A DNA stretch of 64,000 bases from positions 1,836 through 65,835 of the forward strand of contig NJBO01000002.1 in the NCBI GenBank assembly GCA_005223075.1, read 5' to 3'. The position numbers and the translations under genes were made by a program. Each line of letters opens with the position of its first letter. Positions within the stretch are counted from its first letter, which is position 1. Source of the DNA: a candidate division TA06 bacterium B3_TA06. GTDB taxonomy: Bacteria; Hydrothermota; Tepidihabitantia; B3-TA06. Positions 1-64,000 of the stretch are shown in pieces. A model generated the notes under the pieces. It was not told where the DNA came from. It was given only the letters and a program-made list of their open reading frames with translations, and searched no databases.

Positions 1-728
1 ATGGAGAAGAAGCTGGTGCGTTCGGCACCTCCGTTCAGCAAACCCCTGATGGCGGATACATAATCGCTGGGTTTAAGGCAATCCCCGAGCCGCCTGATCA
101 CTGGGTGAAGTATGATTTTTGGCTCCTCAAGACGGATGAGAATGGAGATACTTTGTGGACACGCATCTACGACTGGGAAGAATCGGATCAAGCCCAAAGC
201 CTTGATCAAACAATGGACGGAGGATACATCATTGTCGGGTGGAAAGGTAACGCATCACCAACTGGTCTTGCCTATATGTGGTTGGCTAAAACCGACGAAG
301 CAGGCGATACCCTTTGGACGCGCACCTTTGGGGAGCGCAATGGTTCAGGTCAATGCGTTCATCAGACCCTTGACGGTGGCTACATCATCACCGGGGTGCT
401 GGATGGGAATCTTTGCCTGATCAAGACCGACTCTCTGGGCGATACCACCGAGGTCCCTACGGTTTCCGAGAGCCTACCTCTTGAAACTGAGACCAACTGG
501 CATATCGTTTCCTCCATTGGCCGCAGCATCGTTCTTCAATACAAAGACCTGCCCCAAGGCTTCCACGCATCAGTATTCGACGCCACAGGCCGCAGGGTGG
601 ATGAGATACACTCAGGCCAAGCGTCCGGGATCATCGCCTGGGGCGGAGGATACGAGCCTGGTGTTTACTTCATCAAGGCGATTTCAGATAATCCAAGCAC
701 GACTCGAAAGGTAATTCTAATCCAGTAA
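1..728 (+). CDS. 5'-truncated secreted beta-propeller repeat protein with C-terminal T9SS-type sorting domain. The frame is open from position 3, so the window begins inside the gene.
   Basis: Frame 3 is open from nt 3. It carries repeated 'DGGYII.G...KTDE.GDTLWTR' blades. The C-terminal ~75 aa (HIVSSIGRSIVLQYKDLPQGFHAS.FDATGRRVDEI...GVYFIKA...KVILIQ) match the Por/T9SS CTD pattern seen in the other cargo genes here. Confidence 0.7.
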   Translation, partial: GEEAGAFGTSVQQTPDGGYIIAGFKAIPEPPDHWVKYDFWLLKTDENGDTLWTRIYDWEESDQAQSLDQTMDGGYIIVGWKGNASPTGLAYMWLAKTDEAGDTLWTRTFGERNGSGQCVHQTLDGGYIITGVLDGNLCLIKTDSLGDTTEVPTVSESLPLETETNWHIVSSIGRSIVLQYKDLPQGFHASVFDATGRRVDEIHSGQASGIIAWGGGYEPGVYFIKAISDNPSTTRKVILIQ

Positions 729-894
729 TAGGCGGGCCGACCTGAGGCGAAACGCGCGGTCAAGATCGCGAACGTCGGTCCCTACAGTTTCACTCTGCGA
801 TCTTTTACCCTAAAGGGCACAAGTGTCCGAAGGAGAAAAGAAGCATTTAACGGGGCGCTCACAGGGGACGTCATGGAAAGGTAGAATAGGAGGA

Positions 895-2436
895 ATGATG
901 AAAAGACTATCCGTGATTTTAACTCTCACGGCTGCGATGCTAGGTTTTATTCCTTCACACCTGGCCGCAGCAGACGATGTAGTAGATACCCTGGGGTTCA
1001 TAGTGAAGACTCAAAACGCTGAAGCGCTAGAGGTGCTTGTTGAGGATAAAGGGCTGGAAATCGGCCCGCTGATTACGTATCCGAACCCTTCAGATGAAGT
1101 TCTTGAGGTGTTCGGGTGCTACTTCATCGTGACCATCCCCCAGGAATTACACTCGATTCAGAACAGCATCGTTGATGAGCTTGAAACCCTGCCAGGGGTT
1201 GAGTACGTGGAGCCGAACCTAAGTATACCGGTTGAACTTCATGTTGAGCAAGGAACTATGCAAGAGTCCTTTCAAAACCCATTCAACATGCCAGACACGT
1301 TCGACGACCCTTACACACCGAACGATCCTATGTTCCCGAACCAATACGGCCCACAGATTACCAAGGTAGATTGGGCGTGGAACCTCTCAACCGGCGAGGG
1401 TGTGAAGATAGCCATACTTGATGCCGGTTTCGATGTACATCATGAAGACTTGATTGATAACTTGGATCTAGAGAACGCTTACGACTTTACAGACGACGAT
1501 ACTATCGTTGATGGATTGCAACATGGAACTTGGGTTACAGGAATTGCAGGAGCAAAAATAGACAACGGTATCGGAATAGCCGGTGTTGCAGGTAACTCTT
1601 CTATTCTGCCTTTGCGTGTTATAGGGGGTAGCGGACAGTTGCATCCTTACCTTGTAAAAGCAATTATCTATGCGGCGGATAAAGAGGCAAGGGTGATTAG
1701 TATGAGTATAGGAACCATCGTCCCTTCCCAGACGACCGAGGATGCAATAGATTACGTCTGGGAGCGAGGGGTATTCGTATGTGCCAGCGCCGGCAACTCA
1801 AACAAAGATGAGCTTCCGTATCCCGCGAGCTACGGACACGTAATGTCGGTTGGAGGCACGGATTCGGAAGATGAAAGATGGGATGATGGTGATCATGGTT
1901 CAAATTTCGGATCAAACGTTGATGTCTATGCTCCGGCAGACTCGATCTTTACAACCGATCTGGACGATAGCTATGGATATCCATCATTCCCTTCCGGTAC
2001 TTCCTTTTCAGCTCCTCACGTTGCGGGTTTAGCTGCCTTGATATGGGACGTACATCCTGATTGGACAAACCAGCAGGTCTGGGACAAGATAATTGAAAGT
2101 GCAGACACCATAACCATTGACAAGGGCAAGGTACTGCGCATGAACGCCTGCAAAGCGCTGGATATAGTTCCCGGAATCACCGAACACCCAGTGGCAGAAA
2201 CGGCGGAATGGAAGGTACTCTCCTCGATTGGTCAGCGGATCGTCCTCAAGTACCATGATCTCCCTCAAGGTTTCCACGCCTCAATCTTCGACGCCACAGG
2301 ACGTAAGGTTGACGAGATAGAATCCCCGGCTCAAAAAGGGGTTTTGACTTGGGGAGAAAATCACAGCCCTGGCGTTTACTTCATTGTGCTTGGCGACAAA
2401 GAGGTGTCAGTCCAAAAGGTTATCCTGATAGAGTAA
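895..2436 (+). CDS. S8 subtilisin-family serine protease, secreted, with C-terminal T9SS sorting domain
   Basis: Catalytic triad motifs AILDAGFD (Asp), HGTWVTGIAGA (His) and GTSFSAPHVAGLAAL (Ser). A signal peptide MMKRLSVILTLTAAMLGF follows the AGGAGG ribosome-binding site at 888-893. The C-terminal tail ...GRKVDEIESP...GVYFIVLG...KVILIE is a T9SS-type CTD. Confidence 0.9.
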   Translation: MMKRLSVILTLTAAMLGFIPSHLAAADDVVDTLGFIVKTQNAEALEVLVEDKGLEIGPLITYPNPSDEVLEVFGCYFIVTIPQELHSIQNSIVDELETLPGVEYVEPNLSIPVELHVEQGTMQESFQNPFNMPDTFDDPYTPNDPMFPNQYGPQITKVDWAWNLSTGEGVKIAILDAGFDVHHEDLIDNLDLENAYDFTDDDTIVDGLQHGTWVTGIAGAKIDNGIGIAGVAGNSSILPLRVIGGSGQLHPYLVKAIIYAADKEARVISMSIGTIVPSQTTEDAIDYVWERGVFVCASAGNSNKDELPYPASYGHVMSVGGTDSEDERWDDGDHGSNFGSNVDVYAPADSIFTTDLDDSYGYPSFPSGTSFSAPHVAGLAALIWDVHPDWTNQQVWDKIIESADTITIDKGKVLRMNACKALDIVPGITEHPVAETAEWKVLSSIGQRIVLKYHDLPQGFHASIFDATGRKVDEIESPAQKGVLTWGENHSPGVYFIVLGDKEVSVQKVILIE

Positions 2437-2649
2437 GAGATCAGCGAGCTGTGACAAAAGGGCAGGGGTATCCTTGAGAATCCAGGCACGGGAGTAATTC
2501 CAGGTGTTAAAATATCATTATATTCCCGGAGACAAAAACTGTGAATCAGGATGCCTTAACGGTCTTGGACAGTCTGCATTATACTCTTAATACCCTTGAC
2601 AGAATCTTTTATTGGACTATAATCCGTTACCAACCAAGGAGGAAGAATC

Positions 2650-3324
2650 GTGAAAAAATATCTTATCGCTCTAGCCCTTTTAATCCCCGTAATAGCCATG
2701 GCTGGCGAACTCAACATGGCTGTAACCGACGATTTCGTCAACTCGGTCAAGGCGGTTGAGGAGAATGTTGAGGAAGCCGGAGAGTTGTTGGACAACGCAG
2801 AGGAAACCTTCTACACCCTTGTCGACTTAATAGTAGAACTTCCCGAAATCAGCACTCCTAAAGAAGAAGTAATGGCGGTACTCGATAGCGCCACAAAGAA
2901 AAAGGACATAAAAGCCGCTGAGGAGCTTTACGAGAAGTACCTGGCGGAAACTGCGGCACGTGAAGAAGCATTCCTGGAACTGTGGAACAACAGCGAAACC
3001 AAACAAGGGATCGTAACCTACTTCAACAATCGCAAGGAGATAGCTCTTTCCATCAAGGAAGACGCACAGAAAGCCCTTGAGATAGATATACAGGCCTTCA
3101 AGGACCTCGCTGATCTACCAGAGAAATTCAAGGCTGCCTCAGAGGATATCGCCAACCAGGTCAAAGCAGATCCCACGGCCGCCTTTTCGGCCAAAAAGGT
3201 ACTCTCTGCGATAAAAGAAGCCAATGAATCCCTCAAAGCCACCAAGGAAAAGGCTACGCAACAGAAGGAAACCGCTGGGAAACTTCTGAACTGGCTGAAG
3301 GACCTGGTGAAGACGGAAGAATAG
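2650..3324 (+). CDS. secreted alpha-helical hypothetical protein (signal peptide plus coiled-coil)
   Basis: GTG start with an AGGAGG ribosome-binding site. Signal peptide MKKYLIALALLIPVIAMAG. The sequence is E/K/A-rich and helical, and a rho-independent terminator follows. Confidence 0.65.
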   Translation: MKKYLIALALLIPVIAMAGELNMAVTDDFVNSVKAVEENVEEAGELLDNAEETFYTLVDLIVELPEISTPKEEVMAVLDSATKKKDIKAAEELYEKYLAETAAREEAFLELWNNSETKQGIVTYFNNRKEIALSIKEDAQKALEIDIQAFKDLADLPEKFKAASEDIANQVKADPTAAFSAKKVLSAIKEANESLKATKEKATQQKETAGKLLNWLKDLVKTEE

Positions 3325-3350
3325 GGCCTTATCCGTTGAGAAAATCGAAA

Positions 3351-3380
3351 AGAGCGGGACTTTGGTCCCGCTTCTTCTTT
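3351..3380. terminator. rho-independent terminator (GCGGGAC-TTTG-GTCCCGC plus T-rich tail) between convergent genes
   Basis: Perfect 7-8 bp GC stem followed by TTCTTCTTT. It sits just downstream of the 2650..3324 stop. Confidence 0.6.
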
Positions 3381-3433
3381 AAGGATCTCATTTAAGATCA
3401 CCCCGCAGGGGGGCTATTGCTTGTTTCTAGGGT

Positions 3434-4765
3434 TTATGCGATCAAACCGCGCTCGCGCAGAAGCTTTGCAACCACCGCCTCAAGCTCGGGCAGCACCGCA
3501 TCGTCGAGATCGTAGTAGACCCGGGTTGAAGGCTTGGCGATCTCAATCACCTTCCGCAGATCAATCGGCGTACCGATAACCACCGTATCAGCAGGGACGG
3601 CGTCTATTGATGCCTTCATGTCATGAAGCTGTTCAGGACCGTAACCCAGGGCAGGCAGCAAGGGTGCTGTCTGGTTGTAGCGCTCAATCGTTTCCTTAAT
3701 CCGCCCCTTCGCGTAAGGGATGGGATCAACGATCTCAGCCGCCCCGAACTTCTTGGCGGCAATTGTTCCCGCACCTATCTTCATGCCGCCGTGGGTGAGC
3801 GTGGGGCCGTCCTCTACCACCACAACCCTCTTGCCGCGGATGAGACTCTCGTCCTCAACCTTAACCGGCGAGGCGGACCTGATGATTCTGGCCTTGGGGT
3901 TCAGGCGATTTGCCGCCTCTTCCACTTCCGCAATCTGTTCTGGTGTGGCGGAACCGATCTTGTTTATCAAAATCATATCAGCCATGCGGAAGTTCACCGC
4001 ACCCGGATAGTAGGTCTGCTCGTGACCGGCGCGCAAGGGATCGGCAAGCACGATGGCGAGATCAGGCCGATAGAAGGGGATGTCGTTGTTCCCGCCGTCC
4101 CAGATCACCAGCTGGAACTCCTTCTCGCACTCTGAAAGGATCGCGCCGTAGTCCACCCCAGCAAAAACGGTGCTGCCTGCCCGGATGTGCGGCTCGTACT
4201 CCTCGCGCTCCTCTACGGTGCAGTTGTGGCGGTCCATGTCCTCAATTGTATCAAAGCGCTGCACCGCCTGAGCGGCCAGATCACCGTAAGGCATGGGATG
4301 GCGCACCGCAGCGTAGCGGATCTCGTACTTGACAAGGATTTTGGCGACCGCACGCGAGGTTTGGGACTTGCCCGCACCGGTGCGCACAGCACACACAGAG
4401 ATCACCGGAAGCTTGGATGAGAGCATGGTGCTTTTCGGACCCATAAGCCTGAAGTCTGCACCTGCGGCAAGTACTGTAGATGCTCTATCCATCACATACT
4501 CGTGACTTACGTCGGAATAGGCAAACACAACCTCGTCCACATCATACTTCTTGATTAAATCAACCAACCTCTCCTCCGCCTCTATTCCTATCCCTTCAGG
4601 GTAAAGCGAACCTGCTAAACTCGAAGGATAACGACGGCCCTCGATCTCGGGAATCTGGGTTGCGGTGAACGCCACAACCTCGTAGTTCTCGTTGTTTCTG
4701 TAGCATACATTAAAGTTATGAAAGTCGCGTCCCGCAGCACCCATTATGATAACACGTTTGCGCAT
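3434..4765 (-). CDS. P-loop NTPase family protein (COG2403-like predicted GTPase / cyclic 2,3-diphosphoglycerate-synthetase-like)
   Basis: N-terminal Rossmann-like segment (VIIMGAAGRDF...) followed by a Walker-A-like VRTGAGKSQTS. Length 443 aa. The family name is assigned from memory, not from a search. Confidence 0.55.
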   Translation of the reverse strand: MRKRVIIMGAAGRDFHNFNVCYRNNENYEVVAFTATQIPEIEGRRYPSSLAGSLYPEGIGIEAEERLVDLIKKYDVDEVVFAYSDVSHEYVMDRASTVLAAGADFRLMGPKSTMLSSKLPVISVCAVRTGAGKSQTSRAVAKILVKYEIRYAAVRHPMPYGDLAAQAVQRFDTIEDMDRHNCTVEEREEYEPHIRAGSTVFAGVDYGAILSECEKEFQLVIWDGGNNDIPFYRPDLAIVLADPLRAGHEQTYYPGAVNFRMADMILINKIGSATPEQIAEVEEAANRLNPKARIIRSASPVKVEDESLIRGKRVVVVEDGPTLTHGGMKIGAGTIAAKKFGAAEIVDPIPYAKGRIKETIERYNQTAPLLPALGYGPEQLHDMKASIDAVPADTVVIGTPIDLRKVIEIAKPSTRVYYDLDDAVLPELEAVVAKLLRERGLIA

Positions 4766-4942
4766 GAAAACTCCTTTTTGAAATTCCAGAGATTGCCTGC
4801 TCGGATTCCAAGCATACGGATTAGAACCTGTTTGTCAACTCCTTGAGGAATTGTGGCCGTTTTTCCATTTAAGGACTTGAAAAATTGCCAAAACCGAGTA
4901 AGATTGTTGCAAGGAGCAATTCAAAGCAAAGAGAGGTGGTAA

Positions 4943-6328
4943 ATGGTATTATCGAGCCTTATACTGACATTAGTAGCAGGTGCAGGAAGCGGAGTGAGTT
5001 TCCATACTCAACTGCAGTATACACCTGCCCTACTGACCAAGGGGGAGGATTATGATCGAGACCCTTCCATTGAGGCGGTGATCAATCCCTACGACGCATA
5101 CTACTTCTCTCACAGGGTTTCAGCTAAGGTCGGTCTGGAGGCTTTCGGCGGGTGGGAGCTGCGGGCAATCGGATGTATCTCGCAGTCTATCATACCTCAT
5201 GCGTTTCATGTCGCGAGCTTTGACGATGGAACATACCCGCGGATTCCATACACGCTCTGGAGTTCCCGTGAGGTAAGCGTGGGCGGCGAGCTGGGACACG
5301 CCGTGCGATTCCGTAACGGAAAGGGGGATATTTACCTCGGCCTGGAGAGGGTTTGGACTGAGGTGCACGGCGAAGGGGTATTCTACCTGGATACAATAGT
5401 GGATACCTTCCCGATGTTTACCCACGGCAGCGGCATTCAAGGCCATATAGGCGTAAAGATCCCTCTGGTGACATTTGGTTGCTTTGCTCTTGGGATGAAT
5501 GCCCTGTTAATGGGAGGCAACATCCCTCAGATACCGGACAGCATCCCGGAAGGCTCGGTGTGGACAGGTGCTCACGGCCTTCCCAGGTGGGGATTCGGTG
5601 TGGGCTTAAGCCTTGGTTATGATTCCCGCAAGAATTTGGATTACCTGCCCGATTTAAGATTGAGACCTCATCTCAAGGACTCTTCTCGCCTGGTCCTGAA
5701 ACCGGCAAAGAGATGCTTTCTGCCTCCATGGATCATTCAGGGTGCTGCTTCCTGGGGCTGCGGGTTGGTGGGCGGCTCTCTGGCCAGCCTGGCTTCCCTG
5801 GCCTGGGGAGGAAACGGCATGGGGCTTGGGCTTAATATCTTCTCCTTGTGGACGGGCGACTATCCAGGCCAAAGGATCTCTGTTGCCGCCTGGAGCTACC
5901 TGGGGGTTCCTTGCGGGGCCATGCTGGGAACGGCCCTTGCCAGCAGAAGGGTTAAGCCGGGCGGCGACTGGCGGTGCGTTGCATTAGGAGCTCTAGCAGG
6001 TGACGTTCTCAGCTTTTCCATCGCCCAGGCCTATCTTCTTATCGCCGGCCCCCCTTGGCGCTACAGCCCTGAGGGAGCCCCTCCTCCCACAGGAAGAGGT
6101 AGTTCGACTTTCTACGGGGTGGTCTTGCCTTTGTGTTCTACCCTTCCGGCGATAGGCGCGGTTGTGGGTTATAACCTGAGTGTTCCCAAGGTCGAATCGC
6201 TGGAAGAAGACATGGGTTACCGACCCTCCTGGACCGAGCATTCAAGGGAGAGTTTTGTAAGTGAGTGGAATTCTTCACCTAGCAGCGAACCAACAATGAG
6301 GCTTACTTTACTGAGAGTGAGCTTCTAA
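4943..6328 (+). CDS. hypothetical Gly/Trp-rich putative outer-membrane protein
   Basis: GAGGTG ribosome-binding site 4 nt before the ATG. Hydrophobic N-terminus, many amphipathic beta-like segments, and a C-terminal ...LLRVSF ending in Phe (OMP-like). I cannot assign a family. The antisense ORFs overlapping it look spurious. Confidence 0.5.
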   Translation: MVLSSLILTLVAGAGSGVSFHTQLQYTPALLTKGEDYDRDPSIEAVINPYDAYYFSHRVSAKVGLEAFGGWELRAIGCISQSIIPHAFHVASFDDGTYPRIPYTLWSSREVSVGGELGHAVRFRNGKGDIYLGLERVWTEVHGEGVFYLDTIVDTFPMFTHGSGIQGHIGVKIPLVTFGCFALGMNALLMGGNIPQIPDSIPEGSVWTGAHGLPRWGFGVGLSLGYDSRKNLDYLPDLRLRPHLKDSSRLVLKPAKRCFLPPWIIQGAASWGCGLVGGSLASLASLAWGGNGMGLGLNIFSLWTGDYPGQRISVAAWSYLGVPCGAMLGTALASRRVKPGGDWRCVALGALAGDVLSFSIAQAYLLIAGPPWRYSPEGAPPPTGRGSSTFYGVVLPLCSTLPAIGAVVGYNLSVPKVESLEEDMGYRPSWTEHSRESFVSEWNSSPSSEPTMRLTLLRVSF

Positions 6329-6381
6329 AAACCATCAAAAGTAAGGGGGAAGTGATGCTCACAAAAGGGTGCATCTTGGGT

Positions 6382-6409
6382 TTGACAAGCTGTCAAAAAT
6401 GTGTAGATT
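6382..6409 (+). promoter_or_regulatory. sigma70-like promoter TTGACA-N16-TAGATT upstream of the TolB-like gene
   Basis: Match to the -35/-10 consensus with 16-nt spacing. It lies about 200 nt upstream of the start, so the assignment is tentative. Confidence 0.35.
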
Positions 6410-6618
6410 GTCATAAAGGGACATGACATGAATAGAAAGGTGTATATAGGAAGAGGTCCTCACACTCCCCGTTGTGATCTTTTAGTAGGATATACGTATA
6501 GGTGTATCGTGTTGGTGGGCAGTCCTTTGATAAAGAGTTTAACCCTAACCTGGAGGTGAACGGAACCTAAAACTGCAACTAAAAACCAATGTATAAACAA
6601 GCATGGAGGAGAAACAAA

Positions 6619-7803
6619 ATGTTTAGGAATAAACACCTCACAATCCTGAAGGCGCTTTGCGCCTTCCTCGTGCTCACTTTTTTCGTACCCGCGACACTTT
6701 ATGCCGCCGAAGGCGAGACCTGGATCGTCTTCGAGTGCAACCGACCCAACCCAGATGCGGAAGGCCGCACCTACTGGGATATCTGGAAGCTAGATCCGGA
6801 TGGAGATGGTTTACAATCAGACGATGGTCTCTTTGGTTTTGCATTAACTAATGACCCTAGCAACGAGTGGGATCCCACCTACTCGGTTGAGAATCAGACA
6901 GTGGTCTTCGTTTCTGATAGGAACGGCTGGCCCCATCTTTACAAGGTCAGCATAGACGGTGGATACTGGGAGGGATTTCTATTCGGGCAGTACTGCGCCG
7001 TTGACCCATGTTACAGCTTTGACGGCACCAGGATAGCCTACGCCTCCAACCAGAACGGTAACTGGGATATATACACAATGGATACGGACGGATACAATAA
7101 AACGCAGATTACCACAGACGCGGCGGATGACCGCAGCCCGTGTTTTTCCACTAATGGAAACAAGATATACTTCATCAGCAACCGGGATGCAGGGGCTATA
7201 GGCGACTGGGAGATATACGTGGTGAACAGCAGCGGGGGCACCGCAACCAAGGCGATAGTGAATGCTCAGGGCCAGCCGTTGCTTCTGGATTACACCGAAC
7301 ACGATCCCTGCTGCAGCCCTAATGATCCTGACATCATCGTCTTTGCCACTAACAAAGCCACGACAACTTACACTGAACCGGTGAACCGCATCAACTTCGA
7401 GTTGTTTAAGTATTCAATTTCCGGCAAAACTTTGATCCGCCTCACGGAAAGTTGGAATGATCCGGCTGGAGTATCAAAACAACTTTGGAACAGCTCTATG
7501 CCGTGCTTTTCGCCTGACGGCCAGCGCATCGCCTGGTCGGCTGATAACTGGACGAGACAAGGGTGGCAAGGTAATCTTCCTGAAAACCGTCCTTATAACA
7601 ACAGTTTCTGGAAACCTGATTTTGACCAAGGTTCTATTCACCAGATCTGGACATGCGAACTCGATCATATAAATAATGACCATTACTACTTTCCACCTTC
7701 ATTTTGGGGGTGGGAAAACGGACCTGTCGGCGTTGGATATGGTGATCATAAAGGTCATCAGCACCACAAGCACTACAACCCTTCTTGGGATAACCAACCA
7801 TAG
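6619..7803 (+). CDS. TolB-like PD40/WD40-like beta-propeller periplasmic protein with Trp/His-rich C-terminal tail
   Basis: GGAGGA ribosome-binding site and signal peptide (LTILKALCAFLVLTFFVPATLYA). Repeated TolB-type blades (SPDG.RIA..S.R.G, WDIY). The C-terminus is ...HQHHKHYNPSWDNQP. Confidence 0.8.
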   Translation: MFRNKHLTILKALCAFLVLTFFVPATLYAAEGETWIVFECNRPNPDAEGRTYWDIWKLDPDGDGLQSDDGLFGFALTNDPSNEWDPTYSVENQTVVFVSDRNGWPHLYKVSIDGGYWEGFLFGQYCAVDPCYSFDGTRIAYASNQNGNWDIYTMDTDGYNKTQITTDAADDRSPCFSTNGNKIYFISNRDAGAIGDWEIYVVNSSGGTATKAIVNAQGQPLLLDYTEHDPCCSPNDPDIIVFATNKATTTYTEPVNRINFELFKYSISGKTLIRLTESWNDPAGVSKQLWNSSMPCFSPDGQRIAWSADNWTRQGWQGNLPENRPYNNSFWKPDFDQGSIHQIWTCELDHINNDHYYFPPSFWGWENGPVGVGYGDHKGHQHHKHYNPSWDNQP

Positions 7804-7811
7804 GAGAAGAG

Positions 7812-9101
7812 ATGGTCAAACGTTTATTCTCATATCTTGCTCTGCTTGCAGTTTCATTAACTCCCTCAATTAGTTATGCTTCTTGGGAAATTCTTGACTT
7901 ACCTACCGACCGGGGTTTCGGCGCTATCTGGGCAATAGACGAGCAAACCATCTTTGTTTCGGGACATCAAGGACTCTGGAAGGCATTCGACGGCGCAACT
8001 TGGTCAATAGATAGCGGTTACCAGTCAAACATGATCTATTTTGTTGATGATACCTTGGGGTTCCTTAGTGGTAAGACCCTTACAACTGATGGCGGCAGAA
8101 CATGGCAGAAAGGTGATACAGTTAATGGTCATGGAATCCAACAAATCTTTTTCCCACCGGGGCAAAGTTCTTTGGGGTACGGTGTCCCTTACTTAGGGAA
8201 TATCCGGAAAACTGAAGATGGCGGCTGGCATTGGGAAGTCTTACCTACTTTTCCCGACATTTTTCCCACCAGCGATGAAGAAGTTCATACGTCACACATT
8301 TGTTTTCCAAGTGATCCCGATACCGGCTATTTAACCGCCGAGATATGGCAGATCATTTCTCTTGATCCATTTGAAGCAGAAACGTACCACAGCTACTTCA
8401 AAACCACGGACGGCGGGCAGAGCTGGGTTTTGAGCGGGGAAGGGCTTTGGAACGACGAATTCAAACCTTATCTCGTTGACTTTCCACAGAACCCAAGCAC
8501 AGGCTATATGGCTGGCTATGGTAAAGTATTCAAGACCACCGACGGCGGTGAAACCTGGGATACGATTTTCATAACCTCTGAAAGTTACCCTAACATCTAC
8601 GACATCTGCTTTCCTGAAACTGACCAGGTAGGCTATGTTCTGAACGACACGATGGTTCACAAAACCACTGATGGAGGTAAGGCCTGGCGAACGTTCGGGC
8701 TGGGCAAGGACACCGTTTTCCTGCGTTGTCATTTTCTCAACAACTTGGTAGGCTTCATCTCAGGCACCGGCACCACCGCCTACAATCTCCTTTACACCCC
8801 CGGCTTCGTCCTCAAGACCACCGATGGGCTTTTAGGGATAGCGGAAGAGGATTGGGTTGAGGTTGAACCTTCGGACATCAAGGTTATTTCCTCAATCGGT
8901 CACTCGATCGTCCTGTGTTACTCCAACTGTCCCCAGGGCTTCCACGCTTCCATCTACGACCCCTGTGGCCGCAAGGTTGACGAGTTGCACTCAAGTCTGA
9001 CTGAGGGCACCCTCACCTGGGGGGAAGGTGCGCCTTCCGGGGTTTACTTCATCCAGGCCAGTAGTGGCAATCCTGCTGTTCGAGTAGTAATCGTGCGATA
9101 G
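7812..9101 (+). CDS. BNR/Asp-box (Ycf48-like) beta-propeller protein with T9SS CTD
   Basis: Repeated K/TTDGG.(T/S)W motifs. Signal peptide present. The C-terminus ...VISSIGHSIVLCYSNCPQGFHASIYDPCGRKVDELHSS...GVYFIQ...VVIVR is a T9SS-type CTD. Confidence 0.8.
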   Translation: MVKRLFSYLALLAVSLTPSISYASWEILDLPTDRGFGAIWAIDEQTIFVSGHQGLWKAFDGATWSIDSGYQSNMIYFVDDTLGFLSGKTLTTDGGRTWQKGDTVNGHGIQQIFFPPGQSSLGYGVPYLGNIRKTEDGGWHWEVLPTFPDIFPTSDEEVHTSHICFPSDPDTGYLTAEIWQIISLDPFEAETYHSYFKTTDGGQSWVLSGEGLWNDEFKPYLVDFPQNPSTGYMAGYGKVFKTTDGGETWDTIFITSESYPNIYDICFPETDQVGYVLNDTMVHKTTDGGKAWRTFGLGKDTVFLRCHFLNNLVGFISGTGTTAYNLLYTPGFVLKTTDGLLGIAEEDWVEVEPSDIKVISSIGHSIVLCYSNCPQGFHASIYDPCGRKVDELHSSLTEGTLTWGEGAPSGVYFIQASSGNPAVRVVIVR

Positions 9102-9110
9102 GAGGAGGAT

Positions 9111-9437
9111 ATGCTTTGGAACAGTTCGATGCCGTGCTTTTCGCCTGACGGCCAGCGCATAGCATGGTCGGCTGATAACTGGACAAGACAAGGTTGGCAA
9201 TATGAGAAAAATCCCGATGGTTCCTATCCCAAGAGTTACTGGAAACCTGATGGGGGGCAAGGTTCTGTTCATCAAATCTGGACTCGAAGGCTGGACCAGC
9301 CTGATCACCACTATTGGTTCCCGCCTTCTTACTGGGGATGGAACGACGACGAACAGGAACCATGGCCTTGGGGGCCACCAGGGCCGGGCCATCAGCACCA
9401 CAAACATTACAACCCATCGTGGGATGAGCAGCCATAG
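9111..9437 (+). CDS. small Trp/His-rich protein, a duplicated copy of the C-terminal ~108 aa of the TolB-like protein (gene fragment or stand-alone domain)
   Basis: About 80% amino-acid identity to residues ~300-404 of 6619..7803 (LWNSSMPCFSPDGQRIAWSADNWTRQGWQ...HQHHKHYNPSWD.QP). It has its own GGAGGAGG ribosome-binding site and ATG. Confidence 0.6.
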   Translation: MLWNSSMPCFSPDGQRIAWSADNWTRQGWQYEKNPDGSYPKSYWKPDGGQGSVHQIWTRRLDQPDHHYWFPPSYWGWNDDEQEPWPWGPPGPGHQHHKHYNPSWDEQP

Positions 9438-9443
9438 GAGGAG

Positions 9444-10754
9444 ATGATGAAACACTTGTACTTAATCGCTTTGATGCTTACAGGTATAGTGAGTCCTTCG
9501 CTCGTGCAAGCCTCCTGGGAAATCCTAGATTTGCCAACGGATCGTGGTTTTACCGCAATCTGGGCCATTAATGAACAAACAATTTTTGTTATAGGCCATC
9601 AAGGACTATGGACTACTTTTGATGGAAAGGAGTGGGTTTTAGACAGCACCTATCAACCAAGCTATATCTACTTTGCAGATGATACGCTGGGTTTTCTTTG
9701 GGGCAGCATTCTAACCATAGATGGAGGACACACATGGCGAAAGGGCGATACAGTAAACGGCAATGTGGTTCCTGTTCATTTTGCTAGAGGTCAGAGCCTT
9801 GTCGGTTACGGCTTGGGTTACGATTACGCATGTAAAACCACGGACGGTGGTTGGCATTGGGATCAACTTCCCCCTCTACCAGACGTATATCCAGGTTTCG
9901 ATGAAATCATTTCGCCTGACGATATTTGTTTTCCAAAAGACCCTGACACAGGCTACCTGACTGTGACATGCATTAAGCAGTTATCTGATGGTGAGATAGA
10001 GTATCACAATAGCTACTTTAAGACCACGGACGGCGGCCAGACCTGGGTATTGAACGAGGAAGGACTTTGGAATGACGATTTCAACCCTCGCTATATCGAT
10101 TTTCCTCAAAACGCTAGTGTAGGCTACATGGCAGGCGGAGGCGGTAAGGTTTACAAGACCACCGACGGCGGAGCTACATGGGATACGGTGCTCAAGGATC
10201 GCCCTTATATCGTCAGCATGTGCTTCCCGGAAAGCGACCAGGTTGGCTATGTATTTGGTGATTCAGTAGCCCACAAGACTACCGATGGAGGCAAGACCTG
10301 GAAAGAAGCTGTGATTACACACGATTCTACTTTCTACAAATGCCACTTTATCAACGATAGTGTAGGGTTCGTTACGGGTCATAAGAATATGACTCTCTGC
10401 ATGCCCTACGACCCCGGCTTCGTTCTGAAGACCACTGACGGGCTGCTGGGGATAAGTGAGGATGACTGGGTAGATGTGGTGCCTGAGCTTGTGGAGCTAA
10501 GTGCCCCAGCCCTCTTCAGCCGCGAGCTTGCGTGTCGCTACCAGGCAAGGGAGTCGGGGCGTATACGATTGACACTTTTTGACGCCGCAGGCCGTGAGGT
10601 GCAATCTCTCGGCTGGTGCGAGGTAGGATGTGGAGAGGGTTCCTTAAGCTTTAACGGAGCCTTGCTCCCGACAGGAGTATATTTTATCCGGGTGGAGTTT
10701 AGTTCCGCTCAGGGAAGCCAAAATCAAAAACTGCGGGCCGTGAAGGTCCAATGA
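9444..10754 (+). CDS. BNR/Asp-box (Ycf48-like) beta-propeller protein, tandem paralog of 7812..9101, with a divergent T9SS CTD
   Basis: The N-terminal ~350 aa align with 7812..9101 (SWEILDLPTDRGF.AIWAI.EQTIFV.GHQGLW...). The C-terminus ...LTLFDAAGREV...GVYFIRVEF...KLRAVKVQ is CTD-like. Confidence 0.8.
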   Translation: MMKHLYLIALMLTGIVSPSLVQASWEILDLPTDRGFTAIWAINEQTIFVIGHQGLWTTFDGKEWVLDSTYQPSYIYFADDTLGFLWGSILTIDGGHTWRKGDTVNGNVVPVHFARGQSLVGYGLGYDYACKTTDGGWHWDQLPPLPDVYPGFDEIISPDDICFPKDPDTGYLTVTCIKQLSDGEIEYHNSYFKTTDGGQTWVLNEEGLWNDDFNPRYIDFPQNASVGYMAGGGGKVYKTTDGGATWDTVLKDRPYIVSMCFPESDQVGYVFGDSVAHKTTDGGKTWKEAVITHDSTFYKCHFINDSVGFVTGHKNMTLCMPYDPGFVLKTTDGLLGISEDDWVDVVPELVELSAPALFSRELACRYQARESGRIRLTLFDAAGREVQSLGWCEVGCGEGSLSFNGALLPTGVYFIRVEFSSAQGSQNQKLRAVKVQ

Positions 10755-10769
10755 TTTAAGGAGGGAAAG

Positions 10770-13700
10770 ATGATACACAAAACCTGTAACTGGAAAACTG
10801 CATGGTTAATAGTGTCCATGTTTCTGCTTACTTTTACTAGCAAGGTCGCGGGTGAAGAGTTCGATAACCGTTTTCTATTAGGGGTCTATAGTGACAAAAC
10901 CTATCACTCGTTAGATGAAACAAGACACGACGAACTACACTTGAATCTTCTTTTTGGGACGACCACAGGAGTTGGTACATACAGTAGTTACTGTAGTGAA
11001 GATCCTAGACCACAAAATGCTGTATTCTTTTATGCGGGTGAATCGGATCGTCTGGAACCGGCAGTAACCACACCAACAACTCTATCTGAATGGAAGAATG
11101 TAACTGTTGATGCTGCTTTGAGTAGATATCCGGGCAGTGGGACATTAATACACAGAATGTCTTGGCACTTGGGTGAGGAGCATCCTGAATTCTACGATCC
11201 CTTATTTTATGATGGCATGAATTTCCTAATCTCTGAGAAAATACCTGCTAATGAACTGGCCACTTTCTGTGCTACCTTTACTGTTCGGCCTGACATCTTT
11301 TTAGGTGTTGAGGGGCTGGACCTGGGTTGGTATTATTTCGAGCCATTCCTCACCATTTACAAAACAACGGACACTTACTATCAAGATTCCCTTCAGAAGT
11401 ATTGTGTAGATGTGTACGACTTGGTTGCAAAAAAAGTAAAGAATTACCGACAATGGGGATTCTGCCCGAATCTGCAATTAGGAGTGATTCTGCAGGGTTT
11501 CTATGATAGCGATGAAAACGGTGACCCCAGTGACCCTGATGGACATCGCCTACCCACTCCTGAAGAAATGAGCTTTGAAGGATGGCTCACTTTATCTCGG
11601 GGAGCTAAAGCCATGCTGTATTATCTTTATCATTACTCGGATGAAGGTACTCCTAGTTCTCAAATAGGTTTGATAAATTCAGATCGTTCACCGAATAGCA
11701 CTTTTGACCCAGCTGCTGATTTCTACGCGCAGATTAAAGCCATAGACGATAATCTAAAGGGCGCTCCCTACAACTACGCCAACGGACTCTACGAAGTTGA
11801 GCTTGCTAAGTACAAATCTATTCGTGGAGACATGTTGACCCCTGAGTTTTTCGTACGCGAAATCATTGTTGATCCGCCACCGGGTAAGACAAAAGATCAC
11901 GTTTACACTGAACTTAGCTTGCACTACTCCCCATATGGGCACAATTTCTTCCTTTTGCTTAATCGTTCCCTCCACCTTAGCGAACCGGTTGAATACGACA
12001 TAACACTGTTGTGGCAAGGGGAAGGAAGTCCCATCGTCATAGATCTTACTTCGGGAGAAACAATTACCCCTGGGGTTCCTGTGCAAGGTGATGAGTTTAT
12101 GATTCACGTGACCCTTGATCCAGGAGAGGCCGGTTTCTACATAATAACCAATAGCAGTGGAGGTGGGACCGAAAGGGAGCTCTACCTTTGTGGCGAATGG
12201 AGAAATCGCGGGGTTGCTCCCTGGGAGCAAATGAATCCGCAAGATCCCTCTGATCACGGGTACGCGCATTGCAGATGGGAGTGGCTTAAAGGCAAACCTT
12301 TAAACCTGACTGGAATGAGCACATGGAAACACCCCTGTGGCGTGGAAGATTGGGAGCCTGGCCCCTACGATTTTATTCGGTCCATCAATCTGAATTGGGG
12401 CTATTTCTACGATAGGATGGACGCGGACTGCATGAACTATGTGAAGGTAGGCGAACATTCCTACGGAGACGATCTCAGTGATATCGAAGATGGCTTGGTC
12501 GGGACTAAATCGAACGAGATCACGATACAAGAACCCGAAGGTCCCGAGCCTGGATGTCCAGAAGTTTACACCTTCGTTGAGCAAGATACTGCAACCTGCA
12601 CTTATTCGTTCATGGAAAACAACACAATATTGCCTTTTTCCGAAACGGCTGTGACTCTAGAAGAGATTCGTTTAGACCTCTTGAAGATTGATGTGCTTAA
12701 TATCCATACAGGACATTACTACCTCAACATCCGAGAAAACGACGACGAAGAAACCTATCTTTATGGTGCGACACTGTGGGTGGTGGACCATCCCGAGGGT
12801 ACGATAGTCGCTACCTCGTCAGATAGCAACATCTACGTCTACTCTGACGTAGCCAAGCCGCTCACGTGCGTGGATCAGAGTAGTATCGATCGCTATGAGG
12901 AGGTCGTCTATCGAGACGATCAGGCTTTCATCGGATCGGACAACTCTTATCTCACGGTTAGCTTCCCCAATACTAGCTGGATCAATAAAGGAATACTTAT
13001 ACTAACAGGTCTGCCTGACGGGATTGCGGAAATCGATTGGTCCAAGAACTACTACTGCCTGGTCCAAAAATCAAATGGTCAGGGCGGCTGGATTCCTTCA
13101 GGTGAGGCGTTTGCCCGCAAGAACCCGTCACTGTGGTTGGTAGATGTATCTGACGCTTCCGATACCACCTTCCGCATCGATTGCTTTGGTGATTCCTGCT
13201 GTATCAACTATGTAGCCCTGGTTAAACTGGAAGACAATGGCTGGACGCAAACCGAAGCCCCGATTGATTCCGCAATACTTTGGATTGTTGATCCGCCCGG
13301 TACAGCTCCTGTTGGAAGTAATGTTGAGGATTTAATTTCTGATCCCCAAACTGCTGGGATTATTTCACCATGCGGACAGTTGGCACTTTCCTTTACCGAG
13401 GTTCCGCCTGACACTACCTGTCAGCGCGATTTCGTCCTCCAAACATCCGGCTATTACATCCCAGGCATCGGTGGTGGAGATGGCGGCGAACAGAGTACCA
13501 CACCATCTTTGTGTTTCGATCTGGAGGTCCAGACGCTTCACGGTTTAAGGAAGGTCATGCTGATAAACTACGAGGTTCCGGTAGCCACCGACGTAAAGAT
13601 TGCTATCGTGGACGTTGCGGGGCGCGTGGTAGCAGAGCCTTTGAAAGAAGAGGTTACACCTGGCAGGCATCAACTGGAGTGGAACTGGTGCGACGACGCT

Positions 13701-13787
13701 GGGCGAAAGGTTGCTTCAGGGGTATACTTCGTCAAGATGGTTGCAGGTGAGTTCACGGAGGTGAACAAGGTTGTTTTGACAAAGTAA
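10770..13787 (+). CDS. large (1005 aa) secreted hypothetical protein with T9SS CTD
   Basis: Signal peptide. No motif I recognise in the body. The C-terminus ...KIAIVDVAGRVVAEP...GRHQLEWNW.DDAGRKVASGVYFVKMVAG...KVVLTK is CTD-like. AAGGAGG ribosome-binding site. Confidence 0.75.
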   Translation: MIHKTCNWKTAWLIVSMFLLTFTSKVAGEEFDNRFLLGVYSDKTYHSLDETRHDELHLNLLFGTTTGVGTYSSYCSEDPRPQNAVFFYAGESDRLEPAVTTPTTLSEWKNVTVDAALSRYPGSGTLIHRMSWHLGEEHPEFYDPLFYDGMNFLISEKIPANELATFCATFTVRPDIFLGVEGLDLGWYYFEPFLTIYKTTDTYYQDSLQKYCVDVYDLVAKKVKNYRQWGFCPNLQLGVILQGFYDSDENGDPSDPDGHRLPTPEEMSFEGWLTLSRGAKAMLYYLYHYSDEGTPSSQIGLINSDRSPNSTFDPAADFYAQIKAIDDNLKGAPYNYANGLYEVELAKYKSIRGDMLTPEFFVREIIVDPPPGKTKDHVYTELSLHYSPYGHNFFLLLNRSLHLSEPVEYDITLLWQGEGSPIVIDLTSGETITPGVPVQGDEFMIHVTLDPGEAGFYIITNSSGGGTERELYLCGEWRNRGVAPWEQMNPQDPSDHGYAHCRWEWLKGKPLNLTGMSTWKHPCGVEDWEPGPYDFIRSINLNWGYFYDRMDADCMNYVKVGEHSYGDDLSDIEDGLVGTKSNEITIQEPEGPEPGCPEVYTFVEQDTATCTYSFMENNTILPFSETAVTLEEIRLDLLKIDVLNIHTGHYYLNIRENDDEETYLYGATLWVVDHPEGTIVATSSDSNIYVYSDVAKPLTCVDQSSIDRYEEVVYRDDQAFIGSDNSYLTVSFPNTSWINKGILILTGLPDGIAEIDWSKNYYCLVQKSNGQGGWIPSGEAFARKNPSLWLVDVSDASDTTFRIDCFGDSCCINYVALVKLEDNGWTQTEAPIDSAILWIVDPPGTAPVGSNVEDLISDPQTAGIISPCGQLALSFTEVPPDTTCQRDFVLQTSGYYIPGIGGGDGGEQSTTPSLCFDLEVQTLHGLRKVMLINYEVPVATDVKIAIVDVAGRVVAEPLKEEVTPGRHQLEWNWCDDAGRKVASGVYFVKMVAGEFTEVNKVVLTK

Positions 13788-13797
13788 AACTGCTCTA

Positions 13798-13825
13798 TTG
13801 ACTTGGAGTATTTAAAAGATAGACT
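13798..13825 (+). promoter_or_regulatory. sigma70-like promoter TTGACT-N16-TAGACT for 13880..15499
   Basis: Consensus spacing, about 55 nt upstream of the start codon. Confidence 0.4.
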
Positions 13826-13879
13826 TGCGGGATGAGAGATAGCCTTTCTTTCCGTATTTAGTTAAGTAAAGAGGACATA

Positions 13880-15499
13880 ATGGTGAATTTTGTTTTTTGG
13901 CTGAGTGCTATTTGTTTCGCCGCACAGCCTATTGTTTCTTGGCAGAAGGTGATTGATAATGGTGATGAAGATAGGTTCCATGGCTTGGACCTTTACAATG
14001 GGGACGTATATGCCGGTGGTGAAAGATACTTTGGTGAGAGCTTTGAGTACGATCTGTGCTTCTTTGTATTCGATAGCGAGGGTAGTGAAAAGCAGAGAAC
14101 CTTCTATTGGGAACGCAATGGGCGAGATGAGTGGGGGAACGATGTTGCCGTGTTATTTTCGGGTAATGTCGTGGTTGTGGGAACTTATGAGACAACCGGA
14201 CAACCCGGTTGGTATACGGTATGGTTCTCGCCTACAGGTGAATTTCTTCACTACGATTCAACTTATGCGGAAGCGAACTATTCATACAACGCAACGTGCA
14301 TTGCAGTATCGTTGGACGATACTTGTTACGTAAGTGGCTGGAGTAGTAAGGACTTAAAAAATGTACGAATGGTTAAATACAGTCCCGAAGGAACCAGGAT
14401 ATGGCGAGAATACTTCCATGGACCAGATATAGGCGACGCTGTGAGTATCGCGCTTGACTCACGAGGATCGGTTTTCGCGTTGTGTAAATCTTTATGTTTG
14501 TGGGGCGGCTGGACAAAAAAAGGGGATTCCTTAGATTTCGTTAATAAATACAGCACCAACGCGGCAGAAGGAGCGGCTATACGGATTAACTCAGCGGATC
14601 ACGTATTTATAGCCGGAGACGTGGAGGGTTCAGACAGGGACTTCATGCTTCTTAAGTATCGAACCGATGGAGAGCAGCTATGGTATACCCACAAGGCTTA
14701 CGATCTTGGCGGAGAGGAAGAATGCCGGGACATGGCATTAGACCCCATATCCGACTGCTATCTTGCAGGTTGGCAGCTAAGAGGCGAGGATGAGGATATA
14801 GCCCTGGTCAAGACCGACTCGGCAGGCAAGATGCTGTGGTCATGGGTGGATACTGTCGAGGGTAAGCAGGAGATCGAGGCCATAGAGGTTGACGAAGAAG
14901 GCTACATCTACCTTGCAGGTTCGCATCACAACGGCGATAACTGGGACATGCTGGTTATGAAACTCCGCCAGCCCTTAACCATCTCCGGCAGAGTCACAGA
15001 CTCGGCAGGCAAGCCCATGGAGGACATACCTGTCGCCCTCACCGGTGACACCACGGTTGAGGTCTTAACCGACACCGGGGGTTATTATACCATAGAGGTC
15101 TACAACGGCGGTGAATATACGGTATCTCCCAACCTCCCTGGCTGGACGTTTGAGCCCTCCTCCCATACTTACTCGCCGCTTGCGCACAGAGAATTCGATC
15201 AGGACTTTGCCGACGGCAAATGGACAGGGGTAGGTGAGCAGTCCATAGAGCGATCGCCTTCCTGGAAACTTATATCTTCCTGCGGAAAGGAGGTGGTTCT
15301 TAAGTATTCCAACTATCCGGAAGACTTCCGTGCTGGCATCTACGATGCTTCAGGCCGCAAGGTGGACGAAATTCACGCCTCCGCTGGCGCGTCGTCCGGT
15401 ACTATCACGTGGGGTGAACATTACGGGCCAGGGGTGTATTTCATCTACGGCCAGTCTAAGCGTTCCTCAATCATCCAGAAGGTGATTCTGATCCGATAG
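13880..15499 (+). CDS. secreted beta-propeller-like repeat protein with carboxypeptidase-regulatory-like domain and T9SS CTD
   Basis: Signal peptide. Repeats resemble those of the first ORF. The TISGRVTDSAGKPMEDIPVAL...GGYYTIEVYNGGEYTVSP segment is typical of the CarboxypepD_reg fold. The CTD is ...LISSCGKEVVLKYSNYPEDFRAGIYDASGRKVDEI...GVYFIYG...KVILIR. Confidence 0.75.
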   Translation: MVNFVFWLSAICFAAQPIVSWQKVIDNGDEDRFHGLDLYNGDVYAGGERYFGESFEYDLCFFVFDSEGSEKQRTFYWERNGRDEWGNDVAVLFSGNVVVVGTYETTGQPGWYTVWFSPTGEFLHYDSTYAEANYSYNATCIAVSLDDTCYVSGWSSKDLKNVRMVKYSPEGTRIWREYFHGPDIGDAVSIALDSRGSVFALCKSLCLWGGWTKKGDSLDFVNKYSTNAAEGAAIRINSADHVFIAGDVEGSDRDFMLLKYRTDGEQLWYTHKAYDLGGEEECRDMALDPISDCYLAGWQLRGEDEDIALVKTDSAGKMLWSWVDTVEGKQEIEAIEVDEEGYIYLAGSHHNGDNWDMLVMKLRQPLTISGRVTDSAGKPMEDIPVALTGDTTVEVLTDTGGYYTIEVYNGGEYTVSPNLPGWTFEPSSHTYSPLAHREFDQDFADGKWTGVGEQSIERSPSWKLISSCGKEVVLKYSNYPEDFRAGIYDASGRKVDEIHASAGASSGTITWGEHYGPGVYFIYGQSKRSSIIQKVILIR

Positions 15500-15658
15500 A
15501 CAAGGGCAAGGGGTTTAAACCCCTTGTCAACCCTATGCGCGTCCCAGGGGTATGTTATGGGTTGACATACCCCTAAAATCAGTTAAAATTAGTAAGGATT
15601 TTACTTGCCGAGTTATGGTTTTGGATAAGTAGAGAAAAATGTCCCTCAAGGAGGGAGA

Positions 15659-16354
15659 ATGCAGAGATCGAGAGTTATCTTTGCCGTACTTATGCTGCTG
15701 GCGTTGCCGGGATTAGGAGTAAGTACAGCAGCCGCCGACAGCCTTGACATAACCCCTTACGAGATAATCTCGCCGGAGAGAGTCCAGCAAGATCCTTTCA
15801 GGCCTCGGGCGTGGTTCGCTGAACGCGGAGGCGTAGAAGTCCAGGAGCCGTCTTTGATTTGCCTTATTGTAGATCTGAGCTCTCAAGACTCGGTATACAT
15901 AGACTCCATCCCTCTGTGGAGAGTGAAACCTTATGACACCATAAAAGCAACGTTTGACGAGACTGATCCCGCGCCCAACATCTACGAGATCACCTTCTGG
16001 GCGGAGAATGATTGGCCCACAAATATCAGCTACCCGCCGCTTGTGGACACCTTCTACTACAAAGTAGGTATAACGGAAACCCCTGTCCCCGGCGAGTTCA
16101 ATCTGGACCCAGTCTCCCCCGATCCGACTACACGCTCTGTTACTGTGAGTTTCTCTCTAGGGCACCCTACCGAGATCACCCTTTCCGTCTATGACTTAAC
16201 CGGTAAGATTGTAACCACGCTTGCGTCCGGAACATGGAACCAAGGCAGACACTCTGTGCGTTGGTATCCTTCGAACGCGCCGCCTGGCGTTTACTTTCTG
16301 CGACTTAGGACACCTGGGTTCTCAGCATCCCGCAAGGTGGTACTGCTGAACTAG
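15659..16354 (+). CDS. small secreted protein with T9SS CTD
   Basis: Signal peptide MQRSRVIFAVLMLLALPGLGVSTAAA. The CTD is ...ITLSVYDLTGKIVTTLASG.W..GRHSVRW.....PGVYFLRL.....RKVVLLN. AAGGAGGG ribosome-binding site. Confidence 0.75.
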   Translation: MQRSRVIFAVLMLLALPGLGVSTAAADSLDITPYEIISPERVQQDPFRPRAWFAERGGVEVQEPSLICLIVDLSSQDSVYIDSIPLWRVKPYDTIKATFDETDPAPNIYEITFWAENDWPTNISYPPLVDTFYYKVGITETPVPGEFNLDPVSPDPTTRSVTVSFSLGHPTEITLSVYDLTGKIVTTLASGTWNQGRHSVRWYPSNAPPGVYFLRLRTPGFSASRKVVLLN

Positions 16355-16406
16355 ATTTTTTACAACTCAGAATAAGTGTCTGCGCAGGGTTCAGGGTATA
16401 AAAAAC

Positions 16407-16434
16407 TTGACGTGCACCTATAGATAATTATAAT
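16407..16434 (+). promoter_or_regulatory. sigma70-like promoter TTGACG-N16-TATAAT for the C10 peptidase gene
   Basis: Near-consensus -35 and a perfect -10 with 16 nt spacing. An AGGAG ribosome-binding site and the ATG at 16462 follow. Confidence 0.5.
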
Positions 16435-16461
16435 CGGGCAATCTGGTAAAAGGAGATCACA

Positions 16462-18048
16462 ATGTTGCAGATAAATCTCTGGGCAAGGAGGACGCTTGCC
16501 GCTACGGTTTCCCTTTTTGTAATCTTGGCAGGCTGGCTTCCGGCTGCAACGGTTACCCCCCAGGAGGCTACAAAAGCGGCAATGACCCACATCCAATCCA
16601 TGACCAACGTATGGAGCCAACTCCCATACCTTGAGAATCAAACCATCACCGTAGACAAACTCAAAGAGCTGTGTGAAACTGAATCAAACCAGCTTCTGGG
16701 TTACGTCGCCGAGCTAACACCAAGAGGATTCGTGGTACTTTCTGGAAATACCCAGCTCGCCCCGATAATTGCCTATTCGTATCGCTGCAACTTCCCATGG
16801 GAAGGGAATGCGGATAATATCCTGCGTTGTATGCTAAAAACCGACCTCGCTTTAAGAGAAAAAGCCGTCTCTATAACGGACGCAAACATCTTAAGTGCGA
16901 ACAACTCTTCATGGGAGAACTACCTTGCGGGCGAAGTATTGCTTGAGCTAACCGGGCAGTGGCCCTCTCCAGGTTCCACCCACACGGGTGGATGGGTTGA
17001 AACCACCTGGCGTCAAACTTACCCTTACAATGCCTACTGCCCCAAAGATCCGGGAACAGGCAAGCGATGCGTGGTGGGGTGCGTTGCCACGGCGATGTCC
17101 CAGATCGTAGACTATCATTCCGATAGAAGAAACTACATGAGCGACATTCAACTCTACCGCTATGACAGATATGTCTCAATGATGACAAGTCCATATATAC
17201 GCATTGACCAGGATTCCTCTACATACGACTTCCCCTCGTTCAACGCCCTGAATGGATACCTGGAAGATTTGAGGAATATTTACCTTGCAGATTCCACCCC
17301 GGGTTATTACGATGTTGCCGCGCTTGCCTTCACCTGCGGCATCTTTGTCAAGATGCACTACTCAAGCAGTGGGTCGGGAACCAACGTAGATCGCGTTTCA
17401 TTCGCCTTGATGTTCAAATTTGGATACCCATCGGCGATGAATGTGGACAAAAACACAGCGTGGTTCTACGACACCTTAAGCCAGAACATGAAAGATGCCC
17501 TGCCTGCAGAGCTTGGTATACACTATCCGGACGGTTCATACGGCCATGCGATCGTCTGCGACGGACTGCGTGAGATTGAAGGCGAGGACGACCAGTACCA
17601 TCTGAATTTTGGATGGGGACCCGACAGCCCTGGTCCGATCACAACCGCATGGTACGTCCTACCTCAAGGGATGCCTCTCGGATACAGGGTGATATCAGGC
17701 GGAGTACTATCCATCAGACCCCCTGAAGGCTCCTACGTAGCGGAGCGCGCAGAACCACATCCTTGCCGGTTCTTTATTGAACAACTCTCCCCTACCCTGC
17801 AGATCGCTCCGGCTGCACTCACCTTATCTTACGGACTCCCCTGCCCTGCAAGGGTGCGTTTGAAGATATACGACATCAACGGCCGGATGATCAAGACCCT
17901 CCTGGACGAAGATATGCCTGCCGGTTACCATCAAACAGAATGGGACACGCGAGACAGAGAGGGCCGCGAGGTCGCGTCCGGGATCTATTTCTGCGTGCTC
18001 GAAACAAAGGAAGGAATTTACAAGACAAAAGCCGTCGTAATACGATAA
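16462..18048 (+). CDS. C10-family (streptopain/SpeB-like) cysteine peptidase with pro-region and T9SS CTD
   Basis: Catalytic Cys context GCVATAMSQIVDYH, as in SpeB/fragipain. The His is in YGHAIVCDGL. Signal peptide. The CTD is ...VRLKIYDINGRMIKTLLDED...EVASGIYFCVLETK...KAVVIR. Confidence 0.85.
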   Translation: MLQINLWARRTLAATVSLFVILAGWLPAATVTPQEATKAAMTHIQSMTNVWSQLPYLENQTITVDKLKELCETESNQLLGYVAELTPRGFVVLSGNTQLAPIIAYSYRCNFPWEGNADNILRCMLKTDLALREKAVSITDANILSANNSSWENYLAGEVLLELTGQWPSPGSTHTGGWVETTWRQTYPYNAYCPKDPGTGKRCVVGCVATAMSQIVDYHSDRRNYMSDIQLYRYDRYVSMMTSPYIRIDQDSSTYDFPSFNALNGYLEDLRNIYLADSTPGYYDVAALAFTCGIFVKMHYSSSGSGTNVDRVSFALMFKFGYPSAMNVDKNTAWFYDTLSQNMKDALPAELGIHYPDGSYGHAIVCDGLREIEGEDDQYHLNFGWGPDSPGPITTAWYVLPQGMPLGYRVISGGVLSIRPPEGSYVAERAEPHPCRFFIEQLSPTLQIAPAALTLSYGLPCPARVRLKIYDINGRMIKTLLDEDMPAGYHQTEWDTRDREGREVASGIYFCVLETKEGIYKTKAVVIR

Positions 18049-18123
18049 GAGCTTCTTCGGGCTAGGATAGTCACTAACTCCGCTGAGTTGGTGATGACGT
18101 AAACTGCTCCTTCCTCTCCATGG

Positions 18124-18360
18124 TTGATACATCTTCCAGCAGCACAGGCTCAGCGTGCCCCAGTCGGGTGCTCCAGTCTGTACTATTGTATCCGAACGGA
18201 CGCTTCTATTTTCGACATCATAGGCCGCAAGGTTGATGAGATACGCGCCTTCGGCCAAAGCGAGACGGTAACTTGGGGCAAGAACCACAATCCGGGGGTC
18301 TACTTCATAGTGCCGAGTGAGGGTAAGGCGTCGGCACAGAAAGTCATCTTGATAAAATAA
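18124..18360 (+). pseudogene. orphan T9SS C-terminal-domain remnant (gene fragment)
   Basis: A 78-aa ORF whose last ~50 aa (IFDIIGRKVDEIRAFGQSETVTWGKNHNPGVYFIVPSEG...KVILIK) are a complete copy of the conserved CTD subfamily. No signal peptide or cargo domain is attached. Confidence 0.55.
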
Positions 18361-18735
18361 CCCCCTTCCCCTAACCCCTACCCGACGGCCCCAGACGGTG
18401 GGATTAACAGGGCACACTGTCCCACCAGGGGAGGGGAATTAGATAGTAAGCGGGCCGACCTGATACCCTATGGGGCACTCAGTACCCCAAGGGGCACGCT
18501 GAGGTCGGCCCCTACATTCTCAGGCGAAAGGGAGCATTAAAGATCGCCACCATCCCTTCGGTCGCGATGACTAAGATGGTGTGTTACGGGTACGGGTGTG
18601 TTACGGGTGTTATTTCCTTGTGAACGGAGCGTAAGCTCCGAATAATTATGAGAATGCCCCGAAGGGGTACGGGTACGGGTTGACAGAGGGGTTATTTTCG
18701 GATAAGCTTACGGGCTAGAGCTATTGTAGGAGGAA
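18361..18735. repeat. composite intergenic repeat block. It contains a C-rich motif (CCCCTTCCCCTAACCCCTACC), a REP-like hairpin (CGGGCCGACCT...AGGTCGGCCCCTAC at 18451-18515), the GATCGCCACC.TCCCTTCGGTCGCGATGAC motif, a GTGTTACGG tandem array (18589-18620) and an ~80-bp terminal segment.
   Basis: Each sub-element recurs elsewhere in the window: 36262-36767, 52620-52850, 23878-23962 and others. No coding potential. Confidence 0.7.
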
Positions 18736-18739
18736 GTCC

Positions 18740-19378
18740 ATGTGGGAGAAAAAACCACGTTACGAACGACAGTTGATGCCGGGTGAAGTGCTTTTCCATG
18801 AAGGGGATACAGGCGAGGTGATGTACTTCATCCGCAAGGGCAAGATCAAAATCTCCGTAGGTGAGGAGGATCAGGAAAAGGTGTTTGCGGTGCTTAAGGA
18901 AGGTGATTTCTTCGGCGAGATGGCGGTGATTGACGGCAGCCCGCGATCCGCCAGCGCCACCGCAATAGAGGAAACGGACCTCATAATTATCGACAAGGAG
19001 TCGTTCATCTCCAAGATCAACGAGAATCCGTTGGTCGCTTACGTCATCGAAACACTTACAAAGCGGATTCGCATCCTTGATGAGCAACTCAAGTATCTTA
19101 CCATCAAAAGCGACGAGGAGCGTATCATCCACTTCATCCTGGCTCGCGCCAAGCAACAGGGTACGCCGATGGATGAAGGGGTAAGCCTTGATGAGATCTC
19201 CACTGAGACTATCGCCCATATCACCGGCGTTGACATCAAAAAGGTAGCAGAATACCTGAAGCGCCTGGAAGATGTGGAGCTTATCAAGGTAGGCGACGAT
19301 GAGATCATCGTGCGCAGCATCCCGGACCTGGATGAATACATCCGCTACCTCAAGCTGCGCGATAAGTTCAAGAAATAG
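18740..19378 (+). CDS. Crp/Fnr-family transcriptional regulator (cNMP-binding domain plus C-terminal HTH)
   Basis: Cyclic-nucleotide-binding fold signature (GDFFGEMAVIDG...RSASA) followed by an HTH region. Confidence 0.85.
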   Translation: MWEKKPRYERQLMPGEVLFHEGDTGEVMYFIRKGKIKISVGEEDQEKVFAVLKEGDFFGEMAVIDGSPRSASATAIEETDLIIIDKESFISKINENPLVAYVIETLTKRIRILDEQLKYLTIKSDEERIIHFILARAKQQGTPMDEGVSLDEISTETIAHITGVDIKKVAEYLKRLEDVELIKVGDDEIIVRSIPDLDEYIRYLKLRDKFKK

Positions 19379-19470
19379 CGAACGAGAAAAAGAAAGCCGA
19401 TGACGAATGCTAAGATTTAATCATAGTGGTGTATCTCATTCACAGGTTCCCTCCTAGTTAAAGACCGCTT

Positions 19471-20589
19471 ATGAGTAACGCAAACTCCGAGGCAAAAGGC
19501 AGGTCAAATGCATTAAGGCTTCTTGAGCGTCTTGCCCCTGTTGTTGAGGAGAAGAAAGAACTTGAGGCCAAGCTGGCCGATCAGGCAGTGATCTCCAATC
19601 CAAAAGAACTGAAAAACCTCTCCTACCGGTATAAGAGATGCGGGCAGATACTCTCCGTCGGAGAGCATCTGCAAAGCACCCTCAAGGAGCTAGCGGCCGC
19701 AGAGGAGATGCTTTCTGCAGGAGAAGAAGATGAAGGCTTTCTGGATACCATTCGGGCGGAGATTGCTAATCTTGAGAGAAAAAGGGATCGGCTGACAAGC
19801 GAGCTGCGTGCCTTGCTGATCCCGCCCGACGAGCGCTGGCAGCGCAACTGCATCATGGAGATACGAGCTGCCGCCGGTGGAGATGAGGCAGGTCTCTTTG
19901 CCGGTGACCTTTACCGCATGTACACACGTTATCTCGAACGCCGGAGATGGAGCCAAGAGGTGCTTTCTTCAAACACCACAGGGATAGGCGGCTTCAAGGA
20001 AATCGTCTTTCTTGTTAAAGGGGAAGAAGCCTTCCGTTACATGCGATTTGAATCCGGCGTGCACCGTGTTCAGCGCGTGCCTGAGACCGAGGCCTCGGGC
20101 CGCATCCATACATCAACCGTAACCGTGGCAGTGCTCCCTGAAGCCGAGGAGCAGGATCTGGCTATCGATCCCAAAGATCTTGTGATAGAAACCTTCCGCG
20201 CATCGGGCCGTGGCGGACAGCACGTGAACGTCACCGACTCGGCGGTACGCATCAGGCACAAACCAACAGGTCTGGTGGCAAGCTGCCAGGACGAGCGATC
20301 ACAACATCAAAACCGCGCGAGGGCCATGCGCATCCTTCGGGCAAGGTTGCAGGATCTCATGCGCTCAAAGGAGGAGGCACGAGAGGGAGCCGAACGCAGG
20401 GGGCAGATCGGAACAGGCGAGAGGAGCGAGAAGATAAGAACCTATAACTTCCCTCAGAACCGGGTGACCGATCACCGCATCAAGGCGAGTCTCTACAAGC
20501 TTGGTGAGATACTTGCAGGCGACCTGGCAGAGTTTCACTCCCTCCTTCTTGAAGAGGAGGCACGGCGTTATGTCCAGAACGGCGATTGA
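19471..20589 (+). CDS. prfA: peptide chain release factor 1
   Basis: GGQ motif (SGRGGQHVN). Domain order is RF1-type. It is followed by prmC in the classic arrangement. Confidence 0.9.
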   Translation: MSNANSEAKGRSNALRLLERLAPVVEEKKELEAKLADQAVISNPKELKNLSYRYKRCGQILSVGEHLQSTLKELAAAEEMLSAGEEDEGFLDTIRAEIANLERKRDRLTSELRALLIPPDERWQRNCIMEIRAAAGGDEAGLFAGDLYRMYTRYLERRRWSQEVLSSNTTGIGGFKEIVFLVKGEEAFRYMRFESGVHRVQRVPETEASGRIHTSTVTVAVLPEAEEQDLAIDPKDLVIETFRASGRGGQHVNVTDSAVRIRHKPTGLVASCQDERSQHQNRARAMRILRARLQDLMRSKEEAREGAERRGQIGTGERSEKIRTYNFPQNRVTDHRIKASLYKLGEILAGDLAEFHSLLLEEEARRYVQNGD

Positions 20590-21397
20590 GGAAGCCAGAC
20601 AGGCTTCAGCAAAAATTCCCTGGCAGGAGAGGCTCTTGTTATTAGAACACGTCGCCGCAAGATCGCTGCCCGAGCTGGTGGTTGATCGAGCATACCTTAC
20701 CCATGAACAGAAGGAGCAATTGATTGATCTGGTGAAGAGGCGGGAGGAGGGTACGCCTCTCGAGATTCTGGTTGGAACCGCCTCCTTCCTCGATTTCGAG
20801 TTGGAAGTCAGACCAGGGGTTTTCATACCAAGACCGGAGACGGCTGAGCTGGTAGAACGAACAGTGGATGAATTAGGCAAAGCTCCCAAGGTGATCCTCG
20901 AGCTTGGCACAGGCACCGGCGCAATCGCAATAGCCCTGGCGCGAAGCTTCCCAGAAGCCAGCCTGATCGCAACCGACATCTCCCCTATTGCCCTGAGGTT
21001 AGCTGAGCGAAACGCAGAAAGACTGAAGGAGCATATTCAATTCGTCATGGGCAATCTCTTTGAGTTTGAGGGTGCCTTAAAGCTTGAAGGAAGACTGGAT
21101 CTTTTGATCTCCAATCCTCCCTATATACCCACCGATCTCCTTGCCTGGCTGCCTGGAGAGGTGCGCAACTTCGATCCTCTCATAGCGCTTGACGGAGGGT
21201 CTGACGGCTTCAGGGTAGTAGAAAGGATCCTTGATAAAGCGGAAAGGTTCCTTGCTCCTAAAGGGCTTGCAGCCATTGAGATAGACCCACTGCTTGAGGA
21301 GCCCCTTGAGCGCTACGCCGAAACCTCACCCCTGCAGTTTAAGAAGGTGGTTGACAGTTACGGGAATCTGCGTTTTCTATTTGTGAGGAGATCATGA
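20570..21397 (+). CDS. prmC: release factor glutamine N5-methyltransferase PrmC/HemK
   Basis: SAM-methyltransferase motifs and the NPPY motif (LISNPPYIP). It overlaps the prfA stop by 20 nt. Confidence 0.88.
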   Translation: MSRTAIEEARQASAKIPWQERLLLLEHVAARSLPELVVDRAYLTHEQKEQLIDLVKRREEGTPLEILVGTASFLDFELEVRPGVFIPRPETAELVERTVDELGKAPKVILELGTGTGAIAIALARSFPEASLIATDISPIALRLAERNAERLKEHIQFVMGNLFEFEGALKLEGRLDLLISNPPYIPTDLLAWLPGEVRNFDPLIALDGGSDGFRVVERILDKAERFLAPKGLAAIEIDPLLEEPLERYAETSPLQFKKVVDSYGNLRFLFVRRS

Positions 21398-22194
21398 AGA
21401 TAGCGGTGGTTTACAACAAGAAAAAGCCCAACGCTACTGAGATCATCAAACGTATCGAGGGGTGGGCTAAAGAGAAGGGGCACAAACTTCTGATCTCCGC
21501 CCCACTTGATGAATCCGTAGATTTTCTTCTCGCGCTTGGAGGCGACGGAACGATGCTTCGGGCGGTCCGCGAGGCGGAAGAACTCCAGGTGCCCATAATG
21601 GGCATAAACCTGGGCGGCCTCGGTTTCCTTACCGCGTTCCCCTCCTCAGAACTGGAAACAGCCCTCGAGGACCTGGGGCAAAAGCGGGTTCGGATTGAGG
21701 AACGGATGCTTATTCGCGTGAGGTGGAGAAAAGAGGAGTTCTTCGCCCTCAACGACGCCACCTTCAACATGAGCTCGGACGCGCGCGTGATCGAGCTCTC
21801 GACCTACGTGAACGGTGAGTTCCTGACCCGCTTTACGGGCGACGGCTTGATTGTTTCTACGCCTACCGGTTCGACCGCCTACTCACTTGCCGCGGGCGGG
21901 CCTATACTCGATCCACGGCTTGAGGCGATGATCCTCACCCCTATCTGTCCACACGCCCTATCGGCAAGGCCGATGCTGGTCCCGCCCAACTACACGGTTA
22001 CAGTAGAGGTAGGCTCCAAGAACCCTCCGGTGATCCTCACAATCGACGGACAGGAAAGACGCCAGTTAGAGACAGGCGAGAATGTTGCCTTCTGTAGGGC
22101 CGAACGTCACGCCCGGATCGTAATGCCCCAGGATGTTTCATTCTTCCAGATCCTTCGCCGAAAGATGCGCTGGGGAGGCATGCGCGATGCTTGA
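21394..22194 (+). CDS. nadK: NAD+ kinase
   Basis: GGDGTML and NLGGLGFL motifs. 266 aa. Confidence 0.9.
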   Translation: MKIAVVYNKKKPNATEIIKRIEGWAKEKGHKLLISAPLDESVDFLLALGGDGTMLRAVREAEELQVPIMGINLGGLGFLTAFPSSELETALEDLGQKRVRIEERMLIRVRWRKEEFFALNDATFNMSSDARVIELSTYVNGEFLTRFTGDGLIVSTPTGSTAYSLAAGGPILDPRLEAMILTPICPHALSARPMLVPPNYTVTVEVGSKNPPVILTIDGQERRQLETGENVAFCRAERHARIVMPQDVSFFQILRRKMRWGGMRDA

Positions 22195-23875
22195 GCGGCT
22201 GCGTATCCGAAACTTCGCTTTAATCGATGCGGTGGAGCTCAATCTATCAAAGGGACTCAACGTACTCACAGGGGAAACCGGCACAGGAAAATCAATACTT
22301 CTAGGCGCGCTGTCGGTCGTGCTCGGTGAGCGTATAACGGATGAACTTTTTCGATCGGATAAAGACCCGCTTGAGGTGGAGGCGTCGTTCAGCGTCGATG
22401 ATCTCAAGCTTCCCGACTGGGTAGGCGCCGATCAGGAAGGCGTGCTTCTTATCCTTCGCAGCGCCCTCAAAGGCAAGCGTGCTGCCAACTTCGTCAACCA
22501 GCGTCAGACCACCCAATCAGCACTCTCGAAACTGGGCGACGATCTCGTTGACATCCACGGCCAGCATCAGCACCAGCTTCTCCTGAAACCGGCCACCCAC
22601 GGAAGATTCTTCGATGCCTACGGAGAGCTTGAAGAACTCAAGGAACGGTACGCCGCAAAGTTCAACGATTATCATAAGCTGCTTGATGGGATCAAGAGAC
22701 TGAAACGCGATCTTGCCCAGCGCCGCGAGCAGCGTGACTTTCTTGCCTTCCAGCTTTCAGAGATCGCAAAGCTCGATCCCAAGCCTGGTGAGGTTGCAGA
22801 ACTCAAGAGAGAGCAGGAGCTTTTGGCCTCGGCCGAACGCAGGGAAAAGATGGCAAGTCGGTTGATTGAACTCGTCTCCGAGAAGGAGGCTTCCATACTT
22901 GAAGGGCTGGCGCTTGCAACCCAGATGCTTAAGGATCTGGCAGCACTGGATCCATCACTTCAGGAGACGCTCAAAACCCTGACAGAGGCCGAGGTGGCAA
23001 CAGACGAGGTGTGGCGAACACTGGTGCGCTACCGCTCCTCAATCGAGTACTCACCCCAGCGGCTGGAGGAGATAAACGAACGGTTGTTCGCCTTCGAGAA
23101 GCTCTGGCGCAAGCATAACGTCGACGAGCAGGGACTCGTCAGACTGAGGGCTGATCTGGAGACCAAGCTTTCCTCTATCGAGCTGGACGCCGAGGAGATT
23201 GCCGAACTTGAAAAGGAAGAAGCCAGGCTCCGCGCTGAGGTTGTGGGGCTTGCACGCGAACTCTCCGAGGCAAGAGAAAAGACCAGGGAGGAGTTCCAGC
23301 GTGCTGTGGAAAACCAGCTTGAAGGGTTCGCCATGCCCAAGGCCCGGCTGGCTGTTGAGTTTCCGCGGTCCAATGACCCCGACGGTTTGTATGAAGAGAA
23401 TGGGGTTCGCTACCGGCTCGCTGAGAACGGCCTTGAGGAGACGCAGTTCCTGTTCTCCGCCAACCCGGGGGAGACGCCGAAGCCATTGGCGCGGATAGCC
23501 TCGGGCGGCGAGCTCTCGCGCATCATGCTCGCTTTAAAGACGGTCCTTGTAGACTCAGACCAAGTACCGGTGCTGGTCTTCGATGAGATTGACGTGGGGA
23601 TAGGTGGAAGAACAGCGGAGACGGTGGGCAAACGCCTCAAGGAGCTCGGCAAGAGAAAACAGATCCTTCTCGTGACCCACCTTCCACAGATCGCGCGCTA
23701 CGCCGATCGTCACTTCCGGGTGACCAAGGAGGTCAGGAAAGGAAGAACCCTCACCCGCATCAAAGCGCTGGACAGGAAAGGACGTGTGGAGGAACTTGCC
23801 CGGATGCTGGGTGGAGAGGAGATCACCGATACAGTGCGCGCGCACGCAAAAGAACTCATTGAGGGCACCGAATGA
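22187..23875 (+). CDS. recN: DNA repair protein RecN
   Basis: N-terminal LTGETGTGKSIL Walker A. Long coiled-coil middle. C-terminal SMC-like signature (LSGGELSRIMLAL...VFDEID). Confidence 0.9.
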   Translation: MLERLRIRNFALIDAVELNLSKGLNVLTGETGTGKSILLGALSVVLGERITDELFRSDKDPLEVEASFSVDDLKLPDWVGADQEGVLLILRSALKGKRAANFVNQRQTTQSALSKLGDDLVDIHGQHQHQLLLKPATHGRFFDAYGELEELKERYAAKFNDYHKLLDGIKRLKRDLAQRREQRDFLAFQLSEIAKLDPKPGEVAELKREQELLASAERREKMASRLIELVSEKEASILEGLALATQMLKDLAALDPSLQETLKTLTEAEVATDEVWRTLVRYRSSIEYSPQRLEEINERLFAFEKLWRKHNVDEQGLVRLRADLETKLSSIELDAEEIAELEKEEARLRAEVVGLARELSEAREKTREEFQRAVENQLEGFAMPKARLAVEFPRSNDPDGLYEENGVRYRLAENGLEETQFLFSANPGETPKPLARIASGGELSRIMLALKTVLVDSDQVPVLVFDEIDVGIGGRTAETVGKRLKELGKRKQILLVTHLPQIARYADRHFRVTKEVRKGRTLTRIKALDRKGRVEELARMLGGEEITDTVRAHAKELIEGTE

Positions 23876-23877
23876 CA

Positions 23878-23962
23878 CGTACCCGTAACACCCCCCGTAC
23901 CCCTTCGGGGCATTCTCATAATTATTCGGAGCTTACGCTCCGCTCACAAGGAAATAACACCC
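23878..23962. repeat. inverted copy of the 18606-18685 repeat segment (includes CCGTAACAC units and a CGGAGC-GTAA-GCTCCG hairpin)
   Basis: The reverse complement is nearly identical to 18606-18685. The two copies flank the crp/fnr-prfA-prmC-nadK-recN block in inverted orientation. Confidence 0.8.
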
Positions 23963-23997
23963 CCCGCAACACATCCCCTGACACCCTCCCGGATGCA

Positions 23998-24558
23998 ATG
24001 CCACAGGTGGTTAAAAACCCATGGCGTTTCTGGACGGTCCCCAATATCCTTTCCCTTATTCGACTCGCTATGCTTGCACCAACGGTCTGGGCGCTGGTTA
24101 CCCAACGCAACCTGTTGGCCTTCATCCTGTTCGTGGTCTCCTCTGCTACCGATGCAGTGGACGGGTGGATCGCCCGTCGCTTACATCAGGAAAGCGAGTG
24201 GGGAAAGGTACTCGATCCCCTCGCCGACAAACTCACCCTGAACACACTTGCCATGATCATGGCATTCCAGGGAAGGATACCGCTCTTTCTCGCTCTCATA
24301 GTACTGATAAGGGATGCAATTATCTTGGGAGGTGGCCTGGTGCTCTTGACCTCAAGAACCTTCGTGCCTCAATCCAACTGGCCGGGCAAGATCACCGGCG
24401 TTGCGTTCTTTGCTATGCTTTGCGCCGGCTTACTTGATGCCCGCTGGCTGCTTCGTGGATTCCTTGTCCCGCTGGTAACCGTCCTGGTGTTCATAACCGT
24501 TGTCGTATATACCCACACCTTTTTTCAACGCCTGAATCAAAAGTCCAAGGAGGGATAA
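23998..24558 (+). CDS. CDP-alcohol phosphatidyltransferase family protein (PgsA-like)
   Basis: Signature D-G-x2-A-R-x8-G-x3-D-x3-D (DAVDGWIARRLHQESEWGKVLDPLADK). Multiple transmembrane segments. Confidence 0.85.
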   Translation: MPQVVKNPWRFWTVPNILSLIRLAMLAPTVWALVTQRNLLAFILFVVSSATDAVDGWIARRLHQESEWGKVLDPLADKLTLNTLAMIMAFQGRIPLFLALIVLIRDAIILGGGLVLLTSRTFVPQSNWPGKITGVAFFAMLCAGLLDARWLLRGFLVPLVTVLVFITVVVYTHTFFQRLNQKSKEG

Positions 24559-24560
24559 GT

Positions 24561-25190
24561 ATGCTGGTACTTGTCGTAAGCGATCTACATGGCCATTCTG
24601 TAGAGCCTTTAGTAGAGATTGAAGGTGTGGATCTTCTGTTGATGCTTGGAGATGTAACAACGGGTGCCGGTCTTGAAAAAACCAAGGAGCGGATTCAGAC
24701 CCTGCGAGGAGCCTATCCCGCACTTTATGTGATCTCCGGGAACTGGGAACGGCCCCAATCCGCAGCGTGGTTTCAAGCCGAAGGCCTCAGCCTTGATGGA
24801 CGTGCAGAAAGGTTTAATGGACTACTTCTCTTCGGTTTAGGTGGCTCAATTCCCACACCGTTCAACACCCCGAACGAGTTCACGGAGGATGAGTTGGCCG
24901 ATAAACTGACATCCTGTCCTGAGCCAGAAGAGGATGAGCGGCTCGTGATCTGCTCGCACAATCCCCCATACGGGGCCTGCGACAGGGTGTTTTTAGGCAA
25001 GCGTGTGGGATCGAAATCCTTACGGGTTTTTATAGAGAAGCGTAAACCTGACCTCGTGTTATGCGGGCACATCCACGAGGCAAGAGGAATCGAAAACATA
25101 GAATCAACGATTGTTCTAAATCCAGGCAGCGCCCCAAAGCACTACGCCCTGATCCGAATAGAAAAAGATATCTCCGTCAACCTCTATTGA
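24561..25190 (+). CDS. calcineurin-like metallophosphoesterase
   Basis: Motifs VSDLHG, GDV, GNWE and CGHIHE. Confidence 0.85.
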   Translation: MLVLVVSDLHGHSVEPLVEIEGVDLLLMLGDVTTGAGLEKTKERIQTLRGAYPALYVISGNWERPQSAAWFQAEGLSLDGRAERFNGLLLFGLGGSIPTPFNTPNEFTEDELADKLTSCPEPEEDERLVICSHNPPYGACDRVFLGKRVGSKSLRVFIEKRKPDLVLCGHIHEARGIENIESTIVLNPGSAPKHYALIRIEKDISVNLY

Positions 25191-25266
25191 GAAAAACGAA
25201 GGTCGACCGGAATCACTCTGAATATCTTTTCTCTTGCGATCTTTTGCCTGCAGGGCAAAAGGAGCA

Positions 25267-25455
25267 CTATTTATTCCGACAACGGATAAAGAAGGCTATC
25301 GACCGGTTGTAGGTTTTCTCCTCTTCCAGGGTGAAGTAACAAGCCGGCAGCTCTCCTTTGTCACGATGGTAGGCTACGCACTCGCAGCAGCGCCCCTTGC
25401 GCGGGCATGGCTCGTAGGTGCAGGTGCACTCAACATCATTATCGCACTCGCTCAT
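25267..25455 (-). CDS. small Cys-rich protein (62 aa; C-x-C...[14 protein letters not shown]...PACYF)
   Basis: Good AAGGAAG ribosome-binding site 6 nt before the ATG. Nine Cys. The [14 protein letters not shown] motif resembles a conserved small-protein family that I recall from Firmicutes, but I cannot verify this. Confidence 0.5.
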
Positions 25456-25559
25456 CTGCTTCTTCCTTTGGCTTAGATCATATCCTTTAAGGAGGGTAGT
25501 GTCAACCCTTGAACTGACTCAAGACTTGCTTATACTCCGGCAATCATTGGAGGTCTTAG

Positions 25560-27206
25560 ATGCATATTCTTTGTTTGCTAAGTGTATTCCTGCTTGGGGG
25601 AGTCGAACTTGACACCGAACCGGCGTGGAAATCCAACGACAACGACTACTCCACCGGCGGGATACTGGCCGATATTGACTCAGACGGTGATCTTGATCTG
25701 GTAACCGGCAACGGCAACGACATGGCCCGAAATCCAAATAAAGTTTATTACAATGAAGACAACATCCTTGAAGAAACGGCATCATGGATCTCAGCCGATT
25801 GGAGCTACAATGGACATATATCGCTTGGAGATATGGATGCCGATGGGGATCTTGACTTGGCGGTGGCAGGCTTTGCCTATTACATAAGTTGGCAATCCGA
25901 TCCTTCGCGTGTTTATTTGAACGAAGAAGGTACATTTACTTCGAACCCTGTCTGGTTAGGCGGCAACACTTTGCAGGCGTTTTCCTGCGACTGGGGCGAT
26001 GCGGACGCAGACGGCGACCTTGACCTTGCAGTGGCTGCAGGTAACAGTTATATCCCGAAGAAACAAAAGATAGTGATCTTCAAGAATACGGACGGCGTGC
26101 TCTCGGCTGAACCGATGTGGGAATCAGCGGATTCTGACTACAACATGGACGTATGCTGGGTTGACGTGGACGCAGACGGCGATCTTGACCTGGCTGTGGG
26201 AGGATATGAAACGAACCGGATATACTTCACCGAAGAGGGCACCCTTAACACAGAGGCTGAGTGGGTATCGGCTGATGCCCATCACACCATCCAGATCGCT
26301 TTTGGTGATTTCGACGCAGATGGTGACATGGATATGGCTACCGCAGACAACAACCAGATGATGGACGACGAAAGCCGGGTACGCATCTACCTTAACCATA
26401 ACGGAACGCTGGATACACTGCCATTTTGGGAGTCGAAGCTGTGGCAATATCAATCCTGCGTGGCCTGGGGAGATGTTGATGCAGACGGCGATCTTGATCT
26501 GGCCGCAGGCGGCTGGTGGGAACCGGTAACGGTATACGAAAACAACGATAACTCATTCGATTCTCTGCCGAGCTGGTCGTGGAGCCCTTTCCCGAATGAG
26601 AATCTCGTCTGTGAGCAGGTAATCTGGGGCGAGGTCGACAACGACAACTGGAAGGAGACCACCGAGAACTTCGGGACTATATCTGCAGGTCATGCAATCT
26701 ACCCCTCCCACTTCCCGGCGTTGGATATCGTTGAGGTTAAGATCAATGGATCGGCTGCATCTCCAGGTGGGTTTTGCTGGAATCCGGCCGACGGTTGGAT
26801 TCAGATAAACCAAGAGGGTTGGGTAGAGGTAACCTACCGCTATTCTAAGTATCCTGATCTTCTGGTAACCAACTGGAATCCCCCTACAGGAAACTTCCTC
26901 TTCCTCAACACAGCCGAGGATACAAATGCAGTTGCCGAACTGCCTCCTCCTGAACTTCCTGTCCAGCTTGAAAAGACAATACTGATCCGAGGAGAACCCA
27001 TCAGGCTTATGGCTTCCACTCCTCAAAGGATAGAAGAAATCTCCCTCTACGACGTGACAGGCAGATGGCTTTCCAGCTTTGCTCCAGGGGATTGTCGTGA
27101 GTTAATTGCCCTTCCCTTCGAGACCTCAAGACTTCCTCGCGGGGTGTATTTCCTCCACGTCCTAATCAGGCAGAAACCAATCACCCTGCGCTTCCAGATT
27201 GTGTGA
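25560..27206 (+). CDS. FG-GAP/VCBS-repeat (integrin-alpha-like) secreted protein with T9SS CTD
   Basis: About 8 repeats of D.D.DGDLDL(A/V)(V/A)G. GGAGG ribosome-binding site. The CTD is ...ISLYDVTGRWLSSF...LPRGVYFLHVLI...LRFQIV. Confidence 0.85.
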   Translation: MHILCLLSVFLLGGVELDTEPAWKSNDNDYSTGGILADIDSDGDLDLVTGNGNDMARNPNKVYYNEDNILEETASWISADWSYNGHISLGDMDADGDLDLAVAGFAYYISWQSDPSRVYLNEEGTFTSNPVWLGGNTLQAFSCDWGDADADGDLDLAVAAGNSYIPKKQKIVIFKNTDGVLSAEPMWESADSDYNMDVCWVDVDADGDLDLAVGGYETNRIYFTEEGTLNTEAEWVSADAHHTIQIAFGDFDADGDMDMATADNNQMMDDESRVRIYLNHNGTLDTLPFWESKLWQYQSCVAWGDVDADGDLDLAAGGWWEPVTVYENNDNSFDSLPSWSWSPFPNENLVCEQVIWGEVDNDNWKETTENFGTISAGHAIYPSHFPALDIVEVKINGSAASPGGFCWNPADGWIQINQEGWVEVTYRYSKYPDLLVTNWNPPTGNFLFLNTAEDTNAVAELPPPELPVQLEKTILIRGEPIRLMASTPQRIEEISLYDVTGRWLSSFAPGDCRELIALPFETSRLPRGVYFLHVLIRQKPITLRFQIV

Positions 27207-27268
27207 GCATTAACAAGGCTGCCTTGTGATCAGCCATGTTCGCTTTTAGCCGAGATTACGTAAGAACC

Positions 27269-30200
27269 CTAAGGCTGTAACAAAGCGGCCTTGGTTATCC
27301 GCTGGGCCGTAGAAAATTCCTCTGATTCCTCGTCCGTTCGCCGCTCACGCCACCCCAGTGTGTAGATATAAACACCAGGCGCTGGACGGTGACCACTTTC
27401 CGTCAAACCGTCCCAGTGAGCCTCAAAGATGCCGCCGAACTCATAGAAAACCTCGTCTATCAGTGTACGGATGTGCTCGCCGGCTCGGTTGTAGATGCGA
27501 AGCGTCACCAGTCCCGCACGAGGGATGCTGAACGCAAACGTCGTTGAGCCGCTGAACGGGTTCGGGTAGTTGTGGATATCCAATACAGGCTCGAAGCGCG
27601 TCATGATAAGAACGCTGTCGTTCACCAGAGTAGGATCGTCGGTGTAGTAAGTCCGGATCCACACTATCCTGTGTTCGGTTACCGTGGTGTCGAACGCACC
27701 TGCTATACTGCCAAGCTCCTCGTGAGGCCTCACAACCAGACGCGCCACTACCATCTTGGCAGAATCCACAGATCCCAGATCAGGAACGCCGTCATTATCC
27801 TCGTCCAGGAGAGGGGTTCCGTCCTCAAAGCTCAGGGTATGGCTCCAACCCAGATCAGGTGCCGCGTAGCTGCCGATGTCGATAATGTCATACGTGCTGC
27901 CGAGATTGGTTACCCGAAGCAGGTATACCGCCTCCTCGCCAGGACCGATTATCGTGCCCGTGTCCGGCTCGATATCCAGCGCCACTATGTTTCGCGTGCG
28001 TGTTACCACTATCGCGCTGTCGTATACCGTATCGCTGATCGAGGAGCGAGCGTAGACTATGGTTGAATCGAAAAGACCCGGAAGCGCCCAGTAGGGCGGC
28101 GTCACGTCAAGATACAGCATATCAAATCCAGGAACACCCCCGACAAGACCGGCCAAGGTGTCCAGATCAGGGATGTCGTCACCATCGGTGTCCGCAAGAT
28201 CGTTGATCCCGTCCTTGTCAACAAGCCGGTGAACCCAATCCGATTGACCAGGTTCAAAGGTAATGTCCGGAACGTCAGGACCGTTGCCGTAATTGGAAAC
28301 CTTTAAAGGATAGCGAATCGTCTGACCTGAAGGAACCGAATCCAACGTGTCGGGGATGATAAGTAGATCTGGAACAGCGTTAACCGTCACGATCAGAACC
28401 GCGGTGTCGGCAACCAGCTCCACAGGGTAAAGACGCGAGGGGTAGTTCACTGAGGCCCCAGCGAGGTGGATAACAGCGCTGTCACCAGCCATAGCTGTAT
28501 CAGGAACATCAACACGAACCTGGAAGGGAGCCGGTATCTCCTCAGGAAGAACATTCGGGACGTCAGGGTTGCCGTCACCATCACTATCACTAAGACCGAC
28601 CAACTCAACCGGCCACGTAACAGGATCCTTGTTAGAGCTCCAGGTAAGATTGACCGTATCCTCGCGGTAAAGGCTCGTGTTTAGCGCATACACCGAGAAT
28701 ACCGCCGACTCATCAGGATAGGCGGACTCACGCACCGTATCCGGACCTACCTCAATACTCACCTCGAGGATAGTAGTCACAAGAAACGCTGTATCCAGTC
28801 TGGTAGTATCCCGCATGGATACGACGCTGAAGAAACAGGTATCCATAGCTCCGAAAGGCACGGTATCCGAGGGGGTCACGTCGGCTAGCACAAGAACGTT
28901 CCCGCCCTTAGGCAAGGTGTCGGTATCGGGGTTGCCGTCGCCGTCAACGTCAGGCAGGGTGCGGCCCAGCTCGTCGGAAAGGGAGGTGCTGAAGTTTAAA
29001 GAATCGCTGTTCTCTGTGAAGATGTTGATAACGTCCCATATGTTGCCGTTGTTCTCGACGTAGACCTCGTAGGCGCCGTCATCTGTTTGGCTGGTGGAAA
29101 CCAGACATTCGGTATCCTTAAACTGATCCGGGTAGGCGGCAACAGCCGGGTGTATCGCAAACCAGAGAGGCAAGAAGTCTGACCCTTGACGATCAAGGCA
29201 GCTTCCCATAGTCGCCACCCCTTCAGAAGTAGTCACATGGTAGATTGCAACTGCATCGGCATCGTCCAGCGGACAGGAGTAACGGTAGAACTCGCCCCTG
29301 TCAAGGGTTCCCTCGTAGATGGTCGTCTCCTCGTTCCCTCCAGACTTTGGGGTTCTTGTTACCTTTACATCGGTACTGTCGGAGAATGCAATAACGTGAA
29401 GCCGGGAGTAAATAAGCCCAATATCAGACCATGAAACGGAGGCCTGAAGCGGAATATAGAACTCCTTTCCAAGCCCTAAACCGTCGCGGTCAATCCCTCG
29501 AACCATGTAAAAAGCAACGTGGTGTATTCCGAAGCTTGTCCATTCGGTCTGTGAAACAGAGATATCCTTGTCCGCGTGGATGTAAAGCGGCCTGCCCCCC
29601 GTAGGTAATGGAACTGCAAATCCCTTAATCTTGCCTCTCTTCTCACAGAATATCCTTCGAATTGTATCGGCAGGATTATTAAGATCAGTAACCGTTACCC
29701 ATGTTTCGTCTTCCCAGGGAACGAATTGAATATCCTGGGGGGCAGTTCCCCACATATGTTGGTAGGTCATGAAATCCCGGCCAGTGAAAGTTCCGTTGAA
29801 CGCAGGTACGTACATCCCGTTAACGCCGCAGGAGGTCATAGTTGATACAGGACGTGTGGCCTCTACTGAGTAAACTATGGGAGGAACATCTCCCCCCTCA
29901 CGCAAGTAGTACTCGGCACTGTCAAGATCACCCTCCCAGATAACCGTTTGGTTTTCCATATTCCGGACAACCACATGGGTATTATTGTGATAGGCAAAAA
30001 CAGCCAGGATCGCTTCATTAGCTGGGATCCCAGTCGACTTCGGACCTACGGACAACAACTTCGTACTGAGCGGACGACTATTCTGATCCACCGCATACCA
30101 GGTGCCTAACCCCCTCACGAAGGGATCGCCGCTGAGAACCGAGAACTCTTTGCTACCCAGAACCTCATATACTCCCCACGGTATGTCCTTGACAAGGACA

Positions 30201-30535
30201 TATTCTTCGTTCATGAGAACGCCGGACCAAACTGAGTCGCCAGCGTCATTAAGAATCCTACAGTAGTTACTGTCCCCGTAGGAGAATATAACAATATCGC
30301 CGTAGGTGTAGGCAAAGGTAGCAAAGGTATCTTCCTCCTGGGGAATCATCGGAAGATCAAGTTTCCCTACGTAATGGGTTTGCTCCACAGTTCCCTCAAA
30401 TAAAGGTGCTGGTCGGGTAGTATCCCTTTCCACATAGTCTTGCACCAATACATCGCTCGGCTCAACCGCCTGAGCCAGCCCGATTTGCACCCCCCCTAAG
30501 AGCAATATGCTCACTATTACAACAACACGCCGCAT
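27269..30535 (-). CDS. large (1088 aa) secreted multi-domain protein with canonical T9SS CTD (NYPNPF...)
   Basis: Signal peptide. The N-terminal ~500 aa are ~90% identical to 32114..34033, and an internal ~240 aa segment is paralogous to 31359..32087. The C-terminus has the NYPNPFSGSTTFAFSIP...LRIYNRAGEHIRTL...GVYIYTL motif. AGGAGG ribosome-binding site. Confidence 0.85.
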   Translation of the reverse strand: MRRVVVIVSILLLGGVQIGLAQAVEPSDVLVQDYVERDTTRPAPLFEGTVEQTHYVGKLDLPMIPQEEDTFATFAYTYGDIVIFSYGDSNYCRILNDAGDSVWSGVLMNEEYVLVKDIPWGVYEVLGSKEFSVLSGDPFVRGLGTWYAVDQNSRPLSTKLLSVGPKSTGIPANEAILAVFAYHNNTHVVVRNMENQTVIWEGDLDSAEYYLREGGDVPPIVYSVEATRPVSTMTSCGVNGMYVPAFNGTFTGRDFMTYQHMWGTAPQDIQFVPWEDETWVTVTDLNNPADTIRRIFCEKRGKIKGFAVPLPTGGRPLYIHADKDISVSQTEWTSFGIHHVAFYMVRGIDRDGLGLGKEFYIPLQASVSWSDIGLIYSRLHVIAFSDSTDVKVTRTPKSGGNEETTIYEGTLDRGEFYRYSCPLDDADAVAIYHVTTSEGVATMGSCLDRQGSDFLPLWFAIHPAVAAYPDQFKDTECLVSTSQTDDGAYEVYVENNGNIWDVINIFTENSDSLNFSTSLSDELGRTLPDVDGDGNPDTDTLPKGGNVLVLADVTPSDTVPFGAMDTCFFSVVSMRDTTRLDTAFLVTTILEVSIEVGPDTVRESAYPDESAVFSVYALNTSLYREDTVNLTWSSNKDPVTWPVELVGLSDSDGDGNPDVPNVLPEEIPAPFQVRVDVPDTAMAGDSAVIHLAGASVNYPSRLYPVELVADTAVLIVTVNAVPDLLIIPDTLDSVPSGQTIRYPLKVSNYGNGPDVPDITFEPGQSDWVHRLVDKDGINDLADTDGDDIPDLDTLAGLVGGVPGFDMLYLDVTPPYWALPGLFDSTIVYARSSISDTVYDSAIVVTRTRNIVALDIEPDTGTIIGPGEEAVYLLRVTNLGSTYDIIDIGSYAAPDLGWSHTLSFEDGTPLLDEDNDGVPDLGSVDSAKMVVARLVVRPHEELGSIAGAFDTTVTEHRIVWIRTYYTDDPTLVNDSVLIMTRFEPVLDIHNYPNPFSGSTTFAFSIPRAGLVTLRIYNRAGEHIRTLIDEVFYEFGGIFEAHWDGLTESGHRPAPGVYIYTLGWRERRTDEESEEFSTAQRITKAALLQP

Positions 30536-30600
30536 TGCTTCCTCCTAACTAAGGTTTAATTACCATAAGGATACCCCCCCAAAGGGAATTGTCAAGCCCC

Positions 30601-30628
30601 TTGACAGAATTCCAATCAGGCATAGAGT
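30601..30628 (+). promoter_or_regulatory. sigma70-like promoter TTGACA-N16-TAGAGT; the ATG is 6 nt downstream, suggesting a leaderless transcript
   Basis: Consensus -35. The -10 ends 6 nt before the ATG at 30634. Confidence 0.4.
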
Positions 30629-30633
30629 TGGGC

Positions 30634-31362
30634 ATGCCCGCACCCGTAACACCCGTAACACCCGTAACACGCACACCCTTAACTCTCAGGAAGGATCGGG
30701 AAGGAATCCCAAGGATTTGTGTAAAAACCCACACCCTCTCCCCTGCTGACGAGATCGGCGAGGTGGTCGAGCGCTACGCGGCTAGGTATCTAAAGCCGGG
30801 CGACATCGTGGTGCTTGCCGAATCGCCTCTGGCCATCACCCAGGGCAGGGCGATACCAGTAAAGCAGATGCATCCCAGACTTTCGGCAAGGATACTGTGG
30901 CGGTTCGTGCGCAAGGTTCCCTACGGTGTGGGCCTACGCAATCCTTTCTCAATGGAAGCTGCAATTGAAGAGTGTGGTGTGTTACGGGTATGGTTCGCGG
31001 CGATCCTAGGTGGATTCTTGAGGATGCTGGGACGGAGAGGCGATTTCTACAGGATTGCGGGAATCCAGGCGCGGATGATTGATGCGGCAGGAACATCACC
31101 TGTCAAGCCCTACGACGAGTGCGTGCTCAAAGGGCCTAAAGAACCCTACGAGGTGGTCAAGGGATTAAAGAACCGCTTCGGGGTTGAGTTCGCGATAATG
31201 GACATAAACGACATCGGCGGCTCCTGGGCGGTTGCTGCGACTTCGAGGATCAACCGAGCGGCACTTGAGGAGCTGATGCGCGACAACCCCATGGGTCAGG
31301 GCACCCAGCTGACGCCGATTACGATCGTGAGAGCAAGAGGAACCGAGCTGCTCTTAGACTAG
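30634..31362 (+). CDS. CofE-like (F420-0:gamma-glutamyl ligase family) protein whose N-terminus contains (PVT)3 encoded by a CCCGTAACA tandem repeat
   Basis: IPRICVKTHTL.P.DEIGEVVERYAARYLKPGDIVVLAESPLAITQGRAIPV resembles the CofE/F420-ligase N-terminal fold. The family call is from memory. The start is chosen at the first canonical ATG; no other in-frame start exists before the conserved region. Confidence 0.5.
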   Translation: MPAPVTPVTPVTRTPLTLRKDREGIPRICVKTHTLSPADEIGEVVERYAARYLKPGDIVVLAESPLAITQGRAIPVKQMHPRLSARILWRFVRKVPYGVGLRNPFSMEAAIEECGVLRVWFAAILGGFLRMLGRRGDFYRIAGIQARMIDAAGTSPVKPYDECVLKGPKEPYEVVKGLKNRFGVEFAIMDINDIGGSWAVAATSRINRAALEELMRDNPMGQGTQLTPITIVRARGTELLLD

Positions 31363-32087
31363 CGGATAATCACCTTCCTTCGCAGCCTTTGACTTCCTCC
31401 TTCCCGGACAGAAACGAAGTAGACCCCTTGAGACAGATGGGATAGATCGATCTCCGCACGAGGTTCCTCTATGATCTCGGACAGAACCCTGCGGCCAAGA
31501 GCGTCGAAGATGCTAATAGAAACATCATCTCCACTAGTATCACCAAACGATAGGTAAAGTGTGTTACAGGCAAAATTCGAGTGTAGCTCCAAGGCCCCTT
31601 CCTCCTCCAGATGCTCTTCAACAAAAGTCCCACGCACAATCGTAACTACAGTGGCCGAATCGTAAACCGTATCGTTGATCGAGGAGCGAGCGTAGACTAT
31701 GGTTGAATCGAAAGAACCCGGAAGCGCCCAGTAGGGTGGAGTCACGTCAAGATAGAACGTATCAAATCCCGGAACGCCCTCAACAAGACCGGCCAGGGTG
31801 TCCAGATCAGGGATGCCGTCACCATCGGTGTCCGCGAGATCGCTGATGCCGTCCTTCGAAACAAGACGGTGAACCCAATCCGGTTCGCTTGAGGTAAAGG
31901 TGATGTCAGGTACATCGGGATCATCCCCAAAATTGAGAACCTCAAGAGGATAACGAATGGTTTGCCCCGCAGGAACCGAATCCAACGTGTCAGGAACGAT
32001 AAGAAGCCCAGCAACAGGTAATGGCAACGCGTATATTCCGGAAGCCATTACTAATAAGCACACCCCCATCAACACAAAGCGCTTCAT
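31359..32087 (-). CDS. small secreted protein with T9SS CTD, paralogous to an internal domain of 27269..30535
   Basis: Signal peptide and AAGGAGG ribosome-binding site. LLIVPDTLDSVPAGQTIRYPLEVLNFGDDPDVPDITF...TIVYARSSINDTVYDSATVVT matches residues ~690-870 of the 1088-aa protein. It has its own CTD (...ISIFDALGRRVLSE...GVYFVSVREG...RKVIIR). Confidence 0.8.
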   Translation of the reverse strand: MKRFVLMGVCLLVMASGIYALPLPVAGLLIVPDTLDSVPAGQTIRYPLEVLNFGDDPDVPDITFTSSEPDWVHRLVSKDGISDLADTDGDGIPDLDTLAGLVEGVPGFDTFYLDVTPPYWALPGSFDSTIVYARSSINDTVYDSATVVTIVRGTFVEEHLEEEGALELHSNFACNTLYLSFGDTSGDDVSISIFDALGRRVLSEIIEEPRAEIDLSHLSQGVYFVSVREGGSQRLRRKVIIR

Positions 32088-32113
32088 CGCTCCTCCTTTA
32101 TACTCAGAGTTCT

Positions 32114-34033
32114 TTACTTACAAACGACCACCTTACGGGTGATGCGCCCGCTCTGCCCTCTCTTAGCTGAGATAAAGTAAACACCCCGGGGAAAGCCTGA
32201 CACATCTATACTTGCCTGCGATTCCTGGATAGTCCTGGATAAAACCCTGCGGCCTGTTACATCGAATATATCAAGCTGGAGTTCTTCTCTAGCAGGATTC
32301 AAAACGTATACCACATCCTGCCCAAAGGCGAACCTAAGCTCGAAATGAGCCCCCACAAAAGGTTTCTCGCTCACGGAGCCGGGAATAATCCTGGTTATAA
32401 GAAATGCCGTATCACACTTGGTCGTATCACGGGAAGAGACCACTCTGAAGTAACAGGTATCAACAGTCCCAACCGGCACAGTATCCGAAGGGATGACGTC
32501 AACAAGCACAAGGGCGCTTCCGCGTCTAGGCAAGGTATCGGTGTCAGGATTGCCGTCGCCGTCAACGTCAGGCAGTGTGCGGCCCAGCTCGTCGGAAAGT
32601 TCGGTTACAAAATCAGGATCCAGGCTGTTCTCTGTGAAGATGTTGATAATGTCCCATACGTTGCCGTTGTTCTCGACACAGACTTCGTAGCAACCCTGGT
32701 CGGTCTCAGAAACAGGAACCCCGGGGTAAGTCTCTCTAAACTGATCAGGATAGGCGGCAACAGCCGGATGGATCCCAAACCAGAGAGGCAAGAAGTCGGA
32801 GCCCTGGCGATCAAGGCAGCTTCCCATAGTCGCCACCCCTTCAGAAGTAGTCACATGGTAGATTGCAACTGCATCCTCATCGTCCATCGGACAGGTATAA
32901 CGATAGAATTCACCTCTGTCAAGGGTCCCTTCATAGATACCTGTTTCGTCCCCACCGTCTCTTGGAATCCTGGTCACTTTTATATCGGTGTTGTCAGAAA
33001 AAGCTATAACGTGAAGACGAGAATAAACGGGCCCAATAGCAGCCCATGAAACGGAGGCCTGAAGAGGGATATAGAACTCCTTTCCAAGTCCCAAACCATC
33101 GCGGTCAATCCCTCGAACCATGTAAAAAGAAACGTAGTCTGTGCCGAAGCTTATCCATTCGGTTTGGGAAACAGATATGTCCTTGTCCGCGTGGATGTAA
33201 AGTGGCCTGCCCCCCGTAGGTAATGGAACTGCAAATCCCTTAATTTCCCCTCTTTTCTCACAGAATACGTGCCAGATCGTATCTGTCGGATCACCCAGCC
33301 GGGTAACGGTCACCCGTGTTTCGTCTTCCCAGGGAACGAATTGAATATCCTGGGGGGTAGTTCCCCACATATGTTGGTAGGTCATGAAGTCCCGGCCAGT
33401 GAAAGTTCCGTTGAACGCAGGTACGTACATCCCGTTAACGCCGCAGGCGGTCATAGTTGATACAGGACGTGTGGCCTCTACTGAGTAAACTATGGGAGGA
33501 ACATCTCCCCCCTCACTCAAGTAGTACTCGGCACTGTCAAGATCACCCTCCCAGATAACCACCTGGTTTTCCATATTCCGGACAACCACATGGGTATTAT
33601 CATTATAGGCAAAAACAACCAGGATCGCCTCAAGATCTGGGCTAAAAGTTGACTTCGGACCTACGGACAACAACTTCGTACTGAGCGGGCGACTATTCTG
33701 ATCCACCGCATACCAGCAGCCTAACCCTCTACCAAAAGGGTCACCGCTGAGAACCGAGAATTCTTTGCTGCCCAGAACCTCATATACTCCCCACGGTATG
33801 TCCTTGACAAGGACATATTCTTCGTTCATGAGAACGCCGGACCAAACTGAGTCGCCAGCGTCATTAAGAATCTCACAGTAGTTAATGTCTGAGTAAGAAA
33901 ATATCACGATATCCCCAAAGGTATAGGCGTAGGTGGCAAAGGTATCTTCACTTTGAGCGGTATATCCCCATTGGGATACCTGGGGATTTGAAACCATCCC
34001 CAGGAGACTAAAGATGATAAAAAAGCACATCAT
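32114..34033 (-). CDS. secreted protein with T9SS CTD, N-terminal paralog of 27269..30535
   Basis: About 90% amino-acid identity and near-identical DNA stretches (e.g. 29461-29640 vs 33081-33260). It has its own CTD (...LDIFDVTGRRVLSRT...GVYFISAKRG...RKVVVCK). AAGGAGG ribosome-binding site. Confidence 0.85.
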   Translation of the reverse strand: MMCFFIIFSLLGMVSNPQVSQWGYTAQSEDTFATYAYTFGDIVIFSYSDINYCEILNDAGDSVWSGVLMNEEYVLVKDIPWGVYEVLGSKEFSVLSGDPFGRGLGCWYAVDQNSRPLSTKLLSVGPKSTFSPDLEAILVVFAYNDNTHVVVRNMENQVVIWEGDLDSAEYYLSEGGDVPPIVYSVEATRPVSTMTACGVNGMYVPAFNGTFTGRDFMTYQHMWGTTPQDIQFVPWEDETRVTVTRLGDPTDTIWHVFCEKRGEIKGFAVPLPTGGRPLYIHADKDISVSQTEWISFGTDYVSFYMVRGIDRDGLGLGKEFYIPLQASVSWAAIGPVYSRLHVIAFSDNTDIKVTRIPRDGGDETGIYEGTLDRGEFYRYTCPMDDEDAVAIYHVTTSEGVATMGSCLDRQGSDFLPLWFGIHPAVAAYPDQFRETYPGVPVSETDQGCYEVCVENNGNVWDIINIFTENSLDPDFVTELSDELGRTLPDVDGDGNPDTDTLPRRGSALVLVDVIPSDTVPVGTVDTCYFRVVSSRDTTKCDTAFLITRIIPGSVSEKPFVGAHFELRFAFGQDVVYVLNPAREELQLDIFDVTGRRVLSRTIQESQASIDVSGFPRGVYFISAKRGQSGRITRKVVVCK

Positions 34034-34094
34034 CCCTCCTTGGTTTTGTTTATTGAAAATACTACGAGTTAATTGAGGATTGTCAAGCCTTGGA

Positions 34095-34475
34095 CTAGTA
34101 GATTATGACCCTGCGTATGACGCGCTGGCTCTCCACTATCCGGGCGGAGAGGAAGTAAACGCCCGGTTGAAAATGCGAGACGTCAATCAGGGTCCGAGGA
34201 CCGTCAAAAACCTCTTTATAGATACTGCATCCCAGGACGTCGAAAAGCTCCAGGTGAACCTCCCCCCCAAACGAATAGTTGAGCGCCACGAAAAGCACGT
34301 CGTGCGCAGGCTGCGGATAGACCTCCAGGCAATCTGCAAAAGTGGTGTCGCTTCCTTGAACATCTTCGTCAAAGACCTGCTCACTTGCCTCACTAACCCC
34401 AACCCACTCCTCGGAGGTAACCTCCCCTCCATCACCCCCTGAGATGTTAAGCATCGCCAAAAGGATCAAAAATTT
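34095..34475 (-). CDS. minimal secreted protein: signal peptide plus short linker plus T9SS CTD
   Basis: MKFLILLAMLNISGG... then ...LELFDVLGCSIYKEVFDG...GVYFLSARI...RRVIIY. Only ~126 aa. Confidence 0.6.
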   Translation of the reverse strand, partial: KFLILLAMLNISGGDGGEVTSEEWVGVSEASEQVFDEDVQGSDTTFADCLEVYPQPAHDVLFVALNYSFGGEVHLELFDVLGCSIYKEVFDGPRTLIDVSHFQPGVYFLSARIVESQRVIRRVIIY

Positions 34476-34637
34476 CATCTCTACCTCCATACCCTTTTCA
34501 TATACTAAGATAAGCAATAATCGTGCCAAGCCCTCCTGAAAAATAAGTTCAACAGATACTTGACTTATCGAAAAAGAGGATGTTACGATGTAGCACAGAA
34601 TGTCACAGAATTACATAAAAAGATAATTCCTTCCTCG

Positions 34638-34665
34638 TTGACATAGACTTTCTTGCGACTAGAAT
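34638..34665 (+). promoter_or_regulatory. sigma70-like promoter TTGACA-N16-TAGAAT with the ATG of lipB 6 nt downstream (leaderless-type)
   Basis: Consensus elements. There is no ribosome-binding site between the -10 and the ATG at 34672. Confidence 0.45.
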
Positions 34666-34671
34666 CTCCCA

Positions 34672-35355
34672 ATGGAGAAAGGATTCTTCGCCGACCTGGG
34701 CAGGATGCGGTATAAGCCAGCCTGGAATTTCCAGCTGAAGCTGTGGCAGATGCGTGCCGATGAGCAGATTCCCAACACCTTGATCTTTGTGGAGCATGAG
34801 CACGTGATAACCAGAGGCAAGTCGGCTGATGATAAGAATCTGCTGTATTCAGAGGAGGAGTTGGCAAAGCGTGGAGTTGATCTTCATTCAGTAGAACGCG
34901 GCGGCGACTTTACCTATCACGGCCCGGGTCAGCTTGTTGGATACCCTATTTTTCACATAAAAAAGGGCCTAGCCGGTATCCGGCCATTGGTGAGGAATGT
35001 TGAGAACGCCGTATCCCAGGCGATGGAGACGTTCGGGATCACCTCAAAGGGCTCGATGGAGATACCTGAGAAGTATCCGGTGGGCGTCTGGGTTGGCTGT
35101 GAGAAGCTGGCGGCGATCGGCATCGCGGTGAAGAAATGGGTTTCATTCCACGGATTTGCATTAAACGTATCCACCGATCTGGATATGTTTAAATTGATTA
35201 TACCTTGCGGATTGACCAATAAAGTGGTCACCTCGATGGAGAAGATTTTAGGGCAAAAACCGGGCTTTAAAAGGGTCAAAAACGAGGTAAAAAAAGCGTT
35301 TTCCGAGACCTTCGAGATCGAATTTGAGGAAAGGAAGATGGAGGATTTTGCATGA
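34672..35355 (+). CDS. lipB: octanoyltransferase (lipoate-protein ligase B)
   Basis: Motifs VEHEHVIT.G and RGGDFTYHGPGQLVGYP. It is followed by lipA with a 4-nt overlap. Confidence 0.9.
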   Translation: MEKGFFADLGRMRYKPAWNFQLKLWQMRADEQIPNTLIFVEHEHVITRGKSADDKNLLYSEEELAKRGVDLHSVERGGDFTYHGPGQLVGYPIFHIKKGLAGIRPLVRNVENAVSQAMETFGITSKGSMEIPEKYPVGVWVGCEKLAAIGIAVKKWVSFHGFALNVSTDLDMFKLIIPCGLTNKVVTSMEKILGQKPGFKRVKNEVKKAFSETFEIEFEERKMEDFA

Positions 35356-36260
35356 TGCGCAAACCAGACTGGCTCAGGGTGAAGCTGCCAGGCCATGGCG
35401 AGTACAGGGATGTTGATAAGATATTGAAAGATCTGGACTTACACACCGTTTGCCGCTCGGCGCGCTGCCCCAACATCGCCGACTGCTGGGGGAAAAGAAC
35501 GGTAACGATTATGATCTTAGGGGATGTGTGTACCAGATCCTGCAGGTTCTGCGCGGTAACCCCAGGTAATCCAGGGGGTTATGTAGACGAAACCGAGCCT
35601 GGCCGCGTGGCCGAGGCGGTTAAACGAATGGGATTGCGGTATGTGGTGCTGACCTCGGTTGACCGGGACGATCTTGCCGATGGCGGCACGGAGCATTTTG
35701 CACGCACTATCCAGCTGATCAAGGAGCAGGACCCGAACGTTCTGGTGGAACCCTTGATCCCTGATTTCGGTGTAGGGGCACGGCATGCCGTGCCCTCCCG
35801 TCTCAAAAAGATAATTGACGCGAAACCTGACGTTATCGCCCACAACCTTGAGACAGTGGAGCGGTTGACGCCTCATGTAAGGGATCGCAGGTCAAGTTAC
35901 ACATTATCGTTAGATGTATTGAAAACCTTGAAAGAACTTGAACGTGGTACCATGACCAAATCAGGAATAATGGTAGGATTGGGCGAGACCGACGATGAAG
36001 TCTACCAGGCGCTTCAGGATATGCGGGGAGTAGGGGTAGAGATCGTAACCATCGGCCAGTACCTGCAGCCTACCAAGAGGCATCTGGAGGTTCAAAGATT
36101 CGTCACTCCGGAGCAGTTCGCCGAGTATGAGCGGAGAGCGTTGGAGATGGGCTTTTTATCTGCAGCCTGCGCGCCCCTGGTTCGTTCCTCCTATCATGCT
36201 GCAGAAGCTGCCTCAATCATACGAAATCGCAAGAGGATAAGGGATGAAAAACCTACTTAA
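35352..36260 (+). CDS. lipA: lipoyl synthase (radical SAM)
   Basis: Motifs CPNIADCW and ILGDVCTRSCRFCAV. Confidence 0.92.
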   Translation: MMRKPDWLRVKLPGHGEYRDVDKILKDLDLHTVCRSARCPNIADCWGKRTVTIMILGDVCTRSCRFCAVTPGNPGGYVDETEPGRVAEAVKRMGLRYVVLTSVDRDDLADGGTEHFARTIQLIKEQDPNVLVEPLIPDFGVGARHAVPSRLKKIIDAKPDVIAHNLETVERLTPHVRDRRSSYTLSLDVLKTLKELERGTMTKSGIMVGLGETDDEVYQALQDMRGVGVEIVTIGQYLQPTKRHLEVQRFVTPEQFAEYERRALEMGFLSAACAPLVRSSYHAAEAASIIRNRKRIRDEKPT

Positions 36261-36271
36261 TTATTCTTCTT

Positions 36272-36309
36272 GGGGTCCCCGCGACGGTGCAAAGCAACGG
36301 CGTGGGGTG
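36272..36309 (+). repeat. covarying hairpin repeat, copy A (GGGGTCCCC-stem-AAAG-stem'-GGGGTG)
   Basis: GGGGTCCCCGCGACGGTGCAAAGCAACGGCGTGGGGTG. Same architecture as copies at 40958, 41016 and 44978, with compensatory stem changes. Confidence 0.7.
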
Positions 36310-36410
36310 AATTCATCATATCATGCAGCGGATGTTGCCGTTCTTATAAGGAATCGTAGTTCTCGTAGGGGCCGGTCTTTAGACCGGCCCGGATATGGAG
36401 ATTAATATAG

Positions 36411-36438
36411 CGGGCCGACCTGAAGGTCGGCCCCTACG
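36411..36438. repeat. REP-like palindromic element (CGGGCCGACCTGAAGGTCGGCCCCTACG)
   Basis: Family with copies at 18451, 36729, 41334, 41779, 44796, 52782, 58499 (inverted) and 51281 (diverged). Confidence 0.75.
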
Positions 36439-36728
36439 TTCTCCACTCAGGTAGGTGGGTGATAACCGCATAACCACCACACTCAAGATTATGCCCCATA
36501 TGAGATCGCCCCCCTCCCTTTGGTCGCTTGCACCCCCTTCGGGTGGTCGCGATGACAATTAGGCGGGCTTTCTTTTTCCCCTCCCCCTACCCCCTCCACC
36601 AAGGGAGGGGGATTTTATTCCTCCCCCTTGATGGCGTCAGTGCCCCCGTCGGGTAGGGAGGTGACCTCTGCGAAACAGAGGTCGGAGGAGGTGAATAAAA
36701 TGCGGGCTACTCGCAATGACAAACAAAA

Positions 36729-36758
36729 CGGGCCGACCTTCAGGTCGGCCCCTACGAG
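36729..36758. repeat. REP-like palindromic element (CGGGCCGACCTTCAGGTCGGCCCCTACG)
   Basis: Same family as the copy at 36411. Confidence 0.75.
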
Positions 36759-37036
36759 CTTGTACTCCTAGTCGGATTGACCTTTCCCAGGTGGACACAG
36801 CTCGTTAAATATCCAACCAAGGTCCATTACGTCAAGCTCTCCGCTCAGGTCAAGGTCGGTGCTGTCCAGGGTGCCTCGACATTCGTGGCATTCATAGACG
36901 AGCTTCAGGAACTTGCCCCCCACCAGTCGGGGAACCTCGTTTCGCCTTTCTTTACCATACCAAGTGAATACATCCCGGCCACCTTTAGCACTATTGCACC
37001 TTCGGCAACACAAAACAAGGTTATGTATTTCGTGAG

Positions 37037-38127
37037 TTCAATAATGAAGTGCAACACCTTGGAAAGCGAGAGGGATTTCGTTATTCTGAGGATGTATGCA
37101 CTCAATCTACCGACATCTTGGACTGGAGGAGCGTGAGGTGACAGCGTGCCCCTTGAGCGCTTTATGCGCTCATAGGGTATAGAGAATATGCTTAGAGATG
37201 GGCGATCCATACGCGAGATGGCGCAGGTTTTAGGAAGGAACGCCTCCAGCATCTCGCGGGAGCTACGGCGCAACCGCTCACCAGTCCACGCGAGTTACCT
37301 TGATCATCGCGCCCAGGAGCGTGCGGATAGACGCAGGTCAAACGCAAGCCGCAGGATGCGATTGAAGAGTGATAAGATCAGGGATTACGTGGTGTCCAAG
37401 CTCAACCAAGACTCCTCGCCAGAGCAGATAGCTGGAAGGATCGAGATAGATTGGCCTGGTCTATCTATCAGCCACGAGGCTATCTATCAATACGTCTACC
37501 ATCCTTCCACCCCCAACCGAGGAGAGCTCATCGGTTGTCTGAGGCGTTCTCACAAGAGACGCAAGAGGAAGGGTAGGGCACCAGACAAGCATAGGTCTAA
37601 GATAACGGGTAGGGTGGGCATAGAACAAAGACCATTTGAAGTCGAGACCAGAGCCAGGTTTGGGGACTGGGAGGCAGACACCTTGATCTCACGCCGGAGC
37701 AGGGCGGCTATATTAACCATGGTAGAACGCTCAAGCAGGTTGGTTCAGCTTGAAAAGTTGGATGCTAAGACCTCTACTCTGACATCTCAAGCTATCATCA
37801 GCCGCCTGCTGTGCTTTCCCAGAGACTCCAGGCATACTATCACCTTCGACAATGGCCCGGAGAATGCTGAGCATGAAGGAGTCTCCCAATCCACAGGCAT
37901 AAGCTGCTTCTTCTGCGAACCTTACTCTTCGTGGCAGCGAGGAACCAATGAGCACACCAACGGACTGGTAAGGCAATACTTGCCAAAGAAGACCGACTTC
38001 GCTATAATCAGTAGTGAGGAAATCAAGTTGATAGAGTCAAGGTTAAACAACAGGCCCAGGAAATGCCTGGGCTTTAAAACCCCACTCGAAGTCGCTAACA
38101 TATGTGTTGCACTTCAACGTTGAATGT
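37037..38127 (+). mobile_element. IS30-family insertion sequence (~1.09 kb) with ~22-bp imperfect terminal inverted repeats (GTTCAATAATGAAGTGCAACAC / ATTCAACGTTGAAGTGCAACAC)
   Basis: The terminal inverted repeats flank a single transposase ORF. The element interrupts an HNH endonuclease reading frame. Confidence 0.85.
37188..38123 (+). CDS. IS30-family DDE transposase
   Basis: N-terminal HTH (SIREMAQVLGRNASSISREL). DDE region (GDWEADT...ITFDNGPE...NGLVRQYLPKKTDF) typical of IS30/IS1655-like transposases. Confidence 0.88.
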   Translation: MLRDGRSIREMAQVLGRNASSISRELRRNRSPVHASYLDHRAQERADRRRSNASRRMRLKSDKIRDYVVSKLNQDSSPEQIAGRIEIDWPGLSISHEAIYQYVYHPSTPNRGELIGCLRRSHKRRKRKGRAPDKHRSKITGRVGIEQRPFEVETRARFGDWEADTLISRRSRAAILTMVERSSRLVQLEKLDAKTSTLTSQAIISRLLCFPRDSRHTITFDNGPENAEHEGVSQSTGISCFFCEPYSSWQRGTNEHTNGLVRQYLPKKTDFAIISSEEIKLIESRLNNRPRKCLGFKTPLEVANICVALQR

Positions 38128-38573
38128 AGGTTTCATTAATTTTGCAATCCGGAGGAGCATTAATCTTCTGTGGAATTATATGATCCCAAGTTAAATCCTC
38201 GGTGGCGTCGCAGTAAGAACACCTTTTTTCTTCAAACATCTTCTGATCTTCCCGAACGACATCCGACCACTTCTTCCGCCCCATTTGCAAGTCCTTGAAT
38301 GTTTTCATGATAAACCCGTATTGCCCTTCCATCCCAGCAGATCGAGCGATCAACTTCGCATACTGCCAGAAGATAAGATCCCGGACAGTCTTTACAGCTT
38401 TAGGCGGCATAGATTCCTCCTCGTGACATACCACTATATCCGCAACCGCAAGCTTGTCAACTCTTCTTCTCCCCCCCTCTTCCCTGAAAGGCTTCAAGCA
38501 CCTTGACCAATCCACACAAAGCCCTATAATTCAGAACGTGGGACAAGCTGAATCCCATGTAAGGAGGAGTTAA

Positions 38574-39038
38574 ATGAGTAACACCTTTGGCTCAACCGAT
38601 GAGCTGCTCGATTTTGCGATCGCTAAGGAAGAAGAGGCCAACCAATTCTATACCAACCTGGCGACACGGGTAGAGAAATCCCCCATGCGCGAGGTATTCG
38701 AACGCTTCGCCGCCGAAGAGCTCAAACACAAGGCCAGGCTGGAGGCGATCAAACATGGTAAGCTGCTCTTATCCGCAGAACAAAAGGTTGCCAATCTCAA
38801 GATCGCCGACTATCTTGTGGAGATCAAGCCAGAACCCGACGAAACCCTTGACTATCAGAAAACCCTGATGATCGCGATGCAACGCGAAAAGGCATCATTC
38901 AAACTCTATACCGACCTGGCCGCGATAACCGACAACGCGGAACTGCAGGAGACGCTCTTGGGCCTTGCGCAGGAGGAGGCAAAACATAAGTTGCGCTTTG
39001 AGATCGAATACGACGAGCACATCCTGACCGAGAACTAA
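38574..39038 (+). CDS. ferritin-like / rubrerythrin-family diiron protein (no rubredoxin domain)
   Basis: Paired E..H helices (EEEANQFY...EELKHKARLE ... QREKASFKLY...EEAKHK). Confidence 0.65.
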   Translation: MSNTFGSTDELLDFAIAKEEEANQFYTNLATRVEKSPMREVFERFAAEELKHKARLEAIKHGKLLLSAEQKVANLKIADYLVEIKPEPDETLDYQKTLMIAMQREKASFKLYTDLAAITDNAELQETLLGLAQEEAKHKLRFEIEYDEHILTEN

Positions 39039-39112
39039 CGCTTCAGGTTATCTCTCGTATGTAGGAGACAGGAGGATAGGAGAGGCAAAAAACCTCAAAT
39101 CCAAGGAGGATT

Positions 39113-39295
39113 TTGATGGCAGACAACGAAACGAAGGTAATTGAAGCCTTTAAGAAAGCAGGCGAACCCTTAAAGGCCGGACAGGTGGTAGAGGCCACAG
39201 ACATCGATGCCAAGGAAGTGGGCAAGATCATCAAGAAACTCGCAAAGGAAGGCAAGCTTATCTCCCCGAAGCGCTGTTACTACGGACTCCCCTGA
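39113..39295 (+). CDS. small (60 aa) putative winged-helix DNA-binding protein
   Basis: A ribosome-binding site is present. Helix-turn-helix-like VIEAFKKAGEPLKAGQVVEATDIDAKEVGKIIKKLAKEGKL. It sits between two rubrerythrin-family genes. Confidence 0.45.
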   Translation: MMADNETKVIEAFKKAGEPLKAGQVVEATDIDAKEVGKIIKKLAKEGKLISPKRCYYGLP

Positions 39296-39391
39296 TGCTG
39301 CTTGTAAAATTATCAGGCACGCTGAAGCGCCCTCTTTACCTTTTACTTCCCCAGACCCGCCGTTAAAGGAGTGGAAAGGAAAATAGAGCAA

Positions 39392-39967
39392 ATGGCAAGC
39401 ATAAATGGAACAAAAACCGAACGCAATCTCTTGACCGCGTTTGCCGGCGAGTCGCAGGCCCGCAACCGATACACCTACTTTGCGAGCAAGGCACGCAAGG
39501 AAGGCTATGTTCAGATAGCCGACATCTTTGCCGAAACCGCCAATCAGGAACGCGAACACGCCAAACGTCTCTTCAAGTTCCTCGAGGGCGGCGAGGTGGA
39601 GATAGCCGCAGCATTTCCCGCAGGCGTAATCGGGACGACGCCTGAGAACCTTAAGGCCGCAGCCGCAGGCGAGAACTACGAGTGGACCGAGATGTACCCC
39701 GGTTTCGCCAAGCTGGCCCGCGAGGAAGGCTTTGAGGGGATCGCAGCGGTTTTCGAGGCGATCTCGGTTGCCGAAAAACAGCACGAGAAGCGCTACAATG
39801 ACCTTCTGGCCAACATCGAGGCGGGCAGGGTCTTCAAACGAGATAAACCGGTGATCTGGCGGTGCCGCAACTGCGGCTACCTGCACGAAGGCACCGAAGC
39901 CCCACAAGAATGTCCAGCCTGCGCCCATCCCCAGGCCCACTTCGAGATACTTGGTGAAAACTGGTAA
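39392..39967 (+). CDS. rbr: rubrerythrin (diiron domain plus C-terminal rubredoxin-like C-x2-C...C-x2-C)
   Basis: N-terminal [22 protein letters not shown]-terminal WRCRNCGY...CPACAHP. Confidence 0.9.
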
Positions 39968-40117
39968 CCCGTAACACCGTAACACGCCTCCACTCCCACG
40001 GGGATTTCGCTTCTAACAAAACCATAGTATCAAGGGTGCATTGATGGTGCGCCCTTCCTTTTTGTTACCTTGACAACCCACCACTCTGAGGTTATCCTGA
40101 GCAAACAAGGAGGCAGC

Positions 40118-40795
40118 ATGCGTAAGATAATTATTCTGATCCTTCTAGGAGCGGCTATAGCCGCCGCCGATCCATTCAACACCGTCACCGCCTACACCCT
40201 ACCCCCTCAGATTGGCTACATCGGGCCGAACGTGCCGGTTACGATACCCCTAGAAGAAGGAGGAGACATCTCCATCGCCCCGGTCCTTTGGGCAGGCTAT
40301 GGAATCTTCCCTCGGTTCGATATGACCTTGATGATCCCGGCCAGTATCTACGAGGGCGAGTTCAATCTGGGCGACGCAATGCTTGAGTGGCGTTACGAGC
40401 TGATCTCCTATGAGATGTTAAGCGTCTCGCCGGTGTTCGATGTATTCATACCCATGTATTCCGGTGGTTCGTTGAGCTTTGGCCCAGGGGTGATGGCAAG
40501 CGCTGGGTTTCCCGCCCTGCAGTTACATGCGAATCTCTTCTACACTACTGACTTCAAGGGTTCGGCAGGCGAACTGGCTTTTCTTACTGCTTCTGAATAC
40601 TGGCTATACGAAAGCTTCTCACTCTATACAGAACTTAACCTCTATTACTCGCTGGACGCAAAGGAAGGCACAGTTGAGTTCTGGCCCGGTGTAAGCTGGT
40701 ATCCTACCAACTGGTTGAACATAAATGCCGCCCTTGGTATCCCCACTACCCTGGGCTATCTCTCCCCCGGCCTGGCGGCGTACGTGAGTTTTTAA
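40118..40795 (+). CDS. putative outer-membrane beta-barrel protein
   Basis: AAGGAGG ribosome-binding site. Signal peptide MRKIIILILLGAAIAAA. Alternating amphipathic strands. C-terminal ...AAYVSF. Confidence 0.6.
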   Translation: MRKIIILILLGAAIAAADPFNTVTAYTLPPQIGYIGPNVPVTIPLEEGGDISIAPVLWAGYGIFPRFDMTLMIPASIYEGEFNLGDAMLEWRYELISYEMLSVSPVFDVFIPMYSGGSLSFGPGVMASAGFPALQLHANLFYTTDFKGSAGELAFLTASEYWLYESFSLYTELNLYYSLDAKEGTVEFWPGVSWYPTNWLNINAALGIPTTLGYLSPGLAAYVSF

Positions 40796-40874
40796 GAAAA
40801 ACCTGAGATTAAAAGAGGTTTGTGTTACGAATCTTTGCAGACGTGCCACAAACTCGTCAGAGTTATATCGCACT

Positions 40875-40950
40875 CGTCACAAAAAAGCTGGTCAAAAGCT
40901 GGACAAAAGCTCCCCAAAAGCTGGTCAAAAAGTGGACAAATCAAGGACAA
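40875..40950 (+). repeat. iteron-like array of ~6 degenerate 11-13 bp direct repeats (AAAGCTGGTCAAA / AAGCTGGACAA / AAGTGGACAAA)
   Basis: Direct repeats adjacent to an AT-rich stretch (41090-41140) and the hairpin repeats. Non-coding. Confidence 0.6.
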
Positions 40951-40957
40951 TTTTCCC

Positions 40958-41052
40958 GGGTCCCCATAAAGCTACGAAGTAGATTTACGGGGTAAAAAAA
41001 GCTGGTCAAAACCCCGGGGTCCCCGCAAAAGCGCGAAGCGATTTTGTGGGGT
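40958..41052 (+). repeat. two tandem covarying hairpin repeats (copies D 40958-40993 and C 41016-41052) separated by AAAAAAGCTGGTCAAAA
   Basis: GGGTCCCCATAAAGCTAC-GAAG-TAGATTTACGGGGT and GGGGTCCCCGCAAAAGCGC-GAAG-CGATTTTGTGGGGT. The stems differ in sequence but keep their pairing. Confidence 0.7.
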
Positions 41053-41277
41053 AGAAAAAGGTGGACAGGGACGCGACTGCGTCGCGATTGCAAATATCAA
41101 ATTGCAAAATGCAAATTTTAAAATGATGGTGCGGCTGCGGAGCAGACGTCTGGGGTTAAAAATTCGGGTAATTTCGGGTTGATTTATTATAGGGGAAGCG
41201 GTTTCCCCGCTCCCTTTATCCCCTTATTCATCTCAGCCCGCTTTTTTAATCGGGCCTTTTACCCTCACTCTTCAGAA

Positions 41278-41392
41278 CACCTTGAGGAGATTCGTAGGGG
41301 CGTACCTTTAGGTGCGCCCGCATGATTTAATCGGGCCGACTTGACGCGTAGCGGCGTCTGATCGCCAAAGTCGGCCCCTACGAGCTTACTTA
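41278..41392. repeat. MITE-like element (ACACCTTGAGGAGATTCGTAGGGGCGTACCT..AGGTGCGCCCGCATGATTTAATCGGGCCGAC...GTCGGCCCCTACGAGC)
   Basis: Copies at 41741-41815 and 44702-44835. The last carries a nested insert of a second repeat. Confidence 0.75.
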
Positions 41393-41538
41393 TTCCTTTT
41401 GATCATCTTCTCCGAACGGTTTTCTTTCGGGTTCCGTGAGTATTTATGAACATCATCTCCATTAGGATTAGGTCTTGGAGTTGGCACGGGCTGTTTGTGT
41501 TTTTGAGAACCATTCTCAGATTTTTCTTTTTCTGGCAT
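41386..41538 (-). CDS. small Pro/Lys-rich protein (50 aa), tandem paralog of 41543..41701
   Basis: MPEKEKSENGSQKHKQPVPTPRPNPNGDDVHKY... Its start lies 1 nt after the stop of the upstream small ORF (GGTTAAAATG), which indicates translational coupling. Confidence 0.4.
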   Translation of the reverse strand: MPEKEKSENGSQKHKQPVPTPRPNPNGDDVHKYSRNPKENRSEKMIKRNK

Positions 41539-41542
41539 TTTA

Positions 41543-41701
41543 ACCTTCTTTCGTATGGTTAGGTGTCGAAGAAGAGGATTGCTCAGATGGTGGCTCGGGA
41601 CGTCTCGAAGTAGGATTATCAGCATCCGGATTGGGCTTAGGAGTTGGCAAAGGTTTATCCGGCTTACCTGATGGCTTTTTAGGCCTGTCTTGATCAGGCA
41701 T
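41543..41701 (-). CDS. small Pro/Lys-rich protein (53 aa); missed by the ORF track because it is below the length cutoff
   Basis: AGGAGG ribosome-binding site 6 nt before the ATG. MPDQDRPKKPSGKPDKPLPTPKPNPDADNPTSRRPEPPSEQ... shares M-P-[DE]...(L/V)PTP(K/R)PNP with the downstream ORF. Confidence 0.4.
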
Positions 41702-41740
41702 TAAAACCTCCTACTAAAGAAAATACAATTAATACAAGAT

Positions 41741-41815
41741 TCGTAGGGGCGTACCTTTAGGTGCGCCCGCATGATTTAATCGGGCCGACTTTCAAGTCGG
41801 CCCCTCTCTCCGTGC
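41741..41815. repeat. MITE-like element copy (includes the REP hairpin CGGGCCGACTTTCAAGTCGGCCCC)
   Basis: Near-identical to 41281-41345 and 44765-44830. Confidence 0.75.
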
Positions 41816-43218
41816 CAACGAAAAGCACGGCGGAAACCAAGGTCTTCGGCCTCTTTGATAGTCCATACATATGTCTCTCCTCTTTCCCTCTCAACCTTAG
41901 TCCTGTCGTATTGCTGATCAAAAGGAAGATGATAAATCTTTTCACCCGTCTGACGATTCACATTGCATTTGACTAAGGGATAATCCTCAAGTTTGAAATT
42001 TTCTATGACTTCCACTCCAAGAACCTCGGCAAACCTATGAGCTACAGGCGAAAGTTCGGTGGTTGTCATAAAAACAGACTTCACTTTTAACTTCTTTTGA
42101 AACAGCTCTAAATTCTGGGGACGTTGTTTTCGTTCTTGCTCTACTCTATACATCATGGTAGTCCCATATAGCTGAGCGATGTGCTTTTCATATATTGTTC
42201 GCCATCTAGCCCAACATTTGCATTGAACGATGTGAACCTCTTTGCCTTTCTGGGCAATAACATCCCGACCTAAATCTTCTTCTCTATACAAGACTCCAGA
42301 TGGCAATACCTTATATCCTTTCTCCCAATACCACCATGCCACATATCTCTCGTAATCTCTTCCTATTTGCCACCTACTTTTATGAGGACGCCGACGCCAA
42401 TTATCAAGAGCACGTTGAAGGCGCTCTTGATGGGAAAGTTCTTCCTTAACCGCCTCCCCCTGCCAAAAAACTGCCGGATCAACACCTTCTTCAATCTCCT
42501 CTTCTTCTGGAAGGTTCAAGGTAGTAGCAATCATTTCGTCAATTGTTTCGCCTTCAAAGTCGAAAAGATGCGGAAGGATACTCTGCCAGTAACGAAGTAA
42601 GTATTTAGCCCGACGCCATCTCTTTTCTGCCTCCCGTCGTTTATTTGCAATGTCTCGAATTTCTTCCGCAGCCCTAGGTGCCGGATGCGATTTGTTTTCT
42701 AAATAATCTGCTCTACGTAAATCTTGAAGGTAAAAATAATCTGCGAATACTTCCCCGAGCCAAGGCATCCCTCTTTTGCTTTCTTCAATTATCCTCTGAA
42801 CTTCCTCTTGCTTCCTATTTATCTCTGCTTCCTTTTGTTCTATTGTCACTTTCATCCTAGACCTTCGCTCACTAATCTCCTTTTTCTCTTCCTCCATCAT
42901 CTGTTTAATCTCCTCTTCTCTCTGCTCCATCATTTTTCCCATCCTAAACTTCTCATCGGCTACAAGTCTTTCCCTTTGTTCAATCTCCATCTTTAGCTTC
43001 TCCATATTCGAACGGAGTTCTTTAATCTCTGCCAATTTGCTTACCAGTTGTCTCCTCTGGCGATCTATAGTTGCAGAGAGTTCTCTATTTCGATTTTCCA
43101 AATCAGTAAGTCGCCTTTTTCGTCTTTTAACACTTCGGATTATCGATGATATACCCCATATCAAAAGACCTAAAGCAACTAAAATCAGTAAAACCCAACA
43201 AATTGGTCCCTCAAACAT
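41776..43218 (-). CDS. membrane-anchored coiled-coil protein with C-terminal Mrr-like (PD-(D/E)xK restriction-endonuclease-fold) domain
   Basis: N-terminal transmembrane helix (ICWVLLILVALGLLIWGISSII). An ~130-aa E/K/R-rich coiled coil follows. The Mrr_cat-like core is IGRDYERYVAWWYWEKGYKVLPSG...EEDLGRDVIAQKGKEVHIVQCKCW....HIAQLYG....VFMTTTELSPVAHRFAE. The C-terminal K.YHLP...Y...EAE.LGFR resembles a Cys-less topoisomerase-type zinc-ribbon. Confidence 0.7.
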   Translation of the reverse strand: MFEGPICWVLLILVALGLLIWGISSIIRSVKRRKRRLTDLENRNRELSATIDRQRRQLVSKLAEIKELRSNMEKLKMEIEQRERLVADEKFRMGKMMEQREEEIKQMMEEEKKEISERRSRMKVTIEQKEAEINRKQEEVQRIIEESKRGMPWLGEVFADYFYLQDLRRADYLENKSHPAPRAAEEIRDIANKRREAEKRWRRAKYLLRYWQSILPHLFDFEGETIDEMIATTLNLPEEEEIEEGVDPAVFWQGEAVKEELSHQERLQRALDNWRRRPHKSRWQIGRDYERYVAWWYWEKGYKVLPSGVLYREEDLGRDVIAQKGKEVHIVQCKCWARWRTIYEKHIAQLYGTTMMYRVEQERKQRPQNLELFQKKLKVKSVFMTTTELSPVAHRFAEVLGVEVIENFKLEDYPLVKCNVNRQTGEKIYHLPFDQQYDRTKVERERGETYVWTIKEAEDLGFRRAFRWHGERGRLESRPD

Positions 43219-43276
43219 CTTTCGACTCCTGCTAGAATTCTTCTAGCCCAGAACTCCCACCTGAACATATCAGCCC

Positions 43277-43375
43277 TCTAATCATAAAATTATCTTATAC
43301 TCGGATACATCTTTGTCAAGTGGATTTAAAGCCTCGCTGGCGAACCTTAAGGTTCGCACTACATGGATAGAGAGG
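43277..43375. repeat. ~100-bp repeat carrying a sigma70-like promoter on the minus strand (TTGACA-N16-TAAGAT), a GCGAACC-TTAA-GGTTCGC hairpin and an AGAGAGGGC-CGAA-GCCCTCTCT hairpin; second copy at 44830-44940
   Basis: AATCATAAAATTATCTTATACTCGGATACATCTTTGTCAAGTGGATTTAAAGC...CTCGCTGGCGAACCTTAAGGTTCGCACTACATGG occurs twice, each upstream of one of the two minus-strand genes. Confidence 0.7.
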
Positions 43376-43408
43376 GCCGAAGCCCTCTCTGCTTTTCTTA
43401 AAAGGCTC

Positions 43409-44506
43409 CTACCTTGTCCTTATGTTTCCTGAGTTCCTGTTGTCATGGCGATACTTGGGCCATGACGATGAAGCCAATCCCTTGGATTTGCTGGTAATCG
43501 CGTAGAGATTCTTGTCATCCGCCCCGAAGTAGATCGTTCCGTCGTCAGCGAGCGCGAGTGAAGAATATATCTCTCCGTCGGCTTCATATGTCCACTTAAG
43601 CTTACCTGAGGGATCAAGCGCATAGACGTTGTGATCGGGCGAGCCGAAGTAGATTGTCCCGTCCAAGCCGATTGTCGGGCCGATGTTTACGTCACCCTTT
43701 GTCTCGTATTGCCACTTGACTTCCCCCTCCGGGGTGAGCGCGTAGAGGTTGTTGTCAGCCGACCCGAAGTAGACGGTGCCGTCTTTGGCCACCGCACAGG
43801 AAGACCATATCTCATAGTCGGTCTTGAACTTCCACTTGAGCTCGCCTGAAGGGCTAAGTGCGTAAAGGTAGCCGTCCCTGGACCCGCAGTAGATGGTTCC
43901 GTCCATGCCAATCGCAGGGGAGGCCCGCACCCAGTTCCTGGTCCAGTATCTCCACTTACGCTTGCCGTCCGGGGTAAGGGCATAGATGCAATTGTCCTCC
44001 GAGCTGACGTAAATCGTCCCATCTACACCGATCGCAGGGGTAGTCGCTATGAAATCGCCGGTCCTGTACTTCCACTTGAGTTCGCCTTTGGGGGTAAGCG
44101 CATAAAGGTAACGGTCAAACGAGCCGAAGTAAATCGTCCCGTCTGAACCGAACGCAGGGGTTAACGCCCTTCCCTTGGTCTTGAACTTCCACTTTAGCTC
44201 GCCTTTGGAGGTAAACGCATATAGGTTCTTGTCGTTCGCCGCAACGTAGATCGTCCCCTTGGCATCGATTGCCGGTGCATGCACACCATACTCGATCTTG
44301 TATTTCCATTTGACCTTCCCTGAACGGGAGATGGCGTAAAGGAAGTTGTCTATAGCGGTAACGTAGATCGTCCCGTCTTTACCGATCACCGGGGTTCCTA
44401 CCTCATCACCAAGCTCGCATTGCCACTTGAGCTTGCCCGGTCTCTGACAGGTAAGCAGCCCCAGAGCGAGCGCTGTGCCTAACAGAATAAGCAGTGCTTT
44501 TTTCAT
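43409..44506 (-). CDS. PQQ-repeat (8-bladed beta-propeller) lipoprotein, BamB-like
   Basis: Lipoprotein signal MKKALLILLGTALALGLLTC. Eight repeats of DGTIY.(G/S)..D..LYA......KWK. Confidence 0.8.
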   Translation of the reverse strand: MKKALLILLGTALALGLLTCQRPGKLKWQCELGDEVGTPVIGKDGTIYVTAIDNFLYAISRSGKVKWKYKIEYGVHAPAIDAKGTIYVAANDKNLYAFTSKGELKWKFKTKGRALTPAFGSDGTIYFGSFDRYLYALTPKGELKWKYRTGDFIATTPAIGVDGTIYVSSEDNCIYALTPDGKRKWRYWTRNWVRASPAIGMDGTIYCGSRDGYLYALSPSGELKWKFKTDYEIWSSCAVAKDGTVYFGSADNNLYALTPEGEVKWQYETKGDVNIGPTIGLDGTIYFGSPDHNVYALDPSGKLKWTYEADGEIYSSLALADDGTIYFGADDKNLYAITSKSKGLASSSWPKYRHDNRNSGNIRTR

Positions 44507-44701
44507 CTTTCCTCCTCATTGTGTTGGTGTTGAAGGATTTTTATCAAAGCCCTGGCAGGGCGGACTGCTAACGCAACCATCAAGTTTCCTCCTTGATACT
44601 GTCTTATGTTGAGTGTAATCGGAAACACGGACGTTGTCAAGTAAAAGGAAACAAATAGACTCTTATGAGAGAAAGCCCCAGCCGCGTATGTGAACTTCTC
44701 T

Positions 44702-44940
44702 TAAGAACACCTTGAGGAGATTCGTAGGGGCGTACCTCAGCGTGCCCCTTGGGATACCGTGTATCCCATAGGGTATTAGGTCCGCCCGCATGATTTAATC
44801 GGGCCGACTTTCAAGTCGGCCCCTACGAGCTTTAATCATAAAATTATCTTATACTCGGATACATCTTTGTCAAGTGGATTTAAAGCGTGTAGCGCGAGGC
44901 TTCAGCCTCGCTGGCGAACCTTAAGGTTCGCACTACATGA
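44702..44940. repeat. MITE-like element (with nested insert) followed by the second copy of the promoter-bearing repeat
   Basis: See 41278 and 43277. Confidence 0.7.
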
Positions 44941-44977
44941 ATAGCCCGTAACACAAGGCGCGCCCTTAATCTCTTCC

Positions 44978-45015
44978 GGGGTCCCCGCGACGTTGCAAGG
45001 CAACGGCGTGGGGTG
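44978..45015 (+). repeat. covarying hairpin repeat, copy B
   Basis: GGGGTCCCCGCGACGTTGCAAGGCAACGGCGTGGGGTG. Confidence 0.7.
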
Positions 45016-45017
45016 CA

Positions 45018-45632
45018 TCAGTGGGTGATGGTGATGCGGCGGATGGTGTCCGGAGGAATACCCTCGTCTTCATTACCGTTGCGCAACTGCATCACCACGT
45101 CCATGCCTTCGATCACTCGACCGAATACGCAGTAGTTGCCGTCAAGGTCAAGCGCCGGCTCAAGGCAGATGTAGAACTGACAAGACGCGGAGTTCCGGGC
45201 AGCGCCGCGTGCCATGCCAACCGCACCCTTAATATGCGATCGGCCGCTTTCCTCGTAGTCTATGGTGTAACCTGCGCTGCCCTGACCGGTGCCCAGAGGG
45301 TCGCCGCCCTGAATCACAAAGCCGCCGACGTAGCGATGCCAGATAAGGCCGTCGTAGAAGCCCGCATCTGCAAGCCTGATGAAGTTGCGCACAGTGTTCG
45401 GCGCCTCCATTGAATAGAGCTTGAACGTAAAGCTTCCCTTGTTGGTCTCAACCACAGCGCACTCGTTCCCGGTGAGCTTGACCGGATTGCTTTTCACGCG
45501 AAGCGCAAGCCCCACCCTCTCCTTGGCAGAAAGGTTGTAGGTATCGGGTATCGAAGGCTGAACCGCCTTAACACACGCAAGTCCTGCAAGCAGAACCAGG
45601 GACGTGAATCCGGCGAGGCGAACAAGCTTCAT
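45018..45632 (-). CDS. cyclophilin-type peptidyl-prolyl cis-trans isomerase, secreted/lipoprotein
   Basis: FYDGLIWHRYVGGFVIQGGDP...GAVGMARG...CQFYICL..LDGNYCVFG.VIEGMDVV. Signal peptide ending LACVKA. Confidence 0.88.
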   Translation of the reverse strand: MKLVRLAGFTSLVLLAGLACVKAVQPSIPDTYNLSAKERVGLALRVKSNPVKLTGNECAVVETNKGSFTFKLYSMEAPNTVRNFIRLADAGFYDGLIWHRYVGGFVIQGGDPLGTGQGSAGYTIDYEESGRSHIKGAVGMARGAARNSASCQFYICLEPALDLDGNYCVFGRVIEGMDVVMQLRNGNEDEGIPPDTIRRITITH

Positions 45633-45636
45633 GACC

Positions 45637-46302
45637 TCAGTCCCTTGAGATCGTTATCTTTACGATCTTGTCGCCGCGGCGGAGTTCATTGACCACATCC
45701 ATGCCTTCGACGGTCTTTGCGAAAACCACGTAGTTGCCGTCAAGCCCGGGCTGGGGTGCCAGGCAGAAGTAAAACTGACAACCTGCCGAGTTGAGGTCTT
45801 GACCGCGAGCCATACCCACGGCACCGAGTTCGTGCTTGCGGTTGTTGTGTTCGAAGGCAATATTGTACCCGGGGTTACCCGAACCACTGTTAAGCGGATC
45901 GCCGCCCTGCAGTACAAAACCCGGTTCGTAACGGAAAAAGATCAAACCATCATAGAATCCTGATTCGGACAGCCGGATGAAGTTGCGAACCGTGTTCGGG
46001 GCATCCTTCGAGTAAAGCTTAACCACAATCGTTCCCTTGTTCGTCTCGATAGTGGCCTTCTCATTACCCTGAAGCTCGATATCCTCATCCTTAACGGCAA
46101 GTGCAACCTTAATGCGATCCTGCGGGGTAGCCGTAGAATCCCACAGGTGGCGCGTGATCCCGAAAGGACCGGGCTCCGCTTTAGTAACGGTTGGTGGCGG
46201 CAACGGTTCCTGTTTGGGCTCCTCCTTTTTCTCCGCCTTGCTACAATAGATCATGGCAGCGGCAAGAATACCCATCAGTAAAACACCGATTGTCTTCTTC
46301 AT
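45637..46302 (-). CDS. cyclophilin-type peptidyl-prolyl cis-trans isomerase, lipoprotein (tandem paralog)
   Basis: Same motifs (FYDGLIFFRYEPGFVLQGGDP...). Signal peptide MKKTIGVLLMGILAAAMIYC. AAGGAGG ribosome-binding site. Confidence 0.88.
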   Translation of the reverse strand: MKKTIGVLLMGILAAAMIYCSKAEKKEEPKQEPLPPPTVTKAEPGPFGITRHLWDSTATPQDRIKVALAVKDEDIELQGNEKATIETNKGTIVVKLYSKDAPNTVRNFIRLSESGFYDGLIFFRYEPGFVLQGGDPLNSGSGNPGYNIAFEHNNRKHELGAVGMARGQDLNSAGCQFYFCLAPQPGLDGNYVVFAKTVEGMDVVNELRRGDKIVKITISRD

Positions 46303-46370
46303 AGAGCCTCCTTTGGTTTGGTGATGATACATAGGAACCCCAAAAGGTCAAGTCATTAAACCTCATTAGC

Positions 46371-46398
46371 TTGACACTCCAGAAGCACACTGTATAAT
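46371..46398 (+). promoter_or_regulatory. sigma70 promoter TTGACA-N16-TATAAT for the V-type ATPase genes
   Basis: Perfect -35 and -10 with 16 nt spacing, ~12 nt upstream of the first ORF. Confidence 0.55.
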
Positions 46399-46409
46399 TC
46401 GCGCAGGAG

Positions 46410-46745
46410 TTGACCTTGAAACAGGATCTCTTAAAGGAAATCCGCCAAGCTGAAAAGGAAGCGGCCAGGATGATTGCGGACGCAGAGGAGCAGGGGCAAA
46501 AGGAACTTGCAGAACTTGCCGCAAAGCACGAGAAGGAAAGCGCAAAGCTCGCTCTAAAGCGAGAAGAAACCCTGGCTCAAACGAGGGAGCGCGCTCGCGA
46601 GGAAGCACTTAAAGAAGCCAAGACAATAGGGGCTGAGGCAAAGAAACAAGCAGAGAGCTTGCGCAAAAAGGCAGCACCCAAGATTAACAAAGCGGCAGAC
46701 CACGCCCGGAAGAAAGTCCTGGAACTGTGGGAACAGCAAGGGTAG
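46410..46745 (+). CDS. V/A-type ATPase peripheral-stalk subunit (G/H-like coiled-coil subunit)
   Basis: 111 aa, wholly helical and E/K/A-rich. It sits immediately upstream of subunit I. The start may instead be the TTG at 46416. Confidence 0.6.
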   Translation: MTLKQDLLKEIRQAEKEAARMIADAEEQGQKELAELAAKHEKESAKLALKREETLAQTRERAREEALKEAKTIGAEAKKQAESLRKKAAPKINKAADHARKKVLELWEQQG

Positions 46746-49009
46746 AAAAAATACTCATAGCGACCCATCTTGATGAAAGGGATGAGTTGCTCCGCAGACT
46801 GCAGGAGGAGGGGATTCTTCACATCTCGAAGTTTGAAGAAGAAAGGCCAGATAAAAAACAACCCGAGACCGTTGTCCCTGATGCCGGCGAGGCAGAGCTC
46901 AAGCAAACCCTCGTTGGTCTGAATCAGGCTATAGGCTTCCTTTCAGGATACGCACAGAAGCGCAAGGGCGGAGTTTTTGCGGGCAAGCCTTCACTTCCTG
47001 CAGAAGAGTTCCGCCGCCGGGTTGATGAGTTGGATCTTCCGATCAAGCTGAAGCGAGCCTCCCAATTAAGCCAAGCCGCCTCCCGGCTGGAGACCGAGGA
47101 ACGACAGCTCCACGCAGAGCTTGAAACTCTTACCCCATGGAGACCCATGAAGCACCCGCCTTGTGAATATACGAACCTGAAACAAACCCACGCTCGTTTC
47201 GTCTTCGTATCCAGCAAGGAGGAGAAAGAAGCGTTCGCTAAATCGCTTAAGCCTCTAACGGCAAACTATGAGACCGTAAGGCGGGAGGGCGAGACCGAGT
47301 ACGCGGTGATACTTTTCCCAACCAACGAAGAAGAAGCCGTCGAGGATACGCTCAAGGCAACCGGCGTCAAGATGATCCAGCTTTCAGGGTTCGCAAAACC
47401 CCCGACCGAGGAAATCAAAGTAAGAAGGAAACTTCTGGCAAAGATAGGCTCAGATAGGGAAAAATTGACATCCCAGGCTCGCGAGATGAGCGCCGAGCTT
47501 TCAGGACTCCAAACAGCACTCGACCTCTACGGAAACGAGGGTTTGATACGCGAGCAGCACGAAAAGATGCTTGCCACCGAGAAGGCAGGGCTTATCGAAG
47601 GCTGGATACGCAGCTCTGATCGCAAGAGACTTAAAGAGATTGTGGCAGGTTTCGAGGCGAGTGAGGTTCGCAGCATCAAAGCGAGGAAGGGCGAGCGGGT
47701 GCCCGTAGCCCTGCGCAATCCGCCCTGGTTAAAACCCTTCGAGCTGATCTTAAACATGTACGGCACCCCTAACGGACGCGAAGCCGATCCCACACCACTC
47801 ATGGCTCCATTCTTCGCCCTCTTCTTCGCTTTGTGCATTAGCGACGCAGGATACGGGATAGTAATAGCCGCGGTAACCGCGTGGCTTATCTGGGGTCGCA
47901 GGATTCGAAACAACCTTATCTGGATACTCTTCTACGGAGGGGTGCTGACAATATTTACCGGTGCGGCCATGGGTTCGTGGTTCGGCAACATGCCCGATAT
48001 GCTCGAGATCCCATGGCTCGTGGGCTTCCGCGACGCGCTTACCTGGTTCGACCCCTTAAAGAACCCCATGCCGTTCTTCTACATATCGCTTGGACTTGGC
48101 TACTTCCAGATGATGTTCGGAATGGCGGTTGACGTAATAGACGGTCTGCGAACCGGTGAATACGGGTCGGCGTTGTTTGAGACCATGCCCTGGTTCCTTA
48201 TCTATCTCGGCATCCCATTGATGATTGCGACCTCCATGAGCATCTTGCCCAAGATTCTTTTCACACCGCTATTGATCGTCGTGATTGCAAGTCTGGCTGT
48301 CTCGTTTGTTCTATCCAATCGTCCTGGCCCGACCTCTGTAACAAGCGCCATACTTCTGTGGGCGGCGATGACCGCAGCATTTCTTGCCGCAGCAAAGGTC
48401 TTCGGTTTGCTTGCGCTTCCGGGAATAATCCTCAAGGCGCTTCTCATTGGAACCATCGCCGCACTCTGGCTCTACACTGTCTTCAAGGGACTCTCGGAGA
48501 AGACCCTGCGCGCCGCAGGCGTTATATTCGGCGTGCTCGGACTCGCGGCAATTATTCTATACGTAGCCGGGGTGATTCAGGCTAACCTATTCCTGGCCGC
48601 TGTATTCGTCCTCAACCTGATCTTCACATTCTCAGTTCTCAAGGGCTGGGCATCGCGTATCGTATGGGGCGCTTACAGCCTCTACTCCAACACAACCGGT
48701 GTGCTGGGGATCATCCTCTCCTACGTTCGCCTAATGGCCTTGGGGATGGTAACCGCCGGAATCGCAATGGCCTTCAACCAGATCGCCTGGATGCTTGGGG
48801 GAATCCCTGTGGTATCTGTTATTCTCATGCTCATCGTGCTTGTTATCGGTCACGTCTACAACCTCGCGATAAGCGGCTTGAGCGGATTTGTGCATACCCT
48901 TCGTCTACAGTATGTGGAGTATTTCCCCCGCTTCTTTGCAGGCGGAGGGGCAAGATTTGAACCATTTGAGTTGAAAACCCGCTACGTAAAAGTTACAAGG
49001 AGGACTTAG
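46727..49009 (+). CDS. V/A-type ATPase subunit I (116-kDa/a subunit)
   Basis: N-terminal soluble coiled-coil half plus C-terminal half with ~7-8 transmembrane helices. The position before the proteolipid is conserved. GTG start. Confidence 0.8.
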   Translation: MGTARVEKILIATHLDERDELLRRLQEEGILHISKFEEERPDKKQPETVVPDAGEAELKQTLVGLNQAIGFLSGYAQKRKGGVFAGKPSLPAEEFRRRVDELDLPIKLKRASQLSQAASRLETEERQLHAELETLTPWRPMKHPPCEYTNLKQTHARFVFVSSKEEKEAFAKSLKPLTANYETVRREGETEYAVILFPTNEEEAVEDTLKATGVKMIQLSGFAKPPTEEIKVRRKLLAKIGSDREKLTSQAREMSAELSGLQTALDLYGNEGLIREQHEKMLATEKAGLIEGWIRSSDRKRLKEIVAGFEASEVRSIKARKGERVPVALRNPPWLKPFELILNMYGTPNGREADPTPLMAPFFALFFALCISDAGYGIVIAAVTAWLIWGRRIRNNLIWILFYGGVLTIFTGAAMGSWFGNMPDMLEIPWLVGFRDALTWFDPLKNPMPFFYISLGLGYFQMMFGMAVDVIDGLRTGEYGSALFETMPWFLIYLGIPLMIATSMSILPKILFTPLLIVVIASLAVSFVLSNRPGPTSVTSAILLWAAMTAAFLAAAKVFGLLALPGIILKALLIGTIAALWLYTVFKGLSEKTLRAAGVIFGVLGLAAIILYVAGVIQANLFLAAVFVLNLIFTFSVLKGWASRIVWGAYSLYSNTTGVLGIILSYVRLMALGMVTAGIAMAFNQIAWMLGGIPVVSVILMLIVLVIGHVYNLAISGLSGFVHTLRLQYVEYFPRFFAGGGARFEPFELKTRYVKVTRRT

Positions 49010-49486
<477 letters not shown>

Positions 49487-49489
49487 CCC

Positions 49490-50062
49490 ATGCCTCGCGA
49501 CAAGGTAAGCGCCAAGATAGAAGCTGACGCAAAGGCACGCGTTAAAGAGATCCAGGCCGAGTTTGCCGAACGCTGCAAGAAGCTGGAGACAGAGCATGAA
49601 GGACGCAAGAAGGCCTGTAGAGAAGAGACCAAAAGGCTTGCCGCGGCTGAAGAAGAACGTCTCAAGAGGGAGATACTCTCAGAGGCACGACTGACGGCAA
49701 GGAGGGAGATACTTGCAGCAAAGCACCAGCTGATAGAAGAGACCCTGAAGCGAGCGGCAGAAAAGTTCACCAAATCCAGGAACTATCCAGCCCTGCTTGC
49801 GAGGATCGTTGCAGAACAAGGCAGCCGAACCCAGGTGCTGCTCTCTGCGAGTGACTGCAAGCGTTTTGCAAAATCTGTCTGGGCAAAGAGGGCGGATGAG
49901 GCACCGATCAAGGGCGGCGTAATCCTGCGGACATCGGCAAGAGACCTGAACTTCAGCATAGATGCCGCGTTCGAAGCGCTGGGCGAGCAGCTCAGCCTTG
50001 AGGTATCCGATCTCCTGTTCCCGGATTCCGTCTGTAGCAAAAAACTCTCCAAAAAGAAATAG
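49490..50062 (+). CDS. V/A-type ATPase subunit E
   Basis: Long N-terminal helix (KIEADAKARVKEIQAEFAERCKK...) plus a C-terminal globular part. A terminator follows. Confidence 0.75.
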   Translation: MPRDKVSAKIEADAKARVKEIQAEFAERCKKLETEHEGRKKACREETKRLAAAEEERLKREILSEARLTARREILAAKHQLIEETLKRAAEKFTKSRNYPALLARIVAEQGSRTQVLLSASDCKRFAKSVWAKRADEAPIKGGVILRTSARDLNFSIDAAFEALGEQLSLEVSDLLFPDSVCSKKLSKKK

Positions 50063-50078
50063 CCCCACTGAATGTTTA

Positions 50079-50110
50079 AAGGCCCCGCTCAGGCGGGGCC
50101 TTTTGATTTA
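50079..50110 (+). terminator. rho-independent terminator (GGCCCCGC-TCAG-GCGGGGCC plus TTTTGATTT)
   Basis: Perfect 8-bp GC stem and a T-run directly after the subunit E stop. Confidence 0.7.
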
Positions 50111-50123
50111 TGAGAATAGACTC

Positions 50124-51141
50124 TTAACGCTTACGCCTTTTGCGGAACCGCAGCCTGGAGCGAAGGGCCAGGCCGGCCACGAAGGCGAAAGGCAATATGG
50201 GGAAGATAATCAGGGCAGAATAGTACTGATTGTGACTTTCTGCATCGTCTTCAGCATAGGTGAAAACCAGATCCGAATCTATATCCCCCGGATCGTAGTA
50301 ATAGGAACCCAGTCTGGTTATAAAATCGCCTTCCTTGCATACCTCGGCGACAAAAGGATAGTTCTCCTTTACCGCTTCGTACTCGCGACCGTTCAACTTG
50401 TTTGCGTAGTAATACTCGAGATTAATGCCGGCGTTCTGCTCCAGCTTGACACGGTGCTCGGCGATTACGTGGATGAGCAACCCGTAATCGTAACGGTAAT
50501 CGTAATCCGGATTGACGCTCAGGGAGGTAATCCTCATCGGATAAACTATCTGCGACGAGGTAAAGGTAAACTTGACCGGCTGCACGTTTATGCTGTTGTC
50601 GCGAGGGATATCCTGAACGCTGAAGGCAACGAAAACCCAGTCCCGCTCTATATAGTCTCTAAACACCTCGCGAGCCTTAACCGTGTCCGAGGAGTCGGCA
50701 ACCCAGTAGTCGTTTTCCGCAAGCCAGGTAAAAAGGGTGTCGGGATCGTCGGCCTTGATGATTTCGTATGAAAGCACCCCCACGCTTCCTTCCTCGATTA
50801 TCCTAACGCCGTAACCGTCGTAGTAACCACCATCGTAGATAACACCGCAACCAAAACCTCCGTAACTGGGTCTGCACATCTCCTCGATCTGCTCAAAAAC
50901 CGCGATCGTGTCTTCTTCAATCGCAGGCCTGGAGGGGAATGGAACTATCCATCCGAAAGAGCCCGCGTCGCTTGCAACATTGATCAGAAGGTGCAGAATC
51001 TCCTGACTCCCTTCATACTCAATTATAGCGTACTGGTAAGGCTCTCCGACATAAATCCCTGGGGGAGGAAAGATGCCCCCCATCCGCCCAAAGCGTCACT
51101 GCAAACGCACTGACCACCGAAAGAATCAAAACCCGTTTCAT
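50124..51141 (-). pseudogene. secreted protein gene with C-terminal transmembrane anchor (RKRRKR) interrupted by a +1 frameshift in a G6 homopolymer (plus-strand C-run 51076-51082)
   Basis: An ATG at 51141 with an AGGAG ribosome-binding site encodes the signal peptide MKRVLILSVVSAFAVTLWADGG in one frame. The 319-aa body (GIFPPPGIYVGEPYQY...) is in the frame +1 relative to it. Removing one G restores a single ORF. Confidence 0.6.
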
Positions 51142-51369
51142 AACCTCTCCTTGGTTGAGTTTCTCTGACAATACTCAAAAACACCCTGCCTGTCAAGTCA
51201 TCAACTTCCAATCGTTGGAAGAATACACCCACATAGTGGAACAGTTAGATTGCTGAGTTTAAGTATATTGAGGGAGAAAGTAGGGGCCGGCCTAAAGGTC
51301 TACCCCTGCTTAAAGAATCCATTAAATCCAGCAACGCATGTCTGGCAAAAGACGACGGCACTTCACGAC

Positions 51370-51397
51370 TTGACATAAGTCTCAAAATAACTATAAT
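51370..51397 (+). promoter_or_regulatory. sigma70 promoter TTGACA-N16-TATAAT for the RRM protein gene
   Basis: Perfect consensus hexamers. Confidence 0.55.
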
Positions 51398-51443
51398 TAT
51401 ATGTTCGTTGCCACAAATGGCAGCGAGACAGGAGAAAAACTAC

Positions 51444-51746
51444 ATGCGTTTATTCATAGGAAACCTTCCCCATTCTTATAATGAGGAGAAGGTACGTGAG
51501 ATCTTTGCCGAGCATGGCGAAGTATCCAAAGTAGCGGTTCCAACGGATCGTTACACCAATGCGCCTCGCGGCTTTGCTTTTGTAGACATGCCGAATGACG
51601 AGGAAGCCAACGCGGCCATAAGTGCCGTTAATGGAACAGAGCACGATGGTCGTGAACTCAGAGTAGAAGAAGCCCGTCCCCCGCGCGAGGGTGGTGGTCG
51701 AGGTGGCTACAACCGCGGCGGCGGCGGAAACCGCAACCGCTGGTAA
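51444..51746 (+). CDS. RNA-binding protein with RRM domain and Gly/Arg-rich tail
   Basis: RNP-2 (LFIGNL) and RNP-1 (RGFAFVDM). C-terminal GGGRGGYNRGGGGNRNRW. Confidence 0.88.
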   Translation: MRLFIGNLPHSYNEEKVREIFAEHGEVSKVAVPTDRYTNAPRGFAFVDMPNDEEANAAISAVNGTEHDGRELRVEEARPPREGGGRGGYNRGGGGNRNRW

Positions 51747-51806
51747 ACCAACAAAATACCTTTCTCGTCATTCTTGACAGTTAGTTGATCGAGATCGAGG
51801 GAAAGT

Positions 51807-51847
51807 AAAAGCGCCAGTCTTTGGACTGGCGCTTTTCTTTTTTATTC
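51807..51847 (+). terminator. rho-independent terminator (AAAGCGCCAGTC-TTTG-GACTGGCGCTTT plus TCTTTTTTATT)
   Basis: 12-bp stem plus a U-run after the RRM gene. Confidence 0.7.
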
Positions 51848-51903
51848 AACTTCTTCTCACTCAACCTTCAGGAGGGTGTGGAGCAGATAATGACCCGAAT
51901 ATT

Positions 51904-52566
51904 TCAACTAATCTGGAATTCCTGAGCCAAAAATCCCCTGATTCCCTCAATCATTGATTTAACTTGTTTCTCATCGAAATCATTGAAATCTCCGTGAGCG
52001 GCAGAATTTCCAATAGCAAGCCATGATTGGATTTGACTCCTCATTGGTTCACCATACCGACCCATTTTTTTAAGCTCGTCGTTTATCTTTGAAGCTTTCT
52101 GCGAATCATCGATGGTTTCCTGTCTTGCAATTCGTCTCAAGGTATCCTCAAGCGCAACTCTTGCCAAAACTGCTGCTGGATCCTTGAATCCCTTTTCATT
52201 AAGGTATTGGGATTGATCCAACACAGAGCTAAAGATTTCGCCTGCCACAATGAACTCTTGTCTGATTAGAAACCCTCCTTTCAGATCACTCAAAGCCCCT
52301 TGAAGCACAGCTTCAACTGTTTCAAGTACATCGAATAATTTAAAATCACTATCTATAGGTTCATTTCGAGATAATCCTTCCAGTTCCTTATAATAATCAC
52401 TAGCCTGCCCACATGTTATCTTAATAATATTTTTAGTTTTCAATTTCAAGGCATTTACTTTTGGAGTCTCAATGCCACCTCCTTTACGAGATTCCAATAT
52501 CTGTTGAACTTCTTCTAAAAGTTGTTCCAACCTATTTACATAACGTTGGTGGTTAGGATTTAACAT
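51904..52566 (-). CDS. hypothetical protein with C-terminal DUF4145/HEPN-like motif (AIGNSAAHG)
   Basis: GGAGGA ribosome-binding site. Helical protein. The conserved-looking ...WLAIGNSAAHGDFNDFDEKQV... motif matches this family only from memory, so the call is low-confidence. Confidence 0.45.
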   Translation of the reverse strand: MLNPNHQRYVNRLEQLLEEVQQILESRKGGGIETPKVNALKLKTKNIIKITCGQASDYYKELEGLSRNEPIDSDFKLFDVLETVEAVLQGALSDLKGGFLIRQEFIVAGEIFSSVLDQSQYLNEKGFKDPAAVLARVALEDTLRRIARQETIDDSQKASKINDELKKMGRYGEPMRSQIQSWLAIGNSAAHGDFNDFDEKQVKSMIEGIRGFLAQEFQIS

Positions 52567-52619
52567 AGCCATTCCTCCATCTATCAATAATACCCTTGAC
52601 CGAGTCTTTGTCAAATGGT

Positions 52620-52850
52620 TTCTTCCCCCGAAAAAAATCGTCATCGCGACCGATCGAAGGGAGGGTGGCGATCTCATGGCACTTTGTTGAAAACACAATG
52701 GAATGTGCTATGGGATTGCCACGCAAGCCTTCGGCTTGCTCGCAATGACAGTAATAGAAAGCCCGCGTTATCGATCTTATTCGGGCCGACCTAATACCCT
52801 ACGGATGTATAAACATCCGAGGGGCACGCTGAGGTCGGCCCCTACGTTAT
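52620..52850. repeat. composite repeat block in inverted orientation (GTCATCGCGACCGATCGAAGGGAGGGTGGCGATC motif plus REP-like hairpin with nested insert at 52782-52847)
   Basis: Reverse-complement matches to 18535-18580 and to the 18451-18515 REP variant. Confidence 0.7.
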
Positions 52851-52859
52851 TACAGGACA

Positions 52860-53777
52860 CTACTTCTTTTTCTTTGCCCTCTTCTTCTTTGCCGGGCGGA
52901 AGCGGCCGATCTTCAAAATCTTGCCCAGGTTGGCGTTGGAATCAACCTTGGGGACGATCAGAGGCTTAGCGCACGAGATAAGGGTGGTCACTCCGGGTCC
53001 GTGGCCGGCAAGCAGACAGTCGGAATGGATCACGATGCCGACGGTCACCGCTCCCTTGCGCCAGCTGCGGCCGAAAACGTTGTCGTGATCCGTGATCGCA
53101 ACGAAGTCGCCGAAACGAAGCTTGTCAAGACCGAGCTCGGCGATCTCTTCGCGGTCGGTGGTCATGATGTCGTAGTCGCCTGTTCCCATCGAGGTGGAAC
53201 CCACACCTGAACCCATGAGATGGCCGGGCACTATCGCTACAACCGGGACCTGGATCTTGCCGCCTTTAAGTTCACGGATGCCCATCTTCTTCAAAAGACC
53301 GGGATCCAGGTTGGTAACGTGGATGTCAGGGTACTCCAAAAGCTTAAGTCCCTGCCCCCAGGCGCGGACAAGGAACTTGTCGTCCATGTTGAGCTTGGCA
53401 AGCACGTCGTCGGCAAAATCTATCATAACGTGCTCTGCCCCGCCGTGATGTCCGGTAACTATACCTTTTTTGCCCTTGGCGTCGCCTGAGACAACAATCG
53501 CCTCGTTGCCAACGCAGGAGTAGAAATGATATGAGGTGTTGGGAGGATCGTAGCGCTTCTCGGCGTCCACCAAGGTGGAGACGCCGGGTTCAATGTGGTC
53601 ACCTGCCCAGCCGAAGGCCGTATCACCAATCTTCACGTTGTAGCTGATACCGCCGATACTGGGCAAAAGGAAGGCCTTCCCCTCCGCATCTACCGAGTGA
53701 CCTCTTCTACCCGAAGGATAAGACACCTTACCCTGCACCGAGAGCTTAACCACACGATCCGCGTTCGTTCGCAGCAT
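52860..53777 (-). CDS. conserved hypothetical protein with Lys-rich C-terminal tail (KKKRAKKKK), possibly DUF4438-like
   Basis: 305-aa ORF with no recognisable catalytic motif. The family assignment is a guess. Confidence 0.45.
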   Translation of the reverse strand: MLRTNADRVVKLSVQGKVSYPSGRRGHSVDAEGKAFLLPSIGGISYNVKIGDTAFGWAGDHIEPGVSTLVDAEKRYDPPNTSYHFYSCVGNEAIVVSGDAKGKKGIVTGHHGGAEHVMIDFADDVLAKLNMDDKFLVRAWGQGLKLLEYPDIHVTNLDPGLLKKMGIRELKGGKIQVPVVAIVPGHLMGSGVGSTSMGTGDYDIMTTDREEIAELGLDKLRFGDFVAITDHDNVFGRSWRKGAVTVGIVIHSDCLLAGHGPGVTTLISCAKPLIVPKVDSNANLGKILKIGRFRPAKKKRAKKKK

Positions 53778-53923
53778 AAGTCCTCCTTGGAGTCTAGAGT
53801 TTAGATTGAGAATTATATTAATAACTCCGGGGAGGTCAAACCTGCCCTCACCCGAGGCAGCACTTTCCGGGGCACCTTATTATCACCCTAGTCAGAAGCC
53901 TTGCACGCGACCTCATGAGATGC

Positions 53924-53952
53924 TTGACAAACCCCGTTGTTTGCCGTAGACT
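53924..53952 (+). promoter_or_regulatory. sigma70 promoter TTGACA-N17-TAGACT for acpP-fabF
   Basis: Consensus spacing, ~30 nt upstream of the AAGGAGG ribosome-binding site. Confidence 0.5.
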
Positions 53953-53983
53953 TTGGTCTCAAAGTCATCTAAGGAGGATGCAA

Positions 53984-54223
53984 ATGGCTCTTTTCGACGA
54001 AGTGAAAAACCTGATCGTGGAGCAGCTCCACGTACCGGCTGAGAAGGTAACACCTGAAGCCAAGTTCATCGACGATCTCGGTGCCGACTCCCTGGACACG
54101 GTCGAGCTTATCATGGCCTTTGAAGAGAAGTTCGAGATCGAGATACCTGACGAAGAGGCCCAGAAGCTGGAGACGGTCGGCAAGGTGATGGAATACCTGG
54201 AGTCCAAGCTCAAGGAAAAGTGA
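53984..54223 (+). CDS. acpP: acyl carrier protein
   Basis: [15 protein letters not shown] phosphopantetheine-attachment motif. 79 aa. AAGGAGG ribosome-binding site. Confidence 0.92.
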
Positions 54224-54250
54224 TCCGGCGCCCCGGCGAAAGGATTTGCA

Positions 54251-55492
54251 ATGGATCGCCGAGTCGTAGTAACGGGCGTCGGGCTTCTGACCTCACTGGG
54301 TCACGACGTCCCTGCCACCTGGGAGAAGTTGCTCGCGGGTGAAAACGGCATCCGCCGGATCAGAGGTTTTGATCCGTCGGACCTTGATGCCCAGATCGCG
54401 GCCGAAGTCTTGGACTTCGATCCTGTAAAACGCATAGATTTCAAGCAAGCCAGACGCATGGACCGATTCAGCCAGTTCGCCTTGTGGACAGCAAAGGAGG
54501 CGGTTCCCGATTCAGGGATAGAGTTCGGCAAGGAAAATCCTGAACGCTGCGGTGCACTCATCGGCGTCGGTATGGGTGGGATAATCGTGTGGGAAACCGA
54601 ACACGAAAAGTTCCTGGAACGCGGTCCTAAACGAGTCTCCCCTTTTCTGATCCCAATGATGATCCCGGATATGGCCTCAGGGCTTATCTCCATAGAGTAC
54701 GGCATCCGTGGCCCCAACTTCTGTACGGTATCGGCATGTGCATCAGGTGCACACGCGCTGGGTGAATCTTTCGAGCTAATCAAGCAAGACAAGGCCGAGG
54801 TGATGATCACAGGCGGCACAGAAGCAGCAATCACCCGATTCTCCGTCGCCGGCTTTACAAACATGAGGGCGATCTCCAGACGCAACGACGAACCTGAACG
54901 CGCCTCAAGACCATTTGATGCTGACCGTGACGGTTTCGTGATAGCAGAGGGAGCAGGAATCCTCGTGTTGGAGGAACTGGAGCATGCCCGCAAACGCAGC
55001 GCCAAGATCTATGCAGAACTTGCAGGATACGGGCTTTCAGGCGATGCCTTTCACATGACCGCCCCTGATCCTGAGGGCAAGGGACCGCAACTTGCGATGC
55101 GTATGGCCCTTGACGAAGCCGAGCTTAATCTTCAGGATGTAGACTACATCAACGCCCACGGAACCTCGACAGAATTAAACGACCGAATGGAAACCAGGGC
55201 AATTCGGAGTGTTTTCGGCAATCATGCGGACAAGCTATGGGTCTCCTCATCCAAGTCGATGATCGGACATCTTCTGGGCGGCGCAGGCGGAGCTGAAGCG
55301 GTGATAACTGCACTCACCGTAAAAGAAGGCAAGGTTCACCCTACCCGCAACCTTGAGAGACCGGGCGAGGGCTGTGATCTTGACTACATACCAAAACAAG
55401 CGCGGGAAAAGGAAATCAAGGTAGCCTTATCCAACTCGTTCGGTTTCGGGGGCCACAACGTAACGTTGGCGTTCAAGAAGTTCGAAGAATGA
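54251..55492 (+). CDS. fabF: 3-oxoacyl-[ACP] synthase II
   Basis: Condensing-enzyme fold with active-site Cys (TVSACASG) and His/His (...HGTST..., ...GHLLGGAG...). Confidence 0.92.
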   Translation: MDRRVVVTGVGLLTSLGHDVPATWEKLLAGENGIRRIRGFDPSDLDAQIAAEVLDFDPVKRIDFKQARRMDRFSQFALWTAKEAVPDSGIEFGKENPERCGALIGVGMGGIIVWETEHEKFLERGPKRVSPFLIPMMIPDMASGLISIEYGIRGPNFCTVSACASGAHALGESFELIKQDKAEVMITGGTEAAITRFSVAGFTNMRAISRRNDEPERASRPFDADRDGFVIAEGAGILVLEELEHARKRSAKIYAELAGYGLSGDAFHMTAPDPEGKGPQLAMRMALDEAELNLQDVDYINAHGTSTELNDRMETRAIRSVFGNHADKLWVSSSKSMIGHLLGGAGGAEAVITALTVKEGKVHPTRNLERPGEGCDLDYIPKQAREKEIKVALSNSFGFGGHNVTLAFKKFEE

Positions 55493-56283
55493 GATTCATA
55501 GTCTGCATCAAACAGGTGCCTGATACTACCGAAGTGCGGGTCAACCCTGAAACGAACACCCTGATCCGTGAAGGCGTTCCAGCAACAGTTAACCCCTTTG
55601 ACCTGTACGCGGTCGAGGAAGCCTTGCTTCTAAAGGAGAAGTTCGGCGGTGAGGTTATTGCCATCTCCATGGGACCTCCTCAGGCCGAGGAAGCGTTGCG
55701 CGAGGTGATCTCCATGGGAGTTGACAAGACCATTCTGATCTCCGATTCCAAGTTCGCCGGGGCCGATACATGGGCAACCTCGCTGACCCTCGCCGCTGCC
55801 ATCCGTAAGATCGGTGATTACAACATCATCTTCACAGGAAAGCAAGCCGCAGATGGCGACACCGCACAGGTAGGGCCGGGTATCGCAGAGTTCCTCGACA
55901 TCCCTCAAGCTACGTTCGTAAGAAAGGTGGATGAGCTGAACCCTGATAAACAGACTATAAGATTGCAGTCGATGTGGGAGGAGGGATCTGAACGCTTAGA
56001 GCTTCCCCTCCCCTGCCTTATTACGACGGTCAAGGAACTTAACGAACCGCGTCTACCCAGCCTGCGCGGCAAACTTACGGCAAAGAAGGCCGAGATCCCG
56101 CTCTGGAGCTTTGATGAGCTTGCGGTTGAGAAAAAACACGTGGGCCTTGCAGGTTCTCCCACCCAGGTAATCAAGGTCTTCCCACCTCCACCTCGCGCTG
56201 AAGGAGAACTCTTCGCAGACGCAGACCCGGACGAAGCTGCACGCATCATTGCGGATAAATTAACCGAGAAGGGGCTGCTCTGA
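55489..56283 (+). CDS. etfB: electron transfer flavoprotein beta subunit
   Basis: MRFIVCIKQVPDTTEVRVNPETNTL. 264 aa. The 4-nt overlap with fabF suggests an operon. Confidence 0.9.
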   Translation: MRFIVCIKQVPDTTEVRVNPETNTLIREGVPATVNPFDLYAVEEALLLKEKFGGEVIAISMGPPQAEEALREVISMGVDKTILISDSKFAGADTWATSLTLAAAIRKIGDYNIIFTGKQAADGDTAQVGPGIAEFLDIPQATFVRKVDELNPDKQTIRLQSMWEEGSERLELPLPCLITTVKELNEPRLPSLRGKLTAKKAEIPLWSFDELAVEKKHVGLAGSPTQVIKVFPPPPRAEGELFADADPDEAARIIADKLTEKGLL

Positions 56284-57470
56284 TACCATTACGTATTGAC
56301 TACGATCGCTGCACCCTTTGCGGCGAGTGCCTGCCCGCATGTCCGTTTGGTGCCCTGAGGATTCGAGATGATCGCCTATATGTGCTTGAGACCTGCAACT
56401 TGTGTGGGGCGTGCGTACCTGTCTGCCCGGAGGATGCCTTATCAATAGAGGAAGTTAAACGAACTAAAGAGATCGATCCCAGTGAGTGGCGCGGCGTGTG
56501 GGCCTTTGCAGAGCAGCGGCGGGGCGAGATTCAATCCTCGACTTACGAGCTTTTGGGATCGGCCAGGGGGCTGGCTGGAAAGCTCAACGTGCCGGTAACC
56601 GCAATATTGCTCGGAAACGAAGTGAAGGGACCTCGCTCGCTCCTTGCGGCCGGGGCCGACGAGGTGCTCTACGTTAAGAATGAGACCCTGGATCACTTCG
56701 GGGTTGAGCCTTACTCGAAGGCTATCGCCGACCTCATTTCCGAGCGCAAGCCAGAGATCGTTCTCGGTGCTGCGACCTTCATCGGGCGTTCGCTTCTTCC
56801 GCGCATCGCGGTGAGAGTGCATGCCGGGCTGACCGCGGACTGCACCGGGCTTGATGTCGACACCGAGAAGCGGCTCCTGCTTCAGACCCGCCCTGCGTTC
56901 GGCGGAAACATCATGGCCACCATCATCTGCCCCCAGCACCGACCACAGATGGCCACCGTGCGCCCTAAGGTAATGAAACCTCTGGAAGAACCCTACAACT
57001 CAAAGGGCAAAGTCTCTGAAATCTCGGTGGATTCGGCATCCAACCGTGTTCGCTTCCTTGAGTTCGTGGCCGACGACACCTCTCAGATCAACATCGCCGA
57101 GGCCGATATTATCGTCACCGGTGGAAGGGGGCTGCAGGATCCGAAGAACTTTGCCCTCATCGAGGAGCTTGCCGGTCTCCTCGGTAGTGCGGTTGGCGCA
57201 TCACGTGCCGCAGTAGACGCGGGCTGGATCAACTACTCACACCAGGTCGGTCAGACAGGCCGCACCGTCTCGCCCAAACTCTACATCGCAGTAGGGGTGT
57301 CAGGCGCCATCCAGCACCTTGTGGGGATGCAGTCATCGGACTACATCATCGCTGTTAACAAGGACCCAAACGCACCTATCTTCAAGGTGGCTGACGTAGG
57401 CATAGTGGGCGATCTGTTCGAGGTCGTTCCGAAGCTGATCGAGGAGATCAAACGCCGCAAGGGGGAATAA
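56283..57470 (+). CDS. etfA: electron transfer flavoprotein alpha subunit fused to an N-terminal 2x[4Fe-4S] ferredoxin domain; the 5' end is uncertain (first canonical start GTG 56382, but the conserved Fd motif begins upstream)
   Basis: The frame is open from 56259. It encodes CTLCGECLPACP (cluster 1) before the first GTG (56382), then CNLCGACVPVCP (cluster 2). The EtfA core follows (...IAVGVSGAIQHLVGM...). Confidence 0.8.
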   Translation: MPLRIDYDRCTLCGECLPACPFGALRIRDDRLYVLETCNLCGACVPVCPEDALSIEEVKRTKEIDPSEWRGVWAFAEQRRGEIQSSTYELLGSARGLAGKLNVPVTAILLGNEVKGPRSLLAAGADEVLYVKNETLDHFGVEPYSKAIADLISERKPEIVLGAATFIGRSLLPRIAVRVHAGLTADCTGLDVDTEKRLLLQTRPAFGGNIMATIICPQHRPQMATVRPKVMKPLEEPYNSKGKVSEISVDSASNRVRFLEFVADDTSQINIAEADIIVTGGRGLQDPKNFALIEELAGLLGSAVGASRAAVDAGWINYSHQVGQTGRTVSPKLYIAVGVSGAIQHLVGMQSSDYIIAVNKDPNAPIFKVADVGIVGDLFEVVPKLIEEIKRRKGE

Positions 57471-57622
57471 CATTCCCTAAAGCCACTATGCAGGGCACTA
57501 TCTCAAAAGTAACCCTGAATCCGCTTGATTCCAGCGATGTTGTCTATCGAGAGGTGCTGTATCCTTATAACCGAAGCTATGGCTCCAGATAATGACAAGA
57601 ATCCCCAGAAAGGATGTGGTGC

Positions 57623-57682
57623 GTGTTACGAGGTATTACGGGGTGTTACGGGGTGTTACGAGGTGTTACGGGGTGTTACGGG
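57623..57682 (+). repeat. tandem array (~6.5 copies) of the 9-bp unit GTGTTACGG/GTGTTACGA, overlapping the coaE start
   Basis: gtgttacgaggtattacggggtgttacggggtgttacgaggtgttacggggtgttacgg. Related arrays at 18589-18620, 23878-23905 (revcomp), 30643-30678 (revcomp) and 39965-39985 (revcomp). Confidence 0.8.
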
Positions 57683-58266
57683 TAGGTGTAACCGGTCGGG
57701 CAGGCTCAGGCAAGTCAACCTTTGCCCGGATGCTTGCCGAAAACCGAGCCAGCATCCTGGATGCAGACAAGATCGCATGGAAACTATACTCCAATCCTAC
57801 TGTCCGCAAGAACCTCGCCGAAGCGTTCGGCAGGAAGATCTTCAACAAAGAGGGGGCCGTTGATCGAAAAAGCCTGGGGGAAATCGTCTTCACGAACCCG
57901 GAAAAGCTAAAGCGACTGAACGCCATCATCCACCCTCTGCTTGTGGGCGAACTCAAACATCGGATAACCCGATCCTCTCAAAAAGTGGTAATCATAGACG
58001 CAGCCCTTCTACTTGACTGGCCTCTGGCTCGTGAATGCGATCTTCTGATAGCCGTCCTCGCCCAGGAAGATATCTCGGTTGCCAGATTAACAAAGAAAGG
58101 GACAAGCCCAAACCGAACCAGGGCAATACTGGCAACCCAACGCCCAGAGCAAGAGTTTCGCACACTCTGTCATGTGGTAGTAGAAAACAACAAGGATTTG
58201 AGTGAACTAAAACTCAAGGCCGATAAGATTTGGCAAGAAAGGATTAAACCTTTACTCGACACTTAG
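57673..58266 (+). CDS. coaE: dephospho-CoA kinase
   Basis: A GTG start gives MLRVGVTGRAGSGKST (P-loop) ...ILDADKIAW. The start codon lies inside the last repeat unit. Confidence 0.85.
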   Translation: MLRVGVTGRAGSGKSTFARMLAENRASILDADKIAWKLYSNPTVRKNLAEAFGRKIFNKEGAVDRKSLGEIVFTNPEKLKRLNAIIHPLLVGELKHRITRSSQKVVIIDAALLLDWPLARECDLLIAVLAQEDISVARLTKKGTSPNRTRAILATQRPEQEFRTLCHVVVENNKDLSELKLKADKIWQERIKPLLDT

Positions 58267-58310
58267 CGTCCCAGACGGAATCACAATTTGATATTAGGAT
58301 AGTGTTCCGG

Positions 58311-58450
58311 ATTACCTACATTCAACGTTGAAGTGCAACACCGAGGTTAGCGACTTCGAGGGAAGTTTTAAAGCCCAGGACACTTTGCTCCGTGTCCATC
58401 GCCCTTTGGTCTGAGTCTGTTGTTTAGCCTTGATTGCTCCGTATACGTCG
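58311..58450 (-). mobile_element. degraded solo end (~110-140 bp) of an IS30-family element
   Basis: Reverse-complement similarity to 38020-38127 (right TIR plus the 3' end of the transposase gene): 28 bp identical (ACCTACATTCAACGTTGAAGTGCAACAC), then diverged. Confidence 0.65.
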
Positions 58451-58696
58451 CCCTCCGGTCTATCAACTTGATTTCCTCGCCACTGATTTTAGCGAAGTAG
58501 CGTAGGGGCCGACCTTCAGGTCGGCCCGCTTTTATGATTTGGATGACTCGCAGACAAAGGATTAATGAAGGTAACCATACAGTTCGTTAAGGAGGCTTAG
58601 ACTCCTTGAGTGATATGACCACCTCCTTGCGAAGCCGTCATACGATACCTTCTTTCAAACATTTCGAGTAGATTTCCGGTAAGGCAATGCGAACAC

Positions 58697-58724
58697 TTGA
58701 CAAGTTACAGAAATCGGATAAACT
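58697..58724 (+). promoter_or_regulatory. sigma70-like promoter TTGACA-N16-TAAACT for the lipoprotein gene
   Basis: Consensus -35, ~20 nt upstream of the ribosome-binding site. Confidence 0.4.
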
Positions 58725-58744
58725 TCTCCATCAAAGGAGGATGC

Positions 58745-59131
58745 ATGAAAAAGTTGCTCTTGCTTATCCCTCTCGTTGCAATGATTGCGCTCAGCGGATG
58801 CGCGTGGCAAGCCGTTTCTAAGGTCCCCCCACCGAAAGACGTATTCATGACAACCGGCGACATGAAGGACGGCGACTACGAACCAGTAGGAATGGTTAGT
58901 GCGATGCGCATCGAACTGGCATTCAGCTGTCTCGGTATCCTGCCCCCTCTCTATCCCATGATAGGGCCACAGGCACAAGACTTGCTTTTTGAGCAGCTGG
59001 CCAAGGAAGCCAAGAGGATGGGTGCCAACGCCGTAATCAATATAAGAACCTCTGTCATACCTGCCCCGATCATCCCAGGGCTTATCTGGATACCTGTGGT
59101 TAACATGAGCGGCATGGCGATCAAGATGTAG
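58745..59131 (+). CDS. small lipoprotein with YbjQ/DUF74-like (heavy-metal-binding-like) domain
   Basis: AAGGAGG ribosome-binding site. Lipobox LSGC. C-terminal GANAVINIRT...MSGMAIKM resembles the YbjQ family. Confidence 0.55.
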   Translation: MKKLLLLIPLVAMIALSGCAWQAVSKVPPPKDVFMTTGDMKDGDYEPVGMVSAMRIELAFSCLGILPPLYPMIGPQAQDLLFEQLAKEAKRMGANAVINIRTSVIPAPIIPGLIWIPVVNMSGMAIKM

Positions 59132-59146
59132 GCTTTCAAAGATTCA

Positions 59147-59178
59147 AAGAGGGTGCCCAGGCACCCTCTTTTTTCTTA
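59147..59178 (+). terminator. rho-independent terminator (AGAGGGTGCC-CAG-GCACCCTCT plus TTTTTTCTT)
   Basis: Textbook stem-loop plus a U-run right after the lipoprotein gene stop. Confidence 0.8.
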
Positions 59179-59345
59179 CCCCACTCGGTCGCTTCACGAC
59201 CGAGCGGGGACCCCTGAACTATTTAGACCTGGCAATCCGAAGATATAACCTTGCGAAATACAAGTTATGCATTATCAGGTCTTACAAGGATCAACATAAC
59301 CTCCAGACCCGTTGACAATCCGCACTTTCTGATTAATATCAACGA

Positions 59346-60803
59346 ATGGAGCTTTCGTTTGATCTCTCAAAATCCACTCGCAGGGCGTTCCGCTTCAGCG
59401 AACTGGATGTCCCTGAAAGGAAGATATCGGAGTTCATACCTGAGCGCTATATTCGCAAACAAGATGCCTTGCTACCCGAGGTTGCCGAACCCGAGCTGGC
59501 CAGACATTTTGTGCACCTTTCCACCCTCAACCACCATATGGACAAGGGCTTCTACCCCCTGGGCTCGTGCACCATGAAGTACAACCCAAAGATCAACGAG
59601 GATGTTGCCCGTCTTGCGGGATTCGCAGACCTTCATCCCCTGGCACCGGTGAGTATAACTCAGGGAGCGCTTCAGTTGATGTATGAGTTGGAGAAACTTC
59701 TTTCCGAGATCTCGGGATTCGATGCGGTAACCCTCCAGCCCTCGGCAGGCGCGCAGGGGGAGCTTTGCGCAAACCTTATCACCCGTGCCTACTTCAAACA
59801 CAAGAACGAGAATCGAACCAAGGCCATTATACCCGACTCGGCACACGGCACCAACCCTGCAAGCGTAATACTTTCAGGCTTCGAGTCCGTAACCGTGCGT
59901 TCAAATCCTCAAGGCCTTATTGATCTTGAGGATCTTGAGAGCAAGCTCTCGCCGGATACAGCACTCATCATGATCACCAACCCCAACACCCTTGGACTCT
60001 TCGAGCCCGATATCTCCAAGGTGATCGAGAAGGTGCACTCGGCAGGTGCCCTTGCCTACCTTGATGGAGCCAACCTCAACGCACTCATGGGGATAGTCAA
60101 GCCGGTCGAGATGGGCTTTGATCTCATGCACTTCAATCTGCACAAGACCTTTTCCACGCCGCACGGCGGCGGAGGACCGGGATCAGGCCCGGTTGGAATG
60201 ACCAAGGAGCTTGAGGCATTCCGACCCGTACCGGTAACGGAAAAGCATGGTGAAACCTACCGCCTGAACTATGAACGGCCGCTCTCCATCGGCAAACTAC
60301 AGGCCTTCTACGGCAACTTTCTGGTGATGGTCAAAGCCTACACCTACATCCGGATACTCGGTGCTTCCGGGATAGCCGATGTGTCCAGAAACGCAATCCT
60401 CAACGCGAACTATGTAAAAAGCCTTATTGAGGATGTTCTAGAGGTGCCACATCCCCAACACTGCATGCACGAGTTTGTAGCATCGGGCAAGGCACTGCGC
60501 AAATTTAATTTAAAAACCACCGATCTGGCGAAGCGTCTTTTGGACTACGGCTATCATGCACCTACCATCTACTTCCCCCTGATCGTCTCCGAGGCGTTGA
60601 TGGTTGAGCCGACCGAAACCGAGACCGTAGAAACCCTTGAGGGCTTTGCCGAGGCTATCCATCAGATAATGCAAGAATCCAAAATCAACCCCGAGATGCT
60701 GCGTCAAGCACCTCACACCACCCCGGTGGGACGACTTGATGAGGTGCGAGCAGTCAAGGAACTAGATGTTTGCTTCAGACCTGACCGAGAAACGCAAGGC
60801 TGA
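59346..60803 (+). CDS. gcvPB: glycine dehydrogenase (decarboxylating) subunit 2 (P-protein C-terminal subunit)
   Basis: YPLGSCTMKYNP. The PLP-lysine region is HFNLHKTFSTPHGGGGPG. Confidence 0.92.
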   Translation: MELSFDLSKSTRRAFRFSELDVPERKISEFIPERYIRKQDALLPEVAEPELARHFVHLSTLNHHMDKGFYPLGSCTMKYNPKINEDVARLAGFADLHPLAPVSITQGALQLMYELEKLLSEISGFDAVTLQPSAGAQGELCANLITRAYFKHKNENRTKAIIPDSAHGTNPASVILSGFESVTVRSNPQGLIDLEDLESKLSPDTALIMITNPNTLGLFEPDISKVIEKVHSAGALAYLDGANLNALMGIVKPVEMGFDLMHFNLHKTFSTPHGGGGPGSGPVGMTKELEAFRPVPVTEKHGETYRLNYERPLSIGKLQAFYGNFLVMVKAYTYIRILGASGIADVSRNAILNANYVKSLIEDVLEVPHPQHCMHEFVASGKALRKFNLKTTDLAKRLLDYGYHAPTIYFPLIVSEALMVEPTETETVETLEGFAEAIHQIMQESKINPEMLRQAPHTTPVGRLDEVRAVKELDVCFRPDRETQG

Positions 60804-61113
60804 ACTCTGCACGAAGATTGCCGAGAAGGTCGTGCGGTTTCGCCTTTCGCCCTTGGCGATTCTTATGATTGAGTCTGTCAAACCGCTGAGCTTTTTGGGG
60901 AACCAGCTCATGGTCTTCTTCGCGCCTATGGTGGGTGCATTTACATCCAGCCCTGTATATGAGGAGATGACCGCGTTCCTCGAGGAACGCTCAAACCTCG
61001 AGATGCTGATCCAGAAAATCGAAGAGATGGAGAACGAATGGGTGAAGAAAGAAAAAGAAACCAAGGAAGCGAGGAGGAAAGCAAGGAGGGAAAAGCGTGG
61101 CAAAAGCAAGTAA
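60766..61113 (+). CDS. hypothetical small membrane/coiled-coil protein
   Basis: Fills the gap between gcvPB and the next gene. One hydrophobic segment and a K/E/R-rich tail. Weak support. Confidence 0.3.
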   Translation: MFASDLTEKRKAELCTKIAEKVVRFRLSPLAILMIESVKPLSFLGNQLMVFFAPMVGAFTSSPVYEEMTAFLEERSNLEMLIQKIEEMENEWVKKEKETKEARRKARREKRGKSK

Positions 61114-62941
61114 AAAATTTAAAGAAATAGAAACAATCCTGGCTACGGATTGTGGGTCTACCACCACCAAGGCTATTTTAATCAAGAAGCAAGGTGATGA
61201 ATACCGGCTGGTGGTGCGGGGTGAGGCACCCACGACGGTAGAAGCTCCTTTTGAGGACGTAACCCGTGGGGCCTTAAACTCCATAAGGGAGGTGGAGGAG
61301 CTCACCGGGGAAAAGATACTCGACGGTGAAAGGATAATCAAGCCGGCCCGGTCGAAGAAGGAAGGGGTGGACGTTTATATCTCTACGTCATCGGCGGGCG
61401 GAGGCCTGCAGATGATGGTCGCAGGGGTTGTTCTGACCATGACCGGTGAGAGTGCGGCACGTGCTGCACTTGGAGCCGGCGCAATCGTGATGGACGTTAT
61501 CGCCTCCAACGACGGCAGGCTGCCCCACCAGAAGATCGAACGCATCAGGCACCTTCGGCCTGACATGATACTCCTCTCAGGCGGCGTGGACGGCGGAACC
61601 ATCTCACATGTGGCCGAGTTAGCAGAGTTGATCCGTGCAGCCGATCCGAGACCGCGTTTCGGCACCACCTACAGCCTGCCAGTGATATATGCGGGCAACA
61701 AGGACGCCCGTAAGATAATCCTCGATACACTTAAGGAAGCCACTGAGCTTGTGGTTGTCGAAAACCTACGACCCGTACTTGAACGTGAAAACCTGGGGCC
61801 GGCCCGCGACAAGATCCATGATCTCTTCATGGAACACGTGATGGCTCACGCACCCGGCTATAAGAAACTCATGGCCTGGACAGACGTACCCATCATGCCG
61901 ACACCTGGTGCAGTGGGACTTCTTATCGAAAGAATAGGCAAGCGGCAGGGAATCGACGTGCTGGGCGTTGACATAGGGGGAGCGACAACGGACATATTCA
62001 GCGTATTTCAGGATAAGTCTACAGAGGTAGAAAACCCTGAGCGAGTCTTCAACCGCACGGTAAGCGCCAACCTTGGGATGAGCTACTCGATCTCCAACGT
62101 GCTGCTGGAGGCGGGGAACGAGAACATCCTGCGATGGATCCCTTTCGAGGTTGACGTTACTGAGCTTAGAAACCGCATCCGCAACAAGATGATCCGTCCA
62201 ACCACCATCCCGGCGACACTCGAGGATTTAAAGATGGAACACGCGGTGGCCAGGGAAGCCTTAAGGCTGGCACTCAAACAGCATAGGAGCATGGCTGTAG
62301 GACTTAAGGGCATTCAGCAGGAACGCTCAATCGCCGACGCCTTCTCCCAGAAAATCTCAGGCGAGACGTTGGTCGACATGATGTCGCTTTCTCAGATTGT
62401 TGGATCAGGCGGCGCACTTTCTCACTCCCCGCGTCGAGCTCAGGCCGCGATACTGATGCTCGATGCCTTCCAGCCCGAAGGAATAACCCGCATGGCTGTG
62501 GACTCCATCTTTATGATGCCCCATCTCGGAGTCCTCACCGAGGTCAACGAAAAAGCGGCACAAGAGGTGTTTGAAAAAGACTGCCTTATCCCTCTGGGAA
62601 CAGCCATCGCCCCTGCAGGAGAAGGCAAGAAAGGCGCTGCTTGCTTGAAGGTCATCTTCAAACCCCAAAAGGGGAAGCTTCAGGAACTAACCCTCAGGTA
62701 TGGGGATCTTGTAAAGCTACCGGTGGGCGTGGACGAGAAAGCAAAAGTAGAACTCTATCCCGAACGCGGCTTCGACGTAGGAGAAGGCTCGGGCAAGAGC
62801 CTTGAGGCTCTGGTCACCGGCGGCCAGGTTGGAGTCATCATTGACTGCCGCGGCAGACCTCTCCGGCTGCCGGAGGATAAGAATGAACGCATAAATGCGC
62901 TTCGGCGATGGACCGAAGCTATGGAAATGTATCCTGCATGA
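61097..62941 (+). CDS. ASKHA-fold (actin/Hsp70/sugar-kinase-like) protein, glutamate-mutase-accessory GlmL/MutL-like family
   Basis: N-terminal phosphate-1 motif LATDCGSTTTKAIL. A second Gly-rich motif LLSGGVDGGT. 614 aa. The family call is tentative. Confidence 0.5.
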   Translation: MAKASKKFKEIETILATDCGSTTTKAILIKKQGDEYRLVVRGEAPTTVEAPFEDVTRGALNSIREVEELTGEKILDGERIIKPARSKKEGVDVYISTSSAGGGLQMMVAGVVLTMTGESAARAALGAGAIVMDVIASNDGRLPHQKIERIRHLRPDMILLSGGVDGGTISHVAELAELIRAADPRPRFGTTYSLPVIYAGNKDARKIILDTLKEATELVVVENLRPVLERENLGPARDKIHDLFMEHVMAHAPGYKKLMAWTDVPIMPTPGAVGLLIERIGKRQGIDVLGVDIGGATTDIFSVFQDKSTEVENPERVFNRTVSANLGMSYSISNVLLEAGNENILRWIPFEVDVTELRNRIRNKMIRPTTIPATLEDLKMEHAVAREALRLALKQHRSMAVGLKGIQQERSIADAFSQKISGETLVDMMSLSQIVGSGGALSHSPRRAQAAILMLDAFQPEGITRMAVDSIFMMPHLGVLTEVNEKAAQEVFEKDCLIPLGTAIAPAGEGKKGAACLKVIFKPQKGKLQELTLRYGDLVKLPVGVDEKAKVELYPERGFDVGEGSGKSLEALVTGGQVGVIIDCRGRPLRLPEDKNERINALRRWTEAMEMYPA

Positions 62942-64000
62942 ACGTAATCATCCTTCTTCTTCTAACGCAGATAGGCAGACCGTTCCTAGCACGAACGGCG
63001 ATTGAACCTTACGAGAACGCACATCTGGTGATGCTTCTTTCAGAAACCATAGATACCCGCACCACCCCCACCATAGCTGAGGGCTCCGGTAGTCGGTTCA
63101 TCGTCAAGTTTGACAGCCCTCCTACCAACGCTGAGCGATCTCTTCTAAAAACAGCCGGATTCACCATCGAAGGCTACATTCCCCACTACGCGTATCTTGT
63201 AAGCGGGGAAACTCAAGCTGTCCAGGAGCTGTTGGACGCACAAACCATCTCCTGGGCTTCAACCTACGAGCCGAGATGGAAGCTGGCTCCAGGGCTTGCG
63301 TCAGGTGAAGATCACACCGATACCCTTCACGTTTTGTTGTTTGCCGACGCTGACCTTGCGGCCACTGTCCCTCTGGTGGAGGATTTAAGCGGGGTGGTTC
63401 ACTCTGCCCACGACGGCGTCAACAAAACCCTTATGATCTCGGTAGATAAGGATCGCCTCCTGGAGATCGCGGCTCTTGACGCGGTACGCTGGATCGAGCC
63501 CTTCTACGCACCCCGCTTCCACAACAACCAGGCCCAGTGGGTTCTTCAGAGCTGGCAGGCGGAGATCCGCAGCCTTTGGGACAGGGGTCTGGACGGTGAA
63601 GGCGTGGTGCTAAGCACCGGTGATTCCGGTATAAACACCGGGCACGTGGCGTACCGTGACTCTACCATTGAGATTACCGACTGGGGGAATTTCCCCACCC
63701 ACCGCAAGATCATCGCCTATCAGCCATCGGCCCCTGGGGCAACATTCGGTGATACACCCGCTACAGAATACCACGGGACCCATACCGGGTGCACGGTGTG
63801 CGGAGACGACTCCTACTGGGGCAAAGAGGCTCCTTACGACGGTATGGCTCCCAAAGCCAAACTCTACTTTGTAGATGTGGGAGGCCCATCGGGAGCACCA
63901 GCTTACCCCTCGGACTATAACGACATGTACGAACTGCCCTGGAGCGGCAACGAGGGAGGCAAAGCCAAACTCATGTCCAACAGCTGGGGCTCGGGCGGCG
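62938..64000 (+). CDS. 3'-truncated S8 subtilase with N-terminal propeptide (runs off the window end)
   Basis: Signal-like N-terminus. Asp motif VVLSTGDSGI. His motif EYHGTHTGCTV. The frame is open to the end of the window. The start overlaps the upstream stop (ATGA). Confidence 0.75.
   Translation, partial: MNVIILLLLTQIGRPFLARTAIEPYENAHLVMLLSETIDTRTTPTIAEGSGSRFIVKFDSPPTNAERSLLKTAGFTIEGYIPHYAYLVSGETQAVQELLDAQTISWASTYEPRWKLAPGLASGEDHTDTLHVLLFADADLAATVPLVEDLSGVVHSAHDGVNKTLMISVDKDRLLEIAALDAVRWIEPFYAPRFHNNQAQWVLQSWQAEIRSLWDRGLDGEGVVLSTGDSGINTGHVAYRDSTIEITDWGNFPTHRKIIAYQPSAPGATFGDTPATEYHGTHTGCTVCGDDSYWGKEAPYDGMAPKAKLYFVDVGGPSGAPAYPSDYNDMYELPWSGNEGGKAKLMSNSWGSGG

Follow-up and report, generated by a model that had tools for sequence, protein, structure and literature searches.

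A dispersed, strain-variable family of short tandem repeats and a hairpin mini-element targeted to it in WOR-3 (Stahlbacteria) genomes

What are the short tandem repeats that accompany several genes of a Candidatus Stahlbacteria (WOR-3) genome, and do they serve those genes? We addressed this question in a stretch of 64,000 nucleotides (contig NJBO01000002.1, positions 1,836 to 65,835; hereafter, the window), which is about 96% identical to Stahlbacteria E44_bin36. A first-pass annotation had described arrays of a 9-bp unit, GTGTTACGG, at gene 5′ ends, and had proposed that they are either variable-number tandem repeats affecting expression or binding sites for a regulator, with the adjacent Crp/Fnr protein as one candidate. 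The arrays were found where it had placed them: the window contains 13 exact copies of GTGTTACGG, whereas 0.26 would be expected (none of 100 shuffles gave as many), and these copies fall in five arrays, at the crp/fnr, pgsA-like, CofE-like, rubrerythrin and coaE genes. Allowing two mismatches gives 157 copies versus 133 expected; since this excess is small, the signal resides in near-perfect units. The units are arranged head-to-tail, and both TRF and exact search return periods of 8, 9 or 10 bp in the window, with additional 6-bp GGGTAC units. The 9-bp period holds as the dominant one across the family (157 core spacings of 9 bp, 47 of 10 bp and others of 6–12 bp) but not for each array of the window, and the claim that copy-number change is neutral to the reading frame applies, because of these mixed periods, to some arrays only. 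Pfam confirmed the gene identities in the window, while the Rfam covariance models gave no match at the gathering threshold and neither a tRNA nor a tmRNA was found. A lone copy at 30979 was rejected as a family member, as it is ordinary coding DNA for the motif ECG[VE]LR[VI]W, conserved among homologues.

The window arrays are genuine copies of a repeat family spread over uncultured WOR-3 (Stahlbacteria) genomes. Searching 185,579 species genomes with a three-unit pattern matched at least 120 loci; among the matches listed, about 68 of 120 come from eight WOR-3/Stahlbacteria MAGs, and the matches from outside this group correspond to repeats within coding sequence, sites resembling iterons or arrays of period 8, in unrelated contexts. 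Arrays of the GTGTTACGG unit occupy many loci in at least 8 WOR-3 species-level MAGs, and at least 20 loci of 3 or more units lie in a single MAG, CBFGKC01. For four of the five window loci, an array is also seen in a second species-level genome, and arrays are found at the same positions in species that are 77–86% identical. Moreover, perfect units are kept at orthologous sites where the flanking spacer DNA of the species ceases to align, a pattern which fits constraint as well as concerted evolution. Variant units form local blocks (GTGTTGCGG three times, GTGTCGTGG twice and similar cases). Further comparisons were made on 534 kb of related WOR-3 DNA, consisting entirely of metagenome assemblies with crude ORF calls as genes; the loci were picked for containing an array, so that array densities in this set are biased. 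In the literature searched, we found no description of the repeat biology of WOR-3.

The crp/fnr upstream region is organized as follows:

18581–18612, + strand: distal part of the array, GTGTTACGG GTACGG GTGTGTTACGG GTGTTA, ending at the TGTTA^ insertion point (exact search)
18613–18669, + strand: 57-nt hairpin mini-element TTTCCTTGTGAACGGAGCGTAAGCTCCGAATAATTATGAGAATGCCCCGAAGGGGTA within the array (filled and empty alleles, stem covariation)
18670–18679, + strand: proximal remainder of the array, CGGGTACGGG, directly adjoining the −35 hexamer (constant across alleles and species)
18680–18708, + strand: putative crp/fnr promoter, TTGACA-N17-TAAGCT (invariant across strains and two other species)

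Downstream of the putative promoter are the Shine-Dalgarno sequence AGGAGGA and ATG 18740; a consensus scan did not call this promoter because its −10 matches only 3/6. Upstream of crp, at least 6 alleles exist among contigs that encode a 100% identical Crp protein. The number of distal units differs among L001, L003, L005 and L030, and the 57-nt element, present in L002 and L006, is absent from the otherwise matching L005, L003, L001 and L030. Unit number also varies between strains or close relatives, with constant flanks, at the pgsA, rubrerythrin, coaE and HdrA-like loci. The comparison across strains therefore revealed differing rather than identical unit numbers, bearing out the proposal of variable-number tandem repeats. 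The repeats also account for the breaking of assemblies at these promoters, as several contigs terminate within the crp array.

On the other hand, an operator for Crp/Fnr is not supported. The units are direct repeats devoid of dyad symmetry and do not match Crp/Fnr sites of the TGTGA-N6-TCACA or TTGAT-N4-ATCAA type; with respect to neighbouring genes the arrays point either way, and they turn up within ORFs and at many loci unrelated to one another. The adjacency to crp is one case among many.

The second array interrupted by the mini-element, at the pgsA-like gene, had been placed upstream of it. The array is there, but it probably lies within the ORF:

23872–24558, + strand: pgsA-like ORF (CDP-alcohol phosphatidyltransferase; Pfam domain from residue 54)
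23876–23897, − strand: array units, C-rich on the + strand, read T-R-T-R-N-T-P-R at the 5′ end of the ORF
23898–23954, − strand: second, inverted copy of the 57-nt mini-element, in frame, encoding the peptide TPSGHSHNYSELTLRSQGNN (inverted pair, 99%)
23955–23985, − strand: degenerate units beyond the element, GTGTCAGGG, GTGTTGCGG and GGTGTTA on the − strand

The ATG at 23872 overlaps the stop codon of the recN-like gene (ATGA), and the first ~40 codons cross the array and the mini-element. From this overlap the ORF is open in the window, L001, L002, L092 and L037 despite their differing unit numbers, all array spacings at this locus being 6, 9 or 12 nt. The mini-element is found in the window and L001 and is missing from L002; the peptide TPSGHSHNYSELTLRSQGNN is also inserted in a glycosyltransferase of L047.

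The other features of the window are:

30637–30678, − strand: array in the first CofE-like codons, with three perfect 9-bp units at 30644–30670 (exact search, TRF)
39963–39988, − strand: array of period 8, from the rubrerythrin stop codon onward (exact search, TRF)
44946–44954, − strand: solitary unit in a repeat-rich spacer (exact search)
57553–57622, + strand: degenerate mini-element copy upstream of the coaE array (sequence similarity only)
57623–57682, + strand: coaE array, six units of period 10 (TRF score 99)

The CofE-like array reads MPAPVTPVTPVTRTPL from ATG 30634, and translation of the (PVT)3 stretch noted by the annotation is very probable. A promoter-like site (30601–30628) is located just 5′ of this start; this clade no longer has the ancestral start that other species use, and the N-termini of close relatives vary. 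The rubrerythrin array occupies a 3′ untranslated stretch, after the stop codon and ahead of a terminator-like hairpin (40032–40056), with 2 units in the window, 4 in the close relative L086 and 7 mixed ones in L034. As for coaE, the last unit of the array carries GTG 57673, a GAGG Shine-Dalgarno-like run is found at 57660 and the CoaE Pfam domain begins at 57682. This GTG is the probable start of coaE, so that the array would indeed supply the initiation codon that it had been said to overlap. In strain L127 an intact 60-nt element sits inside the coaE array, upstream of the GTG; the degenerate copy of the window resembles this element, which is placed a few units downstream, and the sister species L128 has neither array nor element and a different N-terminus. 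Overall, it is probable that the pgsA-like and CofE-like proteins owe their N-termini to the window arrays and that coaE takes its start codon from one.

A general rule of placement at gene 5′ ends was not sustained in the 534 kb set, in which some arrays separate convergent genes and others sit at gene 3′ ends or are embedded in frame far within genes. About a fifth of them are in frame inside real genes, for instance those of HdrA-like, FeoB, MurE, MazG, GGDEF and glycosyltransferase proteins. Every spacing is divisible by 3 in 19 of 21 coding-internal arrays versus 11 of 40 non-coding ones, and the 19 frame-preserving arrays use only the frames GVT (VTG), RNT and PVT. These data bear on the possibility that the arrays are contingency loci, in which the gain or loss of units turns a gene on or off, as in Neisseria or Haemophilus. 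Copy number is polymorphic between strains, and several arrays overlap starts or N-termini. However, coding arrays change by multiples of 3 and therefore cause no frameshift, promoter-proximal arrays lie 5′ of the −35 and leave the −35/−10 spacing unchanged, the period-10 coaE array is upstream of the likely GTG start, and the genes concerned (coaE, pgsA, murE, feoB) are housekeeping genes rather than surface antigens. A phase-variation switch is thus not supported, and contingency loci in general appear most improbable.

Some arrays are associated with promoters. About 15% adjoin a −35 hexamer TTGACA with the G-rich strand running in the direction of transcription; this configuration accounts for 26 oriented cases versus 2–3 in each other configuration, and counting from the promoter side gives 18 versus 2 (p = 4e-4). 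These arrays are located 5′ of the −35 and not between −35 and −10. Given this oriented excess, some effect on expression is possible. One reading is that the arrays are binding sites for a putative DNA-binding protein, such as a global regulator or a nucleoid protein, and act as upstream activating or repressing elements, all other copies being by-products. Besides the position-specific excess directly 5′ of −35 hexamers, this would account for the crp-proximal part of the array being invariant over strains and species while the distal units vary, and for the conservation of the unit sequence across species. Furthermore, unrelated phage and mobile-element contigs contain GTGTTACG arrays, both tandem and inverted, that resemble iterons, implying that proteins reading such repeats exist. 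Nevertheless, such a role is hard to reconcile with the roughly one fifth of arrays that are in frame within genes and with those that are found in 3′ UTRs or separate convergent genes. Periods of 8, 9 and 10 bp place successive units on differing faces of the helix, and in the window all full units are displaced, at no apparent cost, by the 57-nt element, which is located 11 nt from the −35 of crp. We consider a dedicated binding function unlikely.

Alternatively, the G-rich strand could fold into G-quadruplexes (GGG-TGTTAC-GGG) that modulate transcription or replication, the arrays being kept for this reason. Period 9–10 arrays do consist of GGG tracts separated by 6-nt loops, and a canonical motif (four G3+ tracts, loops of 1–7 nt) is present in 68 of 169 arrays taken with 12-nt flanks. 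Yet its higher frequency in promoter-adjacent arrays (60% versus 38% of the others) is not significant (p = 0.087), most arrays, having 3–4 units, do not contain four G3 tracts, the G-runs of period-8 arrays are only GG, and the conserved core is GTTACG and not the G-run. Quadruplex formation thus seems a highly improbable cause of array maintenance.

The mini-element, missed in the first-pass annotation, provides further information. It is 57 nt long in the window, its relatives range from 45 to 84 nt, and in 28 of 29 distinct sequences the length is a multiple of 3, so that it can also sit in frame; indeed, it is found within unbroken ORFs of HdrA-like, glycosyltransferase, pgsA-like and ferredoxin-like genes. 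Insertion always occurs between TGTTA and C of an array unit, with junctions GTGTTA^ ... GGGGTA^CGG (^ marks the junction), and 12 of 12 true copies share one orientation relative to the G-rich strand. Filled and empty alleles were identified at three loci and in an HdrA-like gene (P0138 versus P0140); in addition, the site 45005–45020, next to the solitary unit, is empty in the window, while L034 and L162 carry a mini-element plus array there. Of the two hairpins of the element, the one near the left end covaries and the one at the right end is invariant; there are no clear terminal inverted repeats, and the ends have only a weak YYCCTT similarity in common. In the covarying stem (helix 1), 4 of 6 pairs show compensatory changes affecting both partners, the paired fraction is 89.9% of cells versus 25–52% when the partners are slid, and 0 of 500 shuffles reach the observed stem score.

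These properties raise the possibility that the transposition machinery of the mini-element, target-specific and acting on single strands like that of IS200/IS605, carries and seeds the arrays, which would then not be independent products of slippage. Alternative cleavage at neighbouring TGTTA/GGGTA sites would drag flanking units along, and later excision of the element would leave array-only loci. In agreement with this, the element enters after a fixed pentanucleotide in a single orientation, as IS608 inserts 3′ of TTAC; it bears the asymmetric pair of hairpins described above, the GGGGTA at its right end resembles the target TGTTA, each true copy examined adjoins at least one array unit, and one unit sequence is common to many loci and species. 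Unit-like proto-sites also exist at array-free positions, namely GGT ACG GGT in the HdrA-like orthologue L132 and GGGGTGCATC at window 45005. On the other hand, in about 0.9 Mb (window and comparison loci) we detected neither a Y1 transposase nor a full-length element with these ends, tblastn with transposase queries returned none for the mini-element, and the sole RAYT found, that of L019, has another REP at its flanks. The junction can be read with equal ease as lacking a target-site duplication or as a TA duplication, the latter compatible with an IS630/mariner-type process, and the empty alleles are contiguous arrays, indicating that an array may be present at a locus before the element arrives. 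Seeding by the element is therefore a possible, though doubtful, origin of the arrays. A bolder form, which we regard as speculative and rather unlikely, is that arrays and mini-element constitute one mobile system new to bacteria, target-specific and probably single-stranded, that seeds GTGTTACGG and thereby multiplies its own docking site. If so, its proto-sites would include −35-proximal GGGTTGAC sequences and G-T-G codons, and VTG/RNT/PVT linkers, start codons and promoter-upstream modules would have been written into housekeeping genes phylum-wide. In a weaker version, a WOR-3 protein would read the arrays as an upstream promoter element.

Taken together, the presence of one family across genomes, its variation between strains, the location at gene edges or in frame, and the docking of the element give the arrays a selfish look rather than that of a Crp/Fnr operator. 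The explanation we favor, and hold to be probable, is a lineage-specific dispersed VNTR family, selfish or neutral, associated with an in-frame-compatible mini-element, and not a dedicated operator. Units would be added to or dropped from the arrays, with slipped-strand mispairing as the most likely mechanism, so that copy number differs between strains, and variant units would spread as local blocks. Selection would remove disruptive copies, leaving arrays at gene boundaries or in frame within genes, where survivors would be restricted to the three frames giving small or polar tripeptides (VTG, RNT, PVT). Every GTGTTACGG unit includes the docking site for a non-autonomous hairpin element of 45–84 nt, which enters between TGTTA and C and is always oriented the same way. 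The effects on genes, i.e., the coaE start codon, the N-terminal extensions of the pgsA-like and CofE-like proteins and the length of the rubrerythrin 3′ UTR, would be by-products. Slippage alone is insufficient, given that many loci in several species are filled by one 9-mer and not by arbitrary repeats: either a process that recognizes the sequence or selection acting on the unit must be involved. Likewise, pure junk does not predict the oriented association with −35 TTGACA, which could illustrate either the origin of new promoters or the co-option of a repeat for regulation.

WOR-3 (Stahlbacteria) is known almost only through metagenome bins, and the array family is a ready-made VNTR-type strain-typing marker for this uncultured phylum. 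Annotation is also affected, as the true starts of the pgsA-like, CofE-like and coaE genes would lie in or across repeats, and enzymes of the HdrA, FeoB and MurE type bear repeat-encoded inserts varying between strains.

Several known systems resemble parts of this two-tier arrangement of an array and an element targeting it. The STRRs of heterocystous cyanobacteria are heptamer tandem arrays, dispersed, mostly non-coding, lineage-specific and with no assigned function. The WOR-3 arrays likewise consist of one short unit in tandem at many dispersed loci conserved between related species, but they belong to another phylum, are specifically targeted by a mini insertion element and have a unit of 9 instead of 7 bp, so that they can and do sit in frame inside genes. 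With the MIRU-VNTRs of Mycobacterium tuberculosis they share dispersal, strain-dependent copy number, location between operon genes, frame-keeping lengths and overlap with flanking stop and start codons, as in the ATGA of the pgsA array; MIRU units, however, measure about 40–100 bp, and MIRUs are not reported deep in conserved enzymes or as targets of mini-elements. The mini-element recalls the Rickettsia RPEs, small hairpin repeats which add a peptide in frame and keep the protein intact, and would represent the second clear case of selfish DNA fitted to reading frames; RPEs are about 100–150 bp long and are not known to target tandem repeats, whereas the WOR-3 element is shorter (45–84 nt) and confined to TGTTA^C in one orientation. 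End hairpins, no obvious TIRs and insertion after a 4–5-nt motif in one orientation are also features of palindrome elements derived from IS200/IS605, from which it differs by its smaller than typical size, by a possible TA duplication and in that no TnpA (Y1) gene was found with it. Compared with IS630/Tc1-mariner MITEs, which have TIRs, a TA duplication and either orientation, the TA duplication is possible but the orientation is strictly single. Finally, the use of a dispersed host repeat as insertion site is shared with IS1397, ISKpn1 and IS621 at REP/BIME sequences, with the difference that those are full IS in a palindromic REP, while WOR-3 has a direct tandem array as target and a non-autonomous insert.

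The window contains 13 exact copies of the repeat unit GTGTTACGG where 0.26 are expected, and none of 100 shuffles attained 13, which rules out chance or base composition as their source. When up to two mismatches are permitted, the excess in the window is nearly gone (157 units vs 133 expected); therefore, the signal is carried by near-perfect units. The existence of repeat arrays is thus confirmed, and five of them were delimited by combining Tandem Repeats Finder (TRF) with reading of the sequence and exact mapping. The strand of each array is that of the G-rich strand of the unit (G-strand).

Arrays, single unit copies and mini-element copies in the window
18581-18612 plus 18670-18679, (+): crp array, read and mapped
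23876-23897 plus 23955-23985, (-): pgsA array, read and mapped
30637-30678, (-): CofE-like array, read and mapped; TRF 30641-30670, period 9
39963-39988, (-): rubrerythrin array, read and mapped; TRF 39964-39985, period 8
57623-57682, (+): coaE array, read and mapped; TRF 57623-57682, period 10, six copies, score 99
30979: single unit copy, coding for part of the ECG[VE]LR[VI]W motif conserved in all homologues
44946: single unit copy within a repeat-rich spacer
18613-18669 and 23898-23954: mini-element copies, inverted pair I1, 69 nt, 99%

The unit length of 9 bp given in the first-pass annotation holds at 30641-30670; elsewhere, periods 8 and 10 are also present. Its gene names agree with Pfam for the Crp/Fnr-type regulator, the RecN-like ATPase, the CDP-alcohol phosphatidyltransferase, the F420-ligase-like protein, rubrerythrin and CoaE. 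The single copy at 30979 is a chance match. No known RNA, tRNA or tmRNA was found in the window.

Copy numbers were compared across strains using metagenome assemblies throughout, the arrays (20-70 bp) lying within the length of a single read. Unit counts differ between strains at crp, pgsA and rubrerythrin. The same copy number in every strain, which would have refuted the earlier proposal, is thus not what is seen, and the arrays are variable-number tandem repeats (VNTRs). Six contigs encode a Crp protein identical to that of the window and differ in the arrays upstream: two units in L003, three in L001, four in L030, the window's units but no 57-nt element in L005, and the element present in L002 and L006. 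The block proximal to crp, GGGTTGACA...GGAGGAAGTCCATG, is invariant, and the variable arrays lie upstream of it. At the recN/pgsA junction, the array is contiguous in L002, the same array is split by the element in the window, and L001 has the element plus one extra unit on either side. 3′ of rubrerythrin, two period-8 units in the window compare with four in the close relative L086, while the coaE array of strain L127 (97% protein identity) holds a 60-nt variant of the element. No exact-protein matches were found for ETF-alpha, ETF-beta, rubrerythrin and the 242-aa neighbour, and these loci were compared via homologue searches or genome-scan loci. Array positions are kept in genomes whose flanking genes are only 77-86% identical: arrays occupy the same position in other species upstream of crp (L020, L007), at the recN/pgsA junction (L092, with eight units, and L037) and after rubrerythrin (L034). 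At crp, the units are still perfect between species though the spacer beyond the array is unalignable. The coaE array is younger, since both array and element are missing from the sister species L128, whose N-terminus differs; precise empty-site junctions are not derivable there because the sister-species spacer is unalignable.

The arrays are also the site of a second component. One 57-nt sequence, TTTCCTTGTGA[A/G]CGGAGCGTAAGCTCCGAATAATTATGAGAATGCCCCGAAGGGGTA, overlooked in the first-pass annotation, splits both the crp and the pgsA arrays, in opposite orientations. Among genome and metagenome copies, the ends of this mini-element are constant (left GTGTTA/T-N-TCCTT, right CCCCGAAGGGGTA/CGG, with the slash at the boundary) and its interior is variable (45, 48, 57, 60, 69 or 84 nt, and one 122-nt class). 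The length is a multiple of 3 in 28 of 29 distinct sequences, and the frames continuing VTG, RNT or VTP are mostly open. With an orientation-neutral probe, all 12 true copies had the same orientation relative to the flanking G-strand units. Comparison of empty and filled alleles places the insertion between TGTTA and C, a junction compatible both with a TA duplication and with none. Mini-elements frequently occur in tandem with exactly one unit between them. In 4 of the 6 pairs of the left stem (CGGAGC/GCTCCG), both partners have changed. Column pair 19-28 is A-U (n=12), G-C (n=8) or U-A (n=2) and never unpaired. The observed covariation score was attained in 0 of 500 shuffles, and sliding the partners out of register makes the pairing collapse.

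No long element with the mini-element ends, which would be an autonomous partner, was found in the window or the related loci, and a metagenome scan with the right end returned 43 loci, all short elements or chance matches. Searches by tblastn with approximate queries (IS608 TnpA, IS200 TnpA, RAYT) gave a single match, a RAYT (REP-associated tyrosine transposase)-like gene in the genome of the closest relative (L019, 6396-6950, -). It is rejected as partner, as its flanking REP is a different one: inverted GGAGTGCRACAACCGTGTTGTYGC hairpins (~6362-6390 and ~6965-7010), a third repeat type distinct from the arrays and from the GTAGGGG hairpins. The window's own transposase, an IS30-like ORF at 37188-38123 (+) with HTH_38 and rve domains, has no visible connection to the arrays. 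An inverted copy of the sequence that overlaps the 3′ end of this ORF (37996-38131) lies 20 kb away at 58314-58498 (I2 91%, I4 93%), beside the coaE downstream spacer; the repeats could represent IS ends or a solo end.

The first-pass annotation had placed the arrays at gene 5′ ends. This rule is not supported, since arrays in 534 kb of related WOR-3 DNA are also found between convergent genes, at 3′ ends and, in many cases, in frame deep inside recognisable enzymes. Examples are an HdrA-like oxidoreductase (GVTGVTGVTGV...TGVTGVTG), FeoB, MurE (TRNTRNTRNTRN), MazG (PVTHPVTHPVTH), a GGDEF protein, an OmpA/TolB-like protein and a glycosyltransferase. In the alignment of HdrA-like orthologues, distant relatives are without insert (TGEPGTGWQGA), and closer relatives have the array only, or array plus element, with differing unit numbers; the predicted peptide across the repeat is GVTGVTGV-MSLRPE. 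Every spacing is divisible by 3 in 19 of 21 arrays deep in long ORFs, vs 11 of 40 clearly non-coding ones. The 19 frame-preserving arrays use the frames GVT, RNT and PVT only; VLR and CYG are absent, and the sixth frame has TAA. The CYG frame is used once outside this set, in a ferredoxin-like gene (L151/L164). Purifying selection on a repeat that lands at random would leave such a pattern. A second small array of RNT type was observed in HdrA-like proteins (residues ~117-125 of P0138/P0140; also L131, L039), and varies among near-identical strains (TTRNTHRNTQK, TTRNTKK or none). At ~3190-3260 of L034, an array takes the place of the cyclophilin stop codon and lengthens the C-terminus (PPVTHPVTPRNTT) until its own TAA frame is reached; the window gene at 45005-45020 is unextended.

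Gene starts and ends at the window arrays were then read against relatives. The recN-like stop and the pgsA ATG (23872) share the bases ATGA. Both this overlap and a frame that stays open across the array are conserved: they occur in the window (ORF of 228 aa), L001 (234), L002 (208), L092 (221) and L037 (206), where all spacings are 6, 9 or 12 nt; this conservation argues that the pgsA array and mini-element are probably translated, and ATG 23998 is a possible alternative start. The predicted peptide across the repeat is MTRTRNTPRTPSGHSHNYSELTLR. The element in the pgsA frame would contribute TPSGHSHNYSELTLRSQGNN, a peptide also inserted in the glycosyltransferase of L047. In most species, the CofE-like protein begins M-[IT]-L-[RT]-K, directly before the conserved domain. 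The ATG at that ancestral position is lost from the window's clade, and just two canonical starts are in frame upstream of the domain: TTG 30589, where the mechanically called ORF begins, and ATG 30634. The latter lies 6 nt past a promoter-like TTGACA-N16-TAGAGT and yields MPAPVTPVTPVTRTPL. This N-terminal extension varies among close relatives; the peptide predicted across the repeat is MPAPVTPVTPVTR. As for coaE, the Pfam domain starts at 57682 and the insertion of the element in L127 is upstream of GTG 57673, the last one in frame. This GTG is preceded by GAGG, belongs to a repeat unit and is the likely start. The neighbouring ETF-alpha ORF (56382-57470) is called from a GTG and has a truncated 4Fe-4S domain (Pfam match from profile position 6), and its gene calls vary in relatives (324 aa in L127, 364 in L128, 346 in L129); a different start or an upstream frameshift is possible. 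The rubrerythrin array starts at the stop codon, with a terminator-like hairpin further 3′ (40032-40056).

The crp array terminates exactly at a conserved TTGACA. The putative promoter there is inferred from conservation, the -10 (TAAGCT) being weak and the consensus promoter scan making no call. Within the mini-element, a promoter-like TTGTGA-N17-AATAAT (18618-18646, +) is directed at crp; it could be chance, or an outward promoter of the element. Correia elements carry outward promoters.

Among 169 non-redundant arrays examined for TTGAC within 30 nt, 26 have it 3′ of the array on the G-rich strand (TTGACA in 23), mostly at 2-10 nt and in many cases with a TATAAT-like hexamer ~17 nt further on. 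Each of the other three configurations has 2-3 cases; the background rate for a 30-nt stretch is 3.1%. Counted from the promoter side, at least two G-strand units lie within 40 nt upstream of 18 of 385 distinct TTGACN-N16-18-TANNNT sites, vs 2 with C-strand units (p=4e-4); about 12-15 independent loci are left when orthologues are collapsed. By hand count, arrays do not generally favour one orientation with respect to the flanking genes (13 same vs 18 opposite); therefore, the effect is promoter-specific, and targeting to a replication strand, which predicts such a preference, is rejected. The arrays could act as an upstream element; a single step separates the unit from a -35 (GGGTTACGG to GGGTTGACG), so that arrays might spawn promoters; or GGGTTGACA promoters might serve as proto-sites. 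Enrichment of G-quadruplexes at promoters is not significant (canonical motif in 60% of promoter-adjacent arrays vs 38% of others, p=0.087). The suggestion that the arrays are Crp/Fnr operators found no support; the promoter-abutting arrays may have an effect on expression.

Concerning their origin, mutated units occur in local blocks (GTGTTGCGG three times, then GTGTCGTGG twice, then GTGTTACGG three times), a hallmark of slippage or unequal exchange. That one unit dominates over loci and species is not accounted for by slippage. Two array-free orthologous sites bear unit-like sequence exactly at the relatives' array position: GGT ACG GGT TGG in the HdrA-like gene of L132 vs (GTT ACG GGT)n TGG in relatives, and GGGGTGCATC at window 45005 vs element plus array in L034 and L162. 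These sites would fit seeding at proto-sites, which might proceed either through a small duplication followed by slippage or through a transposition bringing units along.

The distribution of the family was surveyed in one genome per species (185,579 species) with three consecutive units separated by 0-2 nt. Most of the matches listed, about 68 of 120, fall in eight candidate division WOR-3 / Candidatus Stahlbacteria MAGs (CBFGKC01, DAOVCF01, SOJW01, JAGMDF01, JAYELY01, JAFGSK01, WJJO01, CAZUXE01), of which SOJW01 (Stahlbacteria E44_bin36) is ~96% identical to the window across 6.8 kb. Over 534 kb of WOR-3 loci, successive cores are mostly spaced by 9 bp (n=157) or 10 bp (n=47), the remaining spacings tailing off over 6-12 bp. 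A universal motif is rejected, as matches in Nostoc, the Pseudomonas fluorescens group, Streptomyces, Bacteroidales, Fimbriimonadaceae and phages share no WOR-3 context. The non-WOR-3 matches are coding GVTGVG repeats (as in a Nostoc protein), one orthologous iteron-like locus (P. fluorescens group) or period-8 arrays (Bacteroidales and Fimbriimonadaceae). On phage contigs, inverted blocks of the 8-9-mer look like origins or operators; viral contigs L176, L179-L183, L187, L188, L190, L193 and L194 have a common palindrome, (CCGTAACAC)x3-ACCTAAAGGTGT-(GTGTTACGG)x3, and L008, L077 and L195 similar inverted arrays. From the sequences compared, the repeat family as such is specific to WOR-3.

Other repeats were observed in the window. 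A second, unrelated family consists of REP-like hairpins, GTAGGGGC(C/G)...GGTCGGCCCCTAC, with shared flanking modules such as GCATGATTTAATCGGGCCGAC (18450-18523, 36362-36438, 36725-36763, 41288-41389, 41737-41813, 44723-44834, 52817-52853, 58476-58538). The GTAGGGGCCGACC...GGTCGGCCCCTAC hairpins are prominent among the numerous modular spacer repeats, and the REP-like hairpins (families D9-D12, I3-I9) combine BIME-fashion in many spacers. One spacer contains tandem repeats unrelated to the GTGTTACGG family (AAAAGCTGGTC x4-5 and ATTGCAA x4.4, at 40883-40940 and 41087-41125). Direct repeats D2-D5 (~1.5 kb, 78-89% identity; 28020-29630 vs 31660-33245) connect a 1088-aa ORF (27269-30535, -) and a 639-aa ORF (32114-34033, -), paralogous surface-protein-like genes on either side of the CofE-like gene. 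Finally, a coding repeat, …IYDxxGRKVDE… (D8; 565-605, 2276-2316, 8944-8984, 15330-15370, 18200-18240), corresponds to FlgD_ig / T9SS-type C-terminal sorting domains of several secreted proteins, for example a C10 peptidase (16462-18048).

As dispersed, lineage-specific short tandem repeats, the arrays are comparable to cyanobacterial STRRs, and as frame-keeping repeats overlapping neighbouring stop and start codons, to MIRU-VNTRs. The mini-element is like Rickettsia RPEs, which are in-frame hairpin elements. It also resembles target-specific IS200/IS605 derivatives, a family to which it may belong, in its fixed pentanucleotide target, single orientation, hairpins and lack of clear inverted repeats; IS608 inserts 3′ of TTAC. 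The literature searched for the motif or for WOR-3 contained no description of array and mini-element together, the combination being a 9-bp array that serves both as a VNTR tolerated in frame and as the sole insertion site, in one orientation, for a mini-element with a length divisible by 3.

Follow-up and report, generated by a model that had tools for sequence, protein, structure and literature searches.

Probable patchwise gene conversion between two old paralogs encoding putative surface proteins in a candidate division TA06 bacterium

In the metagenome-assembled genome of the uncultured candidate division TA06 bacterium B3_TA06, two neighbouring genes, termed A and B, share a long and strongly mosaic region which had been read as the trace of a recent duplication and which we ascribe to an old pair of genes. 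Our analysis is centred on a window of 64,000 nucleotides (GCA_005223075.1 NJBO01000002.1:1836-65835), from whose first letter all positions are counted. We consider it likely that A and B are old paralogs subject to gene conversion in patches, and that the locus has been remodelled by crossovers between short repeats. Non-reciprocal homologous recombination between the direct repeats would have overwritten patches of one copy at different times, leaving very young, intermediate and ancient segments side by side. Both genes would encode members of one family of surface proteins, secreted all-beta 'beads-on-a-string' chains that end in T9SS-type C-terminal domains (CTDs), and the smaller gene C would be stable and conserved, with a single module descended from the second module of A.

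The locus contains, between lipA-lipB on one side and an FG-GAP gene on the other, a small CTD gene, B, a variable slot, a CofE-like gene and A (Table 1). The order from the small CTD gene to A is found again in other TA06/WOR-3 assemblies, with the B-bearing layout being common to the window, L001, L003-5 and L008. Flanking DNA is ~90% identical to the window in L001, ~77-79% in L003 and ~68% in L007, which contains A and the CofE-like gene and lacks B. In L006 we find tandem copies of the family, which thus duplicates readily. The small CTD gene is located upstream of B in every related locus and its orthologs are 92-97% identical in the CTD. The CofE-like gene points away from A and runs towards C, which it overlaps by 4 nt, and it resides beside A in identical position and orientation in L001, L003-5, L007, L010-12 and L014. 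It is still found next to A in the B-less L007 and is an old neighbour of A, not a recent insertion between the paralogs. Its position between A and B on the opposite strand is as described in the first-pass annotation, whereas the assignment as CofE is not borne out by a PF01996 score of 24.8 bits (cut-off 25, profile positions 2-77 of 218) and the lack of an NCBIfam match at E<=0.1. Scans of the locus for promoters and terminators gave signals that do not exceed the shuffled expectation.

Table 1. Features of the A/B locus in window coordinates, with residue numbers referring to the respective protein.
Feature	Position (nt)	Strand	Residues (aa)	Remarks
Gene A (CEE36_01645)	27269..30535	-	1088 aa in total	ORF and translation
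A, N-terminus			1-65	putative signal peptide and unique stretch
A, region X			66-598	shared with B
A, three beta-sandwich modules			~599-985	~120-135 aa each, DxDGDG loops
A, module 2	27992..28375	-	721-848	sole part in common with C; BLASTP, blastn
A, C-terminal domain			after the modules	FlgD-Ig/PorU-tail-like
A/B repeat (region X), A side	28781..30334	-		blastn
Putative recent conversion tract, A side	29702..29945	-		244 nt, 98.4% identical to B-side partner
Longest exact A/B match, A side	30156..30257	-		102 nt
CofE-like gene	30589..31362	+		sub-threshold F420_ligase similarity
Gene C	31359..32087	-	242 aa in total	
C, putative signal peptide			1-24	
C, A-type module	31632-32015	-	25-152	
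C, linker followed by type A T9SS CTD			CTD ~175-242	
GGCCGCAGGGTT in C CTD	31485..31496	-		encodes GRRV; sequence occurs just twice in the window
Segment absent from L001	31497..32243	-		blastn collinearity, three-way alignment
GGCCGCAGGGTT in B CTD	32243..32254	-		second copy in the window
Segment absent from L010/L011/L012	32100..34021	-		essentially all of B, from just past the start codon
Gene B (CEE36_01660)	32114..34033	-	639 aa in total	
B, N-terminus			1-26	short, hydrophobic, conserved in B orthologs
B, region X			27-558	
B, type A T9SS CTD		-	~575-639	TIGR04183/PF18962
A/B repeat (region X), B side	32399..33949	-		BLASTP, blastn
Putative recent conversion tract, B side	33317..33560	-		244 nt, 98.4% identical to A-side partner
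Longest exact A/B match, B side	33771..33872	-		102 nt
Small conserved gene	34095..34490	-	131 aa in total	putative signal peptide, acidic linker, type A CTD only

AlphaFold models of A (pLDDT 74.6) and B (pLDDT 80) show sandwich domains strung into all-beta chains, and nothing in them hints at an enzyme. In Foldseek searches against the PDB, both models retrieve only generic multi-Ig, FN3, macroglobulin, adhesin and S-layer chains at TM <0.2, which does not define a specific fold or function for region X. The same region reaches 16.2 and 20.3 bits against PF17517 (IgGFc_binding), covering ~70 residues and remaining below the cut-off of 25.6. The C-terminal domain of A scores 17.5 bits against PF13860 (FlgD_ig; cut-off 27) and locally matches the last 90 residues of PorU (NF033707, E=4.4e-10), far under the cut-off for the whole protein. 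A PDB search with the family profile returned only Ig domains of FlgD structures, aligned to this tail (E=7e-5), and the A orthologs P0003 and P0010 carry precomputed PF13860 matches. As judged from these comparisons, the resemblance to FlgD-Ig is real, although the A sequence itself stays below the threshold. The A tail ends with a conserved extra ...KKALLQP.

The proteins encoded by B, C and the small gene resemble type A T9SS cargo in combining a hydrophobic leader with a ~70-residue beta-sandwich CTD at the extreme C-terminus, from which A differs by its sub-threshold FlgD_ig-like tail. Scores against TIGR04183 and PF18962 (cut-offs 23 and 27 bits) are 38.9 and 37.6 bits for B, 42.9 and 40.7 bits for C and 29.5 and 36.3 bits for the small gene. 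The CTDs of B and C are thus both of this type and homologous to each other, with only A being different, which contradicts the initial description of a different T9SS CTD in each derivative. Other CTD-bearing proteins encoded in the window include a C10 peptidase. By eye, the C leader MKRFVLMGVCLLVMASGIYA looks like a classical signal peptide and the B leader MMCFFIIFSLLGMVSNPQVSQ, though hydrophobic and retained across orthologs, has no basic n-region. In light of this leader, the sub-threshold tail of A and the lack of T9SS machinery (SprA/PorV/PorU/GldKLMN) among the scanned window ORFs, we infer secretion by the T9SS and a surface location with caution. Literature searches for TA06 with T9SS, FlgD-Ig with T9SS and T9SS with gene conversion returned nothing relevant.

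The regions shared by A and B are direct repeats located 3.6 kb apart. BLASTP aligns residues 66-598 of A with 27-558 of B (442/533 identical, 83%) and blastn finds 85.1% identity over 1561 nt, confirming that the genes are paralogs, at a lower protein identity than the ~90% initially estimated. Exact runs span 58-102 nt; the longest of them and a stretch of 57 consecutive identical third codon positions are each beyond chance (p<1e-4, permutation). No identical tracts of ~200 bp are thus present, and the intervals previously singled out (29.4-29.7 and 33.0-33.3 kb) show only 83.7% identity. Over all of region X, the Nei-Gojobori method gives a dS of 0.52 and a dN/dS of 0.22. The reported reappearance of an internal A module as gene C holds for the sharing but not for its extent of ~240 residues, as 128 residues are shared and the rest of C consists of putative signal peptide and CTD. 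This module is 80% identical to module 2 of A over 129 residues in BLASTP (A 721-848, C 25-152) and 83.3% over 360 nt in blastn (A 28020-28377, C 31660-32017), with a dS of 0.63. At the nucleotide level, its identity to the A gene of the same genome (80%) is no higher than that to the A genes of other lineages (79-82%), which are themselves 86-92% identical to the window A, and C orthologs are found in at least five other assemblies (80-93% identity). The C module is older than the split between the window and L004.

The relationship between A and B changes along region X. In neighbour-joining trees of short segments, whose boundaries were picked after viewing the sliding-window profile, A residues 360-419, 460-498 and 539-598 place B in a clade with B of other lineages in 100% of bootstraps and unite A and B from the window clade in 0%, and residues 66-165, 266-359 and 420-459 give the exact reverse. 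The synonymous divergence, which the first-pass annotation had proposed to determine, is not one uniform value but distributes into a recent class (A residues 94-127 and 186-265, dS 0.04), a homogenised class (0.38) and a divergent class (1.70). In the recent class, window A is closer to window B than to its ortholog in L001 (dS 0.26), and in the divergent class, window B is far closer to B of L003 (dS 0.24) than to window A. Ratios of dN/dS between 0.1 and 0.5 in all classes place both copies under purifying selection. The grouping of B across lineages in three segments would place the duplication before the split of the window lineage from those of L003 and L008. Phylogenetic incongruence between adjacent segments and tracts of near-zero dS flanked by high divergence beyond chance, both expected of interlocus gene conversion, are observed, and this mosaic indicates that A and B have probably been converted repeatedly. 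The mutually exclusive trees, together with recombination products in sister genomes described below, uphold the proposal that the repeats are live recombination substrates. The molecular process would be RecA-type gene conversion or unequal crossover, and the direction of each presumed conversion is ambiguous. At residues 166-265, window A groups with its orthologs in L001 and L002 in 0 of 300 bootstraps, for which a foreign patch in the two orthologs offers an alternative explanation. Some patterns also require exchange between lineages in addition to exchange between paralogs, since window B at residues 499-538 never groups with B of L001 and is nearest to A of L003, to which the N-terminus of A in L010 is also nearest.

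As the sequence originates from a metagenome-assembled genome, the assembler could have jumped at shared k-mers from one paralog, or one co-occurring strain, to another, or could have collapsed repeats, an explanation we regard as improbable. The exact shared runs and the uneven affinities of the window, whose flanks resemble L010 (93-98%) and whose B and A region X resemble L001 (~91-92%), would be compatible with such an artefact, which bears in particular on the youngest tracts. However, independent assemblies from different samples (L001, L002, L003-5 and L008) show both the older homogenised segments and the clade structure of A and B, and the independent assembly P0005 contains the variant of window A at residues 166-265. 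Moreover, A and B are never identical beyond 102 nt, which speaks against a collapse. Each of the two ORFs is intact, with dN/dS <1, and there is no reciprocal pattern of swaps.

The initial view of a recent tandem duplication of an A-like gene, with the copy being split into B and C that each gained a new CTD, appears very improbable. It draws on tracts of 98-100% identity and on the collinearity of B and C with region X and module 2 of A at near-constant offsets of 3615-3640 nt, which only suggests that B and C arose when one A-like copy was split once. Yet the B/CofE-like/A layout is preserved in lineages with ~77% flank identity, and neither the cross-lineage B clade at an A-B dS of 1.7 nor the age of the C module conforms to a young event. 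In addition, blastn at word size 7 detected no sequence homologous to A module 1 in the interval comprising the B CTD and C signal peptide (344-369 nt), nor a duplicate of the sequence between the repeats (30335-31659) in either flank, so that the locus cannot be traced back to a simple unit of tandem duplication. Independent duplications of A in separate lineages without gene conversion, where A and B would be alike as young copies, would agree with the tree of the whole region X, which groups A and B of the window clade, and with the propensity of the family to duplicate. We consider them highly improbable, as B is found at the same place in the window, L001, L003-5 and L008, each time with the short N-terminus and one type of CTD, and as fully supported segments of a cross-lineage B clade cannot arise in this way. 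Uneven selective constraint alone, by which slowly evolving stretches look young, is scarcely credible because, although conserved protein motifs such as GMYVPAFNGTFTGRDFMTYQ coincide with some identical tracts, the same mosaic is found at synonymous sites including the run of third positions, orthologs are further apart than paralogs at the same codons, and the topology itself shifts between segments and not only the branch lengths.

Besides patchwise conversion of old paralogs, our account includes remodelling of gene content, for which sister genomes provide the breakpoints. The segment absent from L001 extends from the B CTD, of which it takes the 3' half, across the signal peptide and module of C into the C CTD, of which it takes the 5' half. 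In L001, the B CTD is a hybrid of B and C sequence joined at the 12-nt GGCCGCAGGGTT. Crossing over at this repeat, which B and C share where they code for their CTDs, would remove C and leave the hybrid CTD. In the window, AAGGAGGG immediately precedes the ATG of B, and C, for which no separate promoter-like site is seen, starts 26 nt downstream of B. C directly follows the promoter-like region in L010-12, and L014 has the same B-less layout. A deletion between the promoter/RBS region of B and the RBS of C would account for the loss of B in L010-12. These products support the earlier view that modular rearrangement among secreted proteins occurs at this locus. The B-less sisters carry an A allele that is 63% identical over residues 66-457, with flanking genes at 93-98%. 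We have considered A of L010 as an 'unconverted' A head and rejected it, as residues 66-457 are equally far (~0.6 nucleotide identity) from A and B of L003.

The locus thus shares features with known systems. Two reports on rgpA, kgp and hagA of Porphyromonas gingivalis, which are likewise paralogous T9SS cargo genes with long repeated module-coding DNA, describe homologous recombination between these genes, by which strains come to differ in deletions, rearranged domains and mosaic alleles (PMC5266723, PMC9328147). The TA06 proteins differ in having no protease or haemagglutinin domain and no sequence relationship, in their uncultured host and in the adjacent placement of A and B, and also in that the CTD-coding end itself is the crossover site and that one paralog carries a FlgD-Ig-like tail. 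Interlocus gene conversion and concerted evolution in bacteria are exemplified by tufA/tufB, rRNA operons and Neisseria pilE/pilS. The non-reciprocal patches, the mosaic dS and paralogs that are closer within a genome than orthologs between genomes are shared with these cases, but conversion of A and B is partial, with three segments escaping and keeping their A or B identity, and there is no sign at A/B that donor and acceptor roles are programmed or that a recombination signal is dedicated to the exchange.

We judge the locus to be a variable surface-protein locus, which gains and loses genes between close relatives in an already familiar kind of variation. A further-reaching reading as a dedicated surface-variation system, with a head that is both converted and swapped and with recombination handles in the CTD and RBS regions, is rather doubtful. 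In such a system, the exposed head of A and B (residues 66-457) may be held alike in each genome through gene conversion and may be exchanged wholesale between near-identical strains, as the 63% identity amid nearly unchanged flanks would suggest, and the CTD-coding ends and RBS regions may serve as portable handles to fuse, split, gain or lose T9SS cargo modules.

Conversion of paralogs and mosaic surface proteins are well known as phenomena. We know of no information on the cell surface of TA06/WOR-3, in which this locus constitutes a candidate strain-variable surface antigen or adhesin. The 83-85% identity within the genome would mislead toward a young duplication, whereas the sister loci point to an old pair kept similar by conversion, with consequences for any dating or inference of 'fission'. 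The three gene contents found among close relatives (B and C, a B/C hybrid, or C only), with breakpoints at the CTD motif and RBS, offer a natural experiment on how modular secreted proteins can be rebuilt. If the reading as a dedicated system were true, the CTD would act as an evolutionary shuffling device besides its role as secretion signal.

Genes A and B reside on a 265.5 kb contig of a metagenome-assembled genome, in the minus-strand order small gene, B, C, A. Both share a region, here termed X, in which 442 of 533 residues are identical (83%, A aa 66-598 vs. B aa 27-558), with 85.1% identity over 1561 nt on the DNA level (28781-30334 vs. 32399-33949). The paralogy proposed in the first-pass annotation is confirmed, while part of its figures require correction: the identity is below the estimated ~90%, and the near-identical tracts are not located at 29.4-29.7 and 33.0-33.3 kb, where identity is 83.7%, but at 29702-29945/33317-33560 (244 nt, 98.4% identical) and 30156-30257/33771-33872 (102 nt, exact match). 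Such runs are far longer than expected by chance, even at third codon positions alone (57 in a row, p<1e-4). One module relates A to C (A aa 721-848 vs. C aa 25-152, 80% identical in protein and 83.3% over 360 nt), with the other ~110 residues of C constituting a signal peptide and a C-terminal domain (CTD).

Features of the locus and of its surroundings in the window
Feature	Position	Strand	Description
CTD-bearing protein	10770-13787	+	1005 aa; tail ambiguous (Por_Secre_tail/FlgD_ig)
Por_Secre_tail protein	15659-16354	+	231 aa
C10 peptidase	16462-18048	+	Spi inhibitor prodomain; FlgD_ig tail, 31 bits, above threshold
FG-GAP/VCBS repeat protein	25560-27206	+	six repeats forming direct-repeat family D5, period ~160 nt
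A	27269-30535	-	1088 aa; CEE36_01645 (homolog search)
CofE-like gene	30589-31362	+	weak F420_ligase similarity; between C and A
Palindromic TTGACA pair	30590-30606		intergenic region common to A and the CofE-like gene
C	31359-32087	-	242 aa; starts 26 nt past the end of B
B	32114-34033	-	639 aa; CEE36_01660 (homolog search)
Small gene	34095-34490	-	131 aa
IS30-like transposase	37188-38123	+	HTH_38 + rve

For a comparison of layouts, related loci were taken from other assemblies. L001, with flanks ~90% identical to the window in nucleotides, contains lipA, lipB, the small gene, B (with a hybrid CTD), the CofE-like gene on the opposite strand and A. The same genes, with a 493-aa beta-helix gene following B, are found in L003, L004 and L005 (flanks ~77-79%). 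L008 (~72%) encompasses the small gene, a 537-aa gene, B and, last before the contig end, a gene that begins near X aa 457, and L007 (~68%), from which B is absent, the small gene, a methyltransferase, a radical-SAM gene, the CofE-like gene on the opposite strand, a 203-aa ORF, A and the FG-GAP gene. By these layouts, the CofE-like gene has long stood next to A, and B has long occupied a slot of its own. An X codon alignment of nine genes was analyzed by sliding identities, bootstraps and neighbour-joining trees of short segments, whose boundaries were picked after inspection of the sliding-identity profile. In three segments (A aa 360-419, 460-498 and 539-598), the window B forms a clade with its counterparts from L001, L003 and L008 (bootstrap 100%) and the window A with those from L001, L002 and L003 (75%), and dS is 1.70 between A and B compared to 0.24 between the B genes of the window and L003. 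The split between A and B is thus older than the separation of the window, L001, L003 and L008 lineages, which refutes the presumed recent duplication.

The remainder of X displays a different history. In the segments A aa 66-165, 266-359 and 420-459, the topology is opposite, with A and B of the window, L001 and L002 grouping together at 100% support and all genes of L003 and L008 placed outside; here, dS between A and B is 0.38, whereas the distance of orthologs to L003 is saturated. This pattern would reflect an older homogenisation of A and B. Within A aa 166-265, 0 of 300 bootstraps place A of the window with its orthologs, and between aa 206 and 245 it is identical to B of L001. In the class of recent tracts (aa 94-127 and 186-265), dS is 0.04 between A and B compared to 0.26 between the A genes of the window and L001. 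Conversely, at aa 499-538, B of the window never groups with B of L001 and its sequence is A-type. In the quartet of both genes from the window and L001, most informative sites (155) support orthology and 21 are discordant and clustered in few places. The dN/dS of 0.1-0.5 found throughout indicates that both genes are under purifying selection. The variant of the window A in aa 166-265 is also present in an independent assembly (P0005), which argues against an artefact private to the window contig. The simplest reading of the mosaic would be that two direct repeats, separated by 3.6 kb, have recombined repeatedly, in patches and non-reciprocally. The direction of single events is insecure, and three segments of X would have escaped conversion and retained their A or B identity. 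The role of the repeats as recombination substrates and modular rearrangement are both supported, in a form other than the one first proposed. Some patterns require exchange between lineages besides exchange between paralogs.

The N-terminal head of X is hypervariable. In its flanks, L010 is the closest relative of the window (93-98% identical in nucleotides in flanking genes, including 96.5% for the FG-GAP gene, 97.5% for a Metallophos gene and 94.8% for C), whereas its A gene (L010:11549-14788, in a locus without B) is only 62.7% identical to A of the window in aa 66-457 (window 29165-30340), with saturated synonymous sites (pS 0.76), and 83-95% identical from aa 458 onward. The L010 head is about equally distant from all other sampled heads, and A and B within one genome share the same head type. 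The N-terminal two-thirds of X thus behave like deeply diverged alleles that move between near-identical backgrounds, and the L010 gene suggests that one allele of this hypervariable region has replaced another.

B, C and the small gene carry type A CTDs of the type IX secretion system (T9SS) above curated thresholds, whereas the A tail is FlgD_ig-like (17.5 bits, below threshold) with a local match to the last 90 residues of PorU. Since B and C have homologous CTDs, 43% identical in their final 62 aa, the claim that each derivative had acquired a different CTD holds only for A against B and C. Por_Secre_tail and FlgD_ig tails on further proteins in the window show that both flavours are used in the B3_TA06 genome. 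In L001, from which window positions 31497-32243 are absent, the CTD of B tracks that of window B up to GGCCGCAGGGTT (GRRV motif) and that of window C beyond, and at its 3' end the hybrid gene has the same 4-nt overlap with the CofE-like gene as C has in the window. This 12-mer has exactly two copies in the window (32243-32254 and 31485-31496). The hybrid CTD and the two copies suggest that C was most likely lost from L001 by a crossover between the CTD-coding ends of B and C. Similarly, the last ~69 nt of L003 B are closer to the CTD tail of the small gene than to other B tails, which suggests a further exchange between CTDs.

In L010, L011 and L012, window positions 32100-34021, and thus approximately the whole of B, are absent, and L014 shows the same order; in these loci, a promoter-like region is directly followed by C. 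Among these sister genomes, the breakpoints of gene-content differences sit at functional boundaries. The existence of C orthologs (80-93% identity) and the equal distance of its module from A of its own genome (80% in nucleotides) and of L002 and L004 (79-82%), whose modules are 86-92% identical to A of the window, define C as an old and stable gene instead of a fresh fragment. Duplication seems to recur in the X family, as in a WOR-3 genome at greater distance, which contains two tandem X-family genes on the same strand (L006:7060-12549, 1057 and at least 678 aa) and a third, P0017, on another contig. Downstream of B, L008:11947-12330 encodes a leader followed by the last X sub-domain (~A aa 457-573), and is another differently cut family member in a variable slot.

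The CofE-like gene is conserved (218-257 aa) and always divergent from A; its similarity to F420-0:gamma-glutamyl ligase is N-terminal only and sub-threshold, and it has no NCBIfam match. The small gene, whose product has no parts beyond its leader, its acidic linker and its type A T9SS CTD, is found upstream of B or C in every related locus, with a CTD that is 92-97% identical even in lineages with flanks of ~77% identity, and resembles a strongly constrained, CTD-only 'cargo'. The FG-GAP/VCBS gene is convergent with A and kept beside it in L002, L007 and L010. Compared with L008, where the flanking sequences abut, the region encompassing the transposase (37032-38130) is inserted.

Searches of Pfam, NCBIfam and PDB sequences gave no match identifying X. 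AlphaFold predicts all-beta chains of sandwich domains for both B (pLDDT 80) and A (pLDDT 74.6). A Foldseek search of the PDB with these models gave low TM scores and no more than generic matches, to multi-Ig/FN3/macroglobulin, RTX-adhesin-extender and S-layer chains. The modules contain DxDGDG-type loops. A, B and C are probably secreted by predicted T9SS export, and may be surface-attached structural or adhesive proteins.

The exchange between A and B would be an instance of interlocus gene conversion among paralogs for surface proteins. Among described systems, the T9SS cargo genes rgpA, kgp and hagA of P. gingivalis come closest: their shared adhesin modules are reported to recombine, with deletions, rearranged domains and mosaic alleles as products (PMC5266723, PMC9328147). 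New in the present system are the phylum and the unrelated protein family, together with a clean natural series of three states (B+C, hybrid and C-only) and the crossover within CTD-coding sequence.

Follow-up and report, generated by a model that had tools for sequence, protein, structure and literature searches.

The described systems closest to the hairpins reported here are the REPs and their RAYT proteins. REPs carry a conserved unpaired tetranucleotide at their 5' side and critical loop positions, and only one of their strands is bound; in biochemical work on RAYT, swapping the stem had just a moderate effect on cleavage (PMC3733652, PMC8266576). They typically occur in inverted pairs (PMC3733652).

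Here we describe a family of hairpins in a 64-kb stretch of DNA (the window) and in genome and metagenome loci elsewhere. We conclude that they are probably tiny mobile DNA elements of a REP-like family, non-autonomous and read as single-stranded DNA. We found no publication describing this family, nor any description of its GGGGT tag in the REP papers that we consulted.

Five hairpins in the window

A covariance model scored at every position of the window gave exactly five matches, of 50 to 63 bits; the next-best score, 17 bits, belonged to the reverse strands of the same five sites. The ungapped pattern also had five exact matches, and shuffles averaged 2.5 even with two mismatches allowed. 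The consensus is (T)TCG-GGGT-CCCC-(10 nt)-GAA-(10 nt)-GGGG-T, within a unit of about 45 nt that comprises an A/T-rich TTC leader, an unpaired GGGGT tag and a 14-bp hairpin with a GAA triloop. The sequence-only reading had reported four intergenic hairpins on the + strand, at 36272, 40958, 41016 and 44978; all are present, and a fifth full copy lies on the minus strand at 59178-59214. The stems, given as 13-14 bp, are indeed complementary and variable, but measure 14 bp once the CCCC/GGGG foot is included, and the supposed four-nucleotide loop (G/AAAG) is a triloop (GAA, AAA or AAG) closed by a C-G pair. A G.T wobble is conserved at pair 5 of the stem, which holds zero to two internal mismatches, mostly purine-purine, and in most copies the 5' part is an 11-bp perfect palindrome, CGGGGTCCCCG. 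For four copies, the tagged strand folded as DNA reaches -13 to -16 kcal/mol (z = -3.6 to -6.0); the top strand also folds better than the bottom one in four of five.

Copy 1 (36272..36308, + strand; GGGGTCCCC-GCGACGGTGC-AAA-GCAACGGCGT-GGGGT; 56.3 bits) starts 12 nt past the lipA stop codon and folds at -13.3 kcal/mol (z = -3.7), compared with -6.7 for the bottom strand. Just 3' of it, at 36313..36359 (+), the C-terminal coding end of lipA, the gene upstream of copy 1, recurs as a remnant (SSYHAADVAVLIRNR*): this is a duplicate of that gene's 3' end, now diverged. The remnant has 94% identity to the true lipA C-terminus of the orthologous JAGMDF locus (L086), where copy 1 is missing; in a metagenome relative (L175) copy 1 is found and the remnant is partly deleted.

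Copy 2 (40958..40993, +; GGGTCCCC-ATAAAGCTAC-GAA-GTAGATTTAC-GGGGT; 50.3 bits), which has only GGG before the T, and copy 3 (41016..41052, +; GGGGTCCCC-GCAAAAGCGC-GAA-GCGATTTTGT-GGGGT; 63.1 bits) are in tandem. The iteron-like repeats previously noted beside them are real: five 11-nt units, AAAAGNTGGNC, with phased A-tracts, at 40883..40937 (+). The region containing this array is composite, multi-copy in WOR-3/Stahlbacteria genomes and a favored hairpin site, and in 20 instances from related loci the hairpins near such units are invariably placed after an AAAA run. The link is most simply explained by an insertion preference for A-tracts, not by a replication origin.

Copy 4 (44978..45014, +; GGGGTCCCC-GCGACGTTGC-AAG-GCAACGGCGT-GGGGT; 52.4 bits) is 3 nt from the stop of a minus-strand cyclophilin gene (45018-45632), and is therefore antisense to the cyclophilin transcript; its ortholog exists in L086. 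Copies 1 and 4 form one stem subfamily (two differences) with unrelated flanks. Copy 5 (59178..59214, - strand; GGGGTCCCC-GCTCGGTCGT-GAA-GCGACCGAGT-GGGGT; 54.0 bits), which folds at -16.3 kcal/mol (z = -6.0), is antisense to both neighboring genes and adjoins the T-run of a canonical intrinsic terminator. This terminator, read from the sequence at 59148..59177 (+) as AGAGGGTGCC-CA-GGCACCCTCT followed by TTTTTCTT, is that of gene 58697-59131, and copy 5 sits beside the A-tract formed by the terminator's T-run. Terminators adjoin a hairpin in the same manner at L014 and L046.

Spread and genomic setting

Beyond these five, pattern scans yielded about 370 copies (about 245 distinct); 120 genome loci hold 197 copies, and 113 of 120 metagenome loci hold 170. 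The majority are in WOR-3/Ca. Stahlbacteria MAGs, the group of the window itself (96% identity to SOJW01000044); other hosts are rabbit-gut Clostridia, Actinomycetota, Roseomonas, Saccharimonadales and Cloacimonadota. A single homologous 36-nt family thus spans at least five phyla, which is unusual for REPs and counts against a REP-like reading. Tag, foot and loop are invariant across phyla, and 129 WOR-3 copies hold 108 distinct inner sequences.

Copies favor A-tracts and the 3' ends of genes, terminators and tRNAs, and several are 4-7 nt from tRNA or tmRNA genes. The 3' flank is A-rich: at positions +3 to +5, 56-62% of copies have an A. Between tandem genes, 56 copies are sense (21 + 35) and 46 antisense (23 + 23); convergent contexts number 27 + 27 and divergent ones 10 + 9. 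Hairpin orientation is independent of flanking transcription, and local GC skew gave no signal for orientation relative to replication. Dimers are head to tail in 26 cases and inverted in 9, and there are arrays with 9-nt spacers. Hairpins often adjoin local duplications, and they are frequently located between the 3' end of a gene and its duplicate, which is 35-90 nt long and variable in length; such duplicates concern a CHAT-like gene (L083), T9SS-CTD genes and tRNA-Met (L030) and, in the window, lipA.

Folding is constrained on one strand

In a set of 107 distinct copies, pairing holds in 92.6% of cells, versus 40-53% in slid controls. Eight stem pairs change on both sides, and none of 500 shuffles reached the observed score. 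Covariation consists mostly of transitions (A-T to G-T to G-C), so that purine/pyrimidine identity is retained. At both orthologous and paralogous sites, stems diverge far faster than the adjacent flanks while pairing is kept (L017, L049, L053). The stem sequence is free provided that the arms pair. The mismatches are asymmetric: relative to the tagged strand, G.T or T.G outnumber A.C or C.A by 52 to 10 (about 5:1), and purine-purine outnumber pyrimidine-pyrimidine by 89 to 5 (about 20:1). Metagenome loci replicate this bias (59 versus 11, and 108 versus 5, respectively). It follows from the two excesses that the fold constraint acts on the tagged strand only.

The proposal that structure, not sequence, is selected, first based on the conserved flanks and loop and the covarying stems of four copies, therefore holds in two independent samples. 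Further copies and continued stem covariation, two of the points on which the sequence-only reading had staked this proposal, were both found, the copies in their hundreds.

Gain and loss of copies

Closely related genomes have gained or lost copies relative to each other. The tandem locus holds two copies in the window, one in L059 and L200 and none in L086: copy 2 is missing from all three relatives, and copy 3 from L086 only. Copy 3 differs from its L059 counterpart by a compensatory double change, G-C to A-T. Elsewhere, a site empty in L065 is filled in L089; arrays turn over as [A][B], [C][A] and [C][D] between flanks that are 90-96% identical; and near-identical stems occur at sites with unrelated flanks, including those of window copies 1 and 4. 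These presence/absence differences could in part be deletions, and neither a target-site duplication nor exact termini were definable for the hairpin unit. Copy 5 has an ortholog with two substitutions in Ca. Stahlbacteria SOJW (L034). Both substitutions in this close pair are disruptive rather than compensatory, which counts against the explanation that we favor.

A model of recognition

As REP-like elements, the hairpins would be recognized in trans by a protein that reads the tagged strand as single-stranded DNA folded into a hairpin, by analogy with substrate reading by RAYT/TnpA(REP) and IS200/IS605 transposases. Sequence would be read at the tag, foot and loop, with the stem a mere spacer; the loop context G-C-GAA-G-C matches the very stable DNA mini-hairpin d(GCGAAGC). 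The protein would copy or move the unit into A-rich DNA, and stems would change in a compensatory way since a copy that has lost its fold could no longer be propagated. Template switching from one palindrome arm to the other may add to these changes, and any influence on mRNA 3' ends would be incidental. The 64-kb window contains no Y1/HUH gene and no integrase, and we found no mobilizing enzyme linked to the family. About 1.6 Mb of hairpin-bearing loci include two RAYT (Y1_Tnp) genes, in contigs of relatives, both directly flanked by a separate GTAG-REP family and not by GGGGT hairpins; GTAG REPs and RAYT genes coexist with the hairpins in the same genomes.

Alternative explanations

The hairpins could act as RNA, being 3'-end stabilizers, processing signals, terminators or small structured or protein-binding RNAs selected for their RNA fold. 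Most copies do lie just 3' of genes, with convergent and tandem intergenic contexts far above divergent ones, several close beside tRNA or tmRNA genes; G.U wobbles are tolerated, including the conserved one at pair 5, and REPs affect mRNA stability (PMC3733652). We consider this unlikely, however, since the mismatch asymmetry follows the tag whereas roughly one copy in two is antisense, and in an antisense copy the transcribed strand would bear the A.C and pyrimidine-pyrimidine mismatches. Neither strand has a T-run in the correct position, the A-rich 3' flank offering no U-tract. In addition, a GAA triloop is a stable loop of DNA type, not typical of RNA. Random orientation, the antisense placement of copy 5 behind a real terminator, the lack of an Rfam match and the varying copy number at orthologous sites all make a protein-recognized DNA hairpin, one of the two candidates originally put forward, fit better than the other, a small RNA or RNA motif.

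Tyrosine recombinase genes lie less than 1 kb from hairpins in L010, L030 and L102, at sites adjoining tRNA genes and partial tRNA repeats. Together with the 11-bp perfect palindrome (CGGGG-T-CCCCG) and the location in phased A-tract (bent) DNA, they are compatible with double-stranded or cruciform sites for a host protein (nucleoid protein, topoisomerase or tyrosine recombinase), spread by recombination and not by transposition. E. coli REPs bind gyrase and IHF. The binding of IHF is indicated in one report (PMC3479197). Such duplex sites nevertheless seem to us distinctly unlikely: they cannot explain the one-strand mismatch biases, the six recombinases in 855 kb do not clearly exceed the background, and half of them are of the XerC/D-like housekeeping type. 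The window has no integrase, and cassette-free arrays with 9-nt spacers are unlike att or attC arrays. A recombination site was the example originally given for a DNA hairpin; one of the integron or att type is rejected on the lack of a nearby integrase and of cassettes and on the head-to-tail stacking 9 nt apart.

Covariation might also be a mutational by-product in a family without present recognition function: were template switching to copy mutations from arm to arm, any old palindrome would stay self-complementary while drifting. Quasi-palindrome mutagenesis of this kind is well documented in bacteria, and both the rapid but paired divergence of stems and the neighboring local duplications agree with it. 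It leaves unexplained the invariance of tag, foot and loop across phyla, the one-strand bias, the same stem at unrelated sites and the gain of whole 45-nt units; it is very unlikely as the full explanation, and template switching can only be a contributing mechanism. Finally, retro-mobilization, in which oligo-adenylated, hairpin-ended RNA would be reverse-transcribed into A/T-rich targets with long, variable target duplications, could draw on the A-rich 3' flank, the variable gene-end duplicates and the RNA route proposed for yeast mitochondrial GC clusters (PMC4478555), but is highly improbable, because A-runs already present at empty sites (L086, L065) are target sequence and not tails, and random orientation relative to genes speaks against a read-through transcript as source; nor did any reverse transcriptase happen to be noticed close to the hairpins.

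Comparison with known systems

Like Rho-independent terminators, the hairpins are G+C-footed and stand just 3' of genes; unlike them, they lack a correctly placed T-run, half are antisense, and copy 5 follows a real terminator. With integron attC sites they share conserved ends, a variable self-complementary center, tolerated unpaired bases, arrays in same-strand orientation and, if our reading is correct, recognition of a folded single strand. They differ in having no R''/R' core (RYYYAAC...GTTRRRY), a length of 36 nt versus 57-141 nt, neither intI gene nor gene cassettes, and a genome-wide scatter in both orientations.

The M-class G+C clusters of yeast mitochondria, such as ACTCCTTCGGGGTCCCCGCCGGGGCGGGGACT (PMC4478555), have an identical 14-nt 5' end, TTCGGGGTCCCCGC, followed by a complementary G(C/T)GGGG foot. 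They too are small mobile palindromes inserted in A/T-rich spacers, single or tandem, with rapid turnover and shuffling. They belong, however, to a eukaryotic organelle, they have a far shorter inner stem made up of G+C alone, and they are flanked by AG or ACT direct repeats, of which none was seen at the hairpins. This resemblance, found by a motif text search, may be coincidence or convergence.

The ends of IS200/IS605 elements and their hairpin-based miniature derivatives likewise have a subterminal imperfect hairpin read on one DNA strand, a short conserved motif 5' of its foot, no discernible target-site duplication and insertion beside a preferred short sequence. Those elements have distinct left and right ends, whereas ours is a single hairpin whose favored target looks like an A-tract and not a specific 4-5-mer, and no full-length element or TnpA with GGGGT-hairpin ends was found.

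From REPs and tagged palindromic repeats (GTAG/CGTC superfamilies) the hairpins differ in their GGGT/GGGGT tag, in head-to-tail dimers with 9-nt spacers instead of inverted pairs, in a far higher stem diversity, nearly every copy being distinct, in one homologous family occurring in at least five phyla, and in that it is GTAG REPs which flank the two RAYT genes seen. REPs and hairpins nevertheless share an imperfect palindrome of 20-40 nt in which an unpaired motif is conserved at one end. Both are numerous and intergenic, lying chiefly after unidirectional or convergent genes, divide into several stem subfamilies within a genome, form clusters, and have recognition features restricted to one strand, with conserved loop positions (PMC3733652, PMC8266576).

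Hairpin copies in the window

All window copies of the GGGGT hairpin share one layout, (C)GGGGT-CCCC-10 nt-GAA/AAA/AAG-10 nt-GGGG-T, in which an unpaired GGGGT tag precedes a stem with a CCCC/GGGG foot; the stem is therefore 14 bp long, and the loop has 3 nt and is closed by a C-G pair. The sequence-only reading had described a GAAG loop: the conservation is real, and the size of four came from counting in the closing G. The four hairpins that it placed on the plus strand are all there. Copy 1 (36272-36308) starts 12 nt past the lipA stop, in sense; copies 2 (40958-40993) and 3 (41016-41052) both lie downstream of the gene at 40070-40795, in sense; and copy 4 (44978-45014) is antisense to the cyclophilin transcript, since it lies 3 nt from the stop of that minus-strand gene. 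The list was incomplete, as a fifth full copy is found on the minus strand at 59178-59214, behind the canonical terminator of the gene at 58697-59131 and antisense to both neighbors. When a covariance model was scored at every window position, these five copies reached 50-63 bits and all else at most 17 bits. Folded as DNA, the tagged strands of copies 1 to 5 give -13.3, -7.5, -13.1, -15.3 and -16.3 kcal/mol, which is 3.6-6 SD under shuffles in four of the five; the complementary strand folds more poorly, again in four of five.

The window is a bacterial chromosome segment of 51.7% G+C that carries lipB/lipA, an IS30-like transposase, rubrerythrins, an Mrr-like nuclease, a BamB-like propeller, cyclophilins and V-type ATPase subunits; no tRNA was found in it. 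SOJW01000044 (locus L034, Candidatus Stahlbacteria E44_bin36) is 96% identical to it across 4.5 kb, and two 'candidate division WOR-3' metagenome-assembled genomes (MAGs), JAGMDF (L086) and JAYELY (L059), are 81-84% identical in genes. A plasmid or phage origin was rejected, as megablast of positions 36000-45200 against plasmid and phage collections gave no match and the pattern did not occur in the viral contigs scanned.

Covariation and strand constraint

Our alignment, A1, holds 107 distinct copies. Its four foot pairs are invariant; pair 5 is G.T in 81 copies and otherwise A-T, G-C or, in 4 copies, an A.C mismatch; and eight further stem pairs vary on both sides. Pairing holds in 92.6% of all cells; with partners shifted by 1-3 columns the figure drops to 40-53%, and the observed covariation score was matched by none of 500 shuffles. 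The earlier proposal that selection acts on structure rather than on sequence is thus borne out. The search pattern fixed only the foot, the loop and the purine-pyrimidine identity of pairs 5 and 6, so that the way copies were collected introduces no bias into the eight variable pairs. Between orthologs, a compensatory change separates window copy 3 (A-T) from L059 (G-C), and two double changes separate the stems of loci L017 and L049; the window and L034 copies differ by two substitutions, both disruptive.

Purine or pyrimidine identity is kept at most stem positions, and the differences between copies are transitions that step from A-T through G.T to G-C. Such differences imply that the copies, including those in other phyla, are homologous descendants of one sequence. 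Moreover, mismatches read on the tag strand are strongly skewed: in genome loci, G.T/T.G outnumber A.C/C.A by 52 to 10 and purine-purine outnumber pyrimidine-pyrimidine by 89 to 5, and the same bias appears in an independent metagenome set (59 to 11 and 108 to 5, respectively). A one-strand bias is impossible for a duplex palindrome; only the GGGGT-tagged strand is constrained to fold. On the basis of this bias, the folded tagged strand would be the putative single-stranded DNA (ssDNA) substrate of a recognizing protein.

Some copies depart from the common form. The inner stem-loop seems flipped, with loop TTC/CTTCA instead of GAA, in L013 (4671-4708), L033 (936-971) and L085 (4545-4583), where the outer frame GGGTCCCC...GGGGT is intact; around position 884 of L036, about 22 additional nt lie inside the hairpin loop.

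Copy number and spread

Scanned with the exact pattern, a set with one genome for each species yielded at least 120 loci, and a looser scan of the listed loci brought the count to at least 197 copies. Among the matches listed, the majority are in WOR-3/Stahlbacteria MAGs (JAGMDF, JAYELY, DAOVCF, SOJW, JAFGSK, JALSNX, WJJO and CBFGKC), and a second group is in uncultured Clostridia MAGs from rabbit gut. Isolated, clearly hairpin-forming copies also occur among them in Actinomycetota, Streptosporangiaceae, Nocardioides, Roseomonas, Saccharimonadales and Cloacimonadota; about five listed matches, the greater part from actinomycetes (Streptomyces, Actinomycetota), form no hairpin and were discarded as chance. 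Metagenomes added at least 170 copies, 137 of them distinct, in 113 of the 120 listed loci, and about 245 distinct natural variants are known. Partial samples of four related MAGs hold 23-35 copies per MAG. The family therefore extends far beyond the window, with hundreds of copies in genome and metagenome loci, and the absence of further copies that could have told against the sequence-only reading is decisively contradicted. Hits 'inside' ORFs in the genome set are in short spurious ORFs or ORF ends; 42 metagenome copies are scored 'inside'.

REP-type elements are known best from Proteobacteria, and other phyla offer fewer examples. Here a large, structurally constrained family resides in an uncultured WOR-3/Stahlbacteria lineage, and its presence in unrelated phyla implies horizontal spread of the element or of the recognizing enzyme. 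The roughly 245 variants show with unusual clarity which features a hairpin-recognizing protein would require (tag, foot, one wobble pair, triloop) and which it would disregard (eight stem pairs). In practice, the hairpins interrupt assemblies of such MAGs and generate false short ORFs; masking them during annotation is advisable.

RNA or DNA

The sequence-only reading had left two possibilities, an RNA motif or a protein-recognized DNA hairpin; the second is favored by our data and the first disfavored, given the random orientation of copies and the lack of an Rfam match. Combining genome and metagenome loci, copies lie in convergent (54), tandem (102) and divergent (19) gene contexts, and in tandem contexts 21+35 are sense versus 23+23 antisense. 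If an RNA fold mattered, the tagged strand should follow transcription, which it does not. The hairpin loop G-C-GAA-G-C matches the d(GCGAAGC) DNA mini-hairpin, which is exceptionally stable; together with the gene-independent orientation and the absence of a terminator U-tract on either strand, it favors a single-stranded DNA form. Incidental effects of the hairpins on transcripts remain compatible with the DNA reading.

Across the window no Rfam family passes the gathering threshold, and lowering it around tandem copies 2 and 3 brings up chance-level matches only (E above 1), so that a known RNA family was rejected; an intrinsic terminator was rejected because no U-tract follows the hairpin and orientation is random relative to genes. 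Hairpin orientation bears no relation to local GC skew or coding-strand bias, two proxies that thus give no sign of a replication-strand bias. Sites within one locus have the same orientation in 17 cases and different orientations in 6, which is suggestive only. Copy flanks are A-rich on the 3' side and carry TTCG on the 5' side.

Probable mobility, arrays and preferred sites

Downstream of the gene at 40070-40795, the number of hairpins is the sole difference among four related genomes: none in JAGMDF, one (the ortholog of copy 3) in JAYELY and in metagenome contig L200, and two in the window. Another site is empty in L065 and filled in L089, by an insert of about 45 nt made of a leader, the hairpin and 1-2 nt. 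One orthologous array, with flanks 90-96% identical, holds hairpins A and B in JAYELY, C and A in SOJW, and C and D in DAOVCF. Within genomes, 108 of 129 copies have distinct stems, and near-identical stems, window copies 1 and 4 included, are found at several sites with unrelated flanks. Stems are not copied from local flanks: 42 of 129 have a 7-mer in common with them, versus 44.9 +/- 5.4 in controls.

Neighboring pairs in WOR-3 loci are head-to-tail in 26 cases, versus 6 head-to-head and 3 tail-to-tail, and spacers of 8-10 nt in 15 of the 26 give a 45-nt period. The preferred sites are A-tracts, among them 11-nt AAAAGNTGGNC arrays and terminator T-runs entered in antisense. The AAAAGNTGGNC arrays are the 'iteron-like' repeats already noticed beside the tandem copies; an iteron or origin reading was rejected, since they belong to an intergenic module that recurs in many copies and has no replication genes beside it. 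This module lies at window positions 40846-41162 and at no fewer than 20 sites in WOR-3/Stahlbacteria genomes, and consists of AACTCGTCAG-N8-GCACTCGTCAC, 3-6 tandem 11-nt AAAAGNTGGNC units (phased A-tracts) and then GGACAGGGACGCGACTGCGTCGCGATTGCAAATATCAAATTGCAAAATGCAAA. It is a hot spot for GGGGT hairpins, and its 20 instances are in loci L002, L003, L016, L022, L033, L036, L043, L045, L055, L059, L065, L086, L089, L096, L109, L113 and L118.

A MITE derives from a full-length IS and has terminal inverted repeats enclosed by a target-site duplication of fixed length. No short direct repeat was found flanking hairpin copies and no element has split hairpin arms as its termini, which speaks against a MITE; nor did the sampled loci contain an autonomous element ending in hairpin halves. 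Integron attC sites, which have R''/R' core sites, a neighboring intI gene and one site for each gene cassette, are structure-specific as well; the GGGGT hairpins lack RYYYAAC/GTTRRRY ends, intI and cassettes, and the tandem units are 9 nt apart with no ORFs between, so that an integron reading was rejected.

Search for a mobilizing enzyme

No Y1/HUH transposase was found in the window, nor any integrase besides the IS30-type gene, nor a tyrosine recombinase. Beside hairpins in genome loci, tblastn and Pfam found no HUH transposase, tblastn giving only noise; an apparent L017 match to RAYT/IS200 TnpA proved to be AddAB, and ORFs bracketed by inverted hairpins, which had no Pfam domain or were TPR proteins, were rejected as transposases. 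Only three protein families were seen repeatedly beside hairpins in different phyla: ABC ATPases, short-chain dehydrogenases and tyrosine recombinases. The last lie near hairpins at tRNA genes in L010, L030 and L102, but their number, 6 in 855 kb, is no convincing excess.

Two Y1_Tnp (RAYT-type) genes do occur in metagenome loci, at L200 3458-3922 (a protein of 154 aa) and L220 5207-5530, and both are bracketed by another repeat, GTAG REPs of the form GTAGGGGC...GCCCCTAC. In the approximately 1.6 Mb of hairpin-bearing fragments searched, a RAYT flanked by its own GGGGT hairpins (a REPtron) was thus not found; a dedicated enzyme may lie elsewhere. These organisms therefore possess a classical REP/RAYT system, whose visible cargo does not include the GGGGT hairpins. 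The same GTAG family is abundant in the window as REP/REPIN-like inverted doublets, ATTCGTAGGGGC...GCCCCTACGAG, with 13 matches versus 3.5 expected; they lie at 36363-36385, 36430-36439(-), 36748-36757(-), 41292-41383, 41741-41800, 44722-44828 and 12361(-).

Other features of these regions deserve mention. Window positions 41288-41381 are 100% identical to JAGMDF L086 3319-3412, adjacent genes being only about 83% identical. The Mrr-like nuclease (41776-43218) and BamB-like propeller (43409-44506) genes are enclosed by direct copies of the GTAG-REP doublet, at 41381-44776; since both are missing from the orthologous JAGMDF interval, L086 3412-4571, they form a small variable island bounded by repeats. 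The IS30-like transposase (HTH_38 plus rve; 37188-38123) is within a segment of about 2.1 kb (36360-38494) whose absence from the orthologous JAGMDF region indicates recent insertion. A further hairpin repeat, GGGGATxCTTCGAC..GCTCxGxATGACA-loop-TGTCATTCCGAGCG..GTCGAGGAATCCCC, crowds intergenic regions in rabbit-gut Clostridia MAGs (L031, L039, L040, L064, L071, L077, L103, L116 and L120) and in L220 4700-5900. In WOR-3-like contigs it reads GTCATTGCGAGC...GCAATC, and the GGGGTCCCC hairpin is often nested in its right arm; a literature search found no paper containing this repeat.

Duplicated gene 3' ends and tRNA sites

In several places a hairpin separates a gene's 3' terminus from a second, diverged version of it that measures 35-90 nt. 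The window case is lipA: this gene ends with ...SSYHAAEAASIIRNRKRIRDEKPT and is followed by 11 nt, copy 1 and a remnant coding SSYHAADVAVLIRNR (36313-36359). This remnant is 94% identical to the true lipA end of JAGMDF, which has no hairpin, and is partly deleted in the metagenome relative L175, which is closer to the window than JAGMDF. The same layout is found at a CHAT-like gene (L083 5300-5680, 78-nt repeat), at T9SS-CTD genes (L017 2200-2500, L049, L053) and at a tRNA-Met whose 3' half is repeated (L030 1150-1900). The duplicates may stem from a long target duplication made at insertion, from excised circles that reintegrate in Campbell fashion, or from replication slippage induced by the hairpin.

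Hairpins also lie within 4-7 nt of tRNA or tmRNA gene ends in L010 (3008-3165), L032 (4781-4939), L042 (262-848) and L102 (2347-2460). The L010 hairpin has tRNA-Arg on one side and a truncated tRNA fragment on the other, and a tyrosine recombinase lies about 750 nt off.

Comparison with known systems

REPs are short (20-40 bp) imperfect palindromes able to form a stem-loop (Di Nocera 2013, PMC3733652), and the 36-nt GGGGT unit, with its 14-bp stem and 3-nt loop, is of this kind. They are intergenic and of high copy number, mainly between unidirectional or convergent genes (PMC3733652); likewise, the GGGGT hairpins number five in 64 kb, are intergenic and prefer convergent and tandem contexts over divergent ones. 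In structure and in distribution, the family thus agrees with what defines a REP (PMC3733652). By analogy, the hairpins would also fit the reading of a RAYT substrate, in which a 5' unpaired motif and critical loop bases matter, one strand is bound and stem swaps have only a moderate effect on cleavage (PMC8266576). There are three differences. One end of a REP carries an unpaired tetranucleotide, GTAG or CGTC (PMC3733652), whereas the analogous tag here, (C)GGGGT with invariant GGGT, is neither; REPs are commonly in inverted dimers, head-to-head or tail-to-tail as in REPINs and BIMEs (PMC3733652), whereas GGGGT dimers are head to tail; and, unlike in REP/RAYT systems, GGGGT hairpins flank neither Y1_Tnp gene (L200, L220). 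Head-to-tail arrays, the lack of a flanking RAYT and recurrent 3'-end duplicates hint at a mobilization route different from the REP/RAYT model. On balance, we lean toward a REP-like family of mobile single-stranded DNA hairpins with a new tag, moved by an activity whose enzyme was not found in the loci searched.

A literature search for the GGGGT motif and its companion repeat brought up one relevant paper, on yeast mitochondrial GC clusters. The cluster ACTCCTTCGGGGTCCCCGCCGGGGCGGGGACT is a mobile mini-palindrome whose targets are A/T-rich DNA and whose mechanism of insertion is described as unknown (PMC4478555, Table 1), and the GGGGT consensus has the same 14-nt TTCGGGGTCCCCGC start, a matching foot and an A/T-rich context. 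M-class GC clusters are G+C palindromes that have a conserved 5' motif and AG/ACT direct-repeat flanks in A+T spacers (PMC4478555); no such repeats are seen at GGGGT hairpins. As the likeness came from a text search for the motif and the elements have only 36 nt, it is a lead suggested by sequence and not a demonstrated relationship. We think it quite unlikely that the hairpin is a distinct, cross-phylum, self-propagating ssDNA element with a mover other than a flanking RAYT, kin to M-class clusters or recognized like them; that mover could be an unrecognized trans-acting nuclease, or replication- or retro-based copying that leaves long gene-3'-end duplications. Were this reading true, bacteria would provide a tractable system for the movement of mini-palindromes, a question open for GC clusters since the 1980s.
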